Source of the DNA: Patescibacteria group bacterium
GTDB lineage: Bacteria; Patescibacteriota; Microgenomatia; Levybacterales; UBA12049
Length of the DNA stretch: 64,000 nucleotides
Assembly (NCBI GenBank): GCA_023484045.1
Contig: JAMDAA010000035.1
Coordinates: 10,966-74,965 of the forward strand
Direction: 5' to 3'
Shown: one piece after another, positions 1 through 64,000 of the stretch
Numbering within the stretch: the stretch's first letter is position 1
How the letters are laid out: each line of letters starts with the position of its first letter
The notes under the pieces: generated by a model
What the model saw: the letters and a program-made list of their open reading frames with translations, nothing else
Told to the model about the DNA's origin: nothing
The model's database searches: none
Made by a program: the position numbers and the translations under genes

Positions 1-624
1 TATCCATGTTTCTGGTTGTGTAAAGTCTGTCGACTCCGATCGGAATACAACTTTTAAACCCATCTTCCATCTGCAAAGTTGCGGTTTTCGGAACGATTAA
101 AAGAGAGGAAAGTGTTGTTAAAAGTTTTTTTGACGTTTCCTCGAGTTCCGGCAAGGTTTTACAGGAGATTGTAACGTATAGGCTGAATTGAAAAAACCGC
201 TCGACGCCTTTTGCGAGCTCTTCTTGTAATGCTAAAGCGTCCTCCAATGCTGCTGTGACCTTTGGGTCGATTACTCTTCCTTGTTCGGCCTCCGATGAAA
301 TCGTCGCTTCCATTTCAGCGACTTTTCGTCGTAAATCGGTTAATACGTCACCCGAAAAAGTCGGATAGCAAAACATCGAAATGTTCATCGTGTTGCCAAA
401 ATCGATTAATGGCTCGAGCCAATTCGGAGATACAAAGCGCGGATAGCCGACGATAAAAAAAGTTCTGTAAAATCTTTCCCCAATTCTGATATAGCGAAAA
501 TCAACTTCGATTGAAGACGGCGCGATAATATCAATAAGTGACACCATGCCTTTTTCGACCGCTGGTATTACATTGCTAGCAGGCGTTTTAGGCGCCACAG
601 CTTTATTTTTATTTTTACCGAATA
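1..624 (-). CDS. VirB4/TrbE-like conjugative ATPase, N-terminal 208 aa only (partial; continues beyond window start)
   Basis: Own translation of the reverse strand from the ATG at 624: MSLFGKNKNK...IEVDFRYIRIGERFYRTFFIVGYPRFVSPNWLEPLIDFGNTMNISMF. This matches the N-terminal CagE/TrbE/VirB4-type domain pattern. The frame is open to coordinate 1. It is not in the ORF track because no stop codon lies inside the window. Confidence 0.45.
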
Positions 625-627
625 GAC

Positions 628-1281
628 TCATACGCTTTTTTGTGCCGTAATCATCGGCGTTTTTATGTCGTTACTTTCAACCAATGTGTTTTCTTCGGCT
701 TCTTCGTTATAGACAGAATAGTAAAGTTTTACCAATTCTTCTTTTTCGAGTGTTTTTGCTTTGAGTCCGAGTCTTGCGAGTTGCGTATTCAGAGAGCTCG
801 ATTTTGTATCCAGGGCTTGTTTTGCCTGCTCCTTCGAATTTTTGTCTTTAATAACGCTCGCCGCGCCTTTCTCAAGCGGCGAATAAGGAATAACAATATA
901 GAATTTTTTATCCAGGACTTCGTTTACTTTTATCAATTCTTGTACGAAATCGTGATACAAACTTATTTGCAGCGAAAGTTTTTCGTTGGTCGATTTTTTA
1001 ACTTCTTCTTCGAGTAATTTTAAATAAGACGAGATATCGACTTTTTTGTTTCGGATCAACACTTGTATCGGAAAAGAAAGTGAATTCAGAAGCGACGCGT
1101 AAGAATATATTTTTGTATTTTGTTCTTCTCTTGACAAAAGCGAAAAGTTAGTCGCCTGAATTTCGGTGATCAAACACGCGTTTCCGCCTGTCAAAAACAC
1201 GATATTCCCCTCGATATCGACAATTTCAGTAAATTTTTGGGTAGACCCTGCTTTTATTTTGTTTGGTTTATCGATCGCCAT
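628..1281 (-). CDS. Hypothetical protein in the T4SS-like operon, between the PrgI-like and VirB4-like genes
   Basis: 217-aa ORF separated by 3 nt from both the upstream PrgI-like gene and the downstream VirB4-like start. Charged and coiled-coil rich. No family recognised. Confidence 0.4.
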   Translation of the reverse strand: MAIDKPNKIKAGSTQKFTEIVDIEGNIVFLTGGNACLITEIQATNFSLLSREEQNTKIYSYASLLNSLSFPIQVLIRNKKVDISSYLKLLEEEVKKSTNEKLSLQISLYHDFVQELIKVNEVLDKKFYIVIPYSPLEKGAASVIKDKNSKEQAKQALDTKSSSLNTQLARLGLKAKTLEKEELVKLYYSVYNEEAEENTLVESNDIKTPMITAQKSV

Positions 1282-1283
1282 AA

Positions 1284-2534
1284 TTAATTACCTGCCGCGC
1301 TTGAAAACAATGCTTTTCTTAACTCTTCACGTTCGTCGCTCGAAATTACCTCAAGCGGCGAGATTATTTCTCCCGACACGATAAGCTCAATGACGTCAAA
1401 CTTATTTTTCCCTTTTGGGTCTTCAAATGCGACAGTATACGTGCCGTTTAAAAGCGGCGTCGCTGACGCAAATTGGCCCAAGCCGTTTGTTTTAAACGCG
1501 CGAACAGGATTTCCTTCTTTATCCTTTACCTCGATTAAAATACCCGGCAATACGTTTCCTCTGGCGTCTTTAACGATTCCTGTTATTAGATTTGGAACAT
1601 CGGGCGTTATTGGCGCGCCGACAGTTTTGCCCATCGTTTTTGGAATCGTTCTCACGTTTTGAGTTTCGGCTTTGGGTTGTATTGCCCCCGGTGTAAACAC
1701 TTTTTGCTGTTGTGTTTCGATTGTTTTTTTAAGGTTCAATAATTGCTGTTCAAATTGATTTCGTTCTGTCATAACTTCGTTTAACTGCTGTTCTAGTTCC
1801 AATACTTTTTGATGTATGTTTGCGGTCACAGCTGGTTCTTTCTGAATCGCTTCCTCTTTTTTTGCCTCCTCGAGTTCTTTTGTGATCAACGCCGCTTCTT
1901 TTTGAAGCACCTCGTTTAAATTTTGTTGATTTTTAGGTTGGGAAATGATAGGTTTTTCTTCTTTTCTGGCGGAGCCAGATCCCGCTTCGCGGGACTTTTT
2001 TTCCTCATCTGTCAAAATTATGCGTGGCGGTCCGCCAGGTGGCTGAGAAACCGTTGGTTGGGCCATGCCACCACTAAGCATCGACGAAAGAGACTTAAAA
2101 AACATCATTTCCTTTTCGTCGTGTTTCTCTTTCGGTTTTTGTGGAAGATTTGCTAAATACATCTGAAGTTTGTTTTGCGATTGCGCTTGTGTTTGTTTTG
2201 CCGGGCCTTGAATTTTTTGAATTACGATCGGGACTAATAACTGCCCTCCGAGTTTTTGATAAACGTACTGATTGGGAGAAAAAAGCGCTCTTAAAAAATT
2301 GCCAAACATTATATCGAGCGGTCTTCCTTCGATCGGCAAAAAAGCCAAAGAAACACCAAGTAAAGCAGAAAACAAAGAAATGGAATATTTTATAAGCCAA
2401 AAAATGGGTGCGTAAAAAAATAAAAATGCCAAACCGACTCCACCGGCCAAAAACGCAAACTGCTTAACCGTCATGTCGCCGATCAATTTAAATTTAAATC
2501 CGGTAACATCCTGGGGTATTGGATGATTTTCCAT
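1284..2534 (-). CDS. PrgI-family (VirB3-like) membrane protein with a long C-terminal coiled-coil / beta-rich extension
   Basis: The N-terminus IPQDVTGFKFKLIGDMTVKQFAFLAGGVGLAFLFFY...GRPLDIMFGNFLRALFSPNQYVYQK matches the PrgI-family pattern (xPQxIxxEDKIxGPxTxKQFxYLAGG, two TM segments, then YxWxK). Residues 100-416 are an extension with a Q-rich coiled coil and a C-terminal beta-sandwich-like region. Confidence 0.55.
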   Translation of the reverse strand: MENHPIPQDVTGFKFKLIGDMTVKQFAFLAGGVGLAFLFFYAPIFWLIKYSISLFSALLGVSLAFLPIEGRPLDIMFGNFLRALFSPNQYVYQKLGGQLLVPIVIQKIQGPAKQTQAQSQNKLQMYLANLPQKPKEKHDEKEMMFFKSLSSMLSGGMAQPTVSQPPGGPPRIILTDEEKKSREAGSGSARKEEKPIISQPKNQQNLNEVLQKEAALITKELEEAKKEEAIQKEPAVTANIHQKVLELEQQLNEVMTERNQFEQQLLNLKKTIETQQQKVFTPGAIQPKAETQNVRTIPKTMGKTVGAPITPDVPNLITGIVKDARGNVLPGILIEVKDKEGNPVRAFKTNGLGQFASATPLLNGTYTVAFEDPKGKNKFDVIELIVSGEIISPLEVISSDEREELRKALFSSAAGN

Positions 2535-2542
2535 AATATTTT

Positions 2543-3016
2543 AAAATCCGAAATTCGAATATCGAAATTCGAAACAAATTCAAATTTTTAATTTTTAAAT
2601 ATCTAAATCTATTCTGACTTTCGAATTATCGATCCAAATATGTTCATTAATTCTGTTGCTTCTTTAATCAATACACCTCTTTCTTTTTCTAATTCAGGAT
2701 TATTGTTTATATCTATTAGCAATAGCCAATATCTACTTTCTTTTACTTCTTTCCTACAAATTTTAATCCTCAAAACAAAATCTTTTTTACTTAACGATTC
2801 ATTCGCCTCAATGTAATTTGCTCCAACCGACCCAGATGCTCTTATAAGTTGTATGCCGTCTTCGATGTTTCCGACTGTTTTAACTACTTTTTTAACAAAA
2901 ATTCTTACTCTCTTAGCAAAATTAAATGTCCTTTCCTCTAGGTCGTATTGTTTTGTATTTTTGATTTCTGTCATTTAGAGATTGTTTCGGGTTTCGGACT
3001 TCGTGCTTCGGATTTT
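2543..3016. other. Four-helix-bundle ORF cassette 1, bracketed by an imperfect inverted repeat (IR-L 2543-2577, IR-R 2983-3016)
   Basis: IR-L is aaaatccgaaattcgaatatcgaaattcgaaacaa. The reverse complement of IR-R is aaaatccgaagcacgaagtccgaaacccgaaacaa. Both are built of NNNCGAA heptamers and identical at both ends. The IRs start about 9 nt outside the ORF start codon and about 30 nt after the stop. Confidence 0.45.
2609..2974 (-). CDS. Four-helix-bundle protein (TIGR02436-type; 23S rRNA intervening-sequence protein / DGR Avd family)
   Basis: 121 aa with ...FAKRVRIFVKKV...LIRASGSVGANYIEANESLSKKDFVLRIKICRKEVKESRYWLLL, the characteristic IAEG/ANxxEA...S.KDF...ALGS/CRKE...E..YWL pattern. Confidence 0.75.
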   Translation of the reverse strand: MTEIKNTKQYDLEERTFNFAKRVRIFVKKVVKTVGNIEDGIQLIRASGSVGANYIEANESLSKKDFVLRIKICRKEVKESRYWLLLIDINNNPELEKERGVLIKEATELMNIFGSIIRKSE

Positions 3017-3180
3017 AATGCATAAAACTGTCTTAAATAAGATTATTATGTGAAAAAAATGTTTGCAAGATTATCAAAGTGGGTCAAACGTTACTATAAA
3101 TCAGCCTGCCCCGTGAAAATTGCTCTCTGAGCCGTATTCGAATAGAATAAAAAAGGCGAAAGAGGCTAGTTGTGAAAAAT

Positions 3181-3528
3181 TTATTTATTGAGGCAGACAT
3201 CAAAACCAAAACTTTTTATGCAACCTACCCCTGTAATATAACTTATAAAGCTTATAATAAAGTAGGAAAGAAGAATAATTACGAGTCCGATAATAGCGTA
3301 GGTTAATGTTTTTTTTGCGCCTTCGACTTGCTTTTGGTCGCCGCCAGATGTAATAAATTTAATACCCGAGATTATAACGATTATTACTGCAACGACTCCG
3401 GCCAAAATCAGCGCCCAGATCAAACCATTGTGAAATACGGCGGGAAGACATTTTAAAGTTGCAACTTTATCGCCTTTTTCAGTTGTTTCTAGACATTCAG
3501 GAACAAATGTTTCCCAGTCCACTCCCAT
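3181..3528 (-). CDS. TrbC/VirB2-like pilin-type small membrane protein (paralog 1)
   Basis: 115 aa with a hydrophobic helix, then GIKFITSGGDQKQVEGAKKTL, then a second hydrophobic helix. This two-TM plus conserved GG(D/N)xxKxxxAK loop is shared by all five paralogs. Confidence 0.5.
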   Translation of the reverse strand: MGVDWETFVPECLETTEKGDKVATLKCLPAVFHNGLIWALILAGVVAVIIVIISGIKFITSGGDQKQVEGAKKTLTYAIIGLVIILLSYFIISFISYITGVGCIKSFGFDVCLNK

Positions 3529-3573
3529 ATCTTAAGATTATCAAACAGCGTTAGAAAAGACAAGTTGAATTTA

Positions 3574-3981
3574 TTAGGAGCCGATCAGGGGAGGTATCGT
3601 AAGATTTGTAATATTAATTCCGAACAATTGCGCTACAAACGATATAATAAAGTAAGCCAATATCGCAATAATTAATCCTACAATCGCCGCCACAATCTGA
3701 TTTCTCGCTCCCTCTACTTTCGATTTATCTCCGCCGGAAGTAATCCATCTTATTCCGCCGATGATTAAGAAGAATACGGCGATAATAATCGCGATAATAA
3801 TAACAGCGATTATGACTCTACCGACCATCGGGCCGAAATCTGTCGGCGTAATCAAACATATTTGTCTGAGAATGTCATTTTTCTCTTTTTCTTGGCAAAT
3901 AGCAAGGTCTACGGCAAAAGCAGGATTTGCCAGTAATAGATACGAGATAAGTCCTGTTATCGGGGCGATAATTTTCCTCAT
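3574..3981 (-). CDS. TrbC/VirB2-like pilin-type protein (paralog 2). Start trimmed to MRKIIAPITG with a signal peptide
   Basis: Signal peptide ending ANPAFA, then the core FGPMVGRVIIAVIIIAIIIAVFFLIIGGIRWITSGGDKSKVEGARNQIVAAIVGLIIAILAYFIISFVA. This core is identical to paralog 3 over 68 aa. Confidence 0.5.
   Translation of the reverse strand: MRKIIAPITGLISYLLLANPAFAVDLAICQEKEKNDILRQICLITPTDFGPMVGRVIIAVIIIAIIIAVFFLIIGGIRWITSGGDKSKVEGARNQIVAAIVGLIIAILAYFIISFVAQLFGINITNLTIPPLIGS
3635..3838. repeat. 204-bp perfect direct repeat, copy A (inside pilin paralog 2); identical to 4213-4416
   Basis: Direct base-by-base comparison of the two regions. Identity begins at acaaacgatataataaagtaagcc and ends at ggccgaaa. 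Flanks diverge immediately on both sides. Confidence 0.9.
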
Positions 3982-4043
3982 TAGATTTATGATATGGAGA
4001 TTTTTGGAGTTTGTCAAGAGGAAAATATTTTAAATTTAACTGT

Positions 4044-4571
4044 TTACCGACATTCAAAAATTGGCGGGAGTAGTCCAGGATTAATTTGGGTACAGGTTCC
4101 CGAAGTGCAGGATCCAGATGTATTCCCGCCGCAAACAGCAGACGAAGAGCTACTTCCGCCTATTAAATTTGGAATCGTGAGATTCGTAATCGTTATTCCG
4201 AATAATCCGGCCACAAACGATATAATAAAGTAAGCCAATATCGCAATAATTAATCCTACAATCGCCGCCACAATCTGATTTCTCGCTCCCTCTACTTTCG
4301 ATTTATCTCCGCCGGAAGTAATCCATCTTATTCCGCCGATGATTAAGAAGAATACGGCGATAATAATCGCGATAATAATAACAGCGATTATGACTCTACC
4401 GACCATCGGGCCGAAACTTTGAGGATTAAAACCGCAAAGTATCTTATTAAATCCTGTGTTGCCTCCTGCTCCGGCCTGACTGCAAACGTCAACCGTTACG
4501 TCGGCAAAAGCGGGTTTTATAAAAAAGAGATAAAAAAACAGAGTACTAAAAAATGCAAAAATTTTCCTCAT
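4044..4571 (-). CDS. TrbC/VirB2-like pilin-type protein (paralog 3) with a Cys/Gly/Ser-rich C-terminal tail
   Basis: Same start and signal peptide as paralog 2 (MRKIFAFF...KPAFA) and the identical 68-aa core. It has a divergent N-terminal region and a C-terminal GGSSSSSAVCGGNTSGSCTSGTCTQ tail. Confidence 0.5.
   Translation of the reverse strand: MRKIFAFFSTLFFYLFFIKPAFADVTVDVCSQAGAGGNTGFNKILCGFNPQSFGPMVGRVIIAVIIIAIIIAVFFLIIGGIRWITSGGDKSKVEGARNQIVAAIVGLIIAILAYFIISFVAGLFGITITNLTIPNLIGGSSSSSAVCGGNTSGSCTSGTCTQINPGLLPPIFECR
4213..4416. repeat. 204-bp perfect direct repeat, copy B (inside pilin paralog 3)
   Basis: See copy A. The offset between copies is 578 bp. Confidence 0.9.
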
Positions 4572-4616
4572 TAAATTTATAGTAGCTGGTTTTTAAAAAT
4601 TGTCAAGTATTATGGT

Positions 4617-4943
4617 TTATTTAAGATTACCGACTAAATTAGTCCCGAATAAGCCGCCTATAAAACCGATTATAAAGAATGCGAGAAGAATAATTACAAG
4701 TCCGATAATCGCAAAAGTAATTTTTTGCCTTGCTTTTTGGATCGCTTCTTTGTTTCCTCCGGATGAACTCCACTGAATTCCGCCCCAAATTAAAAAAATA
4801 AGCGCGAGGATAATCGAAACTACAAAAAGAATAACTATTGTATTTGAAATAATTTTCTGCAGAGTTCCTTCTCCGGCAGTCGGCACATTACCTGGAACAT
4901 TGATTTCTCCAAGCTGAGGAATATTTAATGCAAAAAGTTTCAT
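4617..4943 (-). CDS. TrbC/VirB2-like pilin-type protein (paralog 4)
   Basis: 108 aa: ...IVILFVVSIILALIFLIWGGIQWSSSGGNKEAIQKARQKITFAIIGLVIILLAFFIIGFIGGLFG. Confidence 0.5.
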   Translation of the reverse strand: MKLFALNIPQLGEINVPGNVPTAGEGTLQKIISNTIVILFVVSIILALIFLIWGGIQWSSSGGNKEAIQKARQKITFAIIGLVIILLAFFIIGFIGGLFGTNLVGNLK

Positions 4944-4944
4944 T

Positions 4945-6369
4945 TTAAGGAATTTTTAAAGACCATCCGGGAATATGTAATATATTAACTCCGATAAGTT
5001 CCAATATAAATATCGAAAATATTATAAATAAAAGACCCACAATGGTAGATGTTAAGGTTTCCTTTGCCCCCTGAACTTTTTCTGCATTTCCCCGAGACGT
5101 CATTAGTTTATAACCGGAATAAATAATTAATAAGAGGGCAATTCCACCAGAGAGACTAAGAGTAATTCCAAAAATGCTTGCTATAAAGTCTTTTGGGTCA
5201 GTGCCAATGTCGATTCCTAAACCGGTGGAAACCTTTTCACATTTATCATTTACTAGTCCACCGGGCGCGCAAACTGGCGCGGGAGGAGGGAACGATTGTT
5301 GGTCAGATGATTTGTCGTAAAGTATACACCCATAACCCTGATAACACCATCCGCTAGCAGAGCAATCGACATATGATGTTGGATCAGTAAATTCAGTTTG
5401 ATTTTTGATGTTTTGACACGTATTTTCGAAGCCATTCCAAATAAATTTATTTGAACAAACAGGACAGCTTGTTAATAAATCTGGATTCTGTGTCGGTTTA
5501 GGGATTGGAGTGTTTCTCGGAATCGGTGTTGGAGTATTTGTGCCTGCTGGAGCGGGATTAACTTTAAAGTTTAATGGGCACCAGTTATTGTATTGTATGG
5601 ATTCGGAATCACTACCAATATAGACCTCATAAGTTCCTAATTGGGATGGTGCTGAAAATTCATGTGCTAAAGTATTATTAGCATCAAGCGTAACTGGTTC
5701 TGGATTTTTTGCGTCCCAACTTCTGCCAAAATATACAGACTTTTTTGTTATTCCGGGCCATGTTACTTTGTACGTTAAACCTGCATTAGGGGTTGTATCT
5801 ATTAAATCTTGCGATTGTCCACATTGTGGGTTAACATTGACCGATGGCTGCGGGGTTGGTGTTGATGATTGATTTTGATCAGACTTAATAATATTAATTA
5901 CATATTCGTCAACTTGATTAAAAATATCACCGCCCAATGTAATAACCTTTTTTTTATTAAGGATAATGTCATATCTTCCCAGAACAAGGTTTTTTAGATC
6001 ATTTTTATCATCAACTACGAACTCGTGTTTTGTCGCTCCAGTATCATGAGTATCAAAAACAAAATAAGGATGTAATCCTTTTTTCCGTGCAAATTGAGCG
6101 CAATCATTATTATATGAATTCGTAAGCGTACTTTCTAAAAATACATATTTATCAAGATTTTGAATTTCTATTACATAACAAGTTCTTGGCTGGAGATTAG
6201 AAATCTTGATTTTAAAAGGGGAACCTTCTTTGAAATTATTTTCAGACGTGGCCACAATTTTTTCTGGATTTTCAGAGTCAGAGTTAGCAAATACATTCTT
6301 GGCAAAAGTTATTAAGTAAGAAAGGATAAAAACTATTATTAATAATAAAAGAAGATTATTTTTTCTCAC
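4945..6369 (-). CDS. Large secreted protein (about 400-aa Cys-rich extracellular region) fused to a C-terminal TrbC/VirB2-like pilin module
   Basis: N-terminal signal peptide. The long extracellular region has about 16 Cys and PTP-rich linkers. The C-terminal 75 aa, GGIALLLIIYSGYKLMTSRGNAEKVQGAKETLTSTIVGLLFIIFSIFILELIG, has the same two-TM pilin-like architecture as the four short paralogs. Confidence 0.5.
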   Translation of the reverse strand: MRKNNLLLLLIIVFILSYLITFAKNVFANSDSENPEKIVATSENNFKEGSPFKIKISNLQPRTCYVIEIQNLDKYVFLESTLTNSYNNDCAQFARKKGLHPYFVFDTHDTGATKHEFVVDDKNDLKNLVLGRYDIILNKKKVITLGGDIFNQVDEYVINIIKSDQNQSSTPTPQPSVNVNPQCGQSQDLIDTTPNAGLTYKVTWPGITKKSVYFGRSWDAKNPEPVTLDANNTLAHEFSAPSQLGTYEVYIGSDSESIQYNNWCPLNFKVNPAPAGTNTPTPIPRNTPIPKPTQNPDLLTSCPVCSNKFIWNGFENTCQNIKNQTEFTDPTSYVDCSASGWCYQGYGCILYDKSSDQQSFPPPAPVCAPGGLVNDKCEKVSTGLGIDIGTDPKDFIASIFGITLSLSGGIALLLIIYSGYKLMTSRGNAEKVQGAKETLTSTIVGLLFIIFSIFILELIGVNILHIPGWSLKIP

Positions 6370-6551
6370 TTCTTCATCGTAGAATAGTTAAAAAAGTTTT
6401 GCAACTAAGGAGAAAATTTGAGACCGCGGCCTTTTATTGTTTGGAGATGGATTGGGTTATTGGGACCAGCTTCGATTTTTCTGCGGAGTCGGTACAGTCA
6501 TCGGTTTTCGGTTGTCAGTTTTCAGAAATTTGTTTGTCGGTTTTCGGTTAA

Positions 6552-6926
6552 TCAGTCAAATTTTTGCCAGGAGGATAAAAGTTTGTTAAGTTTTCTAGAG
6601 AGAATTTTATATTTTTCTATTAGCCATTCGCAATCTTCAGTTCGGATTCTGGTATAAGTTTTTGCCACAATTTTTATTTCTCTAATATGAGTTATAACTT
6701 CATCTGATGACCCAAGTGCCATTGACAAAAACCTGCAGAATTCCCGAGGCGACCTTTTCTTGCCAAAGCCTTCTGCTATTTGAGGAGCAATTTTTTCTCC
6801 AGCTTCGTTTGCTTGGAATTTAAGCCTTCTATGAGTTAGAGGAAGTAAGTTTGTAATTCTATATAATGGTTCAAGGAGATCAAGTGACAAATTATAAACT
6901 TCAAGGTCAGTAACATCTTTAATCAC
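6552..6926 (-). CDS. Four-helix-bundle protein (TIGR02436 / Avd / IVS-protein family), copy 2
   Basis: MIKDVTDLEVYNLSLDLLEPLYRITNLLP...IAPQIAEGFGKKRSPREFCRFLSMALGSSDEV. Flanked by heptamer-repeat tracts at 6470-6551 and 6930-7000 that are roughly inverted with respect to each other. Confidence 0.75.
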   Translation of the reverse strand: MIKDVTDLEVYNLSLDLLEPLYRITNLLPLTHRRLKFQANEAGEKIAPQIAEGFGKKRSPREFCRFLSMALGSSDEVITHIREIKIVAKTYTRIRTEDCEWLIEKYKILSRKLNKLLSSWQKFD

Positions 6927-7000
6927 TCTCTTAGTCTATCAGATAAACAGATAACTGATAAACTTTTGTCCGAGAACAGAAAACCGGGAACTGATAACAT

Positions 7001-8377
7001 TTATGCAGTGAATTTCATTCCTCTCCCCTTAATTGTCTCCAGATGCTTTGGGTTATTTGGGTCTGTTTCTATTTTCTTCCGCAATCTAAAAATTAACTGA
7101 TCAAGCGCCTGGTCTGTTACTCCGGCCGTTGTTTGAGTATCTTTCCAGACCGAATTTATTATCTCTTCTCTCTCTATAATTTTTCCCTGATTTTCGATTA
7201 AATATTTTAAAAGCCGAAATTCAGCAGAAGTTAAATTCTCTGAAAGAACAAGTTCTCCTTTTTTAATCTCTCTTGCGTCTTGGTCGTAATGTATTTGTTC
7301 GTGGGCGGTTTCTTTTAATGTTTTAATATATTCTTCAAAAATCGGAATTGCGATCTGTTGATTTTTTAACATCCCGACTTTTTCAAGATATATTATGTTT
7401 TCTTTTTCGATATTAAATACCGTGCTTGAAATATTAGATATTAAATATTCTTGTTCGGCCGGAATAAACGAAGACCAGATTTCAAAAAGCCCTTTTTGAA
7501 CCGGTTTTTGTTCGAGCAAAAATTCGATAAGTTTCTTAGCGTTTGGCTGTAAGTCCTTATCTGCTAATATACTTTCCGCACAAAGTCTCGTCAGTTTTCC
7601 GTGTCCTCCGGTTAAATCGATAATTTTGTCCAAAAGTTTTATGTCGATATCTTTTCCCGATATTTTCTGAAGATATGAAATTCTAAAATCTGTTCCCGGT
7701 TTATCATAAAGCGAAAGATAAATAATATTTCCGGCGATAAACTCGTAAAAGTCTGCAAAAAGCGCCGGTTCGATTAAGTCTTCAAGCGGCCGGGGAAGCG
7801 AAAAAATAACAGAAAATCTGTACTTGGCGATGTTTCTAAGGGTTTTAAGATTTATAAAAAACTGATCGGAAACTTTTGAAATATAGTCTTCGAATCTGTC
7901 GAAAAGAAAAACAACGGCTAGTTCCTTTTCGATCGACAAAAAATTAACAGCTTCTTTTAGCCCCTGAAAAAGAACGATTTCATCATTTTGAATCATATGG
8001 GATTTGAATATTTTATGGAGTGCTTCGTGTTCTGCATTCAGCTTCCGGTCGCGGAGCGAATCGGCCAAAGACAAAAACATAAATTTTAGAACGTCAAAAA
8101 GAGATCGGTTTTTGACTTCGGAAAAATTCATGTAGACAAAGTGAAGCCATTTTTGATCTTCGCCTGAATGTTTAATGCGGACATTCCGGTTATAGGCAAG
8201 AAGTCTTAATAGATTTGATCTTCCTGTTCCGGGAAGGCTTACGATCTGACACGATTTCCCTCCTTTAATAAAACCCAGAATTTTTTCGATTTCTGCAAAA
8301 CGAGAGTCGTCGGGGTATAAAGATTCAAAATGAAGACCTTCCATTGCTTCATTGTTAAATTGCTTGATTGTTTTCAT
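7001..8377 (-). CDS. P-loop NTPase fused to a C-terminal OmpR/PhoB-type winged-helix DNA-binding domain (putative regulator)
   Basis: N-terminal SLPGTGRSNLLRLL P-loop-like motif followed by an ATPase-like region of about 300 aa. The C-terminal FRLLKYLIENQGKIIEREEIINSVW...ALDQLIFRLRKKIE...IETIKGRGMKF is a typical trans_reg_C winged helix. Confidence 0.6.
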   Translation of the reverse strand: MKTIKQFNNEAMEGLHFESLYPDDSRFAEIEKILGFIKGGKSCQIVSLPGTGRSNLLRLLAYNRNVRIKHSGEDQKWLHFVYMNFSEVKNRSLFDVLKFMFLSLADSLRDRKLNAEHEALHKIFKSHMIQNDEIVLFQGLKEAVNFLSIEKELAVVFLFDRFEDYISKVSDQFFINLKTLRNIAKYRFSVIFSLPRPLEDLIEPALFADFYEFIAGNIIYLSLYDKPGTDFRISYLQKISGKDIDIKLLDKIIDLTGGHGKLTRLCAESILADKDLQPNAKKLIEFLLEQKPVQKGLFEIWSSFIPAEQEYLISNISSTVFNIEKENIIYLEKVGMLKNQQIAIPIFEEYIKTLKETAHEQIHYDQDAREIKKGELVLSENLTSAEFRLLKYLIENQGKIIEREEIINSVWKDTQTTAGVTDQALDQLIFRLRKKIETDPNNPKHLETIKGRGMKFTA

Positions 8378-8434
8378 TGTTTGATATTTTAGTTAAAAGT
8401 TCAAAGTTAAAAATTAAAAATTACAACTCAAAAT

Positions 8435-8806
8435 TCAAAGTTTATTTCTTCCTTTTAACGTAGAAATACTTGAACCAAGGATTTTTACAAGTTCATCTGT
8501 TTCTTTTAAGAGTGCTTCAATTTCTGCTATTAATTTGGGATCAAGATCTTTTGATAAAGCCAGCCAAAATTTAGTTTCGTTCCCGCTTTTTAAAGCGTGA
8601 TTTAAGAAATTAACAAAATCTCTTTTTGAACTAGCCGCTTGTGCTTCGATAATATTAGCCCCGATGGATGTCGCTGCTCTTAAAAGCTGATCGCTTATAA
8701 CCCATGCAGATCTTTTATTGGGGAACTTATCAACCAGATTAATTATTCTTCTGGCCAAAATAAACGCCCGGCTTATTAACTGTTTTTTAAAATCTTTGTT
8801 ATTCAT
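8435..8806 (-). CDS. Four-helix-bundle protein (TIGR02436 / Avd / IVS-protein family), copy 3
   Basis: ...RAATSIGANIIEAQAASSKRDFVNFLNHALKSGNETKFWLAL... Flanked by inverted heptamer-repeat tracts at about 8390-8440 and 8807-8860, both containing ttaaaagttcaaagt. Confidence 0.75.
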   Translation of the reverse strand: MNNKDFKKQLISRAFILARRIINLVDKFPNKRSAWVISDQLLRAATSIGANIIEAQAASSKRDFVNFLNHALKSGNETKFWLALSKDLDPKLIAEIEALLKETDELVKILGSSISTLKGRNKL

Positions 8807-8938
8807 AACTTTTAATTTTAAACTTCAACTTTGAACTTTGCACTTTGAACTTTTAATTTATTTTATAAGTATATCGTTAGCTTCTTGTAAAGTAAATATC
8901 AAGCTCCTTTACCTCTTTTTCTATAAACTGCGGGTGCT

Positions 8939-11575
8939 ATGAAAGAGGTTTTTAGGCCAACGCCCGAATTGACAAACAAGGCTCCGGTGCAATATTCTAG
9001 AACTGGAGATATTTTTATGGGGGAAAACAGTGGAGAAAAAAATCCTTCTGGACAGAACAATGCAGCTGAACAAGTCAAGACCCCAACCTCTCAGCAGCTT
9101 ATTGCTGGACTAGAATCTATGCACCCGGAAAATTGGGGGTTAAGAGAATCATTTATTCGAGGAAGAAAACAACTAGGTCCGGAATCGATTGTGGATCGAT
9201 TGGATCCGGTTGCTGCCTCAATTCTATCGATCGATCCCACAGGATTTCATGAAGATCCGATTGTAAATGCGATCAATTATTTACAGCTAGAAGCCAGAAA
9301 GGGGAGAGTCGATTTATCTACTTTAAGGGAAATCCGCGAACCGATTTTAAAAGATTTTCTCAGTCCTGATCGAAAAATAAGTTCTGCGGAGGCGACTGAG
9401 TTTTTAAGTAGGACAAGAGACATATTAACCTTGGCGCAAGGAATAAAAGAGCTGGAAGAAGAGGAAGAAAAAAAGGCCGAGGAGGGGAGAAAAAAAGCAG
9501 AAAGAGTAACTGAAGAAGAGAAACTTAAGGATTCAGAAGTGATCGAAAGACTATTTCAGGAAAACATGTTGCGGATTGAACAGCGTGAAATGACTACTCA
9601 AAGCCAGGCGTGGTTTGAAGAAACAACCATGATTAATAAGTTAATAAACTTGGCAGAAGATCTTGGAGATAAAGACCCGGGAGGTAAATTACGTCAACGG
9701 TTAGTCGCACAAAAAAACGTGCGCTTTGCCCTTCACGACATCAATTTCTATGCGCGGGCAGGAATCAAGGAAAATTTTCCCCACATGAGTGAGGCAGCAA
9801 ACCAAATCAATACAGAACATTTTTATTTGGTACACGCCTTGCCTGGCGTAGCGCCAGTTATGCGTATTTTTGAAGAAGAGTATTCTAAGGCAATCCAACA
9901 AACAGGAAGAATTACAGATATCGAGGTCCAAAAAGTCCGTGCCGATGTAGAAAAAAGGTTTAATACGGTAGCTACGATGTACGGTTTAACAGAGCCTCAG
10001 GCGAAAACAGCTTTTAGACTCGGAGAAAACCTATTTAATACTAAAACTCGTTTAGCAGTTTATATATCGCGTGGCGAGATTCCGCAAAATTTGGAGTATC
10101 TACGCACAGATCCTTGGAGTGAATTTGTGCGTTTATATTCTGCTTATGAATTTGAAGTTGGCAAATGGAGATCAATACCAGAAAGCGCAAAAGACTTCGC
10201 CCGATTTTTAGGTAAAACAGCCTTCGACAAAATTCTCAGTGTCCCCGATCACGATTCTTCAATATGGAGAACTTTTGGAATAATCGAAGGATTAAATCAA
10301 AAAGGATATTACAAGTGGGGTCTTTTTATGAGGTTAAAATTTGCTTATAAAGACAAAAAAGCCTTATACGGCGAGGATGGAAAATCGGGCGAAGATCGAA
10401 AAAAAATGGAGAAAAGAGCGGATGAATTAAGGGATGAAATTGTCCAGGATTTTTTGAAAGGAGGAGCATCAAGAGAAGAAGCGGACAAAATGGGAGACAG
10501 AAGAGTCGCGGGATACTGGAAAGACATGCAAAAAGAAATAGATACTAAAACGCATATGGGCAAAACTGGAGAAACCGGGGAGCCTCAACTTAAACAAGTT
10601 TTTAGAGAAGATATTCTTAAGGAAATTAATCATTATATGCCCGAAGAATTAGCGCGGGCATATTGGGGAGATGAGCAATTAGCGAATGTAATTAAAGAAT
10701 GCGGAGGGGCGGAAGTGTTCGGTGAATTATGCAACGAATTAACCCGGATTCGAGAAGAGGAATTAAGAGATGAAAAAGAAAGAGTAAAAGGTCTTAGCGC
10801 TGAGGATCGTGAAAAAAGACAAGACAATTATCAAAATTTTGACAGTAAGGTTACTCATCTTAAGCCAGAGCTTCGTAATCTTTATGCAAGGCTTCATGAT
10901 TTTTTTGAAGAAATAGATGGAAAAGATGGAAAAGGAAGAACAAGAATACAGATTCTCACAGATGAAGATGCAATTATTGGCGGAAGAAAAAATCCTTTGT
11001 ATGACAAAATTTGGTCTGAAAAAGACATGCCATTTGAAGAATTAGAAGATACTATAACACCTGGCTTTGTCGGCCATAAAACATTGGGAAGAAATTATAA
11101 TGATCATGCTGCAGCATTTGGTACCTTAGAAATACTTGAAGAGCTCGCAAAAAATCCAACAAATTTGGAAAATTTACAAAAACTCCACGGAACATTTTCA
11201 AAGTGGCTCGGTTTGGAAACTGAAGAAAAATTAATCGCCCAAATCGCAGAGTCCGTATTAAAATATCATGCCCAAGATGAAGCTTTTAGGCATTTAATGC
11301 CTGGAATTTCAAATCTTCTTGGCTGGGTCATAAGAGGTGGTTCTTCACCTGCGCGAAGAAGATTGGGGAAAAAAGGAGCACAATGGGATTCAGGAACATT
11401 AAATGATCAAATAAATGAAATGCAGGCAAAAGGGTTATTGAGCAAGGAAAAGGCAGATGAACTACGGCAAAAATTGCACATTGTATTTGGTTTTAGGATT
11501 CTACCCTTAGTTCAATTATTTATACTTACTATGGTTTTTGAGATTATCTACAGCCAGGGTCCCCAGAAGAAATAA
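8939..11575 (+). CDS. Large (878 aa) highly charged hypothetical protein with a single C-terminal hydrophobic segment
   Basis: Long intact ORF, rich in E/K/R with coiled-coil-like stretches. The C-terminus is ...FGFRILPLVQLFILTMVFEIIYSQ. No recognised catalytic motif. Confidence 0.5.
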   Translation: MKEVFRPTPELTNKAPVQYSRTGDIFMGENSGEKNPSGQNNAAEQVKTPTSQQLIAGLESMHPENWGLRESFIRGRKQLGPESIVDRLDPVAASILSIDPTGFHEDPIVNAINYLQLEARKGRVDLSTLREIREPILKDFLSPDRKISSAEATEFLSRTRDILTLAQGIKELEEEEEKKAEEGRKKAERVTEEEKLKDSEVIERLFQENMLRIEQREMTTQSQAWFEETTMINKLINLAEDLGDKDPGGKLRQRLVAQKNVRFALHDINFYARAGIKENFPHMSEAANQINTEHFYLVHALPGVAPVMRIFEEEYSKAIQQTGRITDIEVQKVRADVEKRFNTVATMYGLTEPQAKTAFRLGENLFNTKTRLAVYISRGEIPQNLEYLRTDPWSEFVRLYSAYEFEVGKWRSIPESAKDFARFLGKTAFDKILSVPDHDSSIWRTFGIIEGLNQKGYYKWGLFMRLKFAYKDKKALYGEDGKSGEDRKKMEKRADELRDEIVQDFLKGGASREEADKMGDRRVAGYWKDMQKEIDTKTHMGKTGETGEPQLKQVFREDILKEINHYMPEELARAYWGDEQLANVIKECGGAEVFGELCNELTRIREEELRDEKERVKGLSAEDREKRQDNYQNFDSKVTHLKPELRNLYARLHDFFEEIDGKDGKGRTRIQILTDEDAIIGGRKNPLYDKIWSEKDMPFEELEDTITPGFVGHKTLGRNYNDHAAAFGTLEILEELAKNPTNLENLQKLHGTFSKWLGLETEEKLIAQIAESVLKYHAQDEAFRHLMPGISNLLGWVIRGGSSPARRRLGKKGAQWDSGTLNDQINEMQAKGLLSKEKADELRQKLHIVFGFRILPLVQLFILTMVFEIIYSQGPQKK

Positions 11576-11605
11576 GTTATTAATTATAATTTTAGCTAAA
11601 AACTC

Positions 11606-13291
11606 CTATTGAAACCGAAATATTTGTCGGGCAGCACCCCACATGCCTGCTTTTTGAGTTGGGTTACCCGGTAAAGGAGTTCGAGACGCAGCAACTGCTT
11701 TCCCAGAACCACTAATTGCTCCTGTTCCAACCCCGAGCGCAGTAACAATCGGAGAAAGATCAACTTTAGGCGGCTTTAAGACTTGTTGCATATAAGTTAC
11801 TACACGTGGTGTAAGAAGTATAAATCCCATTCCGATTAAAGAACCGATTGGACCTACTTCTCCTCCAGTTGGATTTCCGATAAGCGGAGGTACAAACAAT
11901 GAACTATTTTTGTTAAAAATATTCATCATCGTGTTTCCTAATAATAGCATTGCAATTGTGGTAGGAAATGCTAATAGGTAAGAAAGCATGTAACGTAGCC
12001 AGCTTACAAACCCTCTTCCTCCGACAGCCGGGATAATCCCGGCTACGATCCAAAAAGGCGAGAGGGTAATACCGATTAGTATGGCGACATAAGCCATAAC
12101 AAGTTTAAACCAAAGTCTAAAAAGGGCCCAAAGGATCGCGATAAAAACAATAAGGAATACTAGCAAATAAGGGAGACCAAGTCTTAATGTAGATTGAGCG
12201 AGTCCATAAGAAACTAAACCCGCAGAGATACCGACCCCGGCTGAAATTAAAGGGGTTCCTATCATGCTCGATACTTTTGCCCCAGTTCCAATTCCGATAG
12301 ATGTACTAGCTATGTCGATTAACCAATTAAAAACATTATTTTTTAAACCACTTAATCCAGCAAATCCCTTCAGAAAATTAATAAATTCTGAGGGGCCCAA
12401 AAATGATATGACATTTTGATTTATGTCAAAAATCTTCCCCACAACCGCCGTAGCTGAACTGGCAATATTATTTGCCATTCCGGAAATATTTCCAATATTA
12501 GTTACACCTGGTCCATTACTAGTTCCACCAACAGCTTCTAAAACATTTCTCCCTTGTAAAATTGTTGGATTTAAATTGCTTACATCTATAGCTAAATTAG
12601 CGTTCGAGAATACCCCAAAAGTTAAATACATAAGTATCCACATAAGATCAATCAAAAACCCTGCAATAGCGAAGGAGAATGTAACCATGATGACACCGAT
12701 AATGATTCGCGGGATCTGGTTTTGTATAGTCATTACGGTTCGGGGATCAATTTTAACCCTCAACATTATCATTAATCCTATTATGATAAATATAAGTATA
12801 AAGACGAAATAAACCATATTTCGAAATATAACCCATAATTGCATTAACGGTTTTATGCTATCGAGACCAGTCGATGCATATACGGGTTTTGCGAGGCCAA
12901 AATTACGCGCCAAATAATTAAAATAATCACTTGTATGTATTGGTGGGGTATAAAGCGTTGCGATCATGTTCCCCATAACTCCGATCGCGCCTCCGCCGTT
13001 TTCGACAAAGCCGATTTTCCCAGTTTTTTGATCCACGCCTAAACACTTTTGATTTGGATTTACCGGATCGACACCTGTTAACTGACAAGTCATGGCAGAC
13101 ATAACTTCGATCATCGCATTTTGTGTCCAGGTATGAAGATTTTGGGGAATATCAGGATTAGTGTTAGGAGCAGCATATTGATTTTGTTGGTGTGTTTGTG
13201 ATTGGGCATATGACGGCGTGATAGAAAATAGAAGATAGAAAATAGAAGATAGAAAGAAAAGAGCGACGATATGGACAGTTTGTTTAAACAT
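11606..13291 (-). CDS. Polytopic membrane protein with signal peptide, possibly VirB6/TrbL-like
   Basis: 561 aa. Signal peptide, then a soluble domain of about 110 aa, then at least seven hydrophobic helices and a Gly-rich C-terminus. The architecture resembles VirB6/TrbL. The assignment is by context and topology only. Confidence 0.35.
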   Translation of the reverse strand: MFKQTVHIVALFFLSSIFYLLFSITPSYAQSQTHQQNQYAAPNTNPDIPQNLHTWTQNAMIEVMSAMTCQLTGVDPVNPNQKCLGVDQKTGKIGFVENGGGAIGVMGNMIATLYTPPIHTSDYFNYLARNFGLAKPVYASTGLDSIKPLMQLWVIFRNMVYFVFILIFIIIGLMIMLRVKIDPRTVMTIQNQIPRIIIGVIMVTFSFAIAGFLIDLMWILMYLTFGVFSNANLAIDVSNLNPTILQGRNVLEAVGGTSNGPGVTNIGNISGMANNIASSATAVVGKIFDINQNVISFLGPSEFINFLKGFAGLSGLKNNVFNWLIDIASTSIGIGTGAKVSSMIGTPLISAGVGISAGLVSYGLAQSTLRLGLPYLLVFLIVFIAILWALFRLWFKLVMAYVAILIGITLSPFWIVAGIIPAVGGRGFVSWLRYMLSYLLAFPTTIAMLLLGNTMMNIFNKNSSLFVPPLIGNPTGGEVGPIGSLIGMGFILLTPRVVTYMQQVLKPPKVDLSPIVTALGVGTGAISGSGKAVAASRTPLPGNPTQKAGMWGAARQIFRFQ

Positions 13292-13529
13292 TATCTAGTC
13301 GTCTCGCTAAGCGAGATCTTGCTCCACAAGACTAATATTAGTTTGATCTATTTATAAAATCTTGTCAAGCAGTCCTTCGCTCTAAGGCTTTGCGATTTGA
13401 AGCACGCTTTCGCGAATCTATGCGGACTTGTCCGCCGAAGGTCGCCCAGAATAATTTAATTTATCTTTGTTTTTAACTCTAACTTTCATGGGTGAATGTC
13501 GCCGTCGCTAAAGCTATGGCGACCGAAGG

Positions 13530-13616
13530 CGGAGGGAGGGAGATTCGAACTCCCGGTAAAGTTTCCTCTACACACGATTTCCAATCGTGCTCCTTAAACC
13601 ACTCAGACATCCCTCC
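13530..13616 (-). tRNA. tRNA-Ser (anticodon GGA), long variable arm
   Basis: Reverse complement folds as GGAGGGATGTCTGAGTGGTTTAAGGAGCACGATTGGAAATCGTGTGTAGAGGAAACTTTACCGGGAGTTCGAATCTCCCTCCCTCCG. Anticodon loop TTGGAAA. CCA not encoded. Confidence 0.85.
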
Positions 13617-13624
13617 TAGATTTA

Positions 13625-13852
13625 TTATAGTCCTAGTCTATTAAATAGAATTTCTTTTTGTTGACCTTTTTTCTTCAGTTCTAATTCTCTTTTCCTAGTT
13701 AAAGTGTAATTGCCGTAAGCTTCATAATAGACCAAATCAAAAGGTTTGTAAGATTTTGTTGAACGAACTCTTCCAGAGTTATGCTCGTTAAATCTATTTA
13801 CTAAATTTTTTGTTGATCCAATATAGTGCCAATTTTTATTTTTTGCTTTTGA
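13625..13852 (-). pseudogene. GIY-YIG nuclease domain fragment (UPF0213-type) lacking an N-terminal strand and start codon
   Basis: Own translation: KNKNWHYIGSTKNLVNRFNEHNSGRVRSTKSYKPFDLVYYEAYGNYTLTRKRELELKKKGQQKEILFNRLGL*. It aligns to the intact paralogs at 54177 and 54853 but has no ATG and misses about 20 N-terminal residues. Confidence 0.5.
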
Positions 13853-13877
13853 TTAAATATAGATAATACACAAACGA

Positions 13878-14393
13878 CTATTTTTTTGCTTTCAACCTAC
13901 GGTTGATCGCCCGCAGGGCGACTTGCCAGACTTGTTTATCTGATTTATAAGTCAGTCTTTTTTCGACTTCATGAATATCGAGCCATTCTACGTTTTCCAT
14001 TTCGTGATCGTGATTTTTCGTATCGCCGGACACGTACTGCATTAAAAAATAATACACGGTTTTTTTTATTTTCTCTTGCCCTGAGCCTGTCGAAGGGTTC
14101 CCCTCAAATTGATACCAATACGTAACCGCCGGTAACTCTTTTTCTATTTTCCCCAAAATTCCTGTTTCTTCCTCGACTTCCCGAACCGCGGCTTCTTCCT
14201 TTGTCTCTTTTTTCTCTTGCCCTGAGCCTGTCGAAGGGCCGATTAGTCCTTTCGGAAAAACCCAGCCGTGATGTTGTGAATGTTGCGCTACAAGAATCAA
14301 AATTTTGTTATTTTCTCTTTTATGGACTATTCCTCCGGCTGAAAATTCAAATTTCATAATTTTTTGCGTCCTCGAGAGGAATCGAACCTCCAA
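13878..14393 (-). CDS. NUDIX hydrolase carrying two in-frame copies of a 23-bp repeat element
   Basis: Nudix box GX5EX7REVEEETGI is present. Two insertions, at 14075-14097 and 14215-14237, encode (G/N)PSTGSGQEK. Confidence 0.8.
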   Translation of the reverse strand: MEVRFLSRTQKIMKFEFSAGGIVHKRENNKILILVAQHSQHHGWVFPKGLIGPSTGSGQEKKETKEEAAVREVEEETGILGKIEKELPAVTYWYQFEGNPSTGSGQEKIKKTVYYFLMQYVSGDTKNHDHEMENVEWLDIHEVEKRLTYKSDKQVWQVALRAINRRLKAKK

Positions 14394-14439
14394 CCATTAG
14401 GTTCGGAACCTAACGTTCTATCCATTGAACTACGAGGAC
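14367..14439 (-). tRNA. tRNA-Arg (anticodon CCG)
   Basis: Reverse complement: GTCCTCGTAGTTCAATGGATAGAACGTTAGGTTCCGAACCTAATGGTTGGAGGTTCGATTCCTCTCGAGGACG. Anticodon loop TTCCGAA. Confidence 0.8.
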
Positions 14440-14478
14440 ACTTCGTTGTACGCTCAGTGTAAACAAATATTATCAATG

Positions 14479-14501
14479 CTTGCCCTGAGCAAAGCGAAGG
14501 G
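14479..14501. repeat. GC-rich repeat element, short form, directly abutting the 3' end of tRNA-Ser(CGA)
   Basis: cttgccctgagcaaagcgaaggg ends at 14501. The tRNA discriminator base is at 14502. Confidence 0.7.
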
Positions 14502-14586
14502 CGGAGGGTACAGGATTCGAACCTGTGTAGGCCTTTCGGCCTCGAGTTTTCGAAACTCGTGCAATTGTCCGCTATGCGAACCCTCC
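14502..14586 (-). tRNA. tRNA-Ser (anticodon CGA), long variable arm
   Basis: Reverse complement: GGAGGGTTCGCATAGCGGACAATTGCACGAGTTTCGAAAACTCGAGGCCGAAAGGCCTACACAGGTTCGAATCCTGTACCCTCCG. Anticodon loop TTCGAAA. Confidence 0.85.
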
Positions 14587-14588
14587 TG

Positions 14589-14662
14589 CGTGCCTGGCGA
14601 GACTCGGACTCGCAACCTTTAGATCCGCAATCTAATGCTCTATCCAATTAAGCTACAGGCAC
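14589..14662 (-). tRNA. tRNA-Arg (anticodon GCG as read; could be an ACG-type relative)
   Basis: Reverse complement: GTGCCTGTAGCTTAATTGGATAGAGCATTAGATTGCGGATCTAAAGGTTGCGAGTCCGAGTCTCGCCAGGCACG. Anticodon loop TTGCGGA. Atypical T-loop TCCGAGT. Confidence 0.7.
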
Positions 14663-14772
14663 ATTTGTTCCAACCGTCTATCCATTGTCCGCTAAAGCGA
14701 GATCTCGCCTCTGGCGGAAACTACGGGCACAAATCAATTTGTATTTTAGCCGATTACAGTCTTTGAAGCAAA

Positions 14773-15300
14773 TTATTTAGACGCGGCGTGGGTTTTTTCA
14801 AGGGGAAAATTGCGCGTAAGCCAATCTCCGGATTTTTCCATAAAGGTCGGTTTTATTACTTCGCGGTAGGGAAGAAAGGGTAAAAGAACAGATCTGATAT
14901 GGTCTTTACTTATATCCCCAAGCGTAATAATAAGCTCTCCCGGCAAAAAAGCGCGAGTCCTGATATGTAAAACTTCGATCCCGTGAATTTTTCTAAAATA
15001 AAAATCATAAAGCTCCTGCCATAAATAAAAATGATCTTCAACGGTTACCCCCTCGCTACTTATTCTGTAATGGAAATTATACGGAGGGACAGTTGCCAGG
15101 GCAAAAGCGACAAAAACAAGTGACGCGACGATTCCCATTAATAAATATTGTGAGAATAAGAACAAAATGACTTCGATAACGAGCGCGAGTAAAATTACGT
15201 TTATATAATACTCCTTGCCTCTTTTTCTAAACGGTCTTCCCGGCGCAGACCAGGATAAAAGCGTTTTTACTTGATTCGGGGAAAAATCAGCATTCTCCAT
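14773..15300 (-). CDS. Hypothetical two-TM membrane protein
   Basis: 175-aa ORF with two adjacent hydrophobic helices after a basic N-terminus. Confidence 0.45.
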   Translation of the reverse strand: MENADFSPNQVKTLLSWSAPGRPFRKRGKEYYINVILLALVIEVILFLFSQYLLMGIVASLVFVAFALATVPPYNFHYRISSEGVTVEDHFYLWQELYDFYFRKIHGIEVLHIRTRAFLPGELIITLGDISKDHIRSVLLPFLPYREVIKPTFMEKSGDWLTRNFPLEKTHAASK

Positions 15301-15327
15301 ACATTTACTGTAGATGATTAAAATGTT

Positions 15328-15900
15328 TTAGTCAATGTTTTTTGTTTTCGAAATCAACATTAAATATTCTGTGTTTCCGCCTTTTTCGCCTTTTAACGGA
15401 GACTCTGTTATTCCTTTAATTTCGATCGGTAAATTAGCTAGATCGTTTTTCACTTTTTCGAGCGTGTTTTCTAAAAATTCGTCTTTGACTTTACCTTTTT
15501 TCCGCCATATGTTTTCGGCTTCGTACTGGGGTTTTACGAGTGAAATTATAATTCCGTCGTCTTTTAGAAATTCAAGACTTTTTGGAATTATTAATTTTTG
15601 TTGTGTCCAGCCGACATCGACCGAAATAAAATCGACTTTTTCGGGAAGGTCAGTATATAAAGCATTTGTGCGTTCCATTACGATAACACGCGGATCATTT
15701 CTGAGTTTCCACGCTAATTCGCCGTACGCAGTATCGATCGCGTAAACTTTTTTTGCGCCGTTTTGCAAAAGACAATCCGTAAACCCGCCGGTCGAACATC
15801 CCAAATCCGCGCAGATTTTATCTTTTACATCAACATTAAATTCTCTTAAAGCGTGCTCAAGTTTTAGTCCCGCTCGTGACGCAAATTTGTTTTCGTCCAT
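15328..15900 (-). CDS. tlyA: TlyA-family rRNA 2'-O-methyltransferase (FtsJ-like). Start trimmed to MDENK
   Basis: SRAGLKLEHALREFNVDVKDKICADLGCSTGGFTDCLLQNGAKKVYAIDTAYGELAWKLRNDPRVIVMER matches the TlyA/hemolysin-A methyltransferase core. Confidence 0.7.
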   Translation of the reverse strand: MDENKFASRAGLKLEHALREFNVDVKDKICADLGCSTGGFTDCLLQNGAKKVYAIDTAYGELAWKLRNDPRVIVMERTNALYTDLPEKVDFISVDVGWTQQKLIIPKSLEFLKDDGIIISLVKPQYEAENIWRKKGKVKDEFLENTLEKVKNDLANLPIEIKGITESPLKGEKGGNTEYLMLISKTKNID

Positions 15901-15958
15901 AGTTCTAATAATATCAGAAAAGATTGCAAAAATAGGAAAAAGGGATATAATCACATTT

Positions 15959-16825
15959 ATGGCAGCAGTTGCAGAGATTTTTGAGCCCTCAAGAATCGAC
16001 GTCGACACTGTTAGTTCCGGAATATTTAAAAGAAATCTTAGAAGAGCAGGTCATTTTACCCACGAAAATTTAAAAAAAGTTCTCCCGCTTGATCTTGTTG
16101 AGGAAACAGTCAGGGAGAGATCATTAAGGGTGCCTCTGCGATTTTTTAAAGCAAGCAAAGAAGAATTCGGAACCAGCGCGTTTTTTGAAGTGGCGGGAAG
16201 ATTTTTGTTTCCGCTCCAAGCCGGAACAGTATATTTTCTATATAGAACGATGGGAGATCTTCCCTTAAGCTCAAGATTGGAGATTCTCGTAGCGGCGACG
16301 GTCGCAGGCGAAGTCTCTACATACTTTGCAGAAAAGTATGCACTCGATCATGGGATATCGGCAAGCCTAAGAACACTCACAACCTACAAAAATTCAATAT
16401 CTGAAAAAGATGAGAAAGGGAATTTCGTGGAGAAAAACCTAGGTGAAGAAGAAAAAGAAGGAAAAAAACGCGTTGCAATATTTTCTTCAAAAACACTAGG
16501 TTTTTTAACAAGTTTCCCGGCATTAATAAATGCCGGAGCTGGGATTATGGGACCTTCAGGAGCTACAGAGTACTTAATTTACAGCCAGCTTGCGGGAAGA
16601 TGTGTTGGTACTCCCTTTTGGCTGGCTGCTCATCTGATAGCTGCAAATAAAGACGAGATAAAAGCGTTTGGGAAAAAGGCTATTAAAGAGATAAAAGAGA
16701 TGCCCGAAAATGTAAGAGCAGCTTCACAAAGAATCAGGAAGGACCTAGCGCCTGCAGTTTTGGACTCTCCGGGAAAAATTAAGGATACAATCGCGCGCGA
16801 AGGAGTTATTTTTCAAAGAGACTAG
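15959..16825 (+). CDS. Hypothetical protein
   Basis: ORF 15887-16825. Start moved to the internal Met to avoid overlap with tlyA. No recognised motifs. Confidence 0.35.
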   Translation: MAAVAEIFEPSRIDVDTVSSGIFKRNLRRAGHFTHENLKKVLPLDLVEETVRERSLRVPLRFFKASKEEFGTSAFFEVAGRFLFPLQAGTVYFLYRTMGDLPLSSRLEILVAATVAGEVSTYFAEKYALDHGISASLRTLTTYKNSISEKDEKGNFVEKNLGEEEKEGKKRVAIFSSKTLGFLTSFPALINAGAGIMGPSGATEYLIYSQLAGRCVGTPFWLAAHLIAANKDEIKAFGKKAIKEIKEMPENVRAASQRIRKDLAPAVLDSPGKIKDTIAREGVIFQRD

Positions 16826-16922
16826 CGCTTGCAACTTCAAATATCTCTTCTTCGATGCCTATTTAGTTTTGGTATCAGAACTATGATGTAGCAAGGTTGT
16901 TTATTGATACGTATTGATCTAC

Positions 16923-16952
16923 TTGACTGATAATATTTTAAGAGACTATAAA
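16923..16952 (+). promoter_or_regulatory. Candidate sigma70-type promoter (TTGACT, 18-nt spacer, TATAAA) upstream of the LTD gene
   Basis: Hexamers seen at 16923-16928 and 16947-16952, 13 nt before the start codon at 16966. Confidence 0.25.
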
Positions 16953-16965
16953 TTAATTAATTGCC

Positions 16966-17937
16966 ATGAAACATCGTCTGCCCGTGTTTCTGTTTGTATT
17001 TTTAATTCCTGTTGCTGCTTTTTTCTTATTCTTTCGATTTGAAACGAAAAACGCCTCAGCGGCAAATGCCACTCATTTGGTAATTTCGGAAATACAAGTC
17101 GCCGGAGCTTCATCTTCTCAGGATTTTATCGAGCTTTATAATCCGACGTCGTCAGAGATTAGTTTAGATGGATATAGATTGGTCAAGAGGACAAGTGCGA
17201 GTGCCACAGACTCAAGTATCATGGTTTTTGCGTCTGATGAAATTATTCCCGCTCACGGTTTTTATCTGTGGTGTAATTCGAGTTTAACTGCAAGTTTTGG
17301 ATGTGACAGAAATACGGGCGCTAGCATTGCTAATAACAACAGCATCGGTTTACGTAATGGTCCCGCAAATACAGGGACAGTGGTCGATGCGGTTACTTTT
17401 GGATCTGTAACAAACGCGCTCGGAGAGGGGATATCTCTTACTGCTCCTGTTGCGAGTACGAGTGTTGAAAGAAAAGCGAGTCCTACTTCAGATTCTGCGA
17501 GTATGGCAGTCGGAGGGTCTGATGAATTTATGGGAAACGGGGAAGATACAGATAATAACGCTTCGGATTTTGTAATAAGAACTATGCCTCAGCCCCAAAA
17601 TAGCAAGTCGGCCGTTGAGCCAGCTTTAACATCAACAGAGAGTCCGACCGGAACAATTACGCCAACTGTTACTCCGATAATTACAGAAACACCCACGGAA
17701 ACTCCGACAGAAACTCCAGCTGCAACACCAACGATCGGGATAACAATAACGCCGACTCCTACATTAATTCCCACAATTACACCTTCCCCCAAACCGACGC
17801 CGATTTTGCATAACCCGTTTGTTATTAAACTTCCAAACTCGATATTAGTCTGCGGCTTCCGTTATATAAAAGTTCCGATACTGTGGGGCATGATGCGTAT
17901 GCCAAGATTTACATGCTTCTTTGTGCGCCTCAAATAG
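16966..17937 (+). CDS. Secreted lamin-tail-domain (LTD) protein with a TP-rich linker
   Basis: Signal peptide, then LVISEIQVAGASSSQDFIELYNPTSSEISLDGYRL (LTD signature), then a TPTETPTETPAATPT low-complexity linker. Confidence 0.6.
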   Translation: MKHRLPVFLFVFLIPVAAFFLFFRFETKNASAANATHLVISEIQVAGASSSQDFIELYNPTSSEISLDGYRLVKRTSASATDSSIMVFASDEIIPAHGFYLWCNSSLTASFGCDRNTGASIANNNSIGLRNGPANTGTVVDAVTFGSVTNALGEGISLTAPVASTSVERKASPTSDSASMAVGGSDEFMGNGEDTDNNASDFVIRTMPQPQNSKSAVEPALTSTESPTGTITPTVTPIITETPTETPTETPAATPTIGITITPTPTLIPTITPSPKPTPILHNPFVIKLPNSILVCGFRYIKVPILWGMMRMPRFTCFFVRLK

Positions 17938-17940
17938 TTC

Positions 17941-18360
17941 TTATTTTACGCCAGAGAGCATGACAACGCCTAAAAATATTATTATCGTTCCAATTACCCC
18001 GATTATATTAGGAAATTGGCGGTACAATACAGAACTAAGGATTAACGCGATAACAATACTAAAAGCCTGAACGCTTCTGGCATACCCGACATTGGAAGTT
18101 AATTTATACGCATAAAAAATTGAGAGATCCGCAATAGCCGCAAGGATGGAAACAATTATTAGGAGCGATGAGTTTTTTATATCTGGGATTGTAATTTTGG
18201 TAGTAAGCAAAGAAACGACCCATAAAATAATAGCAACGATACTGTAATACCAAGCCATCGCTAATTGGGGAGGAACTTTTTGTTGGATAGTTTTAAGGAA
18301 TAGTGGGATTATCCCAAATCCGATCGCAGAAACTAAAGATAATATAAACCAATTATTCAT
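17941..18360 (-). CDS. Small four-TM membrane protein (EamA/DMT-like half transporter?). Start trimmed to MNNWF
   Basis: Four hydrophobic helices. The longer ORF start would read through a copy of the GC-rich repeat element. Confidence 0.4.
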   Translation of the reverse strand: MNNWFILSLVSAIGFGIIPLFLKTIQQKVPPQLAMAWYYSIVAIILWVVSLLTTKITIPDIKNSSLLIIVSILAAIADLSIFYAYKLTSNVGYARSVQAFSIVIALILSSVLYRQFPNIIGVIGTIIIFLGVVMLSGVK

Positions 18361-18393
18361 AAATATATTAAGAAAATAGGCGGAGAGGGTGGG

Positions 18394-18470
18394 ATTCCCT
18401 TCGACTTCGCTCAGGGTAAACTTCTCATCTCGCCCAGACTTCAACTCACTCTACTTGCACTGAGCAAGCA
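18394..18470. repeat. Two adjacent copies of the GC-rich repeat element (one inverted) at the 3' flank of tRNA-Ser(TGA)
   Basis: cccttcgacttcgctcagggtaa is the reverse complement of ttaccctgagcgaagtcgaaggg. It is followed by cttgcactgagcaagcaaagcgcgtcgaagtgcgg. Confidence 0.6.
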
Positions 18471-18485
18471 AAGCGCGTCGAAGTG

Positions 18486-18572
18486 CGGAGAGGGTGAGAT
18501 TCGAACTCACGGTGGCGAAAACGCCACAATAGTTTTCAAGACTATCCGGATAAACCGCTCCCGCACCTCTCC
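18486..18572 (-). tRNA. tRNA-Ser (anticodon TGA), long variable arm
   Basis: Reverse complement: GGAGAGGTGCGGGAGCGGTTTATCCGGATAGTCTTGAAAACTATTGTGGCGTTTTCGCCACCGTGAGTTCGAATCTCACCCTCTCCG. Anticodon loop CTTGAAA. Confidence 0.85.
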
Positions 18573-18602
18573 AAACTCACTACTAGTGCTTAGATACTAG
18601 TT

Positions 18603-18693
18603 TGGCGGAGGAGGTGAGATTCGAACTCACGCGAGCATTTCTGCTCAAGGGTTTAGCAAACCCTCGCAATGGACCAAGCTATGCGACTCCTCC
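18603..18693 (-). tRNA. tRNA-Ser (anticodon GCT), CCA encoded
   Basis: Reverse complement: GGAGGAGTCGCATAGCTTGGTCCATTGCGAGGGTTTGCTAAACCCTTGAGCAGAAATGCTCGCGTGAGTTCGAATCTCACCTCCTCCGCCA. Anticodon loop TTGCTAA. Confidence 0.85.
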
Positions 18694-18745
18694 AAACGAT
18701 CGTATTATATCATCAAATATCTTCGACCTGCTACACTTAGCTCGT

Positions 18746-19447
18746 GTGGGTATTCTAGATTTTCTTTTCCCAAAATATTGTGTTAATTGTAAAAAAATCG
18801 GCTCGTATCTTTGCGGTAATTGTTTTTCTTATTTATCTTTTGACGACGAAAAAATATGCGTGGTTTGCGATCGGCCATCGATTAATAGCTTGACTCATCC
18901 GCGCTGCCAAACAAAATACGCGATCGATGGTGTTTTTACGAGCCTTGCGTATAAAGGAGTGGTTAAAAAACTCGTTTATAAGTTTAAATACAATCCTTAT
19001 CTCTCTGATCTTAAAAATCTACTTATAGAGCTTTTTTACGAAGGTTTAATTCAGAAAGAGGATTTTTACAGGGTTTTTTCGAAAGATTCGGTTTTTGTTC
19101 CAATCCCACTTCACCCTTCAAAATTAAAGAAAAGGGGATATAACCAGTCGCAAATTTTGGCTGAAGAGTTGTCGAAAAAATTCGGGAATAGAGTCGTAAA
19201 CTTACTAGAAAGAGTAAAAGATACAAAAACTCAAGCCGGTCTTAAAAAGGATGACAGAAAGAAAAATATTATTGCCGCCTTTGTTCTCAAAAGGTCTCAC
19301 CTTGATCAAGGTGAGACCTTGAACGGGAAAACCATCTTTATCGTGGACGATGTTTTGACTACCGGCTCAACTTTTTTGGAGGCGGCAAAGGTGCTCAAGA
19401 AAGGAGGAGCAAAGCGCGTTTTTGGCCTCGCTCTAGCCAGGGATTAA
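18746..19447 (+). CDS. comF: ComF-family protein (phosphoribosyltransferase domain with N-terminal Cys-rich zinc finger). Start uncertain
   Basis: [10 protein letters not shown]...CGNC...VCDRP zinc-finger motifs, then the PRTase signature [15 protein letters not shown]. The listed ORF start at 18602 overlaps tRNA-Ser and is spurious. A GTG at 18746 is proposed instead. Confidence 0.65.
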
Positions 19448-19911
19448 TAGGAGTTCTCATTTTTTCCATATAGCTTTAAAATTTCTTTGGCCCAAACTAT
19501 TACGTCTTTTACTCTAACGCCAGAGGGCTGTGGTTTCACCCATAGTTCTAGATTTTCAATTCTGTTATCATCCTTAACTCCGTTTTTATGGTGGACATTT
19601 TCATTGGACATTAAAAATCTTCCTAATTTTTTCTCCATTACGATAATGTGCTCGAATATATATCCCGTACCTTTTTGTGAATGAGGATGTTCTTTTTTTC
19701 GTGTTAATATATAGCCATTGTGTTTAACGGAAGTGTTATAATTTCTTCTAGTTTGACTCTCGCATTTTCCGCAGAAATTCGACGTTGGTTGTATAAGCTT
19801 ACCGCATTTTGGACAAGGTTTTTTGTAGATCTGACCCCTACAAGATGGACAAAGCTTATGTCTACTAGAGGGTGTAAACAGCCTTTGACATTGTAAACAT
19901 ATTCTCTCCAC
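19444..19911 (-). CDS. HNH endonuclease with N-terminal zinc ribbon
   Basis: Four CxxC pairs at the N-terminus. HNH core ...[20 protein letters not shown]. Confidence 0.65.
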
Positions 19912-19949
19912 AATTTAATATTAATTTATTGTGGACTTATTGTAAAGTG

Positions 19950-20334
19950 TGGAGATGTCGAGCATTGAGTCTCGAGTCCAAGAATATCCTTAAAAAACAT
20001 CTACAAGCTTATTCGATTTTTGTCCCACCAAAGGCGGGAGTCGCTCTATTCTTTTCTAATCGAAAAGAATGAATAAAGTCAAGGTTTATAATAATAAATA
20101 AGGACGAAAACCGTTTTCCTTATCATCTCTCAACTGTTTTTATGCCCATATCGCCCCGTTGAGAAAAGACAACATGAACAGGTCTAATTCAATTAAGCGT
20201 ATAGTAACGCCGGTTGATATCGACCGCTAAACGATTGCTCGTTAGCATTTATAATTTGAATCTGTTTTACGACTATTATTCAAAGTCGGCTTGCAGTTTT
20301 TTAATGTACTTTCTTGTCGATACGATGCATCCCC
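19950..20334 (-). ncRNA. ssrA: Candidate tmRNA (ssrA) next to smpB
   Basis: The reverse strand begins GGGGATGCATCGTATCGAC..., like the tmRNA 5' end GGGGnnGAttcGAC. It ends ...GGACTCGAGACTCAATGCTCGACATCTCCA, with a T-arm-like hairpin and an acceptor strand pairing with the 5' GGGGATG. A possible tag ORF is ...ANEQSFSGRYQPALLYA*. The tag frame is uncertain. Confidence 0.5.
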
Positions 20335-20369
20335 AAGGACTGTATTATAGCTTGTTTTGAAGAGTAAAG

Positions 20370-20819
20370 TCAAGTTGTTTTAGCTTCGGAGATCAATTCC
20401 TGCTCGATTTCTCTTTGGAGGTCTCTTTTTTTAATCGCTTCTTTTTTTTGGTATTTTTTCTTTCCGCGAGCCAAGGCTAGCTCGACTTTTATAAAATGGT
20501 GTTTGTCGTAAAGCGATAAGGGTACGATCGATAAATTCGATCCTTCCATTTTGGATTTCAGGCTTATTATTTCATTTTTATGGAGTAAAAGTTTCCTAGT
20601 TCTTTTTTCGTCGTAATTTTCGATTTGGGCGTATTTATACGGAAAAATTTTGGCGTTTAAAAGATATGCTTCACTTCCGATTATTCTAACGTGGCTTCCG
20701 GTTAAATCCGCGTGGCCAAGCCTAATTGCTTTAACCTCTGAGCCATATAAATTAATCCCGGCTTCAAACCGGTCTAAAATTTCATAATCAAAAAAAGCCC
20801 TCTTGTTCACAATTTTCAT
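20370..20819 (-). CDS. smpB: SsrA-binding protein SmpB
   Basis: FFDYEILDRFEAGINLYGSEVKAIR...HVRIIG...NRKLLLHKNEI matches SmpB throughout. Confidence 0.85.
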   Translation of the reverse strand: MKIVNKRAFFDYEILDRFEAGINLYGSEVKAIRLGHADLTGSHVRIIGSEAYLLNAKIFPYKYAQIENYDEKRTRKLLLHKNEIISLKSKMEGSNLSIVPLSLYDKHHFIKVELALARGKKKYQKKEAIKKRDLQREIEQELISEAKTT

Positions 20820-20860
20820 GCTTCAATAATACTTCAAAAGCAGAAAAATGTAAATTTGAT

Positions 20861-22555
20861 CTATTTGATGCTGATTTCGTAGATTTTGCCGCTAGATAGA
20901 ACGAGGATTTTTTTGTCTTTTTCAAGAACTTCAAAATCTTTTGCGTCTTTCAAAACTTTAGATTTATACTGTGCCACATAGCTCCCGTCTTTTTTCAAAA
21001 CTACGATTCTATTATTTGCGCCATCAAGAACATAGATATTATCAAAATCGACGTTTGTATAAATCCTGTTTGGATTAGAAAACGGTTGATCGAGTCCGGA
21101 TATTTTAAAATTATCGGTTTTTCCCTTTAAAAACTTTAAAATATTTCCGTCTTGTAAAATTGTATAAAGCGCGCCGTCAACAGTTACAGCGGTTGCTTTA
21201 GAAAGATCTGCAGGTTGCGTAAGATAATCTGTTTTCGAATAAGTAGATCCGCTCGGGACAAATTTAAAAATCTTATCGGCACTTTTATCTAAAATATAAA
21301 CGTTTCCAAGGTACGCATCGATTCCTCCTGCTGTATCCCAATCTTTTTTAATAATCAGTTTTTCTTTACTGTTTCCCTTGTCGACGCTTATTACGCCGTC
21401 AGAATTTATGTAATATATGCTTGCACTGTTTTGTGCAAAAAGACTTGAATCTCCCTTTTTGGCCTCTAAAGCTAATAGTTTACTCGCATCATTGCCAACT
21501 TCCTTTGCCTCGACCGTATTTACCTCCGAAATTTCGGAAATCGCGGTTTCGACTTTTGCTAAAAGTTCCGAAACTTTTTTTTCTTCATCGGAATTCGGTT
21601 TAAACTTAGATTTATTTTCATTCAATGTTTTTTGTGCGGACAGAAAGTCGTCGCGCGCCAGATTTTTGTTTAAGCTCAGAAGACTTTGACCCTCGTCGTA
21701 TTTTTTCTGAGCAGCTTGATAAACCTCGTTAAATATAGTTTTTGTTTTTTGGTCTTCACGACTTTTTACAGCCAAATAAACGCTTCCTACTAAAATTACG
21801 GCGATTATTAAAGCAACGCTTAAAAAGACTTTTCTCGAATGGCTAAGGTTAAATTTTGATAAATTGTTTTTAATCGAGCTAAGGACGGGCAGTGAGGAAG
21901 GAGTCGGGAGAGGTTCTTCTTCCTTTTCTTCTTCGACAACTTCAGCTGTTTTATAAGAGATAATTACGGCCGACGCTTCTCCCTCTTGCCGTTCGTGAAC
22001 TTTGGGGGATAAATTTTCGGCGATTTCGGATGGAGAAAAGTTGTCGATCGCGGAGATAAGTGTATCTTTTGTAATCGTTTCGATGAATTTTTCGGTCGCC
22101 AATATAATTACGTCGTTGTTTTCCAAAAAACCCGATGCGGATTTTAGTTGATTATCCGACGAATCTAAAACCGCTCCGGTTTTTTCTCCGCGTTTTATTA
22201 AAATCTTACCGTTCCCCGAAAGAAAGCAATACATTATGTTTTGTGTAATACAAGAGACCGTAAAACAAGAATTAGTGTCGTTTGGAATTTTTTCAAAAGC
22301 TAAAGAAACGGCTTTTTTAATCGATTCAAGATCTTTGACTTCGAGCGTAAAAAATTCGGTTTCGAGGGTGCTTAGTATGTCTTTTCCAATCGATGCGAGC
22401 GACTCTTCTTCTCCGATTTCCTTCTTTGAAAGCGAGAGAACAGCGAAGAGTCCGCCCGCGTTATAGGCTTGTGACCAAGAAGTAAGCGTCGGCGTCGCGA
22501 CAATTTTCGAAAAAGCCAGCTTTGGTTTGTCTGAATTAAAATTTTCTTCTGCCAT
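20861..22555 (-). CDS. Hypothetical membrane-anchored protein (N-terminal PP2C-like region?, central TM, C-terminal beta-propeller-like repeats)
   Basis: 564 aa with one central TM helix (VFLSVALIIAVILVGSVYLAV). The C-terminal YVLDGANNRIVVLKKDGSYV-type repeats suggest a beta-propeller. The N-terminal phosphatase-like call is weak. Confidence 0.4.
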   Translation of the reverse strand: MAEENFNSDKPKLAFSKIVATPTLTSWSQAYNAGGLFAVLSLSKKEIGEEESLASIGKDILSTLETEFFTLEVKDLESIKKAVSLAFEKIPNDTNSCFTVSCITQNIMYCFLSGNGKILIKRGEKTGAVLDSSDNQLKSASGFLENNDVIILATEKFIETITKDTLISAIDNFSPSEIAENLSPKVHERQEGEASAVIISYKTAEVVEEEKEEEPLPTPSSLPVLSSIKNNLSKFNLSHSRKVFLSVALIIAVILVGSVYLAVKSREDQKTKTIFNEVYQAAQKKYDEGQSLLSLNKNLARDDFLSAQKTLNENKSKFKPNSDEEKKVSELLAKVETAISEISEVNTVEAKEVGNDASKLLALEAKKGDSSLFAQNSASIYYINSDGVISVDKGNSKEKLIIKKDWDTAGGIDAYLGNVYILDKSADKIFKFVPSGSTYSKTDYLTQPADLSKATAVTVDGALYTILQDGNILKFLKGKTDNFKISGLDQPFSNPNRIYTNVDFDNIYVLDGANNRIVVLKKDGSYVAQYKSKVLKDAKDFEVLEKDKKILVLSSGKIYEISIK

Positions 22556-22561
22556 TTTCGA

Positions 22562-22798
22562 TTACAGTATAACAAGCGCGACTAAAAAAAGCGAAATCGC
22601 AAAAATCATATTTAAAATTGTTATAACAGTTAAAATTGTCGAGGCATGGATTTGCGACACAACGCGGTTCATCGTTTTTACCTGATTAAAAAGAATAAAG
22701 GAAAAAATAATATAAGCCGAAAGCAAAATTAAAAAAACAATTTTTACTAAAAATAAAGCGTTTGTAAATTGTAGGAATGACAAAAAATCACTTGGCAT
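22562..22798 (-). CDS. Small hydrophobic membrane protein
   Basis: 78 aa with two hydrophobic helices. Overlaps the next gene's start by 11 nt. Confidence 0.35.
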   Translation of the reverse strand: MPSDFLSFLQFTNALFLVKIVFLILLSAYIIFSFILFNQVKTMNRVVSQIHASTILTVITILNMIFAISLFLVALVIL

Positions 22799-23417
22799 GT
22801 ATTCCCTTTCCGATTAAATCTTCGATTATAGAGACAACACCCGATGGATTAATAACTGACAAAAAATCAAAATTCACGATTTCTCCCGCTGTTTGAACAA
22901 TAACATCGCCGTAATTAAAAAGTGTCGCAAAAAAACCGACCTGTGTATAACTTACGTCTTCGACTAAACCGAGCTTTGTCATCGCTACGTTGTGATAAAC
23001 GAGATCGGAAAAATCGATATCGACAATTCTATTGGTTGTGACAAGTGAAATATTATAATGCCAGGTAATAAATTTTACAAAAGCGTAATTAAATACTAAA
23101 ACATAATAAAAAAATATAAAAAAATTTATAAAATTTGACGGAAGAAACGATGGGAAGAAATTCATAAAAGAAGAAAGATAAAGTAGTACTGCAGGAAGAA
23201 TAAGGAGAACAATCGTTATTAAAATCCAAGAGAGGTTTTTAATAAAATGGGCCCTGAGAAAAAGGAGAATCTTTTCGTCGTCCCCCTGATCACGGAAATA
23301 AACTCCGTCGGGTTTTTGTCTAAAATAACTGAAAAAACCCGGATAATTTGTTTTTATTTTTTCGTTTACGGTTTTGGTTGACTTGTCTGTATTTTTTGGA
23401 ATAAAAATATCCGGCAT
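22788..23417 (-). CDS. Membrane protein with bacterial PH-like (YdbT/DUF304-like) domain
   Basis: A two-TM hairpin followed by a soluble domain. The N-terminus has DGVYFRDQGDDEKILLFLRAH. Weak family call. Confidence 0.35.
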   Translation of the reverse strand: MPDIFIPKNTDKSTKTVNEKIKTNYPGFFSYFRQKPDGVYFRDQGDDEKILLFLRAHFIKNLSWILITIVLLILPAVLLYLSSFMNFFPSFLPSNFINFFIFFYYVLVFNYAFVKFITWHYNISLVTTNRIVDIDFSDLVYHNVAMTKLGLVEDVSYTQVGFFATLFNYGDVIVQTAGEIVNFDFLSVINPSGVVSIIEDLIGKGIHAK

Positions 23418-23420
23418 AAA

Positions 23421-25178
23421 TTATCTCTTTTCTACATTATACAATGGTCCGACAATGTTTATGTTAGAAGGGGCACGTAGATTGAAGTAATTCTTAAATT
23501 CGTCTCCGGAAAAGGGCGTTGTGCCGGCATCGCCTGTAACATTTACCGAAGTTGTTCTTCCGGTGCCTTTATCCCAGTCGACGCTTATGTCAGAAACGGA
23601 ATTATATGGCGTTATGTTTCTATTTCGAAGTTCCTGTTTTACACGATCGGCATCCCACGTGTCGACTCCGTCGGGATTCGGTTTGTCGACCTGTGACAGA
23701 TGTTGTTGTGTCGAAGAGTCATTTTTTGCGAGTATTAAAACATTTACGATGTCGGCGATTTCATCGGATTTTAGCCACGCGGTTTTATTGTATTGAGCTC
23801 GTGATCCCCAGTCGCAGTAAAACACTGGCGAATCTTTATCGTACGCGCTACTTTGTAAATCAGAAAAACTGTTTATCGAAGACGAGGCATCGACAGCCCT
23901 TTTAGTAAACGATGTTTGACTCCAGCCTATATCGCCGGAAGTAAAAACATAACCTCCGTGAGTCGAAGAAAACCACGCCTTAATCGGGTTTCCTCCTTGA
24001 ATCATTACTTTTCCGGGCGTTGCATTGACAGCCTGTTCCCAATTACCGCCTTTGGGATTTGTTTGAAAAGCTTGGCAATATTCATTGGCGCAAATAGACG
24101 AAGTACCATTATTCGTCGCAGCCAAAACATATGATCTTGCTGCAATCGCTTGGGCTTTTAATGCCGCAAGATTATTATCCGCCCAAGAATCAGGAACTTC
24201 ATATATTCTCTTGATATAATCTTCTAATCCTCCGCTCCAGATAATATTGCCGGAATTAAATCCGTTACTGTCATTTACTTTGATATTAGTATTGACATCT
24301 GCATCTTGAATTCCGTCAAAACTGTAATAGGCGCGTAGTATTTGTTCGTAATCCTGACCGGCTTTTGCCCTTCCCCATGCGCCAAATTGACTAAGCCCGA
24401 CTCGATTGGGAACGCCGTATGTAAACAGAGCAAATCTCGGGCTGAATCCAGGATTGATATTTCTGTCGTCGGTACATCCGCCTCTCATCGAATAGGCCGA
24501 TTTTGGAAGATTAAGACTTCCGAGTTTTTGCGCTAAAAGTTCTTGCTGTCGGGATGTTAATTGCGCGATTTGGCCCGATAATTTAGTCTGATATTCTTTT
24601 GCGCCCGAAACGATTTTGTCTAATTTCCCCGATTGCTCGTCTAAGCTAGCTTTAGCCGTGACGAGTCTTGATTGTTCGTCTTCGAGCGCTCTTTTTTTTA
24701 CTTCGAGGTCAGCGATCGACAGTGCGATGTTTGTGATTATTGTTTTATCCTGATCTGCTTTTGCTTTTTGATAGGCCAAAAGTTGTGTTATTTCCGACGC
24801 ATCCTGTCCGGACAGAAAAACTAAAATCGGAGAATCGTAGTAACTTTTAATATAATAATTTCGGATCGCGATATTCAATATTTTCTGCTGTTTTTCCATG
24901 TTTTTGTAACCGTCATCGATTATTTTCTTTTTATTTTCGATATCTTTTTCGATCACAGCGACACGATTTTTAATTTCTTTTATTTGCGCTTGGAGGCTTT
25001 TTAATTGAGATTCTAAGGGTCTTGTCGCGTTTATCGACATATTGAGCGCTGTGGTTAGATCGTTTATCTGTTTATTTAGATCATCTAATTCATCGGAGAA
25101 AGTTTTATCTGGAAATACGAAAAATAAAAAATTAAAAATAAAAAAGAAAATAATCGTAGTAGATAGAAATTTTTTCAT
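23421..25178 (-). CDS. Secreted coiled-coil protein with SpoIID/LytB-like domain
   Basis: Signal peptide and about 200 aa of coiled coil. Then ...RVGLSQFGAWGRAKAGQDYEQILRAYY, resembling the SpoIID/LytB motif MSQYGAxGMAxxGKxYxEILxHYY. Confidence 0.55.
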   Translation of the reverse strand: MKKFLSTTIIFFFIFNFLFFVFPDKTFSDELDDLNKQINDLTTALNMSINATRPLESQLKSLQAQIKEIKNRVAVIEKDIENKKKIIDDGYKNMEKQQKILNIAIRNYYIKSYYDSPILVFLSGQDASEITQLLAYQKAKADQDKTIITNIALSIADLEVKKRALEDEQSRLVTAKASLDEQSGKLDKIVSGAKEYQTKLSGQIAQLTSRQQELLAQKLGSLNLPKSAYSMRGGCTDDRNINPGFSPRFALFTYGVPNRVGLSQFGAWGRAKAGQDYEQILRAYYSFDGIQDADVNTNIKVNDSNGFNSGNIIWSGGLEDYIKRIYEVPDSWADNNLAALKAQAIAARSYVLAATNNGTSSICANEYCQAFQTNPKGGNWEQAVNATPGKVMIQGGNPIKAWFSSTHGGYVFTSGDIGWSQTSFTKRAVDASSSINSFSDLQSSAYDKDSPVFYCDWGSRAQYNKTAWLKSDEIADIVNVLILAKNDSSTQQHLSQVDKPNPDGVDTWDADRVKQELRNRNITPYNSVSDISVDWDKGTGRTTSVNVTGDAGTTPFSGDEFKNYFNLRAPSNINIVGPLYNVEKR

Positions 25179-25263
25179 AAGTTTTGTGATGCAGGATTTA
25201 TTATACCAAAGTAATACAAAAAGATTGCAAAATTGACAAGTTATGTTATACTTTGTGCAATAA

Positions 25264-25866
25264 ATGGAAGAGGCAGGATTTAGAGAAACGACGATCTCGT
25301 TTAAACCACCGGAAAAAAGACGTTCAAAACGCCCGTTGATAATAATTGCCGCTGTTATCGTAGTCGCGGTTATAATTTTTTTAGCAATACGCTTTATTGG
25401 TTCATCTAAAAAAACTCCAGAAAAATCAACAAGCGGGATAACTCCGACTCCGACCGAATTTCAGTTTCCGACAGATACACCGACGCCATCGGGATCAGAA
25501 AAATCAACCCCGACGCCTACTTCCAAAGAAAAAGCACCAACACCGACTTCGGCCGCTAATCCAGTCGACAAAAAGACCGGTCTTGACAGAAGCGAGCTTA
25601 AAGTTGCGGTTCAAAACGGGAGCGGAACGGTTGGGGTTGCGAGCAAAGTTTCTGATTATCTGAAGGGATTTGGTTATCACGTGGTCGCAGTCGGTAACGC
25701 AGAAACTTTTGATTACGAGAATGTCACTATTTCGATTAAAACAAGTTCTGTAAAATATCTTCCACTTCTTAAATCCGATATCTCAAAAGATTACACGATC
25801 GCAAAAACATCAGAAGATTTAGATGCTTCATCTTCGGCAGACGTTGTAGTGATAGTCGGAAAATAA
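25264..25866 (+). CDS. Membrane-anchored LytR_C (LytR/CpsA/Psr C-terminal) domain protein
   Basis: One TM helix, a TP-rich linker, then LKVAVQNGSGTVGVASKVSDYLKGFGYHVVAVGNAETFDYENVTI. Confidence 0.55.
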   Translation: MEEAGFRETTISFKPPEKRRSKRPLIIIAAVIVVAVIIFLAIRFIGSSKKTPEKSTSGITPTPTEFQFPTDTPTPSGSEKSTPTPTSKEKAPTPTSAANPVDKKTGLDRSELKVAVQNGSGTVGVASKVSDYLKGFGYHVVAVGNAETFDYENVTISIKTSSVKYLPLLKSDISKDYTIAKTSEDLDASSSADVVVIVGK

Positions 25867-25910
25867 ATTCATCGGTTGATTAAAAATCCTCTTTTTATTA
25901 TTATGGAAAG

Positions 25911-26873
25911 GTGGAGAAATACAATTTAGTCGCGATCGGTGATGCTGTGATCGATGTCTTTTTAACGATCGGTGAAGAAAATGTTCACGTAAATTTTAAG
26001 GATTCAGAACTTTGTTTTAAATACGGAACCAAAATTCCGGTCGAAAGCGCTAATTTTTTCTTAGGCGGAAACGCGTGTAATGTATCGGTCGGATTATCAA
26101 AACTTGGTTTTAAAACGGCGCTTTTTTCTGAAATCGGTGACGACGATTTTTCGGACATGGTTATTAAGGGTTTAAAAAACGAAAACGTTTCAGAAGAGTT
26201 TGTTAGGAAAGTGAGCGGGATTTCTTCTTTTTCGGTCGGGATAAATTACAAAGGAGAGCGTACGCTTTTTGTTGAGCACGTCCAGAGAAAAAACAATTTT
26301 GATTTTTCAAACATAGATACAGAATGGGTCTATTTAACGAGTCTCGGAAAAGAATGGAAAGACGCGTATAAAAAGACGTTAGATTTTGTTCAAAACAAAA
26401 ACCTGCGGTTCGCGTTTAATCCGGGAACATTGCAACTTAAAGAAGGATATTCTTCTATTTCAGAGATCCTCAAAAAGACAGACGTGCTTTTTTTAAACAA
26501 GGAGGAGTCAATAAAACTTCTGTATGGTATTAACAATTCGGAACAGATAGACGATATCGATGAGCTCTTAGTCAATTTGCAAGCACTCGGATCTAAAATA
26601 GTAGTAATAACAGATGGGATAAATGGCTCATTTTGTATCGATGAAGACAAAAAAACTTATTCACGCGAGATAATCGACGTAAAAGTTATGAATAAAACAG
26701 GTGCCGGAGACGCTTATACTTCGGGATTTATCGCGGCTTTAATTTCGGGTAAAACTGTGAAAGATGCGATGGAGTGGGGAACATTGAACGCAACTGCGGT
26801 TATCGGAAAGATCGGAGCACAAGTCGGTCTTTTGAAAAAAACCGAGATGGAAGAAAAATTAAAGAGCTTATGA
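25911..26873 (+). CDS. PfkB-family carbohydrate kinase (ribokinase-like)
   Basis: GGNACNVSVGLSKLGF near the N-terminus and the GAGDAYTSGFIAAL anion-hole motif near the C-terminus. Confidence 0.75.
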   Translation: MEKYNLVAIGDAVIDVFLTIGEENVHVNFKDSELCFKYGTKIPVESANFFLGGNACNVSVGLSKLGFKTALFSEIGDDDFSDMVIKGLKNENVSEEFVRKVSGISSFSVGINYKGERTLFVEHVQRKNNFDFSNIDTEWVYLTSLGKEWKDAYKKTLDFVQNKNLRFAFNPGTLQLKEGYSSISEILKKTDVLFLNKEESIKLLYGINNSEQIDDIDELLVNLQALGSKIVVITDGINGSFCIDEDKKTYSREIIDVKVMNKTGAGDAYTSGFIAALISGKTVKDAMEWGTLNATAVIGKIGAQVGLLKKTEMEEKLKSL

Positions 26874-27697
26874 TTTCACTCGATAAAATAACAACAAACA
26901 ATAAGGCCTTGTATCTTGCTTACGATCAGGGTTTTGAACACGGACCGACAGATTTTAACGATGAAAATGTCGACCCGAATTTCGTATTAGATATCGGAAT
27001 AAAAGGTGGTTTTAACGCGATAATTTTCCAAAAAGGAGTCGCGGAAAAATATTATCCTTCGACAAGCTCAGGACAAGTTCCTTCGGCAAGCTCCCTTCAG
27101 CAAAGTTCAGAGCAGGCAGGACAAGTTACTAAAATACCACTCATACTTAAACTGAATGGAAAAACAAATCTTGTCGAAGGACGAGATCCGTATTCGCCAC
27201 TTTTGTGTACAGTCAGTGAGGCCTTGGATTTGGGTGCGGTAGCTGTTGGTTATACGATTTATGTCGGAAGTGAATTCGAAAGTAAAATGACATCGGAATT
27301 TTCTTCGGTTGTCCGCGAAGCGCACGAGAAAGGAGTTCCTGTAATAGGATGGATGTATTTGGCAGGAAAATTCCTTCGGCAAGCTCAGGACAAGCAAAAA
27401 GGCAGAGAACTAACGGCGTATGCTGCAAGGCTCGGATTGGAATTAGGCGCAGATATTATTAAAATAAAATATCCCGGGGATTTGGAATCGCTGAAATGGG
27501 CGGTCGAATCGGCAGGAAAGACAAAAGTTGTTATCTCGGGCGGGGTAAAGGAGAATGAAAACGAATTTTTAGAAACTGCAAAAACGATAATGGAGACGGA
27601 AGCAATCGGTATGGCTGTCGGCCGAAACATCTGGCAAAATAAAAATCCGCTCGAAATAACAAAAAAGTTGAAGGAGATTATTTTTAAAAATAGTTAA
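26870..27697 (+). CDS. Class I aldolase of the DhnA/FbaB (DeoC-like) family, with two in-frame repeat-element insertions
   Basis: MISLDKITTNNKALYLAYDQGFEHGPTDF... TIM-barrel aldolase pattern. Start set at the internal Met (ATGA overlap with the kinase stop). Insertions are TSSGQVPSASSLQQSSEQAGQ (27055-27128) and FLRQAQDKQKG (27371-27400). Confidence 0.55.
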   Translation: MISLDKITTNNKALYLAYDQGFEHGPTDFNDENVDPNFVLDIGIKGGFNAIIFQKGVAEKYYPSTSSGQVPSASSLQQSSEQAGQVTKIPLILKLNGKTNLVEGRDPYSPLLCTVSEALDLGAVAVGYTIYVGSEFESKMTSEFSSVVREAHEKGVPVIGWMYLAGKFLRQAQDKQKGRELTAYAARLGLELGADIIKIKYPGDLESLKWAVESAGKTKVVISGGVKENENEFLETAKTIMETEAIGMAVGRNIWQNKNPLEITKKLKEIIFKNS

Positions 27698-28341
27698 ATA
27701 TATTCCTTAACAATATCCCCAAAAAATTTTTTTACCTCTTTTTTCGTCGGTAAGGGTTTGGAAGAGGCTGGAATAACATCAAAATTTAATAAGTCGTCAA
27801 AATATACTAATTGCTCAAGAAATATTTTCTCTTCAAAAACGCTTCCGTACACTTTTTTTGCAACGGAAATAAGCTCGGGAAGTTTAATATAGCCGTTTTT
27901 AAAAACAGAGTAAAGATCGAAGTAATCGCGATACTCCCCGCGTCTTCCAATTGTATAAGCTTTTTGTACCGCAATGTCTTTTACGTTAAATAATCTTAAA
28001 TTGTTTTCAAAGTCTAATATTTCAAAATAGGGCTTAAACGGATAATGTAAAAAAGTAACTTTTACTTCGTTTTTAGTAAAAAATGTAAGTTCGTCGGAAG
28101 AATCTGTCGCAATGTTTTTAATCTCGAGAGTTTCTGATATTTTTTCAAGAAGGTTTTTCGAAAGAGGATTATCTCTAAAAAAATCAAAGTCAAAAGATTT
28201 TCTGTGGGCAAGGTAAAGCGCTAAAGCCGTTCCTCCGCCGAGTGTAAAATCTTTTGCGTGCAATAAAAGCTTTTTCAAAAGCTTTTGTCTTTTGCTATCA
28301 AGTACTTCTAGGTGCAGATTTGAGATATTTTTGTTCATCAA
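27694..28341 (-). CDS. AbiEii/AbiGii-family nucleotidyltransferase (type IV TA toxin-like)
   Basis: FTLGGGTALALYLAHRKSFDFDFF...RGEYRDYFDLYSV matches the DUF1814/AbiEii nucleotidyltransferase fold signature. Confidence 0.55.
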   Translation of the reverse strand: MMNKNISNLHLEVLDSKRQKLLKKLLLHAKDFTLGGGTALALYLAHRKSFDFDFFRDNPLSKNLLEKISETLEIKNIATDSSDELTFFTKNEVKVTFLHYPFKPYFEILDFENNLRLFNVKDIAVQKAYTIGRRGEYRDYFDLYSVFKNGYIKLPELISVAKKVYGSVFEEKIFLEQLVYFDDLLNFDVIPASSKPLPTKKEVKKFFGDIVKEYI

Positions 28342-28603
28342 TCGACTTTGTGTGCAATATGAACTTTGTAATAAAGTTAAGAGAAGAAGTCGTATAGACT
28401 TTCTTTGGATGTTTCAAAAATAGCTTTAAAAGTTTGTCTTCCCCCGCTGTTTTTTTGAGGGTTTTAATATCGTTAATCGTGCCATAAGCCAGGGTTTGAT
28501 GAATATTGTCTGCGGACTTTGCAGTAATTTTTTTTGCGTACCAAGAATAATTAAACATTAAAAAAATTATACCAATAAACGACTCGTTTGACAAGAAACT
28601 CAT
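28298..28603 (-). CDS. Small hypothetical protein immediately upstream of, and overlapping, the AbiEii-like gene (candidate partner)
   Basis: 101-aa ORF with a 44-nt overlap with the AbiEii start. No wHTH recognised. Confidence 0.3.
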   Translation of the reverse strand: MSFLSNESFIGIIFLMFNYSWYAKKITAKSADNIHQTLAYGTINDIKTLKKTAGEDKLLKLFLKHPKKVYTTSSLNFITKFILHTKSIDEQKYLKSAPRST

Positions 28604-28606
28604 AGT

Positions 28607-29356
28607 ATGATATATAGTAGCAAACTTATGGCAATAGAAGCTAGAGATTTACTTCGAAGACAACTTGAGCAGTTGCCGGAAGATCATCCGGAAAGGGCTT
28701 TCATAAACACCCAGATAGGTGTTTTTGATGCTTATATTGCGGCCAGAAAAGGAGTAGCGTCAGAGCCTTCTGAGTCAAGCGAAAGAGTTGATCTAAATGC
28801 AGAGTGGAAAAGACGAGCGGAAAGGTACATAGAACTTGGTTTTCATAAAGAGCTTGGTCTTTCAAAAAAGGATTATTTGGCATCTTTGCCAAAATTTGAA
28901 CTACAGCCGGAAAGCTTTCGCGGCCGTTTTGATATCCCAATTCTTGTTGAAACGAGAATTAAATCACAACGCCAAGCAGAACTTGCAGGACTCAGTTACT
29001 ACCTGAGTGGTTCAGCAGTTTCTGACTGGGAAGGTGACCCCATGGATTACAAAACTTCCGATGTTCCATATACTGCGTGGATGCAAGATGGAAGAAAAAA
29101 TCTTAAAAGGAGTGTTGACGATGTTCGTAAAGCATTAGAAATAGATGAGCGTGGAGCAACGGAATATGATGGCGTAGCCCTTTGGATTTCAAACCCAAGC
29201 GTGTTAAGAGATCATTATATTGACCTTCCGGGGACGCAGGTTGGGTCTGGGGGTGCGCCCGATTTGGCTCGTGGGCTCGGTGGGCCGCGCTTGGACTACG
29301 GTTGGGCTGGCAATGGCGATCCTAGGTTTGGTTCTGCTTCCTGCGGGAGAGTTTAA
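28607..29356 (+). CDS. Hypothetical protein. The 3' half is compositionally GC-rich relative to the window
   Basis: 249-aa ORF. The C-terminal Gly-rich stretch is encoded by unusually GC-rich DNA (ggtgcgcccgatttggctcgtgggctcggtgggccgcgc...). Confidence 0.4.
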   Translation: MIYSSKLMAIEARDLLRRQLEQLPEDHPERAFINTQIGVFDAYIAARKGVASEPSESSERVDLNAEWKRRAERYIELGFHKELGLSKKDYLASLPKFELQPESFRGRFDIPILVETRIKSQRQAELAGLSYYLSGSAVSDWEGDPMDYKTSDVPYTAWMQDGRKNLKRSVDDVRKALEIDERGATEYDGVALWISNPSVLRDHYIDLPGTQVGSGGAPDLARGLGGPRLDYGWAGNGDPRFGSASCGRV

Positions 29357-29544
29357 TTTTGACCTTTGAATCTTTTCCTTTTTTGTCCTCTTGAATTTTA
29401 TTATCGGATACCCCTTTAAGGCCAGGCCTTTTAAGGCTCTCGTATTCGTATTATTTAGGCTATTTAAAACATGCCAATAGTTATAAATTAATTAGGCATT
29501 TAAGAGAGAGTTTTTTTATGGTAGACTAGGATTAAATTATTAAA

Positions 29545-29991
29545 ATGAAAATATTTTTAGGGACTGATCACGCGGGGTTTGAGTTAAAAGAATACGTTAA
29601 AAACTTTCTTCAAAAAGAGAATTATGAGCTGGTTGATTGTGGGGCGTTAAGTTTTGATAAAGATGATGATTATCCCGATTTTGTGGGTAAAGCTGCTGTA
29701 GGAGTTTCGGAAAATCCTGGTTCGATGGGAATAGTTTTTGGCAAATCAGGAGCGGGTGAGTGTATCGTTGCCAATAAAATAAAAGGAATAAGGGCGTTTT
29801 TGGGGATAAACGAAGAGAATGTAAAACTCGCAAGAGAGCATAACGATGTAAACGTGCTTTCTTTGGGTTCAGCATTTGTAAGTAATGAAAAAGCATGTGA
29901 ATTAATAAAATTATTTATCGAAACACCGTTTTCCAATGAGGAAAGACACAGGCGCAGAATCGAAAAGATCACTGCGATCGAAAACAAATAA
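29545..29991 (+). CDS. rpiB: Ribose-5-phosphate isomerase B
   Basis: MKIFLGTDHAGFELKEYV...GSMGIVFGKSGAGECIVANKIKGIRAF matches RpiB/LacAB. Confidence 0.8.
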   Translation: MKIFLGTDHAGFELKEYVKNFLQKENYELVDCGALSFDKDDDYPDFVGKAAVGVSENPGSMGIVFGKSGAGECIVANKIKGIRAFLGINEENVKLAREHNDVNVLSLGSAFVSNEKACELIKLFIETPFSNEERHRRRIEKITAIENK

Positions 29992-30079
29992 TTGTTACAT
30001 TGTTAAAATTGTTTCATTGTTTAATTCTTAACAATGTAGCAATAAGCGAGTGCAACGAGCGGAACAATGCAACAATAAT

Positions 30080-30739
30080 ATGCAAATAATTCCTGGGATT
30101 TTAGAAAAAACTTGGGAAGAGGTTGAAAAAAAGATCGAAACCGCTAAAACTTTTTCAAAAATTATTCATATCGATATAATCGACGGAAAATTTGCGCCGA
30201 ACACGACTTTTTTAGATCCAGCGCCGTTTAAAAAATATTCAAACGATTTTTTTTTCGAAGTTCAACTAATGGTCGATGAACCGATAAATTATTTAAAACC
30301 TTTTGCCAACTCGGGGTTTAAAAGATTTTTGGGGCAGATCGAAAAAATGTCGAGTCAGGAAGAGTTTATAGCGCAAGGACAACTTTTGGGTGAAGTGGGT
30401 TTGGCGATCGATCTTCCAACCCCGATAGATTCGATAAAAGTTCCGTTCGACGGTCTTGACTGTTTGCTTTTTATGTCGGTAAAAGCGGGATTTTCGGGAC
30501 AAAAATTTTCGGAAAATATTTTGGAAAAAATAAGATCAGCAAGGCAAAAAACCTCGATCCCGATCGAAATCGATGGCGGAGTAAACGAAGAAAATATCAA
30601 ACGCCTTTTAGAATCCGGAGTTAATCGTTTTATCGCGACAAGCGCAATTTTTGGTTCGGATAATCCTTTAAATCAATATCGAAATTTACAAAACTTCCTT
30701 AAAGAGTCGGACTCACAGACGGAGAAGGAGACGGAGTGA
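30080..30739 (+). CDS. rpe: Ribulose-phosphate 3-epimerase
   Basis: HIDIIDGKFAPNTTF, LMSVKAGFSGQKF and EIDGGVNEENIKRL...FIATSAIF align with the Rpe motifs HFDVMDxHxVPNxT, LMSVNPGFGGQ and EVDGGV...AGSAIF. Confidence 0.8.
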   Translation: MQIIPGILEKTWEEVEKKIETAKTFSKIIHIDIIDGKFAPNTTFLDPAPFKKYSNDFFFEVQLMVDEPINYLKPFANSGFKRFLGQIEKMSSQEEFIAQGQLLGEVGLAIDLPTPIDSIKVPFDGLDCLLFMSVKAGFSGQKFSENILEKIRSARQKTSIPIEIDGGVNEENIKRLLESGVNRFIATSAIFGSDNPLNQYRNLQNFLKESDSQTEKETE

Positions 30740-32933
30740 AGATGCAGTTTACAGAATTTTCGGTTCCTTTTATAAAATATTCAATTCTCCCAAGACACGG
30801 TTTTTGAATAACATCAAAAGGCATTTTATATTTTTCATCGGGCTTATTTTTTAGGACCTCGGTCATGATTTTGTTCCAAATCGGTGCGGCACCCGTTATT
30901 CCCGATGCTAAACTTTGACTCATTGGGCTATTGTCGTTATTTCCAACCCAGACAGCAACAACATAAGAAGGTGTATAGCCGATTGTCCAATTATCTCTTT
31001 TGTTATCGGATGTTCCGGTTTTAACCGACACAGTCTTGCCAGAAATATTAAGAGGGGAATTTGTGCCGAATTCTAAGGCTCGAGCTTGATTATCTGAAAG
31101 TATGCTCGAAATAATAAAAGTAATGCCTTCATCTAAAACAGTTTTTCCATGGATTTCTTTTTTTTCTTCTAAGATGTTACCTTTATAATCGGTTATTTTT
31201 AAAATCGGGTTTAAATCGACTCTTCTGCCCTGATTCGCGATGGTTCCGTAAACGGTCGCCATATCGAGCATCGTGACATCCGCACCGCCGAGCGTTATCG
31301 ATAAACCGTATTTTTTCGAATCATCCCACGATTTTATTCCCATTTTCTTTCCCAAGTTTACGATCGCTTGGACCCCGACTTGATTTACAATTTTTACAGC
31401 AGGAATATTAAAAGAATTTGCAAATGCGATCCGAAGCGGAATATTCCCATGGAATTTACCGTCATAATTAACAGGTGAATAAACAGTTGCAGAACCGGTT
31501 GCAACAAACGTGATCGGAGAATCATTTAGAATTGTTGCAGGAGTTAGTCCGCGGGAAAGTGCTGCGGAGTACGTGACGACTTTTATCGAAGATCCGGGTT
31601 GGCGAAGAGAAAGTGTCACGTTTACATTTCCATCATTTTTTGTGTCAAAATAGTCTTTACTTCCGACCATCGCTAAAATATCTCCATTTTTCGGATCAGT
31701 TACGACACTCGCGCCGTTTGTAAGATTTAAGTAAGTATTATTTTGCACCTCATCTGCGACAATTTTTTCGGCATCTTCCTGAAGTTTTAAATCGATGCTT
31801 GTTATAATATTTAATCCGCCTTTTTCGACCATTCCGAGGCCATATTTTTTTACCAAAAAATCTTTCACATACATCACAAAATGCGGAGCGAATATTGGCG
31901 TTTGGGGAGTTTGAAAAGCTAGCTCTTCATTTTTTGCATTGTCGTGATCTTCCTTTGAAATATAATCCAAGGAAAGCATTTTGTCTAAAACTTCGATTTG
32001 TCTCCTTTTCCAAAGATTAGGTGTTGTGCCAAACGGAGAATAGATCGTCGGTGCTTTTGGGATTCCGGCCAAAAATGCAGATTCAGCAAGGTCTAAATCT
32101 TTGACGTTTTTTCCGAAATATATTTCGGAAGCCGCCTCTGCGCCCCAGGCAGTTCCCCCGTAAGGAACCTGATTAAAGTACATCTCGAGAATTTGGTTTT
32201 TGGTATAAATTCTTTCGGACCAGAAGGCAAGGATTATTTCTTTTATTTTTCTTTCGATCGTAGTTTCGGGACTTAAAAGCGCAGACTTAATAAGTTGTTG
32301 GGTGATCGTTGATCCGCCCTGCAACCCGTCTCCCGACGCATTTTTAATCGCTGATCTTATGATCGCGTTTACGTCAAATCCCGGGTGATCGTAAAAATCT
32401 TTGTCTTCGATCGCGATCGTCGCCTGCTGTAATTTTATCGGAATATCAGAAAGCGGGACCATGGTCCTGTTTTGATTTGCGTAAATTTGATATAAGAGCG
32501 TATGGTTTCGATCATAAATTTTTGTTGTTTGCGAGATGTCCCTTAAAGACAGCATTCTCGGATTCGGAAGGTTATCGATAAAAATAAATATAAGAATCGG
32601 GATAAAGATAAAAACACAGGAAAAAATAATGCCCCAAATAAAATATTTAAATTTTGTTAAAAACGGGAGAGGGAATATAACTATCGGCTTTGTTTTCTTA
32701 CTTTTTTTTATCCTATTTTTAATTTTTTCGTAGAATTGTTTTTTGGTTTTATTATTAGATCGAGAAAACCTCAACCTTCTTAAATCAAAGATTTCAAAAG
32801 TAATCTTAAAAAGATTAACTATAGGTTTAAATAAATTTTTGACAACAGATTTAATTGATTTAAACAATAAGATTACAAAATCACCAATTTTAATCAGAAT
32901 CTGCGCGATAAAAAAAGCAATATTCCCGATCAT
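30699..32933 (-). CDS. Class A penicillin-binding protein (transglycosylase + transpeptidase), paralog 1
   Basis: GT51 motifs IEDKDFYDHPGFD and GGSTITQQLIK. Transpeptidase region LSLRQPGSSIK (SxxK). N-terminal TM. Confidence 0.8.
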   Translation of the reverse strand: MIGNIAFFIAQILIKIGDFVILLFKSIKSVVKNLFKPIVNLFKITFEIFDLRRLRFSRSNNKTKKQFYEKIKNRIKKSKKTKPIVIFPLPFLTKFKYFIWGIIFSCVFIFIPILIFIFIDNLPNPRMLSLRDISQTTKIYDRNHTLLYQIYANQNRTMVPLSDIPIKLQQATIAIEDKDFYDHPGFDVNAIIRSAIKNASGDGLQGGSTITQQLIKSALLSPETTIERKIKEIILAFWSERIYTKNQILEMYFNQVPYGGTAWGAEAASEIYFGKNVKDLDLAESAFLAGIPKAPTIYSPFGTTPNLWKRRQIEVLDKMLSLDYISKEDHDNAKNEELAFQTPQTPIFAPHFVMYVKDFLVKKYGLGMVEKGGLNIITSIDLKLQEDAEKIVADEVQNNTYLNLTNGASVVTDPKNGDILAMVGSKDYFDTKNDGNVNVTLSLRQPGSSIKVVTYSAALSRGLTPATILNDSPITFVATGSATVYSPVNYDGKFHGNIPLRIAFANSFNIPAVKIVNQVGVQAIVNLGKKMGIKSWDDSKKYGLSITLGGADVTMLDMATVYGTIANQGRRVDLNPILKITDYKGNILEEKKEIHGKTVLDEGITFIISSILSDNQARALEFGTNSPLNISGKTVSVKTGTSDNKRDNWTIGYTPSYVVAVWVGNNDNSPMSQSLASGITGAAPIWNKIMTEVLKNKPDEKYKMPFDVIQKPCLGRIEYFIKGTENSVNCIFTPSPSPSVSPTL
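31585..31679. repeat. 95-bp block identical to 34080-34174 (between the two PBP paralogs)
   Basis: Direct comparison: atcgaagatccgggttggcgaagagaaagtgtcacgtttacatttccatcattttttgtgtcaaaatagtctttacttccgaccatcgctaaaat is identical in both genes. Two further shared blocks of about 32 bp lie near 32296/34790 and 32395/34880. Confidence 0.9.
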
Positions 32934-33019
32934 AAAATTTAAAATCTTATAGGATTTTTTTAAAGAGCAGTCACCAGGATTATACTATAGGGACAATCAA
33001 AATTAAAAGAGGTAAAATT

Positions 33020-35173
33020 TTACGGTTTTGGCGGTTCTGTTGGATGAGGGCAAGTCAAACAATAAAAGTCTCCGTTTGGGTCTTTGACGACAACTTCGTC
33101 CCGCATTTCGGCATTATCTGTTTGACCTTGTTTTACCAAATCATTCGTAGATTTATCGATCCAAACTTTTTGCTGTCCAGGATCGACTGTTTTAGGTTCA
33201 GTACCCTTTATAAAATATTCAAATCTTGTTGGGCATCGATTCGGTGTTCCGTCGGATGGCGGAATGAACCCCGACGTTGAACAAACGGCTTTTTGAATAA
33301 CGTCTTCTGGCTTCTGGGGAGATTCGATCGTTTTATCCTTAAGTAAATTTGCCATTATTTTATGCCAGATCGGCGCAGCACCTGTTATACCCGAAACCAG
33401 GCCTGTCATTTGACTATTATTGTTGTTCCCGACCCAAACAGCAGCCAATAAAGATTTTGTATATCCTATAGTCCAATTATCGCGGTAATCATTTGTTGTT
33501 CCGGTTTTAACCGACACTGTTTGATTGTCGATTTTTAGTTCAGAATTTGATCCAAATGCCATTTCTCTTGCGCCATTATCAGATAAAATATTCGAGATGA
33601 TAAAAGCGACAGAAGACGGAATGACTTTTTTTCCAAAAATCGGGCTCGAAGGTGGTTTATATTCTTCGATAATTTTTCCCTTCGCGTCGGTCAATTTTAA
33701 AATCGGATGGAGATCAATTCTGTATCCATTATTAGCGAAAACACCATAGGCGGTTGCCATCTGTAACATTGTTACTTCACCACCGCCGAGAGTGAGCGAT
33801 AGGCCATAACGATTTGGGTCTTTGAAAGTTGTGATTCCCATTGCAGAGGCAGTTGCGATCATCGGTTCGACTCCGTTTAGTTTTAACATTTTGACCGCTG
33901 GGATGTTTATCGAATTTCCCAAAGCATATCTCATTTGAATAACGCCGTGCCATTTTCCGTCATAATTTACGGGACAATATTCTTCATGGCCGGGATTTGG
34001 GAAACACGTCTCTTGATCGATAAATGGCGTGGCGGCGTTATATCCTTTAATAAGACCAACGGCGTAATTAATCGGTTTGATCGAAGATCCGGGTTGGCGA
34101 AGAGAAAGTGTCACGTTTACATTTCCATCATTTTTTGTGTCAAAATAGTCTTTACTTCCGACCATCGCTAAAATTTCTCCCGTACCAGGATCAGTTACGA
34201 GACCTGCGGCGTTTGAGACGTTATATCCTTTAAGTTTTGCAACCTCGGTAGCGATAACGTCTTGCACGAATTCTTGAGTCGGTAGATCAAGGGAAGTTAT
34301 TACCTTAAGTCCTCCTTGCTCGACTAAATGCTCGCCATATTTTTCTTCCAAAAGCCCCTTGACATATAGCACAAAATGCGGGGCTTTTATAGTGCTCGAG
34401 ACTTTTTGAAAATGGAGTTCTTCTTTTATGGCTTTCTCTGTCTGGCCTTTGTTTGTGTATTCTTGTTGTTCCATTTTTCGTAAAACCTCAACTTGCCTTT
34501 GTTTAGCGAGCTCCGGATGGGAGCCAAACGGGGAAAGCGTAGTCGGCGATTCGGGAAGTCCAGCGATTAATGCAGCTTCAGCGAGGGTTAGATCTTTTGC
34601 GTGTTTTCCAAAATATGTCTGAGCTGCTGCTTCAACTCCGTAGGCTGTTCCGCCATAGGGTGCCTGATTTAAGTACATCTCGAGAATCTGATTTTTAGAA
34701 TATAAAGATTCGGTTGCGAAAGAAAGGATAACTTCTTTGATTTTTCGTGTTATCGTTCTTTCTGGTGTAAGAAGACTATTTTTTACGAGTTGTTGGGTGA
34801 TCGTTGATCCGCCCTGCAATTCTTTATGGAATACGATCGAATACAGAGCGCGGGTGATTCCCCGAAGATCGATCGCGCCGTGTCGATAAAAATCTTTGTC
34901 TTCGATCGCGATCGTCGCATTTTGCAAATTAACCGGAATTTCTTTAAGTGGAATAAAAGTTTGGTTTTTTTGGGCGTAAATCGTATATAAAAGATTGCCG
35001 TTCCGATCGAATATTTGACTCGATTGGGGAATTGCTGAGCTACTGAGTTTTGTCGGGAGTGGCATGTCCCTTAAGATAAAAAAATAAAATAATCCGGATA
35101 AAATAGCGATTATCAGAAAGATTATCCAAAATTTGCGAACAAACTTGTAAAGCGATTTTGGGTTTTTTTTCAT
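33020..35173 (-). CDS. Class A penicillin-binding protein, paralog 2
   Basis: IEDKDFYRHGAIDLRGI and GGSTITQQLVKNSLL; LSLRQPGSSIK; N-terminal TM. Confidence 0.8.
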   Translation of the reverse strand: MKKNPKSLYKFVRKFWIIFLIIAILSGLFYFFILRDMPLPTKLSSSAIPQSSQIFDRNGNLLYTIYAQKNQTFIPLKEIPVNLQNATIAIEDKDFYRHGAIDLRGITRALYSIVFHKELQGGSTITQQLVKNSLLTPERTITRKIKEVILSFATESLYSKNQILEMYLNQAPYGGTAYGVEAAAQTYFGKHAKDLTLAEAALIAGLPESPTTLSPFGSHPELAKQRQVEVLRKMEQQEYTNKGQTEKAIKEELHFQKVSSTIKAPHFVLYVKGLLEEKYGEHLVEQGGLKVITSLDLPTQEFVQDVIATEVAKLKGYNVSNAAGLVTDPGTGEILAMVGSKDYFDTKNDGNVNVTLSLRQPGSSIKPINYAVGLIKGYNAATPFIDQETCFPNPGHEEYCPVNYDGKWHGVIQMRYALGNSINIPAVKMLKLNGVEPMIATASAMGITTFKDPNRYGLSLTLGGGEVTMLQMATAYGVFANNGYRIDLHPILKLTDAKGKIIEEYKPPSSPIFGKKVIPSSVAFIISNILSDNGAREMAFGSNSELKIDNQTVSVKTGTTNDYRDNWTIGYTKSLLAAVWVGNNNNSQMTGLVSGITGAAPIWHKIMANLLKDKTIESPQKPEDVIQKAVCSTSGFIPPSDGTPNRCPTRFEYFIKGTEPKTVDPGQQKVWIDKSTNDLVKQGQTDNAEMRDEVVVKDPNGDFYCLTCPHPTEPPKP
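34080..34174. repeat. 95-bp block identical to 31585-31679
   Basis: See 31585-31679. Confidence 0.9.
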
Positions 35174-35236
35174 CTCTATATGATATCATTTGAAGCTCGT
35201 CCTGACAAATCAGTTTTGTATAGTTTATAATTAACT

Positions 35237-36268
35237 TTGTTTATGTTTACGCCTTACTTACCGACAATAAATAATATTTTCAATGCCGTTTCGGTTCCCA
35301 GTATCGGTCTAAATTTTTTCGATATCATCATCTTGATCATTTTTATTTTTTACGCGATCGAAGGGTATTCTATCGGTTTTTTTTCTTCGCTTTTTGATCT
35401 TACGAGTTTTATTTTATCTTTTGTTTTAGCGCTAAAATTTTATTCTTTGATCGGAAAATTACTCGTCAATTTTTTTCACATCCCCCAGGGCTTTGCGGAC
35501 GCAGGCGGATTTTTTATTGTTTTTATCTTTTTAGATATCATTGTCAATATAATTCTCAAGAAAAAAATATTAAACAGATTTCCGGTCAAGCTTATTCATA
35601 ATAAGGCAAGTCATATTTTAGGTGTTATTCCGGCGATATTTTCGGCCGGGATTCTTGTTTCTTTCATTTTAACTTTGATAATTTCGTTGCCGTTTTCGGC
35701 TTTTCTCAAAGAATCAGTTTCCTCTTCGAAAATCGGAAATCTTCTTGTTCTAAACACGGCGGGTTTTGAAAAAAAACTTAACGAAGTTTTCGGGGGCGCG
35801 GTTAGCGAAACTTTAAACTTTCTAACGATCGAACCCGAAAGCAACGAATCGGTTAGCCTTAATTTTAAAATAAAAAATTTTAAGGTCGACAAAACTTCAG
35901 AAAAACAGATGCTAGCATTGATAAATAAAGAAAGAACAAATAGGGGTCTTAACCAATTGATTTTTGACGACAATATTGCAGAAGTCGCAAGAGCGCACGC
36001 GGAAGACATGTTTAAAAAGGGATATTTTTCGCATTACAGTCAAAATGGCGCTTCACCTTTCGATCGACTATCAAACGCCAATATTGATTTTACTTACGCT
36101 GGCGAAAACCTGGCGCTCGCTCCGAGTACGGAATTCGCGATGCAGGGTTTAATGAACAGCAAGAGCCACAAAGATAACATTTTATCTCCGAATTTTAATA
36201 AAATAGGAATTGGGACCATAGACGGAGGAATTTACGGAAAAATGTTCGTTCAGGAATTTACTAATTAA
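35237..36268 (+). CDS. CvpA-like membrane protein fused to a C-terminal CAP/SCP (PR-1-like) extracellular domain
   Basis: Four N-terminal hydrophobic helices typical of CvpA. The C-terminal ...GYFSHYSQNGASPFDRL...YAGENLA...HKDNIL resembles the CAP domain signatures. Confidence 0.55.
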   Translation: MFMFTPYLPTINNIFNAVSVPSIGLNFFDIIILIIFIFYAIEGYSIGFFSSLFDLTSFILSFVLALKFYSLIGKLLVNFFHIPQGFADAGGFFIVFIFLDIIVNIILKKKILNRFPVKLIHNKASHILGVIPAIFSAGILVSFILTLIISLPFSAFLKESVSSSKIGNLLVLNTAGFEKKLNEVFGGAVSETLNFLTIEPESNESVSLNFKIKNFKVDKTSEKQMLALINKERTNRGLNQLIFDDNIAEVARAHAEDMFKKGYFSHYSQNGASPFDRLSNANIDFTYAGENLALAPSTEFAMQGLMNSKSHKDNILSPNFNKIGIGTIDGGIYGKMFVQEFTN

Positions 36269-36364
36269 AAAATCGACGATTGTTAAATTGTTTTCATTGT
36301 TCAATTGTTAACAATAGTAGCAATAAAACAATAATGGCAATGTCTTAGTTATTTAGATAAATAT

Positions 36365-37495
36365 ATGAGTTACCTCTTGCCTCTTATAAAAAATGCTGAT
36401 GTTAAAGGTAAAACTGTTCTTCTTCGATTAGATTTGGATGTTCCGATCGTACAACTCAAAATTCAAAATTCAAAATCAGAAATTAAAATAGAGGACAAAG
36501 AGCGCCTGGAATCGGGATTAGCGACGATTAGGTATTTAACTAAACACGGGGCGGAAATAATTATTGCTGGACATTTGGGTCGTCCAGAAGGAAAGGATGA
36601 AAATTTCTCCCTACGACCCGTAGCAAAGTGGTTTGCGAGAAAAGTAGGATATAGTCAAATTCATCCTCGTAAATTTGGAATTTTTAACGGTTGGCGTCTT
36701 ACAGAAAGAATTTCGATTCTTGAGAATCTGAGGTTTTTTAAAGGAGAGGAGAGAGACGATAAACAGTTTTCAAAAGAATTGGCATCTCTTGCAGATGTTT
36801 ATATCAACGATGCGTTTGCAGTGAGTCATCGGACTCACGCTTCGATCGTCGGAGTTCCAGCGATTTTGCCCCATTTTGCGGGAATTCATTTTGCAGAAGA
36901 AGTAGAAATTTTAGGAAATGTATTAAAGCGCCCAAAAAGGCCGCTTATTGTAATAATCGGAGGAGCAAAACTCGAAACAAAACTACCACTCGTCGAAAAA
37001 ATGCACCGTTTTGCCGATTACGTCCTGATCGGAGGAAAGATCGCACGGGAAACACGAGTTTTGTTAAAGGTGGCCCATGAAAAAATTTATCCTCAAGCTG
37101 GCAGGAAAAGATCGGTTCTTTTGATCGCTGATTCAAATTTTAACGGTACTGACATTTCCGAAAAGAGTGTTGAAAATTTTTGCCAGATAGTAGTTTTAGC
37201 AAAAACGATTATTTGGAATGGACCGATGGGAATTATCAAGAATTCAGAATTCTCGCCTCGCGGCGAAGCGGGCAGAATTCAGAATTCAGAAGATACGGAA
37301 AAAGGGACGAGGAAATTGGCAAAAGCGATTACAGAGAGCAAAGCATATTCGATCGTCGGCGGCGGAGATACATTAGCTTATCTTAAAAAAATTGATCTAC
37401 TAAATAAATTCGACTTTTGTTCGATGGGCGGGGGAGCGATGCTTTCATTTTTAGCCGGCGAAAAAATGCCGGGGATTGAGGTACTCGAAAAATAA
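36365..37495 (+). CDS. pgk: Phosphoglycerate kinase with two in-frame low-complexity insertions
   Basis: ADVKGKTVLLRLDLDVP, IIAGHLGRPEGK and GGGDTLAYL motifs. Insertions at about 36455-36492 (VQLKIQNSKSEIKIE) and 37237-37290 (KNSEFSPRGEAGRIQNSE). Confidence 0.85.
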   Translation: MSYLLPLIKNADVKGKTVLLRLDLDVPIVQLKIQNSKSEIKIEDKERLESGLATIRYLTKHGAEIIIAGHLGRPEGKDENFSLRPVAKWFARKVGYSQIHPRKFGIFNGWRLTERISILENLRFFKGEERDDKQFSKELASLADVYINDAFAVSHRTHASIVGVPAILPHFAGIHFAEEVEILGNVLKRPKRPLIVIIGGAKLETKLPLVEKMHRFADYVLIGGKIARETRVLLKVAHEKIYPQAGRKRSVLLIADSNFNGTDISEKSVENFCQIVVLAKTIIWNGPMGIIKNSEFSPRGEAGRIQNSEDTEKGTRKLAKAITESKAYSIVGGGDTLAYLKKIDLLNKFDFCSMGGGAMLSFLAGEKMPGIEVLEK

Positions 37496-38596
37496 TTACT
37501 CAAAAAAACTTTTATAAAACGACGTGCTTCTTTGAATCGCTGTTTCCCAACTGCCATTATTAAAATTGTGATTCTCTCCGGGGTATGTGTGATAAGTAAC
37601 ATTTTTTCCGAGTTTTTTAAGCTCGTCTACTAATTGGTTAGACCATTTTTGAGGAACTGCTTCATCGTCTCCGCCTTGATGAATTTCAATCGGCGCGTTT
37701 ATCCAGGAGAAATAATTAGTTAGCGAATAGAGTTCAATATCATAACCTTTTTCAAAATCAGCGATAATTTTCCTTAAATACTTTCCGTGGTCATCTAATT
37801 CGTCGGTGTAATAAAAAATCGAATAAGGAAAAGGTTTTGAAACAGGAGCCCAAAGCACAGTCGGGTACCTTCGGCCGGTTATTTCTAAAATAGATAAAGC
37901 AATTTGACCTCCGTTACTGTGTCCCCAAATTCCAACCTTTTCATAATCTGCCTTAGTTTCACTATTAACATTTATTAAGCCTTCATTTATGTTTTTAATC
38001 GAAGAAAGTAAAGTTAGGGCAGTTGTGTATGTTTGAAATCTATCTTCGAGCGAATCAGTCGAGGCAGGAGAGGATTCACTGTAACCTAAAAAATCGGGCG
38101 CTAAAGTTATAAATCCGTTTTGGGCAAAATATTCTCCACCGTGTTGTGTTCCGACTCCAAAATCATAAATTTCTTTATCGACATATCCCCGAAACATAAC
38201 AATTACCGGATACGCGCCTTGTTTTTTCGGGATATTCGCGAGTCCGCTGACTTTTTTAGCTTGCCCTGAGCTCTTCGAGTCTGAGCTTGAGGGTTCCTCC
38301 CTCAGAGTCGAATGACCTGTCGAAGGGACATCAAAATAAAAAACCCGCGAGGTATAATCGGGAGTTTCTTTTATGATCTTTCCAAAAGTGATCGGACTTT
38401 CTTTCCAGCCAGAGGCTGGTCCGCCTTTGGCGGAAAAAGTTTTTTTTAAGTTTTCGAAACTGTATTTTTCAAACTTTTTTTCTTTGATATTGCTTAAAGG
38501 ATTTATTAGAGGTTTTTGTTGCTGACTAAGTAAATAAATTACGCCGATAAGAGCTAAAAAAACGAGGGAGTATACAAGATATATTTTTTTCATCAT
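37496..38596 (-). CDS. Secreted alpha/beta-hydrolase (esterase/peptidase-like) with an in-frame 68-bp repeat-element insertion
   Basis: GHSNGG nucleophile elbow and an N-terminal TM/signal. The insertion at 38260-38327 encodes HSTLREEPSSSDSKSSGQAKK. Confidence 0.6.
   Translation of the reverse strand: MMKKIYLVYSLVFLALIGVIYLLSQQQKPLINPLSNIKEKKFEKYSFENLKKTFSAKGGPASGWKESPITFGKIIKETPDYTSRVFYFDVPSTGHSTLREEPSSSDSKSSGQAKKVSGLANIPKKQGAYPVIVMFRGYVDKEIYDFGVGTQHGGEYFAQNGFITLAPDFLGYSESSPASTDSLEDRFQTYTTALTLLSSIKNINEGLINVNSETKADYEKVGIWGHSNGGQIALSILEITGRRYPTVLWAPVSKPFPYSIFYYTDELDDHGKYLRKIIADFEKGYDIELYSLTNYFSWINAPIEIHQGGDDEAVPQKWSNQLVDELKKLGKNVTYHTYPGENHNFNNGSWETAIQRSTSFYKSFFE
38260..38327. repeat. GC-rich repeat element, long form (CTTGCCCTGAGC - internal hairpin - CTGTCGAAGGG), in-frame in the esterase gene
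   Basis: cttgccctgagc tcttcgagtctgagcttgagggttcctccctcagagtcgaatgac ctgtcgaaggg. The termini are identical to the 23-bp short form at 14075 and 14215. The internal segment has a ctcagagtcga/tcgagtctgag inverted repeat. Confidence 0.7.
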
Positions 38597-38669
38597 TCCT
38601 ATTATATATGTTTTTAGGACTTGAAGTCATAAACTTTTATTTATATACTCATATTGAGGAATTCGAAAT

Positions 38670-39722
38670 ATGACACGCGTTGCGATTAACGGCTACGGAA
38701 GAATCGGAAGGATCACGCATAGAGTAATTTTAGAAAAATACAATTCCGAAATCGAAGTTGTCGCGATAAATGCAGGTTCATCGACGGATATAAAGGGTTG
38801 GATGTACCTGTTAAAATACGATTCTGCATACGGGCCACTCAATAAGAATTTAGAATCTAAAATTCAGAATTCAGAATTAAATAATTCGATAGGGTCGCTC
38901 ATTATCGACGGAAAGGAAATTCCGGTTTTTTCTCAAAAAGATCCGTCTTTACTTCCTTGGAAGGATTTAAATGTTGATGTTGTTGTCGAATCGACCGGAG
39001 AATTTGAAAAGGAAGAAGAATTAAAAAAGCACATAACCGCGGGGGCAAAAACAGTCGTTTTATCAGCGCCATTAAAAGAGGGAACTTCTCCGACCTATGT
39101 TATTTCCGTAAACGATAAGGATTACAAAGGCGAAAATATTATTAGCAATGCCTCGTGTACAACAAATTGTATCGCGCCCGTTGCAAAGATTATGATCGAA
39201 CATTTTGGGGTCGAAAAAGCGATGATGACAACAATTCATGCTTACACTTCCGATCAAAGACTTCAGGACGGCGGTCACAAAGATTATAGACGGGGAAGGG
39301 CGGCTTCTCAAAATATTGTTCCAACTTCAACCGGCGCGACAAAAGCCGCGGCAAAGGCATTGCCGGAATTACAAGATAAATTTTCTGGCCTTGCGATAAG
39401 AGTCCCGGTAATCATCGGATCGCTTTCCGACTTTACGTTTCTTCTTAAAAAAGAAACAACGGTCGACGAAATTAACAGTGTGTTTAAGCAAGAATCTCAA
39501 AATTCGGCATATAAAGGAATTTTGACAGTGAGCGAAGATCCTTTAGTTTCATCCGACATAATCGGAAATTCAAACTCTTCGATCGTCGATTTGTCGCTTA
39601 CCCAAGTTGTTGGTGGCAATATGGTAAAAGTTGTCGCGTGGTACGATAATGAATATGGTTATGCGTGTCGACTCGTCGAGGAAGCAATAATGGTTGGAAA
39701 GGGGATTAACTCCGCTCAATGA
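38670..39722 (+). CDS. gap: Glyceraldehyde-3-phosphate dehydrogenase with one in-frame heptamer-repeat insertion
   Basis: NGYGRIGR and SNASCTTNC catalytic motifs. Insertion at about 38846-38885 (NLESKIQNSELNNS). Confidence 0.85.
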   Translation: MTRVAINGYGRIGRITHRVILEKYNSEIEVVAINAGSSTDIKGWMYLLKYDSAYGPLNKNLESKIQNSELNNSIGSLIIDGKEIPVFSQKDPSLLPWKDLNVDVVVESTGEFEKEEELKKHITAGAKTVVLSAPLKEGTSPTYVISVNDKDYKGENIISNASCTTNCIAPVAKIMIEHFGVEKAMMTTIHAYTSDQRLQDGGHKDYRRGRAASQNIVPTSTGATKAAAKALPELQDKFSGLAIRVPVIIGSLSDFTFLLKKETTVDEINSVFKQESQNSAYKGILTVSEDPLVSSDIIGNSNSSIVDLSLTQVVGGNMVKVVAWYDNEYGYACRLVEEAIMVGKGINSAQ

Positions 39723-40309
39723 GTACTCCTATTGAACTTCCAAATATAAAAAATATTACAGTTTCTGGAAGAATCGGTGCTGGCGCTACGACTCTTGCTA
39801 AAAAACTTGCAGAAAAATTAAACTGGCGGGTTTTAGAGGGCGGGGATTTATTTGAAAAGATCCATAAAGAATTAGGGCTGAGTCAGACAGAAGTTTTAAA
39901 AAGACCGGACCATTTTGATTTAGAGTACGAAGAAAAAGTAAAAAAAATACTTAGAGAAGAATCTCATCAGATCGTCCAAAGTCATTTGGCAGGATTTGAT
40001 GCCCGGGGAATCGAAGGAGTTTTTAAGATTTTTATTGACTGTGAAGATAGTGAGGGTAATGATAAACCGGAGATTCGAATCGACCGTTTAATTAACCGCG
40101 ACGGGATTTCGATAGAAAATGCCAAAGAAGAGGTATTTGATCGGGAAAAACAACACACAGAAAAATGGCGAAGACTTTATGCCGGAAGCGACCCAAATTG
40201 GGTTTATTGGGATAAAAAATATTACGATTTAGTAATTAATACTTACTCGCATAACCAGGAAGAAACTCTCAAACTCGCCCTTTCAGCGATGGGATATAAG
40301 CGGATTTAA
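39719..40309 (+). CDS. Cytidylate-kinase-like / AAA-type nucleotide kinase family protein
   Basis: P-loop GRIGAGATTLAKKLAEKL, about 190 aa. 4-nt overlap with the gap stop. Confidence 0.5.
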   Translation: MSTPIELPNIKNITVSGRIGAGATTLAKKLAEKLNWRVLEGGDLFEKIHKELGLSQTEVLKRPDHFDLEYEEKVKKILREESHQIVQSHLAGFDARGIEGVFKIFIDCEDSEGNDKPEIRIDRLINRDGISIENAKEEVFDREKQHTEKWRRLYAGSDPNWVYWDKKYYDLVINTYSHNQEETLKLALSAMGYKRI

Positions 40310-40310
40310 A

Positions 40311-41204
40311 TTAAACCTTCAATCCTTTGCAAATAGCTACTGGGATCATTGTAAGAGGACCAGATTTGCCCCAAAGATATTTATAGTCAGGAGCTGTTTT
40401 AAGTCTACTTTTTCGAAGCATAATCTCGTCAAAATATGGGTTAAGTAATTCATATTGTTGTGCGATCATCTGTCCTTCCGAGCCGATCTCAGCACCTGGA
40501 ACGTTTGGATAAAATGCAAATATGCCATCTGGGAGAAGCATCTCGGAGAGCGTAGGAAGATATAATAAATCATTTATTCCTCTGTCCTCTGGTCTTAGAG
40601 GAAAGGTATCTGAAATTATTATATCGAACTTTTTGCGTCTTTCAGCAAGGCTTTTCGCTACTTCACCTGCCTCGCCGTTATATAAAACTATTTTTATAAT
40701 TGGTTTTGTACCCGGTACTTCATGTGATGTGCCCGTAAAACTTTTTTCCCATCTCTCTTTCCATTTTTCGGATCTTTCGTAGACATCTTTATTTAGTTCA
40801 ACAACACGGTATTCTCCTCTTCCGCGACCCACTAATTTCTGAATTACGCGGTTACCAGTTATACCAATTCCAAAACCTAATTCTAAAACTCTAACAGGCG
40901 CTTTTCTATCTCTTATAAGTTGATCAAAAGCGAGACTTACGGTATCACTACACCATGGAGTTTCGCACGTATCCATGACCTGATTACCCATAATAATTAG
41001 TCTTGTTCCAGCATCATAGTCATAAAAAGTCCCGTCTCCGTAATAAAATCTGCCTTTAGGATAGCTAATATATTCTGCCTTGGCATTTCTCCATACTTCA
41101 ATTGGATTACCGGTTTCCCCATCTTTACCACCATCATGATTTCTGTTTCCATTAAATATTGCCTGCGCCGTTAATTGTTGTAGTACTTCTGGATTAACAC
41201 TCAT
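40311..41204 (-). CDS. SAM-dependent methyltransferase-like protein (spermidine-synthase-like fold?)
   Basis: VRVLELGFGIGITGNRV GxGxG-type motif with a later DIIISDTF acidic motif. Weak. Confidence 0.4.
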   Translation of the reverse strand: MSVNPEVLQQLTAQAIFNGNRNHDGGKDGETGNPIEVWRNAKAEYISYPKGRFYYGDGTFYDYDAGTRLIIMGNQVMDTCETPWCSDTVSLAFDQLIRDRKAPVRVLELGFGIGITGNRVIQKLVGRGRGEYRVVELNKDVYERSEKWKERWEKSFTGTSHEVPGTKPIIKIVLYNGEAGEVAKSLAERRKKFDIIISDTFPLRPEDRGINDLLYLPTLSEMLLPDGIFAFYPNVPGAEIGSEGQMIAQQYELLNPYFDEIMLRKSRLKTAPDYKYLWGKSGPLTMIPVAICKGLKV

Positions 41205-41344
41205 AATAATTTAATATTGTGTCTGCGTATTCTATAGCGAGTACGATTATAAGTCAAGCGTAGATAAGCCATCTATTGGATGAATAATTAAGATATTGCA
41301 AAGCAATATTTTATAAGATACAATTTCAATGCAAAATTAAATTT

Positions 41345-42367
41345 ATGAGAGTAGCAGCCATAATGCAGAAAAAAGTTGATTATGTCACCACTAAAGATTC
41401 GGTCGGTCACGTGTCTCGTATTATATTTGGCCACGGAATAAATGGCGTCCCTGTTTGTAAGGATAAAAAGCTAGTAGGATTTATTACGGAGCGCGACATA
41501 TTATCGAAATTTTTCCCATCAATGCAGGAATATATAGAAGATCCTGTTCACGCTAGAGACTTTGAGTCGATGGAAAAGAAAATTTCCGAAATCCTGTCTT
41601 TGAGTGCGGATGACATAATGACTAAAAATCCAATAAGCATAACTTCCGATACCCCCGTTCTTCACGCGCAATCTCTAATGTTTGTTAACAAAATCGGACG
41701 GCTGCCTATCGTAGATGATTCTGGAACACTTGTGGGAATAATATCTAAAGGCGATATTTTTAAAGCAGTTGTTGGGAAAAAATTAATTTTAGGAGAAGAA
41801 GAGGGTTTTTATGATTGGATGTCTAAATATTATGATGTTTTGATAGATTGGGAAGAAAGATTATCACAAGAGATTCCTGATCTCGTAGAGCTTTTTAAAG
41901 CTGAAAATACGAAAAGGATTTTAGATGTTGCTTCTAGCACGGGAGAACATTCAATTGGTCTTGTAAAAAAGGGATTCCAAATATGCGGTTTAGACAGAAG
42001 TAGTCTTATAAATGAAGTTGCGGAAAAAAAGAAAAATAAATTAGTTGAAGAACAAAAAGAAAGAATAAAGTTCTTCGCTGGGAATTATAAAGAAATAATA
42101 TCATCACTCCCTCATACGTTCGATGCGGCAATTTTCATGGGAAACGCTTTACCACATGTTATAAACACAAAAAAAGACATAGTAAAAGAAGTTGTTAAGG
42201 TTCTAGAACCAAAAAACTCGTTATTATTTTTTCAAATTATAAATTTTGATCGAATATTTGAGTTACGCGGGGGAGTTAGAGAATTTGTAGTAAGGAAATC
42301 GAGTATAGGCTATGGTCAAGAGCACGCTTTTTTACTTTTTATAAAAAAAGGACAAATAATACTGTAA
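41345..42367 (+). CDS. CBS-pair domain fused to a SAM-dependent methyltransferase domain
   Basis: Two CBS motifs (GINGVPVC..., IGRLPIVDDSGTLVGIISKGD) then ILDVASSTGEHSIGLVKKGFQICGLDRS, a methyltransferase motif I. Confidence 0.55.
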   Translation: MRVAAIMQKKVDYVTTKDSVGHVSRIIFGHGINGVPVCKDKKLVGFITERDILSKFFPSMQEYIEDPVHARDFESMEKKISEILSLSADDIMTKNPISITSDTPVLHAQSLMFVNKIGRLPIVDDSGTLVGIISKGDIFKAVVGKKLILGEEEGFYDWMSKYYDVLIDWEERLSQEIPDLVELFKAENTKRILDVASSTGEHSIGLVKKGFQICGLDRSSLINEVAEKKKNKLVEEQKERIKFFAGNYKEIISSLPHTFDAAIFMGNALPHVINTKKDIVKEVVKVLEPKNSLLFFQIINFDRIFELRGGVREFVVRKSSIGYGQEHAFLLFIKKGQIIL

Positions 42368-42617
42368 TTTATACTCGTGCAATCTTTGATTTCATCGGCG
42401 ATAAGTGGAGTTTCAAAACGATGAATAGCACGATAATAACCTATATTGGAAAAAAAGAGATTACTGAAATATTAAATAAATTTGGTTTTTTAAAAGTAAA
42501 ATTTTACGGAGGTCAATTTTATGGTCCTTTATTTAAGGAGCCGTTTAAGCCCTTGGAGAGCGACTGGTTGAATGTTGTGGCGAAAAGATAAATTTATTTG
42601 ACATAGTAATATAAAAG

Positions 42618-43187
42618 GTGTATGTTATAAACGAAATGAGAAAGTTTTTTCTCGTCGCGATCGCATTCTTAATATTTCTCCAAACTTATAAAGTTTCTTT
42701 TGCTCAAGAGAAAATTACTCCAACTTCAACTCCTTTTCCGACTCCAACACCAATTGAGTATCAGCTTCCATATCCGGGTCTTTTGCCCGATCATCCGTTA
42801 TATTTTATAAAAGCGGTAAGAGATAAAATTATGGACGTTTTAATTTCTGATCCATTTAAAAAAGCCGAATTTAATTTACTTTCGGCAGATAAGCGTTTAA
42901 ACGCCGGAATTTTTCTTTTTAAGAATGGCAAACAACAGTTAGCCGCCGACACGATTTCCAAAGGAGAAAATTATTTTGAAAAAGCGATTGATAACGCAAA
43001 AGAAGCAAAAAAGCAGGGGAAAGATGTTAATGGTATTATTTCAAGACTGCTGCTTTCTGTGAAGAAACAACAAGCTGTCATTAAAGATCTCGAAAATAAA
43101 GCGTCGGGCAAGGTAACACAGAGTTTAAATTTAAGTCTGCAAAGGGCGACTGATCTAGAAAAACAGGTAAATACGATTAATCTTTAA
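42618..43187 (+). CDS. Secreted hypothetical protein (DUF5667-like)
   Basis: Signal peptide; PYPGLLPDHPLYFIKAVRDKIMD motif recalled from CPR DUF5667 proteins. Weak. Confidence 0.35.
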   Translation: MYVINEMRKFFLVAIAFLIFLQTYKVSFAQEKITPTSTPFPTPTPIEYQLPYPGLLPDHPLYFIKAVRDKIMDVLISDPFKKAEFNLLSADKRLNAGIFLFKNGKQQLAADTISKGENYFEKAIDNAKEAKKQGKDVNGIISRLLLSVKKQQAVIKDLENKASGKVTQSLNLSLQRATDLEKQVNTINL

Positions 43188-43397
43188 TTGTTACTGAAAA
43201 GTTCTTAATTGTTTATTTTTTTTACTCACGTACCTAACCCAAAAATACACTTATTCTAATAGTCCTATATTTTTTTTACTCTATTTTTTTCCCGTTAATG
43301 AAACTTTGAAAAACCGAGGCTAGAAAAATAACTGACTAATTTTGATATATTTATTGATAGTTGACACGGCAGATCTAGGGTCATATTATTTGTCTTG

Positions 43398-43413
43398 GCA
43401 CTAGATATAGAGT
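43398..43413 (+). promoter_or_regulatory. Candidate NrdR box immediately upstream of nrdR-nrdJ
   Basis: GCACTAGATATAGAGT resembles the NrdR-box palindrome acaCtAtATaTaGtgt. It lies 9 nt before the nrdR start. Confidence 0.3.
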
Positions 43414-43421
43414 TTTTAGTT

Positions 43422-43871
43422 ATGAAGTGTCCTTATTGCGGAAGCACAGATACAGAAGTAATCGAAACAAGAGACAGTGAAGATCTTGAAACAATAAGGA
43501 GAAGGAGATCATGCTTAAAGTGCGGAAAAAGATTTACAACTTATGAAAGAGTGGAAAATATTAATTTAGTCGTAATAAAAAAGGAAGGAAAAAGAGAGCA
43601 GTTTAACAGAGATAAATTAAAAAGCGGAATTTTAAAGGCGAGTGAAAAAACAGCGGTGTCGGTCGACGCGATCGAAAAAATCGTGACAGAAATAGAGCAT
43701 GAATTAAGAAGCGCAGATTCAGTCGAAGTCGAAAGTAAAAAAATCGGGCAAATGGTTGCGAACAAACTTAAAAAAATCGACAAAATCGCTTATATTAGAT
43801 TCTCAAGCGTTTTTAGACGATTTGTCGACGTCGAAGATTTCGAAAAAGAAGTAAAAAAACTTATTAAATAA
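43422..43871 (+). CDS. nrdR: Transcriptional repressor NrdR
   Basis: MKCPYCGSTDTEVIETRDSEDLETIRRRRSCLKCGKRFTTYE zinc ribbon and ATP-cone. Confidence 0.85.
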   Translation: MKCPYCGSTDTEVIETRDSEDLETIRRRRSCLKCGKRFTTYERVENINLVVIKKEGKREQFNRDKLKSGILKASEKTAVSVDAIEKIVTEIEHELRSADSVEVESKKIGQMVANKLKKIDKIAYIRFSSVFRRFVDVEDFEKEVKKLIK

Positions 43872-43895
43872 TCCGCCAGAGGCGAGACAAGAATT

Positions 43896-46397
43896 ATGAA
43901 ACTTGACGGAATAAGACAACAGGTATTTTTAGACAGATACGCCTTAAAAGATAAAAAAGGACATCCGATTGAACAAGCTCCAGATGAAATGTGGCAAAGA
44001 GTCGCGCGTGGTGTTTCTCAGGCTGAAAAAAAAGAAGACAGAAAACTTTGGGAGAAAAAATTTGTCGACGCGATGAAGGATTTCAAATTTGTACCGGGCG
44101 GGAGAATTTTGGCTGGCGCTGGAACCGGTTTTGACGTAACATTTTATAATTGTTTTGTTTTGCCTTCTCCCGCCGATTCAAGAGACGGAATTTTGGATAA
44201 TCTTAAATCGATGATCGAGATTATGGCGCGGGGCGGAGGTGCGGGGATTAATCTTTCTTCTCTTAGGCCTCGCGGAGCGAGGGTTAAAAAAGTAAACGGA
44301 TTTTCATCGGGGCCGTGTAATTGGGCAGAGCTTTATTCGATCGCGACTCATGACATTATTCAACAAGGAGGATCAAGGCGAGGCGCTTTGATGCTCATGC
44401 TCTGGGACTGGCATCCGGATATAGAAGAGTTTGTTACTGTAAAACAGGATTTAAGAAAAATAACGGGCGCTAATCTTTCGGTTTGCGTATCCGATAGATT
44501 TATGGAAGCGGTAAAAAAAGATGAAAATTGGGATTTAGTATTTCCTGACCTTTCAGATAAAGATTACGACGAAAAGTGGGACGGAGATTTAACTACCTGG
44601 AGAGCATTAAAAAAGAAAGTAAAAGTATACAAAACAATAAAAGCTAGACATCTTTGGAATTTAATTTGTGAGGCCGCGTGGAAAAGCGCTGAACCTGGAA
44701 TCGTTTTTATGGAACGCTACAATAAAATGTACAACAATTGGTATTGGAACAGGGTTAATTGTACAAATCCGTGTGGAGAAGAAGGACTTCCGGCGTGGGG
44801 CGTATGTAATTTAAGTTCGCTCAATCTTTCGGCTTTTGTAAGGGGTTATTCTGTCGACAAGCCGGGAGAGATGGATTATAAAAGTTTGGCAGAACACGCA
44901 AAAATCGGAGTAAGGCTTCAAGACGACGTGATTAATATTGATAGTTACGCTTTCCCCGAAATCAAAGAGATGCAGGTAAACGGAGAGCGAAGAATCGGTC
45001 TCGGGACTTTGGGACTCGGCGACGCGCTTATAAAGATGCATCTTCGCTATGGATCGGATAAGTCGCTTAAAGTGATCGAAAAAATTTTCAAAACAATAAG
45101 AGACGCGGCGTATGAAGCGTCGACAGAAATCGCGAAAGAAAAAGGTGCTTTCCCGAAATTTAACGCGACAAAATATCTAAAAGGATATTTTATAAAAAAA
45201 CTTCCAAAAAATCTTCGAGACAAAATCAGAAAATACGGAATCAGAAATTCGCTTCTTTTGCAGGAAGCACCCACCGGCTCAACGAGTCTTTTATCCGGAG
45301 TTTCGTCCGGTATCGAACCGATTTACGAATTCGAATTTATCAGAAAAGACAGACTTGGTGAACATAAGATGTTTCACCCCCTTTATGAAGAATGGAAAAA
45401 AGCCCATCCGAATTCACTAACTAGTGAAAGACCCGATTATTTTGTTTCGGCGAATGATTTAACACCGGAGGATCATGTAAAAGTTCAATCGACAATTCAG
45501 CAATACGTCGATGCGTCGATTTCTAAAACCGTTAACGCGCCAAAAATACACACGGTAGAAGATGTTAAAAAATTGTACGAGCTCGCGTATAAACTCGGTT
45601 GTAAAGGAATTACATACATGAGGGAGGGTTCAAGAGAAGGGGTTCTGACAAGAATCGATGCTTCGGCAAGCTCAGCACAAGAGAAAAAAGAAGAACAGCC
45701 GGTTGCTACTACACAAGTGGTTTATTCTCATAAACCGATGGTTGCGCGGCCGGAAAGAGCAGAAGGAGTTACTTACAGAACTCAAACCCCGATCGGCGAA
45801 GCGTTTATTACGATAAATCACGATGAAAACAAAGAACCGTTTGAAATGTTTATTACGATCGGAAAATCGGGGTCAGATATTGCCGCGATGGCAGAGGCGC
45901 TAGGCAGAATAGTATCGTTGAACTTAAGACTTTCAGGCGGGCTTTCCCCGCGCGAGAGAGTTAGACAGGTTATCGCTCAGCTTGCCGGAATCGGCGGTGC
46001 AAGAAGTGTTGGGTTTGGTAAAGAAAAAGTTAGGTCTTTACCCGATGCAGTCGCAAAAGTTTTAGCGAGACATTTTAACTTTTCTGTAAACGGTAAAGTC
46101 GAAGATAAAAAAATGGTCGCAGTAACAAACGGAGAAGCAAAAGAGATGGTCGAAAAACAAGATCAGAGAGTAATTAAAAACGGAGAAAGTAAATTAGATG
46201 TTAAAGAATTTAAAGAAAAACAAGATATTATTATGCTTCAACAGCTTTCTATCGAAGGACAAGCGAGTGGTTTGTCGCTTGAGCATTCTTCGACCAGCAC
46301 GAGTCTTTTTGATGTGTGTCCGGATTGCGGAAGCGGAAGTTTAGCGTACGAAGAAGGCTGTAGAAAATGTTACAGCTGTGGTTATTCAGAATGTTAA
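43896..46397 (+). CDS. nrdJ: Class II (adenosylcobalamin-dependent) ribonucleotide reductase
   Basis: 833 aa. The N-terminal region and the C-terminal Cys cluster (CPDCGSGSLAYEEGCRKCYSCGYSEC) are typical of NrdJ. Small in-frame insertion at 45661-45685 (ASASSAQEK). Confidence 0.85.
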   Translation: MKLDGIRQQVFLDRYALKDKKGHPIEQAPDEMWQRVARGVSQAEKKEDRKLWEKKFVDAMKDFKFVPGGRILAGAGTGFDVTFYNCFVLPSPADSRDGILDNLKSMIEIMARGGGAGINLSSLRPRGARVKKVNGFSSGPCNWAELYSIATHDIIQQGGSRRGALMLMLWDWHPDIEEFVTVKQDLRKITGANLSVCVSDRFMEAVKKDENWDLVFPDLSDKDYDEKWDGDLTTWRALKKKVKVYKTIKARHLWNLICEAAWKSAEPGIVFMERYNKMYNNWYWNRVNCTNPCGEEGLPAWGVCNLSSLNLSAFVRGYSVDKPGEMDYKSLAEHAKIGVRLQDDVINIDSYAFPEIKEMQVNGERRIGLGTLGLGDALIKMHLRYGSDKSLKVIEKIFKTIRDAAYEASTEIAKEKGAFPKFNATKYLKGYFIKKLPKNLRDKIRKYGIRNSLLLQEAPTGSTSLLSGVSSGIEPIYEFEFIRKDRLGEHKMFHPLYEEWKKAHPNSLTSERPDYFVSANDLTPEDHVKVQSTIQQYVDASISKTVNAPKIHTVEDVKKLYELAYKLGCKGITYMREGSREGVLTRIDASASSAQEKKEEQPVATTQVVYSHKPMVARPERAEGVTYRTQTPIGEAFITINHDENKEPFEMFITIGKSGSDIAAMAEALGRIVSLNLRLSGGLSPRERVRQVIAQLAGIGGARSVGFGKEKVRSLPDAVAKVLARHFNFSVNGKVEDKKMVAVTNGEAKEMVEKQDQRVIKNGESKLDVKEFKEKQDIIMLQQLSIEGQASGLSLEHSSTSTSLFDVCPDCGSGSLAYEEGCRKCYSCGYSEC

Positions 46398-46410
46398 GAT
46401 CAAAAATCAA

Positions 46411-46454
46411 CCCTTCGATTTCGCCAAGTCAGACTTGGCTTCGCTCAGGGCAAG
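46411..46454. repeat. GC-rich repeat element (inverted orientation, with ccaagtcagacttgg palindromic insert), intergenic after nrdJ, flanked by TCAAAAA-type heptamers
   Basis: cccttcgatttcgccaagtcagacttggcttcgctcagggcaag. Its reverse complement begins cttgccctgagcgaag. Flanked by gatcaaaaatcaa and gaattcaaaaatcaaaactacaagttaaaactcaaaag. Confidence 0.65.
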
Positions 46455-46519
46455 AATTCAAAAATCAAAACTACAAGTTAAAACTCAAAAGTGTTAAAAT
46501 CAGAAAGATAAATTTAAAT

Positions 46520-46675
46520 TTTAAAATTTAGGGCAAAAGTTCCGAAGTCTGTGGAAATCAAACGCTGTGCCGCAACCGTAATAGTCGGGGCGAAGGCTTT
46601 TGCTGTTTTAAAAATTCTTCGAGCAAAGAATAGTATTTTATAAAATACCTTCTCGACTCGAGAAGGTTTTTTGTA
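46520..46675 (+). promoter_or_regulatory. Candidate cobalamin riboswitch with intrinsic-terminator expression platform upstream of pduO
   Basis: TAGGGCAAAAGTTCCGAAGTCTGTGGAAATCAAACGCTGTGCCGCAACCGTAATAG resembles the conserved B12-element core (AGGGAA..GGTG.GAAUCC..GCUG.C.CGCA.C.GUAAGG). Downstream hairpin ccttctcgactcgagaagg plus a T6 run at 46648-46672. No clear B12 box was seen. Confidence 0.4.
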
Positions 46676-46717
46676 GATTCGAATACATTTGTATTATTTC
46701 GATTAGCATTTATTAGT

Positions 46718-47320
46718 ATGACAAAAATCTATACAAGAAAAGGAGATAAAGGAAAAACTTCTCTTTTTGGCGGAAAATGTGTTCAAAAATCAAATTCCCG
46801 GGTCGAAGCTTACGGGACAGTAGACGAATTAAATAGCGTGATTGGAATCGTTATTACTCAAGTTCAAAAATCAAAACTTCCTCCTTCGCTAAAGCTTCGG
46901 AGGACAAGCAAATCTCAAAACCATATCTTAAAGCTCAAAAATGAGTTGACCGAGATTCAAAAGGATTTATTTGAGATAGGAACAGAGCTTGCAGATCAAA
47001 AATCAGAAGTCAAAAATCAAAAACAACTCGCAGAGAGGATTGAAAAAATTGAGAAAGAGATCGATGAGATGGCGGAGCAACTGCCGGAAATTCACAATTT
47101 TATAATTCCCGGCGGGGGAGAAGCGGGGTCACTTCTTCACTTTTGTCGGGCAATCTGTCGGAGAGCAGAAAGAAGAGTGGTTGCATTGTCGAAAAAAGAA
47201 AAAATAAACAAAGAAATTCTCATTTATCTAAATCGTCTTTCGGACTTTTTGTTTATATCAGCACGATTTGTAAACAAATTAGAAAATAAAAAAGAAATAG
47301 TTTGGAGAAAAGAAATATGA
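46718..47320 (+). CDS. PduO-type ATP:cob(I)alamin adenosyltransferase, with two in-frame low-complexity insertions
   Basis: MTKIYTRKGDKGKTSLFGGKCVQKSNSRVEAYGTVDELNSVIG matches the PduO/MMAB N-terminus. Insertions are QVQKSKLPPSLKLRRTSKSQNHILKLK and ADQKSEVKNQKQ. Confidence 0.75.
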   Translation: MTKIYTRKGDKGKTSLFGGKCVQKSNSRVEAYGTVDELNSVIGIVITQVQKSKLPPSLKLRRTSKSQNHILKLKNELTEIQKDLFEIGTELADQKSEVKNQKQLAERIEKIEKEIDEMAEQLPEIHNFIIPGGGEAGSLLHFCRAICRRAERRVVALSKKEKINKEILIYLNRLSDFLFISARFVNKLENKKEIVWRKEI

Positions 47321-48675
47321 GAGGAAAAGAATTATTAACAGACGGAAGCGCGGCACTCCAGCCGGTTGTTAAACCGGAATTTAGGATTGTGGGAAGGAAT
47401 GAGAGGGAAGTAGTTGATTTAGAAATATATAGAAGAAAAAAAGAACTCCAGAAACCTATAGGACTTCAGAAATTTATAGATTTTCTCGACAGAAATTATC
47501 AGCAACAAAACTTAAAACGGGATTGGTATACATTAGATAAGGAAGTTGGGTTTAGTATGGATGCTCAAATGAGAATTTTTGAAGAAGCAGGAGAAAATAA
47601 GGCGTTGGCAGTTACGCGTACAAAACAGGATATGTTAGGATTTTCTCTTGAGTATTTACGACAAGGAACAGTTATGCCGGCAGATTATGAAATAAAAGAA
47701 GAATCCGACGGAACACAGAAAGTTGTAAACCTCAAATATGGGAAAGAAATATTGGATACCGTCTCCGAAAAGGAAAGAAAAGGATCTGTAAAAAGATCGA
47801 TTGGGAGAGTCAGAGATTATCTTTTGGGAGAAGGCGAGGGATCAGTTGGTATAGTTGTTAGTCCTCCAGGGTGGACAGGTCTTAAGACAGACAGAGGAGA
47901 GCCTATTATTTATGATCAAACTCAAATTTTATACTTCCAAAATACAGGAAATAGAATAGAAGAAACTACTTATAGAACTGATTTTGATCAACAAAAATGC
48001 AGAAAATTAATAGAAAGACTAACCGGTACAGAAATTCCGAGTAATGCTAATGTCGAAGATTATGTTGGTCAAATAGCTTTAATCGGACCATCGGCAGGGC
48101 ATTTAGCAAAAGAGCCAGAGGGACTTATAAATATTATGCAGGGAATCGGAGGATCAGCCTTTGCTTATGGAGATAAAACATGGGAAGACATGAGAAAAGA
48201 TTTAAGGCGAAGAAGAGAACTTTACGAATTTGACGCAAGAGCAAAGGAAATTCTTGATAAATTTGAAGTTTATGTTTTATCGCATGATCTAAATCCACTA
48301 CAGACACAGAAAGCGATTGCAGGAACAGTACTTCGTTTGTCCAAGTTTTTCCTATATGATGGCCAAGAAGATTATGATCAAGGAGAATTAACTCTAAAAA
48401 GATCGTCGTACACAGTTGTTTATCGCCGACCTGTAACTTATGGTCAGGTACTTGAAGAAGTTAAAAAATTACCAGGCTGTGAAGGAGGAGGGAATAAAAC
48501 AAGCGTTTTATCGGTTACCGAAAGAACAGGAACAGTGTTAACAAAAGATAGGGGATATAAATTTGATGATTACGAACATGGTTGCAAAAATTGCGGAAAA
48601 AAACCAACAGGGCCATGCCAAATATGCGAGCCCTGCACAGAAGATATAGAAAGAGCAGAGGCGGGTCTGGAATAA
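47317..48675 (+). CDS. Hypothetical protein with a C-terminal Cys cluster (zinc-ribbon-like), translationally coupled to pduO
   Basis: ATGA overlap with the pduO stop. C-terminal HGCKNCGKKPTGPCQICEPC. Confidence 0.4.
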   Translation: MRGKELLTDGSAALQPVVKPEFRIVGRNEREVVDLEIYRRKKELQKPIGLQKFIDFLDRNYQQQNLKRDWYTLDKEVGFSMDAQMRIFEEAGENKALAVTRTKQDMLGFSLEYLRQGTVMPADYEIKEESDGTQKVVNLKYGKEILDTVSEKERKGSVKRSIGRVRDYLLGEGEGSVGIVVSPPGWTGLKTDRGEPIIYDQTQILYFQNTGNRIEETTYRTDFDQQKCRKLIERLTGTEIPSNANVEDYVGQIALIGPSAGHLAKEPEGLINIMQGIGGSAFAYGDKTWEDMRKDLRRRRELYEFDARAKEILDKFEVYVLSHDLNPLQTQKAIAGTVLRLSKFFLYDGQEDYDQGELTLKRSSYTVVYRRPVTYGQVLEEVKKLPGCEGGGNKTSVLSVTERTGTVLTKDRGYKFDDYEHGCKNCGKKPTGPCQICEPCTEDIERAEAGLE

Positions 48676-48729
48676 TTTGTGACCTTAATATAATGACATC
48701 AAAAAATTTTAGTGTTATTATGATAGTGT

Positions 48730-49182
48730 ATGGACGACAAAACTCAAACAGATACTCAACAGACAGTTAACCAGTCATCTCAACCGCCTTCACAGGTTTC
48801 GCCTCAGAAGGTCGTGATTACTCCTCAGATTCAGCCGACGGCACCAGTACATAAAGAATTTGAGCGTCCGGTGGGTGTTTCGAGCGAATTAAATGATTAT
48901 GTAAAGTCTTCCGAAACACCGCCGCAGGTAGAGCAAGAAGTATTAGACGCAGGAGTTCAAAAAGTAGATCATTTACCAAAACTTTCTGATCAGCATAATA
49001 ATATCGGCGTAAAGCATTCGATTCCGCCTGTGTCAAGAACAATTGCCGAACCTTCAGTTGTTCTTCCGATGACCAAACAAGAAGCCGAAAAAACGTTGAG
49101 ACACAATCCGGTCTCGAGCGCGATAAAATGGAAAGCAGCAGAAGTTTTAAAACAATTTTCAAAATTATTTATCGGAGGGTAG
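48730..49182 (+). CDS. Hypothetical Pro/Gln-rich protein preceding the VirD4-like ATPase
   Basis: 150-aa ORF ending 4 nt before the ATPase start. Confidence 0.3.
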   Translation: MDDKTQTDTQQTVNQSSQPPSQVSPQKVVITPQIQPTAPVHKEFERPVGVSSELNDYVKSSETPPQVEQEVLDAGVQKVDHLPKLSDQHNNIGVKHSIPPVSRTIAEPSVVLPMTKQEAEKTLRHNPVSSAIKWKAAEVLKQFSKLFIGG

Positions 49183-49186
49183 AGTA

Positions 49187-51565
49187 ATGTTTTTACAGAC
49201 ACCATCGCTTGAAAATTTAGATACACTCATTATCTCATCTTTACTCGGTTTTTTAGCCGCAGCTATTTTGGTTTTGGGTTTGGCCGGAATTTTATATATC
49301 ATATTTCTAGTTTATAAAAACCGGAACCGCGAGAAAGAATCTTTAAATTCGACACTTCTTCAAATTTCTTTACCGCGTGACAACGAAATTAAAATCGATG
49401 CCGCAGAACAACTATTCTCGAGTCTTGCGTCGATTGGGAAAAGCGGAATGTTTTCTTTTTTAAAACCGCAACCTCATTTATCTTTCGAAATCGTCGGGGT
49501 GCCAGGGGATATCAGCTTTTTTGTATATGTTCCAAATTCGATTCGCGACCTCGTCGAAAAGCAAATTAACGGCGCATATCCAGACGCAGAGATAAAACCT
49601 GTAGATATAGGAAGTTATAATAAAAAAGAATATACGGTTGGAAATGAATATAATATTTTTTCAGAAGCAGGAAAGGTCGCGTTCACCTCTTTAAAACTCA
49701 AATCATCGAATTACCACCCGATAAAAGTTTTTAAAGATCTACCGACAGATCCGCTATCATCGATAACATCAGTTTTAGCAAAGATGACAGAAGGAGAGGG
49801 GGCGGCGATTCAGATTTTAATAAGTCCGGCCGATGACAAGTGGAGGAAACAGGGACGATCTTATATAGCAAAAACTAAAAAAATTGAAGCTAATCCCGAA
49901 ACTGCAAAATATGCATCAGACTCTAAAGAACTCGAGGCGATCGAAAGCGAAATATCAAAGTCCGGATTTAACACGGTCGTGAGAATAGTTGTGTGCTCAA
50001 GTACGATCGAATCTGCCAACGCGCACCTGAGCAATATAAAAACAAGTTTTGGACAGTTTAGCGGTCTTAATTCTTTTAAGAAAAACCGTCATTGGTTCAA
50101 AGGGCTTTTTATGAATGACTTTATTTATAGATATATGCCGCTTTTCGACCAAACCTCGGTCATGTCAAGCGAGGAGTTGGCGACAATATTTCATCTGCCG
50201 AATAAAAGCATCACAACTCCGCATATTCATTGGGTAACGGCCAAACGCGCTCCGGCTCCGGCGCAGATTCCGGAAAGCGGTTTGTACCTTGGCAAAAGTT
50301 CGTACAGAGGAATATCAAAACCCGTTTATATCGGACTCGAAGATCGGAGAAAACACATGTACATAATCGGAAAAACAGGCGTTGGAAAATCCGAATTTAT
50401 GAAAGAAATGATCATGCAGGATATAAAAGCGGGTGAGGGAGTTGCGGTTATCGATCCGCACGGAGATTTAATCGACGATATTTTACTATTAATGCCTTCA
50501 AACAGATCAGAAGACGTAATTTTATTCGATCCGTCTGACACCCAAAGACCGATGGGTTTTAATATGCTTGAGGCTCAAACAGAGGAACAAAAGCATTTGG
50601 TAACAACCTCAATTATAGGACTCATGTATAAACTTTTCGATCCGCATCAAACCGGAATTATCGGTCCTAGATTTGAACACGCGATTAGAAACGCGATGTT
50701 GACTGTTATGTGTGAGCCGGGAAATACTTTTGTCGAAGTTGTCCGTGCGCTTACAGATGCTGCATTTGTTCAGGAGCTTTTGCCAAAAGTTCAGGATCCG
50801 ATCATCAGGCGTTACTGGACAGATCAAATCGCGCAAACTTCGGATTTTCATAAGTCCGAAGTTTTGGATTATATCGTTTCTAAATTCGGCCGATTCGTCA
50901 CGAATAAAACGATCCGAAATATTATCGGGCAATCAGACAGCGCGTTTAATTTTAGAAAAGTAATGGACGAAGGAAAAATTTTATTGGTCAATCTTTCAAA
51001 GGGAAAAATAGGGGAGGAAAATTCTAACTTCTTGGGTTTAGTTCTTGTGCCTAAAATATTAATCGCCGCGATGTCGCGTCAGGACATAGCGAGAGAGCAA
51101 CGACGAGACTTTTTCTTATATGTTGATGAGTTTCAGAATTTCGCGACGCCAGATTTTGCGCAGATTTTATCAGAAGCCCGAAAATACAAGCTTAATTTAA
51201 CCGTTGCGAACCAATTTATCGGCCAAATGGAAGAAGAAATTAAAAATGCGATTTTTGGAAACGTAGGAACGGTCGTTGCGTTCAGAGTCGGAGTAACAGA
51301 CGCAAATTATTTACAGCATGAATTCCAGCCGGTTTTTACAGAAGCGGATTTAATAAACGTCGAAAGATTTAACGCCTACGTCAAGACGGTAGTAAACGGC
51401 GAACCGGTTCCACCGTTTTCGATGGATTTAGTAAAAGACATTAATAAAGAAAAAGAATTACAGAACCCGAGAGTCGCAGAGCTCGTTAAAGAACTTTCAA
51501 GGCTTAAATACGGGAAAGACGCAAGAGAAATCGAAAACGAAATCGCCGAAAGAGCCAGGTTGTAA
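49187..51565 (+). CDS. VirD4/TraG-like (or VirB4-like) type IV secretion ATPase with an N-terminal TM anchor
   Basis: N-terminal hydrophobic helix pair (LIISSLLGFLAAAILVLGLAGILYIIFLVY). Walker A IIGKTGVGKSEF followed by AVIDPHGDL. Walker B-like LYVDEFQNF. 792 aa. Confidence 0.55.
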   Translation: MFLQTPSLENLDTLIISSLLGFLAAAILVLGLAGILYIIFLVYKNRNREKESLNSTLLQISLPRDNEIKIDAAEQLFSSLASIGKSGMFSFLKPQPHLSFEIVGVPGDISFFVYVPNSIRDLVEKQINGAYPDAEIKPVDIGSYNKKEYTVGNEYNIFSEAGKVAFTSLKLKSSNYHPIKVFKDLPTDPLSSITSVLAKMTEGEGAAIQILISPADDKWRKQGRSYIAKTKKIEANPETAKYASDSKELEAIESEISKSGFNTVVRIVVCSSTIESANAHLSNIKTSFGQFSGLNSFKKNRHWFKGLFMNDFIYRYMPLFDQTSVMSSEELATIFHLPNKSITTPHIHWVTAKRAPAPAQIPESGLYLGKSSYRGISKPVYIGLEDRRKHMYIIGKTGVGKSEFMKEMIMQDIKAGEGVAVIDPHGDLIDDILLLMPSNRSEDVILFDPSDTQRPMGFNMLEAQTEEQKHLVTTSIIGLMYKLFDPHQTGIIGPRFEHAIRNAMLTVMCEPGNTFVEVVRALTDAAFVQELLPKVQDPIIRRYWTDQIAQTSDFHKSEVLDYIVSKFGRFVTNKTIRNIIGQSDSAFNFRKVMDEGKILLVNLSKGKIGEENSNFLGLVLVPKILIAAMSRQDIAREQRRDFFLYVDEFQNFATPDFAQILSEARKYKLNLTVANQFIGQMEEEIKNAIFGNVGTVVAFRVGVTDANYLQHEFQPVFTEADLINVERFNAYVKTVVNGEPVPPFSMDLVKDINKEKELQNPRVAELVKELSRLKYGKDAREIENEIAERARL

Positions 51566-51643
51566 CCCCTTTTTCTTGACAGCACGTCAATATTTTCGTA
51601 CGCTAGAATTATATTCTAAGAAATATTATTTAAATGTCCAATT

Positions 51644-52336
51644 ATGACACGGATAATAGATCGGCAAAAAGCTATTAGACTAAGAAAACAAGGAAAGACA
51701 TATAGTGAAATAAAGAAAGAATTAAAAATCTCTAAAAGTACTCTTTCTGATTGGTTGTCAAACTTTTATTTGACAAATGAACAACTTAAGTTATTAGAAA
51801 AGAGTATCAAAAGAAAAAAAGAATTAGCCATAGAGAAATATAGGGGAACGATGCATTCAAAACGAGAAACAAGATTAGAAAAGATTTATGATATTCAAAA
51901 AAGAACAATTCTTCCATTATTAAAAAAAGAATTGGATATTGCTGGATTATTTTTGTATTGGGGAGAAGGAAATAAGAATTTGCAAGGACCGGTATCGATT
52001 AATAATACTGATCCTCAGGTTCTTTTGTTTACCCTATATTGGTTAACAAAAATTATAATGGTGCCAAAAGAGAAAATTAAAGTGTATATTCATCTGTATG
52101 CAGATATGAATATAAAGAAAGAAATTAATTATTGGAGCACAACTTTAAATATCTCATTATCTCAATTTAATAAACCCTATATTAAAAAAAGTAAAAGAAT
52201 AGATCTGGATCAAAAAGGATTTGGCCACGGAACATGTGCCTTAGTCGTTAATAACGTAAGGCTTAAAGAAAAAATTTTAATGAGTATTAAAGTAATAGCT
52301 GACTACTATAGTAGATTGAATCTGTGCTATAATTGA
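51644..52336 (+). CDS. HTH-domain protein, possible LAGLIDADG-like homing-endonuclease relative
   Basis: N-terminal GKTYSEIKKELKISKSTLSDWL helix-turn-helix. Later DIAGLFLYWGEGNKN loosely resembles a LAGLIDADG motif. Weak. Confidence 0.3.
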   Translation: MTRIIDRQKAIRLRKQGKTYSEIKKELKISKSTLSDWLSNFYLTNEQLKLLEKSIKRKKELAIEKYRGTMHSKRETRLEKIYDIQKRTILPLLKKELDIAGLFLYWGEGNKNLQGPVSINNTDPQVLLFTLYWLTKIIMVPKEKIKVYIHLYADMNIKKEINYWSTTLNISLSQFNKPYIKKSKRIDLDQKGFGHGTCALVVNNVRLKEKILMSIKVIADYYSRLNLCYN

Positions 52337-52346
52337 GCAGTTAAAG

Positions 52347-52418
52347 GGGCTCGTAGCTCAGCGGGAGAGCGGTTGTCTTATAAACAACAGGTGCTTGGTT
52401 CGACCCCAAGCGGGCCCA
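52347..52418 (+). tRNA. tRNA-Ile (anticodon TAT)
   Basis: GGGCTCGTAGCTCAGCGGGAGAGCGGTTGTCTTATAAACAACAGGTGCTTGGTTCGACCCCAAGCGGGCCCA. Anticodon stem GTTGT/ACAAC, loop CTTATAA. Confidence 0.75.
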
Positions 52419-52470
52419 CTTCGAATCCAAGCGGACGCACAAGTAAATCTCAAATCTCAAAAATCAAATC

Positions 52471-52860
52471 TCAAATCTGAGAAGCGATAGATTTAACTCT
52501 TATGATCTCATATTTATTCCATTTTTCTTGAAAATCAATCATAATTGATATCTCATCATTTGTTAATTCAATGTTTTTGGGAACCACAATTAATTTATCG
52601 TCATCATCGTTCAATCTATGGATTACAGCAATGACCTTGCCTTTTACCCGATTAACAGGAGTATTCACCCCAAGAAAATATACGTCTAATTCTTCTCCGT
52701 CTGGAGCTTTTGTATTTGGTATATATCCATAATTAGCTAAATATAAAAAACCATGCTTAGGATGTTTAGTTCCAAGTGGTCTATCGATAAAAACCTCCAC
52801 CTCTTTTCCTAAATATTTTGAAGCCATCAAAAAAGATCGCGTTTTATTTTTCATAAGCAA
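52471..52860 (-). CDS. ppa: Family I inorganic pyrophosphatase-like protein (short form)
   Basis: LANYGYIPNTKAPDGEELDVYFLG...GKVIAVIHRLNDDDDKLIVVP aligns with the PPase core (NYGYIxxTLxxDGDPVDVLV ... GVLxMxDExGxDxKLVAVP). It is about 45 aa shorter than E. coli Ppa. Confidence 0.5.
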   Translation of the reverse strand: MLMKNKTRSFLMASKYLGKEVEVFIDRPLGTKHPKHGFLYLANYGYIPNTKAPDGEELDVYFLGVNTPVNRVKGKVIAVIHRLNDDDDKLIVVPKNIELTNDEISIMIDFQEKWNKYEIIRVKSIASQI

Positions 52861-52917
52861 AATTATAACATCTTTGTAAATTTTAAGCTAAAAAAATTAG
52901 ATGAGTCTACTTTTTCG

Positions 52918-53778
52918 TTAAAGTTCTATGAGGTGAGCGTTTTCTTTTGCGCGGTCTTTAACAAACTCCAAATATCTTTCTGTTGTCGAAAGTCTTTTGT
53001 GTCCCAAAATCTTTGAAAGTATAACCAGAGAAACACCGTGTTTTAAATGATGGGCGACGAAAGTGTGTCGGAGGTCGTTTACTTTTGCATTTTTTATGTC
53101 ACAAAGTCTAAAGTAACGTTCGATCGCGGTTCTTATATTTCTTATTAAAAACGGCTTGCCTGATTTTGTAACAAAAATCCGGTCTTCTTTAACTTCTGGT
53201 CTTGCTTTTATGTAGCTATCTAAGGCATCTTTCGCAGCTTTGTTTAAAGGAACAATTCTTTCTTCGTGTTTTTCAAACGCCTGAATTCTTAAATTATCGC
53301 CGTTCATATCCGAAAGACGAAGACCCGCTAATTCTCCGATCCTTATGCCTGTTTGCAAAAGGAGTTCGATAACGGCAAACATCCTGCAATCGTTTCTTGC
53401 AGCATCCCGTAAGGCTCTGTATTCAGTCGGGGCTAAAATTCGGGGTGGGGCAAGTTCATATCTTGGATGATTTATCAAAAGAGAGGGGTCCTCTACGACA
53501 TACTCATTACTCTTTAAAAACCTATAAAACGTACGTGTTGAGTTAATTTTTCGTGAGATTGATTTCGGCGTGTATCCATCTTTTGATAATTTCGCCAAAA
53601 AAGCCTCGAGATTCTCTTTTGTAGCCTCATGAATATTGTTTTTCGATAATTCCTCTAAGAATAGAACTAACTGCTCGATATCTTTCCCATATGCTACAAT
53701 GGTAGAGTTCGAGTGATGTTTTTCTTTGAGAAAATTCTTAAATTGAACGTGGGCATCTCTAACTTTTATTATTTTCAT
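52918..53778 (-). CDS. Tyrosine recombinase, XerC/XerD / phage-integrase family
   Basis: N-terminal SAM-like core-binding domain. Catalytic region has RIGELAGLR (R), HTFVAHHL (HxxR) and LSTTERYLE (Y). Confidence 0.8.
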   Translation of the reverse strand: MKIIKVRDAHVQFKNFLKEKHHSNSTIVAYGKDIEQLVLFLEELSKNNIHEATKENLEAFLAKLSKDGYTPKSISRKINSTRTFYRFLKSNEYVVEDPSLLINHPRYELAPPRILAPTEYRALRDAARNDCRMFAVIELLLQTGIRIGELAGLRLSDMNGDNLRIQAFEKHEERIVPLNKAAKDALDSYIKARPEVKEDRIFVTKSGKPFLIRNIRTAIERYFRLCDIKNAKVNDLRHTFVAHHLKHGVSLVILSKILGHKRLSTTERYLEFVKDRAKENAHLIEL

Positions 53779-53828
53779 TAGAATTTAATAAAGCCTATAA
53801 TATCAACAAACGTTAAGATAGTCAAGAT

Positions 53829-54173
53829 GTGAAAAAAATATTATTTTTCACGGTTTTAATCGCATCGATCTTTATAATAAACGGCCTAGTACGCTCGATT
53901 TGCGGTCTTTGGCAAAAACAGGGGTTAGTCGCGACCGCACAAAAAGAACTCGATCGGCAAAAACAGGAAAACAAAAATCTTAAAAAAAAGCTCACAGAAG
54001 TCCAAAATCCTAAATTTCTAGAAGAGCAGGCGAGAAACAAGCTGCTTTTGGTTAAAGAGAATGAGCAGGAAGTAATAATCCCGAAAGAATTCTTGGGAGC
54101 TTCGGATTCAGCTAGGGGGAAAAAGAGCGATTCGCGGCCAAACTGGCAAAAATGGTGGGATTTATTTTTCTAG
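53829..54173 (+). CDS. FtsB/DivIC-like septum-formation initiator
   Basis: N-terminal TM, a coiled coil (ELDRQKQENKNLKKKL) and NPKFLEEQARNKLLLVKENEQEVIIP, like the FtsB C-terminal motif. Confidence 0.6.
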   Translation: MKKILFFTVLIASIFIINGLVRSICGLWQKQGLVATAQKELDRQKQENKNLKKKLTEVQNPKFLEEQARNKLLLVKENEQEVIIPKEFLGASDSARGKKSDSRPNWQKWWDLFF

Positions 54174-54176
54174 AAA

Positions 54177-54422
54177 TTAGATTTTTAAACCTAAAATTTT
54201 CATCTTTTTATCTCTCCTCCAACCTTTAATTTGGCTCTCTCTTTTTAGGGCTGCAAATTTTGATTCAAGTGGTTCGGCATAAAGTAGTTTTACTGGTTTA
54301 TGAGACCTTGTGTATCTCCCGCCTTTCCCATTTTTATGATCCACAAATCTTGCATCGGGATTATTTGAGGAACCCGTATATAAACTGCCGTCAGAGCATA
54401 GAATAATGTAAACGAACCACAT
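54177..54422 (-). CDS. GIY-YIG nuclease-domain protein (UPF0213-type)
   Basis: MWFVYIILCSDGSLYTGSSNNPDARFVDHKNGKGGRYTRSHKPVKLLYAE... has the classic GIY...YTG...R...H...G...E pattern. Confidence 0.75.
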   Translation of the reverse strand: MWFVYIILCSDGSLYTGSSNNPDARFVDHKNGKGGRYTRSHKPVKLLYAEPLESKFAALKRESQIKGWRRDKKMKILGLKI

Positions 54423-54685
54423 AAAAGTGCTTGCACTGAACGGAGCGAAGCCTAGAAAAAGATATGTCCTTCGATAAACTCAGGACAATTCGCCGCTTCT
54501 ATTCTAAATGCTTGCAATGAGCAAGCCCGAATGAAATGAAGGGCGCGTCGAATTGTTGCGGGGCTGGGAGTTGCGCCCAGCCTGTGAGATTATGAGCCTC
54601 ACGTGCACTGTACACTACCCCGCGCGTGCGTACTATTATAACAATTGATTTCACCTTGGTCAACCTGATATACTTTGATCTGAAA

Positions 54686-54762
54686 GCCAGGGTAGCTCAG
54701 TCGGTAAGAGCACAGCATTCATAACGCTGAGGTCGTGGGTTCGATTCCCACCCCTGGTACCA
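54686..54762 (+). tRNA. tRNA-Met/Ile2-type (anticodon CAT), CCA encoded
   Basis: GCCAGGGTAGCTCAGTCGGTAAGAGCACAGCATTCATAACGCTGAGGTCGTGGGTTCGATTCCCACCCCTGGTACCA. Whether it is elongator Met, initiator or lysidine-Ile2 cannot be decided from the sequence. Confidence 0.8.
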
Positions 54763-54852
54763 TAAAGCAGAACAAGTTCGCTTTATGGCCATGAAGTGAT
54801 CTTTGATCTACTTCATTGGCTATTAATGTTTCTTTCGAATCAATAGAAACAA

Positions 54853-55158
54853 ATGTCAAAACTTACGCATTGTGTTTACGTTTTGTTTAGTTTAAAAGAT
54901 AAAAATTTTTATATTGGATCTTCTTCAAATTTAAAGTCAAGATTAACGGACCATTTTAATGGAGAAGTTAAAAGCACTTTGTTCAGAAGACCATTTAAGC
55001 TTATTTTTTGTGAATATTTTTTATCTAAAAAAGATTCGTTAAGGAGAGAAAAATATTTTAAAACGACTTCAGGAAAAAAGGCATTAAAATTAATTATTAG
55101 AAAATCGCTTGATGAATTAATGCCTAAATTGGTTTCAAGAAATGCAAATTCTGTCTAA
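54853..55158 (+). CDS. GIY-YIG nuclease-domain protein (second intact paralog)
   Basis: ...CVYVLFSLKDKNFYIGSSSNLKSRLTDHFNGEVKSTLFRRPFKLIFCEYF... Confidence 0.7.
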   Translation: MSKLTHCVYVLFSLKDKNFYIGSSSNLKSRLTDHFNGEVKSTLFRRPFKLIFCEYFLSKKDSLRREKYFKTTSGKKALKLIIRKSLDELMPKLVSRNANSV

Positions 55159-55161
55159 ATT

Positions 55162-55950
55162 ATGAATAATCAGCCGATCGGTGTTTTTGATTCTGGAGTT
55201 GGGGGATTAAGTATCCTCTCCGAAGTTAAAAAAAAACTACCAAAAGAAAACTATATTTTTTTAGCCGACCAGGCCCATGTTCCTTACGGCGAAAAAACAG
55301 GAGAAGAGCTCAAAATTCTTGTTTCCAAAATTATCGATTTTTTTATCAGAAAAAAAGTTAAAATGGTCATTTTCGGTTGCAACACGGCGACTGTCTACGC
55401 GATCGATTTTTTAAGGAAAAGATATCCGATTCCGCTTGTCGGTGTGGTTCCTGTTATAAAAACGCTCGCGGAACATACAGTAAGTAATAAAGTAGGGGTT
55501 TTATCCACGCCAGCGACGAGTAAAAGTCCGTATCTTAAAAAATTGATAAATGAATTTGCAAATGGAATAAAAATTTATAATGTCGGCGGAAACGGACTCG
55601 AAAATTTGGTCGAGGAGGGGAAAATAGATGATCAAAAGACAAAAAAAGTTTTATCGGAAATTCTTACGCCGATGATTAAAAAAGGCGTTGATTGTATCGG
55701 TCTTGGCTGTACTCATTACCCGTTTTTAAAAGATGAGATTCAAAAAATCGTCGGATCTAAGATTTCTATTTTTGATTCGGGAAAGGCCGTCGCTAAAAGA
55801 GTAGACGAAGTATTATCAAAAAAGAATATAAAAGGAAATAAAAGAACAGGAGATTTATATTACACAACCGGAGATCCAAAAGAATTTAAAAGAGTAGCAG
55901 AAAAGCTATTGTCGCATAAGTTAGATAATGTTTCTACGGCGATAATTTAA
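55162..55950 (+). CDS. murI: Glutamate racemase
   Basis: PIGVFDSGVGGLS ... FGCNTATV ... GCTHYPFL motifs. Confidence 0.85.
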   Translation: MNNQPIGVFDSGVGGLSILSEVKKKLPKENYIFLADQAHVPYGEKTGEELKILVSKIIDFFIRKKVKMVIFGCNTATVYAIDFLRKRYPIPLVGVVPVIKTLAEHTVSNKVGVLSTPATSKSPYLKKLINEFANGIKIYNVGGNGLENLVEEGKIDDQKTKKVLSEILTPMIKKGVDCIGLGCTHYPFLKDEIQKIVGSKISIFDSGKAVAKRVDEVLSKKNIKGNKRTGDLYYTTGDPKEFKRVAEKLLSHKLDNVSTAII

Positions 55951-55953
55951 TAT

Positions 55954-57498
55954 ATGAATTTTAAAAATAAACCCTACGACGTTGAAACTTTGCAGGGCAA
56001 GAAAATAGCGGTTATTGGGCTTGGGGTAGAGGGGGAATCAAGCGTGAGATACTTGAAAAAGCAGGGCGCAGAAGTTACTGTTTTGGATAAAAAAGATAGT
56101 GAGGATTATCTTAAAGATCTTGACAAATACGATTTGATCGTTAGAAGCCCCGGGGTTCAATTGAATAAAATTCAGAATTCAGAATTCAGAATTCAGAATT
56201 CGATTATAACCTCTCAGACAAAACTTTTTTTTGATCTTTGCCCTTGTAAAATTATCGGAGTAACGGGGACAAAGGGAAAAGGAACAACTTCTTCATTAAT
56301 TTATGAAATGCTAAAAAAATCCTTCGACTCCGCTCAGGACAAGGCAGAGAAAAATGTGTATTTAGGCGGTAATATTGGACAGCCGCCGCTTGATTTTTTG
56401 AACAAATTAAATGATCAATCTTTAGTAGTCCTAGAGTTATCGAGTTTTCAGCTTCAAGACCTTACAAAGAGTCCGTACATAGCAGTTGTCTTAATGATAA
56501 CTTCGGAACATCTCGATTATCACAAAGATATTGATGAGTACGTCGACGCAAAAAGAAATATCTTAAAATTTCAGACAGCGTCAGATTTTGCAATTGTTAA
56601 TCGGGATTATCCGGCGAGCAATGAATCGGATATTCAAACAGAAGGAAAAGTGTATTTTGTAAGTAGGGAAAGAGAGGTCGAAGAAGGGTGTTTTGTAAAG
56701 GACGGAAAAATATTCATAAGACTTGGTACTGAAGTGACCCGCTCGCCGCTGAGGTCGGCTTGCCAGTTCGACGAGTTTTCGAACGCAAGCGTCCCTGCGG
56801 TCGCCTCAGGCGACCTCGGGATACGCTCCGATGTTCATCGGAGTCTAGCGAAAACATCGTCTCATGGTAAGCCTCCCCGCGGCGACCCGCGCTCTTCTCA
56901 ATATCCTAATATCTTTGAAGAACAAGTGATCGATACAAACGACATTCTTCTTCCCGGTACGCATAATTTGGAAAATGTATGCGCCGCGGTTATGGCGGCA
57001 ACATTGTCAGGAGTTTCAAAACAAAATATTATTCATGTTCTTAAAACTTTTAAAGGTTTGGAACATAGGCTCGAGTTGGTAGATGAGATCAACGGCGTTT
57101 CGTATTACGATGATTCGTTTTCTACGACTCCAGAGACCGCGATCGCCGCGATTCAGGCGTTTAAACAGCCGAAGATATTAATTCTTGGAGGATCGAGTAA
57201 AGGGAGCGATTTTACAGAACTCGGTCAAATTATTTCAAAAGACGAAAGTATAAAAGCGATTATCGGAATCGGAGAAGAATGGAGCCGCATGAAAGCGGAA
57301 TTTCCAATTTCCAATTTCCAATTTCCAATTATCGAAGGGGCGAAGAATATGTTGCAGATAGCTCAGGCGGCTTCGAAAATCGCAAAACCAGGGGACGTTG
57401 TACTTTTGACTCCGGCCTGCGCGAGTTTTGGGATGTTTAAAAACTACAAAGACCGCGGAGAACAATTTAAGAGAGAGGTCGAAAAACTTAAAAATTAA
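55954..57498 (+). CDS. murD: UDP-N-acetylmuramoyl-L-alanine--D-glutamate ligase with several in-frame repeat insertions
   Basis: GKKIAVIGLGVEGES and VTGTKGKGTT P-loop; DDSFSTTPE and LILGGSSKG C-terminal motifs. Insertions at 56169-56202 (AATTCAG x5), 56321-56346, about 56735-56900 (a 160-bp GC-rich nested palindrome) and 57301-57329 (TTTCCAA x4). Confidence 0.8.
   Translation: MNFKNKPYDVETLQGKKIAVIGLGVEGESSVRYLKKQGAEVTVLDKKDSEDYLKDLDKYDLIVRSPGVQLNKIQNSEFRIQNSIITSQTKLFFDLCPCKIIGVTGTKGKGTTSSLIYEMLKKSFDSAQDKAEKNVYLGGNIGQPPLDFLNKLNDQSLVVLELSSFQLQDLTKSPYIAVVLMITSEHLDYHKDIDEYVDAKRNILKFQTASDFAIVNRDYPASNESDIQTEGKVYFVSREREVEEGCFVKDGKIFIRLGTEVTRSPLRSACQFDEFSNASVPAVASGDLGIRSDVHRSLAKTSSHGKPPRGDPRSSQYPNIFEEQVIDTNDILLPGTHNLENVCAAVMAATLSGVSKQNIIHVLKTFKGLEHRLELVDEINGVSYYDDSFSTTPETAIAAIQAFKQPKILILGGSSKGSDFTELGQIISKDESIKAIIGIGEEWSRMKAEFPISNFQFPIIEGAKNMLQIAQAASKIAKPGDVVLLTPACASFGMFKNYKDRGEQFKREVEKLKN
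56169..56202. repeat. (AATTCAG)x4 plus one degenerate unit, a perfect heptamer microsatellite in-frame in murD
   Basis: aattcagaattcagaattcagaattcagaattcg encodes KIQNSEFRIQNS. Confidence 0.85.
56735..56900. repeat. About 160-bp GC-rich nested-palindrome insertion inside murD (in-frame, no stop codons)
   Basis: Palindromes seen: gcttgc...gttcgacgagttttcgaac...gcaagc, gtcgcctcaggcgac and ctccgatgttcatcggag. Encodes TRSPLRSACQFDEFSNASVPAVASGDLGIRSDVHRSLAKTSSHGKPPRGDPRSSQ, which is absent from MurD orthologs. Confidence 0.6.
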
Positions 57499-57499
57499 C

Positions 57500-58720
57500 A
57501 TGAGTAAGTTTGGTTTCGACATTTCTTTTAAAGATAAATCTTCACGCGCCCGGATCGGAAAAATCTCGACCCCGCACGGCGTTATCGAAACTCCGGCGTT
57601 TACCCCAGTCGGTACTCAGGCGTCGGTTAAATCATTAGACCCGAAAGATTTAAAAGAAACGAAAACCCAAATATTTTTTGGCAATACTTACCATTTACAT
57701 TTAAGGCCGGGGGAAGAGGTTGTTAAAAAATTTGGCGGATTGGCAAAATTTATGGGATGGGATGGACCGACGATTACGGACAGCGGGGGTTTTCAGGTTT
57801 TTTCGCTTGCTCAAAAAAAAGGAAGATCGCGCAATCAGGAAGAAGAAATTAATCTGGTTAAGATTACAGAAGACGGGGTTGTTTTTCGTTCGCATATAGA
57901 CGGAAGCTTACACGAATTCACCCCCGAAAAATCGATCGAGATACAAAAGAATTTGAGCGCGGATATTATTTTAGCGTTTGATCAATGTCCGCCGTATCCG
58001 GCAAGTTATGAAGACGCCAAAAAAGCGATGGACAGAACGCACGAATGGGCAGTTCGTTGCCTAAACTCAAAGCTCAAAGCTCAAAAGTCAAAACTACAAC
58101 TTAAAATTCAAAACTTTAATCAGGCGATTTATGGGATAGTTCAGGGTTCGGTTTATGAGGATTTAAGAAAAGAGTCGGCAAAATTCATTGGCGATCTTGC
58201 CCTGAGCGGAGTCGAAGGGTTTGACGGGATTGCCATCGGCGGAGTCGCGGTCGGAGAAAGTAAAGTTGAAATGCTGCGAGCTGTTGAATGGGTGGTTCCG
58301 CTTTTGCCAGAAGAAAAACCCCGGCATTTGTTGGGCGTTGGGGAAGTGGATGATATTTTTGAAATTATTGAGCGCGGAATCGATACTTTTGATTGTGTTA
58401 TTCCGACAAGACTCGGAAGAACCGGATTCTTGTTTGTCGGGCCAAAAGAGGGGAACATTAAAAACCGATTTAGAATCGACATTAATAAATCGGTTTTTGC
58501 CAAAGACCAAGAACCGGTGACCAAAAATTGCAATTGTTATGTCTGTCAAAATTTTACCCGCGGCTATCTCAATCATTTATTTATAGGTAGAGAGCTTCTC
58601 GCATATAGACTTGCGAGTTATCACAATATTTACTTTATTAACGATCTCGTCGAAAAAATAAGGAACGCAATTTTAAACGGAGAGTTTAAAAAGATGAAAA
58701 GAGAATGGCTGGAAGCGTAA
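57500..58720 (+). CDS. tgt: Queuine tRNA-ribosyltransferase
   Basis: FGFDISFKDKSSRARIGKISTPHGVIETPAFTPVGTQASVK and the zinc site CxCxxC...H (CNCYVCQNFTRGYLNHL). In-frame insertions at 58063-58117 and 58196-58219. Confidence 0.85.
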   Translation: MSKFGFDISFKDKSSRARIGKISTPHGVIETPAFTPVGTQASVKSLDPKDLKETKTQIFFGNTYHLHLRPGEEVVKKFGGLAKFMGWDGPTITDSGGFQVFSLAQKKGRSRNQEEEINLVKITEDGVVFRSHIDGSLHEFTPEKSIEIQKNLSADIILAFDQCPPYPASYEDAKKAMDRTHEWAVRCLNSKLKAQKSKLQLKIQNFNQAIYGIVQGSVYEDLRKESAKFIGDLALSGVEGFDGIAIGGVAVGESKVEMLRAVEWVVPLLPEEKPRHLLGVGEVDDIFEIIERGIDTFDCVIPTRLGRTGFLFVGPKEGNIKNRFRIDINKSVFAKDQEPVTKNCNCYVCQNFTRGYLNHLFIGRELLAYRLASYHNIYFINDLVEKIRNAILNGEFKKMKREWLEA

Positions 58721-58833
58721 ATTTGACTTGATTTAGCAGTCTTGCTATACTTTATTAGTCATGAAAAAGGGAATATTAAATAATTGGTACGATCAGGATT
58801 CAGCTTAACTGTTGGTCTGATTTCTCGTGCTTG

Positions 58834-58860
58834 AACCAGCCAACAGCGGCTGGTTTTTTT
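58834..58860 (+). terminator. Rho-independent terminator after tgt
   Basis: aaccagccaacagcggctggtt hairpin followed by a T7 run. Confidence 0.5.
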
Positions 58861-58871
58861 ATGGAAAAAAT

Positions 58872-59564
58872 ATGAAAAATAAAAAAGCAATCTGTATTTT
58901 AGGAGGAATGGGGCCGCAAGCCTCAGTTTATATGCATAAAATGCTGGTCGAATTATCGGCAAGATATTTTAATGCAAAAAATAACGAAGATTATCCCGAA
59001 ATAATCATATATTCAATTCCGATTCCTGATTTTATCTCTAACAAAGTCAATAAAAGAAAGGCGCTGATTATGCTTAAAAAACGTGTAGCAGAGATAAATA
59101 AACTTTCTGTTTCACAAATCGGAATAGCATGCAATACGGCTCATTTACTTTTAGGGGAGTTACAAAATATATCAAAAACTCCTTTTGTATCGATAATAGA
59201 TGAAGTAAATAAAACAGTTGGGCCAAAGATTAAAAAAGTTGGTCTTTTAGCTTCACCTACAACAATAAAGTCATATTTGTATCAAAACGTTCTTGAAAAA
59301 AAGAGGATAGAAATAATTACGCCGTCTTTAATTGAATTGGAAATACTTGAAAAAATAATAAGAAAAGTGATTAGAGGCAAAATAACTAAAAAAGATCAAA
59401 TAACCTTAAGATCGATTGCTAATTCATTAAAAGACAGAGGTGCAGAGGGAATTATCCTTGGCTGTACAGAATTACCGCTTATTTTTCCACCGAAATTTTC
59501 TTTGCCTGTCTTTAATTCGGTTGAGATACTGGCGATGGCTTTATTGCGTAAATATTACAAATAA
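58872..59564 (+). CDS. Aspartate/glutamate racemase family protein (aspartate racemase-like)
   Basis: ICILGGMGPQAS ... IGIACNTAHLL ... GAEGIILGCTELPLI motifs of the Asp/Glu racemase fold with two Cys/Thr catalytic sites. Confidence 0.7.
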   Translation: MKNKKAICILGGMGPQASVYMHKMLVELSARYFNAKNNEDYPEIIIYSIPIPDFISNKVNKRKALIMLKKRVAEINKLSVSQIGIACNTAHLLLGELQNISKTPFVSIIDEVNKTVGPKIKKVGLLASPTTIKSYLYQNVLEKKRIEIITPSLIELEILEKIIRKVIRGKITKKDQITLRSIANSLKDRGAEGIILGCTELPLIFPPKFSLPVFNSVEILAMALLRKYYK

Positions 59565-59572
59565 AATACAAT

Positions 59573-60592
59573 ATGAAAAAGATGAAAAAGAGAATATTAA
59601 CAGGAGATAACACAACCGGAAGACTTCATTTGGGTCATTATGTAGGATCGCTTGAAAATAGAGTGAAGCTTCAGCATGAGTATGAAACCTTTATTTTGCT
59701 GGCTGATATGCATTCTTTAGCTTATCCAAGATATATTGGCGAACCAGGTACGGTTGCCGATTCCGTAATTCAGGTGACTATGGATAACTTAGCGGTTGGA
59801 CTTGATCCGGAAATTTCAACAATTTTTGCAGAATCAACTGTTCCTGAAATTTATGAACTTGCCACCATATTTAGCATGTTTGTTTCTCATAACCGGGCCT
59901 TAAGAAACCCGACGATTAAAGAAGAAATAAGAGAAAAAAGCTTAGGTGATAATTACTCTTTGGGTTATATATTTTTTCCAATTCTTCAAGCAGCAGATAT
60001 TTTATGTGTAAAAGCGGATTTGGTTCCTGTGGGAGAAGATCAACTTCCTCATATTGAGCAAACCAATGAGATAGTACGAAGGTTCAATCAACTCTACGGA
60101 GGAGAAGCTTTAAAAGAAACAAAAGGCTTGGTTGGTCGTATAAACAGATTGGTTGGAACGGACGGAAATGTCAAAATGACTAAATCATTAGGTAATTGTA
60201 TCTACCTTTCTGATTCGGAAGCCGAGTTAGAGAAAAAAGTTATGAATATGTACACTGATCCAAAAAGAATTCACCCGACGGATAAAGGTACTGTGGAGAG
60301 CAATCCTGTTTTTATTTATTTAGATGCTTTTGGAAAAGAAAAAGACAAATCTCAAATCGAAGATTTTAAAATTCGATACAGAGAAGGAAAGGTGGGAGAT
60401 GTTGAGGTAAAAAAATATTTGGTTAAAGTTTTAAACGATTTTTTGGATCCGATTAGAAAAAGACGTAAAAAATACGAAGCAAATCCGGAACAAGTAATAA
60501 AAATCTTAGAGGAAGGCACAAAAAAAGCGCGGGAGGAAGCAATTAAAACTTTAACTGCGGTTAAAAATGTGATTAATCTGAATTATTTTTGA
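59573..60592 (+). CDS. trpS: Tryptophan--tRNA ligase
   Basis: TGDNTTGRLHLGHYVG (HIGH) and KMTKS (KMSKS) motifs. Confidence 0.85.
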   Translation: MKKMKKRILTGDNTTGRLHLGHYVGSLENRVKLQHEYETFILLADMHSLAYPRYIGEPGTVADSVIQVTMDNLAVGLDPEISTIFAESTVPEIYELATIFSMFVSHNRALRNPTIKEEIREKSLGDNYSLGYIFFPILQAADILCVKADLVPVGEDQLPHIEQTNEIVRRFNQLYGGEALKETKGLVGRINRLVGTDGNVKMTKSLGNCIYLSDSEAELEKKVMNMYTDPKRIHPTDKGTVESNPVFIYLDAFGKEKDKSQIEDFKIRYREGKVGDVEVKKYLVKVLNDFLDPIRKRRKKYEANPEQVIKILEEGTKKAREEAIKTLTAVKNVINLNYF

Positions 60593-60620
60593 AGGTTAAA
60601 TCATTGGCAAATTAGCCTCG

Positions 60621-62507
60621 TTGTGCTATACTCTCGCTATGCCTTCCCCCAATTTTAAAAAAATTAATAAAAATGGTCGTCGCAACTTTAAAGTAAAGAT
60701 GCGATTCTCTTGGAAAAACCTTATTCTGTACAGTTTTTTGTTTATCTTTTTGCTTTTTTTATTCTCGGGTTTTACGCAATCTCTAAATTTAAACAATGTA
60801 AAAACCGCTTCGCTTTCTCAAGTGATTAATGATGTTAAAAAGGGAAAAGTGACACAGATTACCGTTTCGGATAATAAACTCACTATTCAGGAAAAAGACG
60901 AAGTTTTTCAGGCTTTTAAAGAACCTGGTTCAAACGTTTATCAAATATTCAAAGACGCCGGAGCATCACTCGATAAGACAAAAGTGACAGTAAAAGACGA
61001 ATCGAGTCTAAACAGCTGGATCAATATTTTAGGTTCGATCCTTCCGGTTATTTTAATGGTCGCGTTTTTCTATTTTATTTTCCGTCAAGCAAGAGGAGCG
61101 CAGGAAAGCATTTTTTCTTTTGGTCAATCAAAAGCAAAGCTTTTTAACAGAGATCATCCAAAGGTTACTTTTGCCGATGTAGCAGGCGTAGATGATGCAA
61201 AACAGGAATTAACAGAGATTGTTGATTTTTTGAAAAACCCGGGTAAATATAAAGCGATGGGTGCTAGAACGCCAAAGGGCGTGTTAATGGTCGGTCCATC
61301 CGGAACCGGAAAGACGCTTCTTGCCAGGGCTACAGCCGGAGAAGCGAACGTACCTTTTTTCTCGATGGCGGGATCTGAATTTATGGAAATGTTGGTCGGA
61401 GTTGGTGCCAGCCGTGTTCGTGATTTGTTTAATACCGCTAAAAAAGCGCAGCCGGCGATAATTTTTATCGATGAAGTCGATGCGATCGGAAGGCAACGCG
61501 GAGCGGGATTTATGGGTGGACATGACGAGCGTGAACAAACCTTAAATCAAATTCTAGTTGAAATGGACGGTTTTATGCCTACAGAACAGCTAGTTGTGAT
61601 TGCCGCGACAAACAGGCCCGATGTTTTGGACCCTGCGCTTATTAGACCGGGAAGATTTGACAGGCGTGTTGTTTTAGACATGCCGGACGTTGTTGGTAGA
61701 AAATCGATACTTTCGATTCACGCCAAAGGAAAACCGTTCGCCGAAGACGTCGATTGGGAAAAGGTGGCAAAAAGAACAGTCGGATTTTCCGGTGCGGATT
61801 TAGAAAATATGTTAAACGAAGCCGCGATTTTAGCGGCGAGATTAGGTAAAAAGGCGATCGAAATGAAAGATATAAACGAAGCCTCAACAAAAGTTAAACT
61901 CGGACCCGAGAAAAAAAGATTACAGTCCGAAGAAGACCGCGAAATGACAGCGTATCACGAGGCGGGGCACGCTTTAGTTTCCTGGCAGATGCCCCATGTG
62001 GATCCCGTGCACAGAATATCGATCGTGAGTCGTGGATTTTCACTCGGTCACACAATGATAGAACCGGTAGAGCATACTCACGAGACAAGAACACATCTTT
62101 TGGAACAAATAACAGTCATGCTTGGTGGAAGGGCGGCAGAAAAATTAATATTTAATGAGATGACAACAGGGGCTTCAAACGATATAGCTCGGGCGACAGA
62201 ACTCGCGCGGATGATGGTTTCAGAATTTGGCATGAGCGATTTGGGGCCGATAAATTTGGATGGAGAGAATAAAACATTCTATGATAAAGCCAATATCTCG
62301 CCTGAAATGGCAGCCAAGGTCGACGCAGAAGTTAAAAAAATAACAGATGTTTGCTACAAAAATGCCCAAGCGATTTTACTCAAACTTAAAGCAAAACTCG
62401 ATCTTTTAGCAGCGGAACTTCTTAAAAAAGAAACACTCGAAGCAGAAGAGTTCGAAAGTTTAATCGGAATAAAAAAAGTGCAGGCGAGGTTGAAAGCAGA
62501 TAAATAG
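60621..62507 (+). CDS. ftsH: ATP-dependent zinc metalloprotease FtsH
   Basis: Two TM segments, [11 protein letters not shown] Walker [12 protein letters not shown] Walker B, SRH region, and HEAGHA zinc motif. The start could be the Met at 60639. Confidence 0.9.
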
Positions 62508-62546
62508 TCATTGACAGGTAGAATGACTTGTGAAATTATTTAATTA

Positions 62547-63179
62547 ATGAGCAAATTCTCCAAAAAAGAGGCGATCGGGTACGGATGGGATAAAGTTAAA
62601 AAAAATCTCCGATTTTTTATTGTATTAATAGTAATCGTTTTTGCTGTCTCATTTGTCCCCTCTTTTATTAATAGCGCGATGACAGCATCTTCTAGGGAGG
62701 GAGGCCAGATATTTCCGACAATATTTTCTTTAATAATAAATCTTGCTTTTTGGGTTTTGCAAACGATCATCGGCATCGGTCTTATTAAAATTTATCTTAA
62801 ATTTATCGATGGACAAAAACCGAAATATTCGGATCTTTTTTCCTATTACCGATTATTTTTCAAATATTTAATAGGTTCGATTTTGAGCGGTTTAATCGTT
62901 CTCGCAGGATTTATTTTGCTTATAGTTCCCGGAATTATCTGGTCGATCAAATATCAGTTTACGACATATTTGATCGTCGATAAAGATATGAGCCCGGTTG
63001 CGGCGTTGAAAAAAAGCGGGGCAATAACTAAAGGGTCAAAATGGAATTTGTTTCTATTCGGGTTACTTCTTGGTTTAATCAATATTTTGGGTGTGATTGC
63101 CTTGGGCGTTGGATTATTTATTACAATTCCGATAACAATGCTTGCGACCGCTTATGTTTATCGTAAACTTTCAGCTTAA
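62547..63179 (+). CDS. Hypothetical polytopic membrane protein
   Basis: 210 aa with 5-6 hydrophobic helices. No catalytic motif seen. Confidence 0.4.
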   Translation: MSKFSKKEAIGYGWDKVKKNLRFFIVLIVIVFAVSFVPSFINSAMTASSREGGQIFPTIFSLIINLAFWVLQTIIGIGLIKIYLKFIDGQKPKYSDLFSYYRLFFKYLIGSILSGLIVLAGFILLIVPGIIWSIKYQFTTYLIVDKDMSPVAALKKSGAITKGSKWNLFLFGLLLGLINILGVIALGVGLFITIPITMLATAYVYRKLSA

Positions 63180-63230
63180 ACCTCGTTAGTTTTTCTTCAT
63201 TTAGCCTTATAAAATGATATAATGTCGATA

Positions 63231-64000
63231 TGACTTCCAAAACTTTTCTTTTGATCGACGGTAATGCTATCTTGCACCGTGCGTTTCACGCGTTGCCGCC
63301 ATTAACGAGTAAAGACGGAAATTTAGTAAACGCCGTCTACGGATTTTTCTCGATGTTTTTAAAAATTCTATCCGAAGTTAAACCGGACCATGCTGTTATC
63401 TGTTTTGACAGACCAAAACCAACTTTCCGCAAAACTTTGTACGTTGGTTATCAAGCACACAGGCCAAAAATGGACGATACTTTAATACCTCAAATACAAA
63501 CGGTTCACGAAATTCTAGGTAAAGCAAAATATAAAATATTCGAAATCGACGGCTACGAGGCAGACGATTTGATTGGAACGATTTCAAAAAAAGTAGTTGA
63601 CGATTTTAATTCCAGGGTTATTATTGTTTCGGGAGATCGCGACATGCTACAGCTTGTGAACTCACACGTAAAAGTTTTAGCGCCGATTACGGGGATTACA
63701 AAAATGATTTTGTTTGATGAAAAGCTGGTTGAGGAAAAATACGGGATAAAATCCTCACAAATCGTAGATTATAAATCGCTAGCCGGTGATTCTTCGGACA
63801 ATTATCCGGGCGTGCCGGGAGTCGGTCCAAAGACAGCGTCAACTTTATTAAAAGAATACGGGACGCTCGAGAATTTATATCAAAACATCGATGGTATAAA
63901 AAAGAAAAACGAGAATCTATCGATAAAACTTGCAACGGGAATCGAATCTGCGGGCCTGGCGAAGAAACTCGCGACGATCGTAACCGACGCGCCAATAACT
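63231..64000 (+). CDS. polA: DNA polymerase I, 5'-3' exonuclease domain (partial; continues beyond window end)
   Basis: Own translation from the ATG at 63231: MTSKTFLLIDGNAILHRAFHALPPLTSKDGNLVNAVYGF...EADDLIGT...SGDRDMLQL...GVPGVGPKTA are canonical FEN/5'-nuclease motifs. Confidence 0.8.

Follow-up and report, generated by a model that had tools for sequence, protein, structure and literature searches.

We find that the AT-rich heptanucleotide tracts and GC-rich inserts in a 64,000-nt stretch of a Patescibacteria genome close to Levybacteria (hereafter the window) probably belong to two superimposed classes, heptamer arrays and separate GC-rich mini-elements, and that apparent composites are cores nested in pre-existing arrays. 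An initial annotation, which had read the tracts as inserted in-frame microsatellites and their arm-core-arm combinations as one miniature element, is partly supported.

Every tract previously listed was confirmed at its place or within a few bases of it (Table 1). A perfect-repeat scan of periods 4-12 returned five arrays, every one of period 7. Relaxing the scan to 80% or more matches across 3 units returned 11 period-7 arrays and 0-1 arrays for each of periods 8-11, and 20 shuffles yielded 0-1 arrays; periods 5 and 6 gave 2 and 3 arrays under a slightly different filter from that of the period 8-11 scan. Intact genes hold 8 of the 11 period-7 arrays, and gene-borne arrays lie in pgk (twice), gap, pduO, murD (twice), tgt and two signal peptides. 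Because the host ORFs are intact and match the Pfam families PGK, Gp_dh_N/C, Mur ligase, TGT and Cob_adeno_trans, the tracts are translated in frame, as segments of KIQNSK-, RIQNSEF-, FPISNFQ-, KAQKSKL- and KNQKSKI- type, which agrees with the heptapeptide-periodic low complexity first described. Reverse orientation would introduce stop codons in 10 of 11 coding arrays.

Table 1. Heptamer arrays, GC-rich cores and related features, in window coordinates; TRF spans are period-7 arrays.
Positions	Strand	Feature	Remarks
2544..3015	-	PF05635 ORF 2609-2974 between inverted heptamer arrays	
6500..6990	-	PF05635 ORF 6552-6926 between inverted heptamer-type arrays	
8390..8859	-	PF05635 ORF 8435-8806 between inverted (AAAGTTC)n arrays	
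13219..13256	-	Array TTCTATC/TTCTATT, T-rich sense	Encodes signal-peptide hydrophobic core
14075..14238	-	Two family-2 cores, 14075-14097 and 14216-14238, in NUDIX-like gene	Each PSTGSGQ
14479..14501	-	Family-2 core, spacer between two tRNA genes	
25112..25152	-	Array TATTTTT, T-rich sense	Encodes signal-peptide hydrophobic core
27055..27125	+	Family-2 core with nested or tandem copy, PSTSSGQVPSASSLQQSSEQAGQV, aldolase-like gene	
27372..27394	+	Family-2 core, same aldolase-like gene	Third frame (LRQAQDK)
36448..36492	+	pgk array 1, (AAAATTC)n	Translated VQLKIQNSKSEIK; TRF 36456-36489
37238..37252	+	pgk array 2, left part, AGAATTC units	Register kept across core
37253..37273	+	21-nt GC-rich mini-element TCGCCTCGCGGCGAAGCGGGC in pgk	Translated SPRGEAG
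37274..37292	+	pgk array 2, right part, AGAATTC x2.7	TRF 37273-37291
38260..38327	-	68-nt nested family-2 core in hydrolase gene	
38845..38885	+	gap array, degenerate AGAATTC/AAAATTC	Translated NLESKIQNSELNN; TRF 38845-38878
45660..45680	+	Family-2 core in nrdJ, GCTTCGGCAAGCTCAGCACAA	Exactly +7 aa vs L083 and L084
46398..46491	+	nrdJ 3' spacer: heptamers, nested family-2 core 46411-46454, heptamers	
46859..46942	+	pduO composite: heptamers 46859-46877, 31-nt GC core 46878-46908, heptamers 46909-46942	Core contains TCCTCC/GGAGGA stem
46995..47023	+	Second pduO array, (ATCAAAA)n	TRF 46995-47023
52445..52478	+	Intergenic array (AAATCTC)n	Shortly 3' of tRNA 52347-52418; TRF 52445-52478
55972..56001	+	Degenerate 30-nt family-2 core, murD N-terminus	PYDVETLQGK
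56164..56205	+	murD array 1, (AGAATTC)x5	Translated KIQNSEFRIQNS; TRF 56169-56201, AATTCAG x4.7, 100% matches
56320..56343	+	Family-2 core in murD, TCCTTCGACTCCGCTCAGGACAAG	Translated SFDSAQDK, +8 aa
56725..56905	+	~170-nt GC-rich in-frame murD insert	RPE-like, strongly structured
57295..57336	+	murD array 2, (AATTTCC)x4.6	Translated FPISNFQFP; TRF 57299-57330, AATTTCC x4.6, 100% matches
58061..58117	+	tgt array, AAAGCTC/AAAACTC units	Translated NSKLKAQKSKLQLKIQNF; TRF 58063-58115
58196..58219	-	Family-2 core antisense in tgt	Read LALSGVEG

Assemblers can collapse or expand short repeats, but the likelihood that these tracts are sequencing or assembly artefacts is practically negligible. A second assembler, in the Logan assembly of run SRR10252151 (L087), gave 3,988 nt that are 100% identical to window positions 34889-38876 and span both pgk tracts and the 21-nt core. 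Orthologous arrays also occur in many independent metagenomes, and every host ORF is intact. The host is a tiny CPR-group bacterium from groundwater, and array density in the Levybacteria-like CPR lineage is about 17 per 100 kb.

Comparison with orthologues bears out only part of the idea that the tracts are insertions. In pgk, gap, tgt and pduO they lengthen the protein compared with orthologues lacking arrays or with solved structures (pgk array 1 adds 9 aa relative to both the closest PGKs, P0156/P0157, and PDB 3uwd), whereas the two murD tracts differ in length from solved MurD by 0 and 3 residues and lie at identical positions in relatives. At murD site 1 the window, L081, L083 and L084 have 5 units of equal position and length. 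At site 2 place and length are constant and the unit is lineage-specific (AATTTCC, AATTTTC, AAATCCG, AATAACG or degenerate AAAACTA), with unit identity of 0.71-1.0 inside one array against 0.07-0.86 between orthologous arrays. The possession by each lineage of its own homogeneous unit at this site indicates concerted evolution. PGK and GAPDH array sites are likewise common to many Levybacteria, with array-free states scattered among them. The small length changes and shared positions in murD indicate that most tracts are old inherited arrays, not recent insertions.

Length variation in the arrays follows the expectation that only three-unit changes would be tolerated. In all three PGK clusters (at least 90% identity) with length differences at array site 1, exactly 7 residues are gained or lost, and one PGK pair compared at the DNA level shows a net change of +21 nt. 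These steps also bear on phase-variable contingency loci, in which single-unit slippage would toggle genes on and off. Non-triplet repeats within ORFs are the classical architecture of such loci, but the arrays here lie in pgk, gap, murD and tgt, each single-copy in the window and syntenic loci, the observed alleles are all in frame and the polymorphisms seen are three-unit steps. We therefore consider phase variation extremely unlikely.

Three further observations are not readily accounted for by simple local slippage. The derived unit AGAATTC is homogenized in the unlinked pgk site 2 and murD site 1, where relatives have AAAATTC, and is present as a single copy in gap. Between L209 and L210, whose genes are 93% identical, a perfect 35-nt array, (CAACAAA)x5, replaces 14 unrelated bases at one place and does not extend them. 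In murD, finally, the arrays take the place of native sequence while protein length changes by no more than 0 to 3 residues. These observations point to ectopic conversion or a trans-acting process.

Taken further, a trans-acting 'writer' might install 21-nt modules made up of three heptamer units or of a GC core, so that arrays and cores would be products of one machinery and would not stem from slippage and an unrelated element. It could be a retroelement, a recombinase or template-switching repair, possibly linked to bAvd-like PF05635 cassettes, and we hold it as a minor but real possibility. The recurrence of 21 nt as a quantum, in array indels as well as in the GC core and the family-2 insert of nrdJ, would fit such a writer, although reading-frame selection alone predicts this quantum in genes. 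The spread of one derived unit over unlinked loci of one genome and the replacement of native sequence by arrays also fit, as does patchy infestation among close relatives, with no arrays in L081, L001 and L002 and 10 in 20 kb in L082. However, heptamer repeats are common in many bacteria without such a system. Arrays and the 21-mer occur on the same contigs, with 14.4 period-7 arrays per 100 kb on low-GC 21-mer contigs against 4.9 on low-GC MurD-sampled contigs, taxonomy being uncontrolled. Heptamers had been noted in spacers and around four-helix-bundle cassettes, and arrays are present at both; inverted arrays flank three PF05635 four-helix-bundle ORFs in the window, but such cassettes were found in only 2 other loci, where the flanks are inverted repeats and not clean heptamer arrays. 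Neither a reverse transcriptase nor a dedicated enzyme was seen in the window, which is a small part of the genome.

The second class of the two-class reading includes the pgk core, TCGCCTCGCGGCGAAGCGGGC, a discrete and sharply delimited mobile unit. This 21-mer is seven codons long and free of stop codons in all six frames, and its insertion therefore adds seven residues without truncation or frameshift. The closest PGKs lack it. Its conservation is 100% between genomes that share 59% PGK identity; in L088 the identical 21-mer has the identical ..TTC/core/A.AATTC junction in another reading frame. Across 3.58 kb, L085 and L086 differ by 2 SNPs and one 21-nt indel, and the inserted sequence, with 20/21 identity to the pgk core, is inverted and lies at the centre of another copy. 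On this alignment, two near-identical strains are polymorphic for the presence or absence of the 21-mer. The placement of the indel junction is uncertain by 2 nt (GC), which a 2-nt target duplication and microhomology-mediated copying fit equally well.

At least 120 metagenome contigs contain the exact 21-mer, in most cases with no heptamers. Among 116 independent contexts, the preceding base is C in 109 and heptamer flanks are confined to a small minority; the settings include the centres of GC palindromes, seven different heptamer arrays, self-nested copies and an x5 tandem run. Of the copies that could be evaluated, about half fall within long ORFs, with all six frames represented.

These contexts largely refute the proposal that an AT-rich arm, a GC hairpin core and a second AT-rich arm transpose as one composite element, which we regard as very unlikely. 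Such arrangements do occur three times in the window, at pgk, at pduO and in the nrdJ 3' spacer, and folding of the pgk composite is much stronger than that of shuffles (z = -4.6), owing to the self-complementarity of GAATTC. However, arms and cores both differ between copies, and orthologous sites carry arrays without a core (heptamers alone at the L084 pduO site, and most PGKs). Cores are mostly found without heptamer arms, and the identical core lies within arrays of seven different units, AGAATTC, AAAATTC, AATTTCC, AAAACTC and AAAAGTC among them. Isolated GC cores are unexceptional hairpins (z -0.3 to -1.7), and a REP-like hairpin-recognition model is therefore without direct support.

A second core family, CCCTTCGAC..GCTCAGGGCAAG, is 21-24 nt long and more abundant, with about 9 copies in the window and a single one across the other 85 loci. 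Comparison with orthologues shows its copies in murD, tgt and nrdJ to be insertions, and among syntenic loci only L083 shares the copy at the murD N-terminus. The ~170-nt murD insert is strongly folded (z = -5.5), and homologues of it occur in intergenic DNA of L083. Both the family-2 cores and this structured insert had been omitted from the initial annotation.

Retention of the tracts for a function, as flexible linkers or signal-peptide cores in the protein or as pause, processing or terminator sites at the RNA or DNA level, seems unlikely. Lineages with only ~55-75% identity in MurD and PGK keep the tracts at conserved positions, yet the tracts are absent and the genes intact in close relatives (L081, P0156, P0157, P0341 and P0314), and unit sequence changes freely. 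T-rich arrays suit signal-peptide hydrophobic cores, and many 21-mer-bearing palindromes are followed by T runs, resembling intrinsic terminators; however, the elements are present in either orientation and all reading frames. Additionally, the predictions for the inserted segments are disorder or low confidence, the pgk composite (PGK residues 294-308, pLDDT <50) and the ~170-nt murD insert both being low-confidence loops in AF2 models.

As closest analogues we identify the heptamer repeats and SDR mini-elements of cyanobacteria, and the RPEs of Rickettsia. The SDR of Nostocaceae were reportedly described by Elhai and colleagues in 2008 as "very small mobile repeated elements" of 21-27 nt. 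Like the 21-mer, they are described as discrete, dispersed units of ~21 nt with no encoded protein, as mobile, judged by presence/absence between close genomes, and as nested within tandem heptamer and other small repeats; they differ in phylum and sequence, and the 21-mer differs from them in its frequent intragenic placement. Among HIP1-rich cyanobacteria, no SDR-like repeats were found outside Nostocaceae (PMC5861425).

Heptanucleotide long SSRs include the cyanobacterial STRR, TAACTGA repeats in Beggiatoaceae, Cyanobacteria and Bacteroidetes, and GGGNATC repeats in Xanthomonas and Nostoc (Mrazek et al. 2007, via PMC4679880, PMC4692102). They share with our arrays the tandem 7-nt units, many dispersed arrays per genome, dominance of period 7, strain-variable copy number and patchy lineage distribution. 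The families described there are mostly intergenic and under-represented in coding sequence, with G-rich or stop-containing units, whereas 8 of 11 arrays here are translated in housekeeping enzymes, the units are A/T-rich and stop-free, the arrays occupy orthologous hot spots with three-unit steps, and the host is a CPR bacterium. RPEs, by description, are similarly non-autonomous and lie in frame in unrelated metabolic and housekeeping genes as well as in spacers, adding peptide segments compatible with the protein fold, a pattern matched by the ~170-nt murD insert; they measure ~150 bp, against 21-24 nt or 7-nt arrays for the main elements here, and the taxon differs (PMC10969869). REP/REPIN sequences, mobilized by RAYT transposases, are also short, GC-rich, partly palindromic and dispersed, with nested or inverted doublets and some terminator-like positions, but REPs are extragenic, unlike many 21-mer copies, and isolated cores here are weak hairpins (PMC3116915).

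Under the two-class reading, the first class would be heptanucleotide simple-sequence repeats of the STRR or long-SSR kind, occupying spacers, the flanks of small cassettes and loop- or signal-peptide-coding parts of housekeeping genes. These arrays sit at fixed hot spots common to many relatives, each lineage homogenizing its own unit; slipped-strand or unequal exchange may drive turnover, with selection purging out-of-frame or stop-carrying products. A-rich sense arrays yield polar K/Q/N/S-rich linkers, and T-rich sense arrays F/L/I-rich signal-peptide cores. The second class would comprise dispersed GC-rich mini-elements, the 21-mer and the 21-24-nt family 2, of which the 21-mer may be copied in trans by a putative enzyme. 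The occurrence of an identical 21-mer across contigs of 33-68% GC counts against this reading. The persistence of the 21-mer inside genes of a ~88% coding genome may be due to its length and lack of stop codons. More broadly, 7-base repeats and 21-base elements would be tolerated in essential genes because their changes come in 21-base, stop-free steps.

The initial annotation had reported AT-rich heptamer tracts lying in frame within pgk, gap, murD, tgt and pduO, and we confirm that observation: TRF calls period-7 arrays at every position it named. The host ORFs are uninterrupted and match the expected families (PGK, GAPDH, Mur ligase, TGT and PduO-type adenosyltransferase), and the tracts are therefore translated in frame. 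A perfect-repeat scan of the window for periods 4-12 returned five arrays, all of period 7, and a looser scan returned 11 arrays of period 7, two to three of periods 5-6 and zero to one of periods 8-11, against zero to one array per looser scan of the shuffled window (n = 20). Period-7 arrays reach 17 per 100 kb, with 8 of the 11 inside intact ORFs, in DNA of 38% GC and a coding fraction of about 0.88. Assembly artefact was checked against the Logan assembly of SRR10252151, which is identical over 3,988 nt that include both pgk tracts and the GC-rich core. The excess of AGAATTC/GAATTC is limited to the arrays, and a window-wide enrichment was dropped as a candidate (19 found, 23 expected). Levybacteria and Microgenomates MAGs are the closest relatives; the window MurD matches exactly an NCBI protein labelled "Patescibacteria group bacterium", and an exact look-up with that MurD matched no contig.

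Four loci (L081-L084) share the order nrdJ-pduO-...-xerC-divIC-murI-murD-tgt-trpS-ftsH with the window, so orthologous sites can be compared at the DNA level. Relative to solved structures, the first and second pgk tracts add 9 and 15 residues, and the gap tract, the tgt tract and the pduO region are longer by about 9, about 6-7 and about 17 or more residues, respectively. Neither pgk tract is present in the two nearest PGKs, at 73% and 68% identity; the tgt tract is missing in L081, which is 27 nt shorter, and found in L082, and a GC hairpin occupies its position in L083. The L084 locus is simply without tgt, which rules out an array-caused frameshift there. The earlier description of the tracts as inserted thus holds for pgk, gap, tgt and pduO but fails for murD, where site 1 (the first array position) equals solved MurD in length and site 2 differs by only three residues. 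Position and length of both murD sites are kept in relatives, and alignments of PGK, GAPDH and MurD have a few common loop positions filled with heptapeptide-periodic sequence in many Levybacteria, with array-free states scattered among them. Because murD length and position are kept and the loop positions are common to many Levybacteria, the alignments argue that the tracts are inherited hot spots, not recent insertions.

The units themselves change. Across five genomes, murD site 2 is built of AATTTCC, AATTTTC, AAATCCG/AAATCAG, AATAACG or a degenerate AAAACTA, and unit identity is 0.71-1.0 within arrays versus 0.07-0.86 between orthologous arrays. Each lineage evidently homogenises its own heptamer unit while overall length is preserved. 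The annotation's suggestion that genes tolerate only three-unit changes is borne out by PGK clusters (at least 90% identity) with length variation at site 1, all three of which differ by exactly seven residues (QQTTNNK; IQDSEFR; SESGVNS or SKSGIQD). It is also borne out by two contigs, L209 and L210, whose genes are 93% identical and in which (CAACAAA)x5, 35 nt, stands against 14 unrelated bases, a net +21 nt. Because of this replacement and the length-neutral overwriting in murD, array history is more complex than stepwise extension. Phase-variable contingency loci are dispensable surface or virulence genes in which one-unit changes toggle the frame, and essential genes normally exclude non-triplet microsatellites. 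We rejected that reading here, as the arrays sit in pgk, gap, murD and tgt, the observed alleles are all in frame and the steps are of three units.

The GC-rich core in pgk is a 21-mer that is apparently mobile, judging from contig comparisons. Over 3.58 kb, two ENA contigs (L085 and L086) differ by two SNPs and one 21-nt indel within murD, and the indel is 20/21 identical to the pgk core, inverted, and centred in another copy of the same family. In L088, whose PGK shares only 59% identity with that of the window, an exact copy of the 21-mer occupies the same junction (..TTC-core-A.AATTC), inside an AAAATTC array and in another frame (LASRRSGQ versus SPRGEAG in the window); the 21-mer is missing from closer PGKs. 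An exact-match scan of metagenome contigs found it in at least 120, with GC from 33% to 68% among the matches listed, and its host range seems far wider than Levybacteria. Exact copies also occur in contigs of 61-68% GC that are clearly not CPR (L092, L099, L110, L116, L171, L196, L199 and L204), several of which have a similar nested context, cacgcctcgc-21-mer-ggcgacgcgggc. The unit length of 21 nt follows from the L085/L086 indel, from how the core sits between heptamer units and from its tandem copies in L172.

Among the matches listed, the 21-mer occupies four kinds of context: the centre of GC palindromes, for example CCTGCCTGC-21-mer-CGGCAGGCAGG; unit boundaries in seven heptamer arrays of differing units; the GC/GAAG position of another 21-mer copy; and, in L172, five tandem copies that directly abut one another. 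Automatic sorting of contexts was too strict (97 fell under "other"), and these kinds come from the listed contexts and position-specific counts. At least six further heptamer arrays host the 21-mer (AATTTCC, AAAACTC, AAAAGTC, TAATTTC, AACTTTC and others). In L124 and L186 it is nested three deep in itself, always at the GC/GAAG centre. The preceding base is C in 109 of 116 contexts, with G before that in 86 of 116, again among the matches listed, and this preference alone accounts for insertion at unit boundaries in heptamer arrays. About 45 of 92 evaluable copies among the matches listed lie within long ORFs, with all six frames represented, and the 21-mer has no stop codon in any of the six.

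A second core, family 2 (CCCTTCGAC..GCTCAGGGCAAG, 21-24 nt), has about nine copies in the window, in at least six genes, versus one in 85 other loci (table). A scan for GC islands proved too noisy as a census of cores, returning 136 islands that were mostly ordinary coding sequence. The initial annotation had also proposed a composite miniature element of AT-rich arm, GC-rich hairpin core and second arm. This did not survive comparison: arrays were seen without cores, cores without arrays, and one core in differing arrays. Because arrays and cores each occur alone, the apparent composite is better described as nested insertion. Self-complementarity of GAATTC gives the pgk composite its strong fold (z = -4.6). 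A hairpin seems an apt description only of the pduO core and nested forms, the nested forms folding better (z -0.5 to -1.7) than isolated cores, whose folds are no better than those of shuffles (21-mer, -4.9 kcal/mol, z = -0.27; family 2, z > 0).

Features and their coordinates (in the window unless a locus is named)
Feature	Coordinates	Details
pgk core, 21-mer TCGCCTCGCGGCGAAGCGGGC	37253-37273	Read as SPRGEAG
T-rich-sense arrays	13219-13256 and 25112-25152	Minus-strand genes; N-terminal signal-peptide hydrophobic cores FFLSSIFYLLFSI and IIFFFIFNFLFFVF
Family 2 in murD		SFDSAQDK copy and a degenerate N-terminal copy
Family 2 in tgt		Antisense
Family 2 in nrdJ		Exactly +7 aa versus L083 and L084
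Family 2 in NUDIX-like gene		Two copies
Family 2 in aldolase-like gene		Three frames
Family 2 in hydrolase gene		Nested copy
Family 2 in spacers		Two
murD insert	56725-56905	GC-rich, about 170 nt
Homologues of murD insert, L083	18851-18904 and 21196-21283	Intergenic
PF05635 ORFs	2544-3015, 6500-6990 and 8390-8859	23S rRNA intervening-sequence protein, bAvd-like four-helix bundle; each bracketed by inverted heptamer arrays
PF05635 cassette, L083	6746-7123	Inverted flanks
PF05635 cassette, L084	20942-21310	Inverted flanks
Period-7 arrays in murD, L025	10494	
Period-7 arrays in murD, L029	10250 and 10398	
Period-7 arrays in murD, L046	10883	
Period-8 repeat (ATTGTTNN)n	8351-8385, 29990-30031 and 36271-36311	Three similar 35-nt spacer tracts
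Tandem paralogues	30699-32933 and 33020-35173	Adjacent minus-strand genes, 744 and 717 aa
tmRNA gene adjoining smpB	19947-20334 and 20370-20819	tmRNA by Rfam, 109.5 bits
Eight tRNA genes	13530-14662, 18486-18693, 52347-52418 and 54686-54759	
Mechanical ORF	14354-14647	Probably spurious; almost wholly over tRNA genes
ORF	13878-14393	tRNA overlap at 5' end only

Orientation of the arrays matters for what is translated. Reversal would give stop codons in 10 of 11 coding units; the A-rich sense strand encodes K/Q/N/S-rich peptides, and T-rich-sense arrays encode hydrophobic cores of signal peptides (table). In the AlphaFold models, pLDDT is <50 over residues 294-308 of PGK (the composite) and 263-317 of MurD (the large insert), with the remaining tracts modelled at moderate confidence.

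That GC-rich murD insert is translated through in frame (about 60 residues at pLDDT <50), its RNA folds far more stably than shuffles (z = -5.5), L083 has two intergenic homologues of it, and Rfam gave no match at E <= 1. Many MurD orthologues carry other inserts at its site, both murD and tgt of L082 carry related peptide inserts (..TRSLNESR..STFSS..), and MurD length among relatives ranges from 427 to 570 aa. In-frame insertion of repeats into housekeeping genes has a precedent in Rickettsia RPEs (PMC10969869), whose pattern the insert matches well: elements of this kind are structured repeats of about 100-150 nt that occur in spacers as well as, in frame, within housekeeping genes. As a separate observation, four MurD alleles in one alignment (A2; P0037, P0130, P0133 and P0137) are near-identical over the C-terminal ~400 residues, with isolated single-residue differences, and diverge at numerous sites in the first ~100, the changeover lying close to, or exactly at, heptamer site 1. 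The pattern suggests that the alleles are recombination mosaics whose breakpoints fall close to the array. In the same cluster a 10-aa core (SPLRQGFEGQ) and a 15-aa N-terminal core are each present or absent.

Heptamers had also been described as the inverted arms of four-helix-bundle cassettes, and all three PF05635 ORFs in the window are flanked in this way. By analogy with rRNA intervening sequences, the inverted arrays would form a long transcript stem enclosing the ORF. Flanks of the L083 and L084 cassettes are inverted too but do not form clean heptamer arrays, and an HMM built from the five cassette proteins found no more copies in 1.4 Mb of loci. Outside the window, the link between cassettes and arrays is only a lead.

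Arrays are unevenly distributed among relatives, with 10 in 20 kb of L082, eight in L084, three in L083 and none in L081, L001 or L002. Further examples come from Thermodesulfovibrionales, Nitrospirae, Acidobacteriota and Doudnabacteria loci (L025, L029, L044, L046, L058, L069 and L073), in three of them inside murD, with some units like those of the window (AAATTCA, AAATTTC and AATTCCA). Low-GC contigs with the 21-mer hold 14.4 arrays per 100 kb versus 4.9 in low-GC MurD-sampled contigs, about threefold, in sets not matched for taxonomy. The window also has period-8 spacer tracts, one directly upstream of pgk, that might serve in regulation or represent a further class of SSR. Repeat families D2, D3, D5, D15 and D16, recurring about 2,495 nt apart at 72-91% identity, correspond to the tandem paralogues. 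At the gathering threshold, Rfam searched over the whole window returned tRNAs and the tmRNA only.

Among the long SSRs of bacteria, heptanucleotide repeats make up the most frequent class, and polymerase slippage has been proposed to cause them (PMC4679880, PMC4692102). The arrays resemble long SSRs/STRRs of this class in their head-to-tail 7-nt units beyond chance length, many dispersed arrays, lineage-specific abundance and copy number polymorphism between related strains. The TAACTGA and GGGNATC heptamer families are reported to be mostly intergenic and under-represented in coding sequence (PMC4692102), whereas 8 of the 11 arrays here are in intact ORFs.

REP/REPIN-type elements are extragenic, unlike the 21-mer, with about half of its evaluable copies in long ORFs, and unlike family 2, within at least six window genes. 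In REP/REPIN-RAYT systems a stable imperfect palindrome is read as a hairpin, and the genome has a cognate RAYT, an IS200/IS605-like Y1 transposase; no transposase was found among 20 window ORFs scanned against Pfam. The cores find their nearest analogue in the SDR of Nostocaceae (Elhai 2008), reportedly dispersed 21-27 nt units without coding capacity, with mobility read from presence/absence and with nesting in tandem heptamer repeats and other small repeats said to be a defining feature. The 21-mer shares the dispersed 21-nt unit, the presence/absence between near-identical contigs and the nesting, and differs in its host, a CPR bacterium rather than a member of the Nostocaceae. We treat the cores as functional analogues of SDR rather than as members. 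According to PMC5861425, SDR-like repeats were not found outside Nostocaceae among HIP1-rich cyanobacteria. Literature searches on CPR heptamer, in-frame or palindromic repeats and on the encoded peptide motifs returned no account of such repeats in CPR bacteria. We conclude that the initial observation is real and that its interpretation was partly right.

Hot-spot inheritance, homogenisation and seven-codon steps are documented in these comparisons, as are the apparent mobility, target bias, six-frame openness and nesting of the 21-mer. We infer that heptamer arrays would turn over through slippage or unequal exchange, with selection keeping the reading frame, and that cores may be copied in trans by a putative activity. 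A bolder and, in our judgement, unlikely reading is that CPR and other groundwater bacteria host a dedicated trans-acting "21-nt module writer" of codon-neutral DNA modules, each either three heptamer units or a six-frame-open GC-rich 21-mer. Such mobile DNA would be tuned to coding sequence in genomes almost without intergenic space and would continually remodel surface loops of essential enzymes; the writer itself might have a connection with the bAvd-like PF05635 cassettes, which the same arrays bracket. Simple slippage is insufficient to explain three observations: unlinked window arrays have the derived unit AGAATTC in common while relatives carry AAAATTC, arrays substitute for native sequence rather than lengthen it, and one 21-mer is exactly conserved across very different genomes. 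Together, these keep the writer hypothesis alive.

Inside pgk, gap, murD, tgt and pduO, heptamer microsatellites are tolerated, passed on and kept homogeneous, which is direct evidence that selection narrows repeat dynamics to 21-nt steps. The 21-mer suggests a way for repeats to persist in gene-dense, reduced genomes: they do no harm on translation. The tracts inflate and diversify CPR protein lengths, may mislead alignments, phylogenies and structure prediction, and are usable as strain-level markers. At 21 nt, free of stops in six frames, apparently mobile and exactly conserved across very different genomes, the 21-mer is among the smallest candidate mobile elements, and an enzyme or process that copies it, if found, would open a new chapter for very small mobile DNA beyond cyanobacteria.

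Follow-up and report, generated by a model that had tools for sequence, protein, structure and literature searches.

We analyzed a 64-kb window of genomic DNA from a Levybacteria-like, ultra-small (CPR) host and found that the GC-rich, nested-palindromic segment inside its murD gene is probably a copy of a small, non-autonomous palindromic repeat, a selfish element resembling MITEs or Rickettsia palindromic elements (RPEs), that would be translated through as part of the host protein. The ends of the family form a conserved imperfect inverted pair, GCGCTGAGGTCGC...CTCATGCCAAAGCTCCCCGCGC, and enclose variable hairpin interiors; the core is 125 to 143 nt long and has no transposase ORF, only a single open frame for a peptide of about 46 aa. 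The imperfect terminal arms, about 21 nt each, are conserved over 22 copies, the one in murD aligned with 21 others. The element is found in at least 10 gene families besides murD and also in intergenic DNA. Coordinates of the murD copy and its parts are collected in the table.

The murD product is 514 aa long, compared with about 434 aa in orthologs without the insert, and matches the Pfam families MurD-like_N, Mur_ligase_M, and Mur_ligase_C; it is 100% identical to P0001 (one contig) and has 120 close homologs. The initial annotation had described an in-frame, stop-free addition of about 55 residues between conserved MurD blocks. The frame and the absence of stops hold within the 514-aa ORF, and ortholog alignment and structure mapping bore out the position; the insert is real, but the ortholog alignment gives its size as 61 aa (183 nt), measured against a baseline β-hairpin loop of 16 aa. 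Most of the GTDB species representatives scanned with MurD show this 16-aa loop empty. In a phmmer comparison with PDB entry 3lk7, query residues 59 to 256 aligned with chain residues 73 to 262 and query residues 323 to 512 with 264 to 448; since the blocks end at 262 and resume at 264, the insert lies between these two residues, where it takes the place of one residue of the solved MurD at a β-hairpin turn. The AF2 model has pLDDT below 50 over residues 263 to 316, flanked by strands 252 to 258 and 320 to 327, and the insert is predicted to be a disordered surface loop at a tolerated position. We propose that the element is transcribed and translated as part of MurD and would give the enzyme a floppy loop of about 61 aa, rich in Ser, Ala, and Arg, whose presence it tolerates; one tryptic peptide predicted from the insert is SACQFDEFSNASVPAVASGDLGIR.

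Tract composition sets the insert apart, as had been claimed: it is the largest GC island in the window, tRNAs aside, with a GC content of 0.61 at 56746 to 56882 and 0.64 at 56738 to 56893 (59 to 64% for the insert overall), against 0.37 in murD upstream of it, 0.42 downstream, and 0.381 in the whole window. The + strand of the insert folds at −85.3 kcal/mol, compared with −59.7 ± 4.1 for 200 shuffles (z = −6.3, 0 of 200 as good), and the − strand folds too (z = −5.7). All three hairpins noted initially are present, gcttgc..gcaagc at 56758 to 56790, gtcgcctcaggcgac at 56800 to 56814, and ctccgatgttcatcggag at 56826 to 56843, but the first is out-competed, in the minimum-energy fold and in the covariation of the family, by the long-range pairing of 56746 to 56781 with 56849 to 56882. 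The 5' extension contains the direct repeat GACCCGC, which occurs a second time at 56884 to 56890.

Table. Features of the murD copy of the palindromic element (positions in the 64-kb window)
Feature	Position	Strand	Basis
murD, UDP-N-acetylmuramoyl-L-alanine--D-glutamate ligase	55954..57498	+	ORF and Pfam
Net insertion, 183 nt, 61 codons (VTRSPLRSAC...SSQYPNIF)	56734..56916	+	Alignment with orthologs, census of loop lengths
Copy-specific GC-rich 5' extension GACCCGCTCG, lengthens the outer stem	56736..56745	+	
Element core, 137 nt, subfamily A1	56746..56882	+	Covariance model R1, 102 bits, E = 2.4e-20, full-length
5' terminal arm CCGCTGAGGTCGGCTTGCCAG (family consensus GCGCTGAGGTCGCTTCGTCAG), pairs with 3' arm	56746..56766	+	
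Helix 2, 5' strand GACGAGTTTTCG, partner 56849-56861	56770..56781	+	
Helix 3, CCCTGCG / CTCGGGA around hairpin GTCGCCTCAGGCGAC (56800-56814)	56793..56821	+	
Helix 4 hairpin CTCCGATGTTCATCGGAG	56826..56843	+	
Helix 2, 3' strand CGAAAACATCGTC	56849..56861	+	
3' terminal arm CTCATGGTAAGCCTCCCCGCGG (family consensus CTCATGCCAAAGCTCCCCGCGC)	56861..56882	+	
Copy-specific 3' extension CGACCCGCGC, complementary to the 5' extension, then AT-rich tail TCTTCTCAATATCCTAATATCTTT	56883..56916	+	

Within the 64-kb window, repeat finding, motif searches, and the covariance model revealed no second copy: model R1 scored the murD element at 102 bits and the runner-up at 9.5 bits. The segment had been likened to a larger member of a GC-rich family of the window. 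Membership of a GC-rich palindrome family stands, with copies in other genes and between genes, but membership of that one is unsupported: the window's abundant 22-nt family (CCTTCGACAAGCTCAGGACAAG) has no sequence in common with the murD element. A 24-nt pattern for the 5' arm matched in 28 stretches of metagenome sequence. The 3' arm accompanies it in 20 of these; the eight without it (L091, L099, L104, L105, L108, L112, L113, and L117) were dropped as chance matches. Multiplicity is evident outside the window: a single metagenome contains nine copies over eight contigs, and the 5.7-kb contig L115 contains two. A peptide-profile search recovered one copy upstream of mreB, but word-indexed searches of this type are nearly blind to short queries (one protein for the type-A profile, none for type B). 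An exhaustive HMMER search, run on 1.84e9 representative proteins, brought in dnaX and a further Mur ligase; true matches among these 50%-identity representatives numbered only five. About three-quarters of the recovered copies are intragenic. Genes hosting the element in frame include folC-like, another Mur ligase, dnaX, tgt, prs, dprA, a SufC-like ABC ATPase, Trp/Tyr-tRNA synthetase, and a GT4 glycosyltransferase, and Pfam confirmed as hosts DprA, ABC ATPase, class-I W/Y aaRS, PRPP synthetase, GT4, TGT, FolC-like Mur ligases, and DnaX. Short derivatives of 36 to 42 nt occur at L092 4060 to 4095 and L103 1123 to 1164. Scanning viral contigs for the 5' arm gave 0 matches, and blastn of the murD region against phage gave none.

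All family sequences come from metagenome assemblies and the window from a single MAG contig, which raises the question of a chimeric join at the repeat during assembly or binning. One family-bearing protein, P0123, indeed looks chimeric, in that dnaX domain III gives way at the element to half of a transketolase, suggesting that assemblers can jump at such repeats. For the murD insert, such an artefact is extremely unlikely: the MurD sequence keeps its order and frame to either side of the insert, and independent Logan, ENA, JGI, and NCBI assemblies have a homologous insert at this position of murD.

The family keeps exactly one reading frame free of stops. Frame +0 is free of stops in 21 of the 22 copies, intergenic ones included, and each of the other five frames is open in 0 to 4 of 22. 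Every intragenic copy lies in frame +0 and in one orientation (ALRSLRQF...HAKAPR), and the in-gene spans are all congruent modulo 3; among the five intergenic copies, a frameshift or stop is present in two. Judged from the sequences, stop-free intragenic copies in the same frame and in multiples of three are the signature of read-through translation, and the frame and stop statistics suggest that the element is translated through. Selection would spare only those insertions that have an open frame and a length divisible by three and that fall in permissive loops.

The segment could alternatively be removed or skipped, as a tiny intron-like RNA, by a translational bypass ("hop"), or by protein splicing. 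Introns are known from rRNA genes of CPR bacteria, which counts for this explanation. So does the case of Magnusiomyces, whose mitochondrial ribosomes bypass GC-rich gene blocks in AT-rich genomes (PMC5009743); the byp elements of Magnusiomyces capitatus and the GC clusters of yeast mitochondria resemble the murD family in being GC-rich mobile blocks in coding genes of an AT-rich genome. The byp elements, however, break the frame, and the ribosome passes over them, whereas the intragenic copies of the murD family are always open and in frame, so that bypassing is unneeded; the intergenic copies are less constrained. Models of group I/II introns and ribozymes in Rfam 15 found no match. The family peptide starts with ALRS or PLRS and ends with APR or PPR, with a first residue other than Cys, Ser, or Thr and no His–Asn end, and the murD insert, which starts with VTRSPLRS and ends with ...YPNIF, has 61 aa against the at least ~130 aa of inteins. 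We consider removal or skipping extremely unlikely.

The related copies allowed the covariance analysis that the initial annotation had proposed. Across the alignment, 93.9% of cells are paired, compared with 80.3% after shuffling and 37 to 51% with the partner slid, and 21 of 47 pairs have changed on both sides, a count equaled by 0 of 500 shuffles. Compensatory changes are plentiful in all four helices: 5 of 16 pairs in helix 1 (the terminal arms) have changed on both sides, and 6 of 12 pairs in helix 2 (95% of cells paired), 4 of 11 in helix 3, and 6 of 8 in helix 4 (100% of cells paired) are compensatory. The outer helix is supported over all 22 copies; of its 18 pairs, 8 have undergone a compensatory change. 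The inner hairpin of helix 3 is missing in three family copies, and the position of helix 4 is occupied by seven distinct hairpin sequences among nine copies of subfamily A1.

Such changes, and the strong fold, could reflect selection for RNA folding, the element then being a functional structured RNA within the coding sequence with a role in mRNA stability or processing, translational pausing, or regulation. Consistent with this, junction sequences are conserved among the A1 copies, two G·U positions on the sense strand are invariant within A1, and nucleotide conservation between the window and L001 is higher in the element than in the flanking coding DNA (78% vs. 68% identity). The opposite strand, however, folds equally well, and the variable positions contain five G·U pairs and four A·C mismatches, so neither strand is favored. 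Between A1, A2, and A3, the interiors are swapped wholesale and the termini alone persist, the hosts are functionally unrelated, some copies are intergenic, and the conserved open frame is explicable without an RNA function. Rfam 15 gave nothing overlapping the window element at E ≤ 10 except a 15.8-bit chance match to a snoRNA, and nothing at E ≤ 1 for seven other copies; a terminator function was rejected, the sense strand being without a terminator-like site. The structured-RNA alternative finds no specific support and is unlikely. In our preferred explanation, the symmetry of the palindrome would be upheld not by selection on an RNA function but in the DNA itself, where template switching or gene conversion would involve the two arms or different copies.

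The distribution among MurD relatives is patchy. Homologous inserts occupy the identical murD loop in L001, L002/L006, L004, L102, and L109, and among the 120 closest homologs, 27 show a loop of 23 to 77 aa at this position; other Levybacteria have different palindromic families in the same MurD loop. Sharing among orthologs had been named as the sign of an old domain, and these cases are what a lineage-specific MurD loop or domain, vertically inherited and neither mobile nor repeated, would produce. Yet the relatives nearest to the window's MurD (P0002 at 74%, P0012 at 71%, and P0014 at 71%) are without the insert, and type A is present in more distant ones (62 to 66%). Identities of element and host also disagree: the element is less similar than its flanks between the window and L004 (55% vs. 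71 to 73%), the reverse of the comparison with L001, and between the murD genes of L102 and L109 (82.5% vs. 92 to 94%), while the element of L102 is 99% identical to that in the GT4 gene of L100 and the element of L109 93% identical to that in tgt of L116. At the sequence level, element similarity is thus discordant with host-gene similarity. The predicted disorder of the insert peptide also speaks against an old domain, and the copies in other genes and in intergenic DNA largely refute it; we regard vertical descent of a MurD-specific loop as very unlikely.

The dispersed repeat, in our preferred explanation, would owe its conserved termini to their being the part required for copying, through a trans-acting enzyme or recombination between copies, and the copies may swap sequence among themselves or re-insert where a palindrome already resides. 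Direct-repeat target-site duplications are absent beside the family copies. The flanks are instead mutually complementary for 2 to 5 nt in a copy-specific manner, with at least 4 nt in 13 of 24 copies, compared with 0.4% in the null. Duplication of a TA or GC target site was considered and rejected because the terminal bases covary as inverted partners (T..A, C..G) and not as direct ones. In 1.5 Mb of loci, pairs of termini enclose no genuine-looking transposase-sized segment that could be an autonomous parent, and the four ORFs nearest murD include no RAYT gene. With no target-site duplication, partner, or transposase found, the mobility is deduced from the distribution of the copies and not from a mechanism.

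A further-reaching and more doubtful possibility is that the elements are not ordinary cut-and-paste MITEs but a superfamily of coding-adapted palindromes turning over in place. In this reading, the 5' end GCGCTGAGGTCG is common to types A1, A2, A3, C, and D, and the 3' end CTCCCCGCGC is found also in D and in a composite remnant in L002. New copies would insert in the middle of a small palindrome or hairpin already present, or terminus-guided gene conversion ("cassette exchange") would replace the interior of a resident element. Turnover in place would explain why different families occupy one loop (in MurD, TGT, DnaX, and GT4) across genomes, why the flanks are copy-specific inverted complements instead of direct repeats, and why orthologous copies differ when copies from separate genes within a population can be 99% identical. 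If true, this would represent a structure-targeted mobility mechanism undescribed for bacterial MITEs and a natural way for reduced genomes to diversify the loops of their essential enzymes.

Palindromic selfish elements in genes are a known kind, but we found no published description of the murD family for CPR bacteria. RPEs have been mechanistically puzzling since 2000. The elements RPE-1 to RPE-10 (Ogata et al. 2000) are interspersed palindromic repeats of 100 to 150 bp, located both between and within the protein-coding genes of a bacterium with a small genome, with a conserved peptide in one open frame, in-frame insertions in unrelated housekeeping genes at positions predicted to be compatible with the fold, orthologs differing in presence or absence, and no known transposase (PMC10969869, PMC1779305). 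The murD family shares the palindrome of this size, the single conserved open frame, the in-frame insertion into unrelated genes at sites predicted to suit the protein fold, the variable presence among orthologs, and the lack of a known transposase, a functional likeness and not a demonstrated homology. Its host belongs to the unrelated phylum Patescibacteria/Levybacteria and not to Alphaproteobacteria, and it is GC-rich in an AT-rich genome. For RPEs, we did not find described termini common to several interior types, the reuse of one protein site by different families, or copy-specific complementary flanks.

MITEs that fuse in frame include ERIC, BOX, Correia, Coxiella QMITE1/2, and Anabaena MITEs (PMC10969869, PMC5896051). 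Like these, the murD family is small (below about 500 bp), non-autonomous, bounded by terminal inverted repeats, dispersed over many loci, and, as MITEs occasionally are, in frame inside ORFs. Typical MITEs, in contrast, have a direct-repeat target-site duplication and a recognizable parent IS, neither of which was found here, and most are mainly intergenic. REP/BIME elements are extragenic palindromes of 20 to 40 bp tagged GTAG or CGTC and associated with RAYT transposases (PMC3733652). They resemble the murD family in being GC-rich imperfect palindromes with compensatory changes and without target-site duplication, and the family also has short derivatives, but its members, at 125 to 143 nt, begin with GCGCTGAGG and are mostly intragenic; the 137-nt intragenic element begins with (G/C)CGCTGAGG and is not tagged GTAG or CGTC. 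The RPE phenomenon would have a second, independent case in the murD family, from a phylum whose genomes are tiny and leave little room between genes. The way palindromes spread in coding DNA becomes testable by population metagenomics with this family, which offers conserved termini, sites used repeatedly, flanks that are complementary, and paralogous copies that are almost identical.

Proteins of CPR/Patescibacteria often exceed the length of their orthologs, and much of the additional sequence is "unalignable." Our results suggest that part of this excess is repeat-derived DNA, translated in frame in essential genes (murD, dnaX, tgt, prs, and aaRS), with consequences for annotation, protein-family models, structure prediction, and phylogenies built from such genes.

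A tRNA origin was considered and kept as a lead only: the tRNA-Met gene at 54686 to 54762 has CGCTGAGGTCG and GTTCGA in common with the 5' arm, but by our estimate chance alone would yield about 6 to 7 12-mer near-matches of this kind in the DNA that was searched, and ARAGORN found no tRNA inside the element. The GC island at 29210 to 29349, considered as a second element, is instead an unstructured G-rich coding tail.

The GC-rich segment flagged within murD by the initial annotation is a real, non-chance feature and an in-frame copy of a palindromic family of Levybacteria-like CPR bacteria, resembling the Rickettsia palindromic elements (RPEs) and, as far as we found, previously undescribed. 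The AT-rich window (38.1% GC) derives from a Patescibacteria or Levybacteria-like MAG; its MurD matches an NCBI "Patescibacteria group bacterium" protein at 100% identity and has its best homologs in Levybacteria/Microgenomates. The segment is the largest non-tRNA GC island of the window, with a GC content of 0.61-0.64 versus 0.37 upstream and 0.42 downstream in murD. All three hairpins originally named are present, and the 186-nt region has a folding energy of -85.3 kcal/mol versus -59.7 +/- 4.1 for shuffled sequences (z = -6.3), confirming the GC-rich palindromic segment. The complementary strand folds nearly as well (z = -5.7), as expected of palindromic DNA.

In insert-free MurD orthologs (~434 aa), 16 aa (consensus xLRxxGxEExIIDTKD) separate "GCFVKDGKI" from "ILLPGKHN". 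The same loop holds 77 aa in the window MurD, a net gain of 61 aa (183 nt); the ortholog alignment bore out the proposed in-frame insertion and revised its size, originally put at about 55 residues. In the window copy, additional GC-rich flanks lengthen the stem. Using phmmer against the solved MurD structure 3lk7, residues 59-256 aligned to chain positions 73-262 and residues 323-512 to 264-448, and the insert therefore substitutes for one residue. In an AlphaFold2 model (mean pLDDT 78), residues 263-316 score below 50 and lack secondary structure; they fall between strands 252-258 and 320-327, putting the insert at a β-hairpin turn. Most probably, the element is translated as a disordered loop of MurD.

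Ortholog DNA with similar inserts (loci L001, L002, and L004) aligns to the window with conserved ends and compensatory stem changes. A profile search with the insert peptides returned a nominal 73-aa ORF, in fact an intergenic copy lying upstream of mreB (L089). A 24-nt pattern for the 5' arm matched 28 metagenome stretches, 20 of them with the 3' arm CTCATGCCAAAGCTCCCCGCGC at 123-143 nt; the other eight, without a 3' arm, were rejected as chance matches. Exhaustively searching 1.84e9 representative proteins with HMMER brought in DnaX and a further Mur ligase. Copies lie in murD, a folC-like Mur ligase (two sites), dnaX, tgt, prs, dprA, a SufC-like ABC ATPase, a class-I Trp/Tyr aaRS, a GT4 glycosyltransferase, and intergenic DNA. 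A covariance model built on 22 copies scored the window copy at 102 bits and found no second copy in the 64-kb window, and no Rfam family matched any copy. One 363-aa metagenome protein (P0123) joins, in a single ORF, DnaX domain III, the element peptide, and the pyrimidine-binding half of transketolase; it is the product either of misassembly across two element copies, giving a chimera, or of genuine recombination between them.

The copies have in common imperfect inverted termini of ~21 nt and fall into three interior subfamilies: A1, which includes the window copy and has the junctions AACGCAAGCG, TACG, and TCTAG and two variable hairpins; A2, with an AT-richer interior; and A3. Across nine A1 copies, 93.9% of the cells of the window's own fold were kept, versus 80% in shuffled data and 37-51% with partners slid. 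Changes on both sides were seen in 21 of 47 pairs, equalled in none of 500 shuffles, and the fourth hairpin is paired in all nine copies despite having seven different sequences. The outer stem contains eight compensatory pairs across all 22 copies; exceptions are similarly often G.U (5) and A.C (4), so neither strand is favoured.

The element has a single open frame (+0), encoding ALRSLRQF(G/E)(D/N)SS...HAKAPR and free of stops in 21 of the 22 copies, counting those between genes, while the other five frames are each open in only 0-4. All intragenic copies lie in this frame and in one orientation, and their spans are all congruent modulo 3; two of five intergenic copies contain a frameshift or stop. 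Judged from sequence, such a pattern would fit translation through the element with survival of harmless insertions alone. It argues against the element being spliced out or bypassed.

The distribution of the element is discordant with that of its hosts. The closest MurD relatives (71-74% identity) have no insert, and carriers of a type-A insert, the type of the window copy, are 62-66% identical. The window and L001 are 78% identical in the element and 68% in the flanks; for L004, the values are 55% and 71-73%. The murD alleles L102 and L109 have flanks 92-94% identical and elements only 82.5% identical, and their elements match a GT4 copy from the same metagenome (L100; 99%) and a tgt copy (L116; 93%), respectively. 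These discordant identities and the patchy carriers indicate that copies move, or exchange sequence, between loci and disfavour simple vertical descent.

Insertion sites are re-used. Loops of 23-77 aa, of several sequence types, occupy exactly the same position in 27 of the 120 closest MurD homologs. Type B (L085-L088), also a long hairpin element, has further copies in tgt and elsewhere; types C and D have the same start GCGCTGAGGTCGC as the window's family but are read in a different frame, and L008 carries a "VIPAKAGIQ" palindrome. At the tgt site "FQVFSLGR|", L116 has A2 and L085 has B; at the GT4 site "YPPV..|..SYxLxGGRLA", L092 and L100 have A2, and L005 and L013 have D; in the dnaX linker, L095 has A1 and L115 has A2. 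The murD loop of L002 (3745-3948, the same as L006 3582-3785) holds a composite insert made up of an A1 element and, after it, a family-D-like 3' end GAAAATTTTGAATCCTCCCCGCGC, which hints that elements inserted in succession, or recombined, at a single site. Short REP-like forms in L092 (4060-4095, minus strand, 36 nt) and L103 (1123-1164, plus strand, 42 nt) keep both termini and lack the interior.

No direct-repeat target-site duplication was found at the element junctions. The 2-5 nt just beyond the conserved ends are mutually complementary and copy-specific in sequence (TTT/AAA, GCT/AGC, GGTC/GACC, and, in the window, TCG/CGA), with complementarity of at least 4 nt in 13 of 24 copies versus 0.4% of mismatched flank pairs. 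Such flanks could arise if a new copy lands in the middle of a small palindrome or older element already present, or if palindromes extend outward through template switching. Together with the re-use of sites by different families, the inverted complementary flanks could reflect an unusual mobility mechanism.

RPEs are 100-150-bp palindromic repeats, each carrying a conserved open frame, that are inserted into unrelated genes without breaking the frame, at positions the protein structure tolerates (PMC10969869, PMC1779305). The element behaves as they do, although homology is unlikely because of the hosts. It also resembles the MITEs occasionally found in frame in other bacteria (PMC5896051) but lacks the direct target-site duplication that is a criterion for MITEs, and no parent IS was found. 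The element is neither a REP nor an intein and corresponds to no Rfam RNA. Full-text literature searches for MITEs or RPEs in CPR/Patescibacteria yielded no relevant report.

The initial annotation likened the segment to a larger member of a GC-rich element family, by which a 22-nt family (CCTTCGACAAGCTCAGGACAAG and its complement) was probably meant. At least 6-10 copies of that family occur in the window versus 0 expected by chance; its sequence is unrelated to that of the 137-nt element, and the proposed membership was not supported. Three small repeat-derived inserts in murD correspond to variable inserts at the same three places in orthologs. GIY-YIG genes were called near murD also in L002, L003, and L085, and the plus-strand tRNA-Met of the window recurs upstream of murD in L007, L010, L017, and L047. 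The variable-loop/T-arm region of this tRNA, AACGCTGAGGTCGTGGGTTCGATTCC, has CGCTGAGGTCG and GTTCGA in common with the 5' arm of the element; the match may be chance or a hint of a tRNA-derived end.

Coordinates of murD, its neighbours, and repeats in the window
Feature	Position	Strand	Description
murD	55954-57498	+	514-aa ORF; MurD-like_N, Mur_ligase_M, Mur_ligase_C domains
Net insert in murD	56734-56916	+	
Heptad insert in murD	56169-56207		in frame; run of AATTCAG heptads; peptide EFRIQNS
22-nt motif insert in murD	56317-56343		in frame; GC-rich CCTTCGACTCCGCTCAGGACAAG; peptide SFDSAQDK
Heptad insert in murD	57298-57337		in frame; run of TTTCCAA heptads; peptide FPISNFQFP
tRNA-Met, short	54555-54624	-	70 nt; ARAGORN call; in GC island just upstream of plus-strand tRNA-Met
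tRNA-Met	54686-54762	+	
GIY-YIG nuclease	54853-55158	+	small, stand-alone, 101 aa; two genes upstream of murD
Asp/Glu racemase	55162-55950		murD neighbour
tgt	57428-58720		murD neighbour
Second racemase	58827-59564		murD neighbour
22-nt family copies	14075, 14216, 27056, 27373, 45660, 54468		also 14464, 38251, 46434, 58196
22-nt family copy in tgt	58196-58222		in frame; peptide LALSGVEGF
Direct repeat	3593-3838 / 4171-4416		246 nt; 96% identity
Diverged tandem duplication	30920-32521 / 33406-35016		spacing ~2.5 kb; segments 72-91% identical
249-aa ORF	28607-29356		
G-rich C-terminal tail of 249-aa ORF	29210-29349		most GC-rich stretch of window, peak 0.74 in 50-nt window

The G-rich tail of the 249-aa ORF was rejected as a palindromic element, folding no better than shuffled sequences (z = 0.17).
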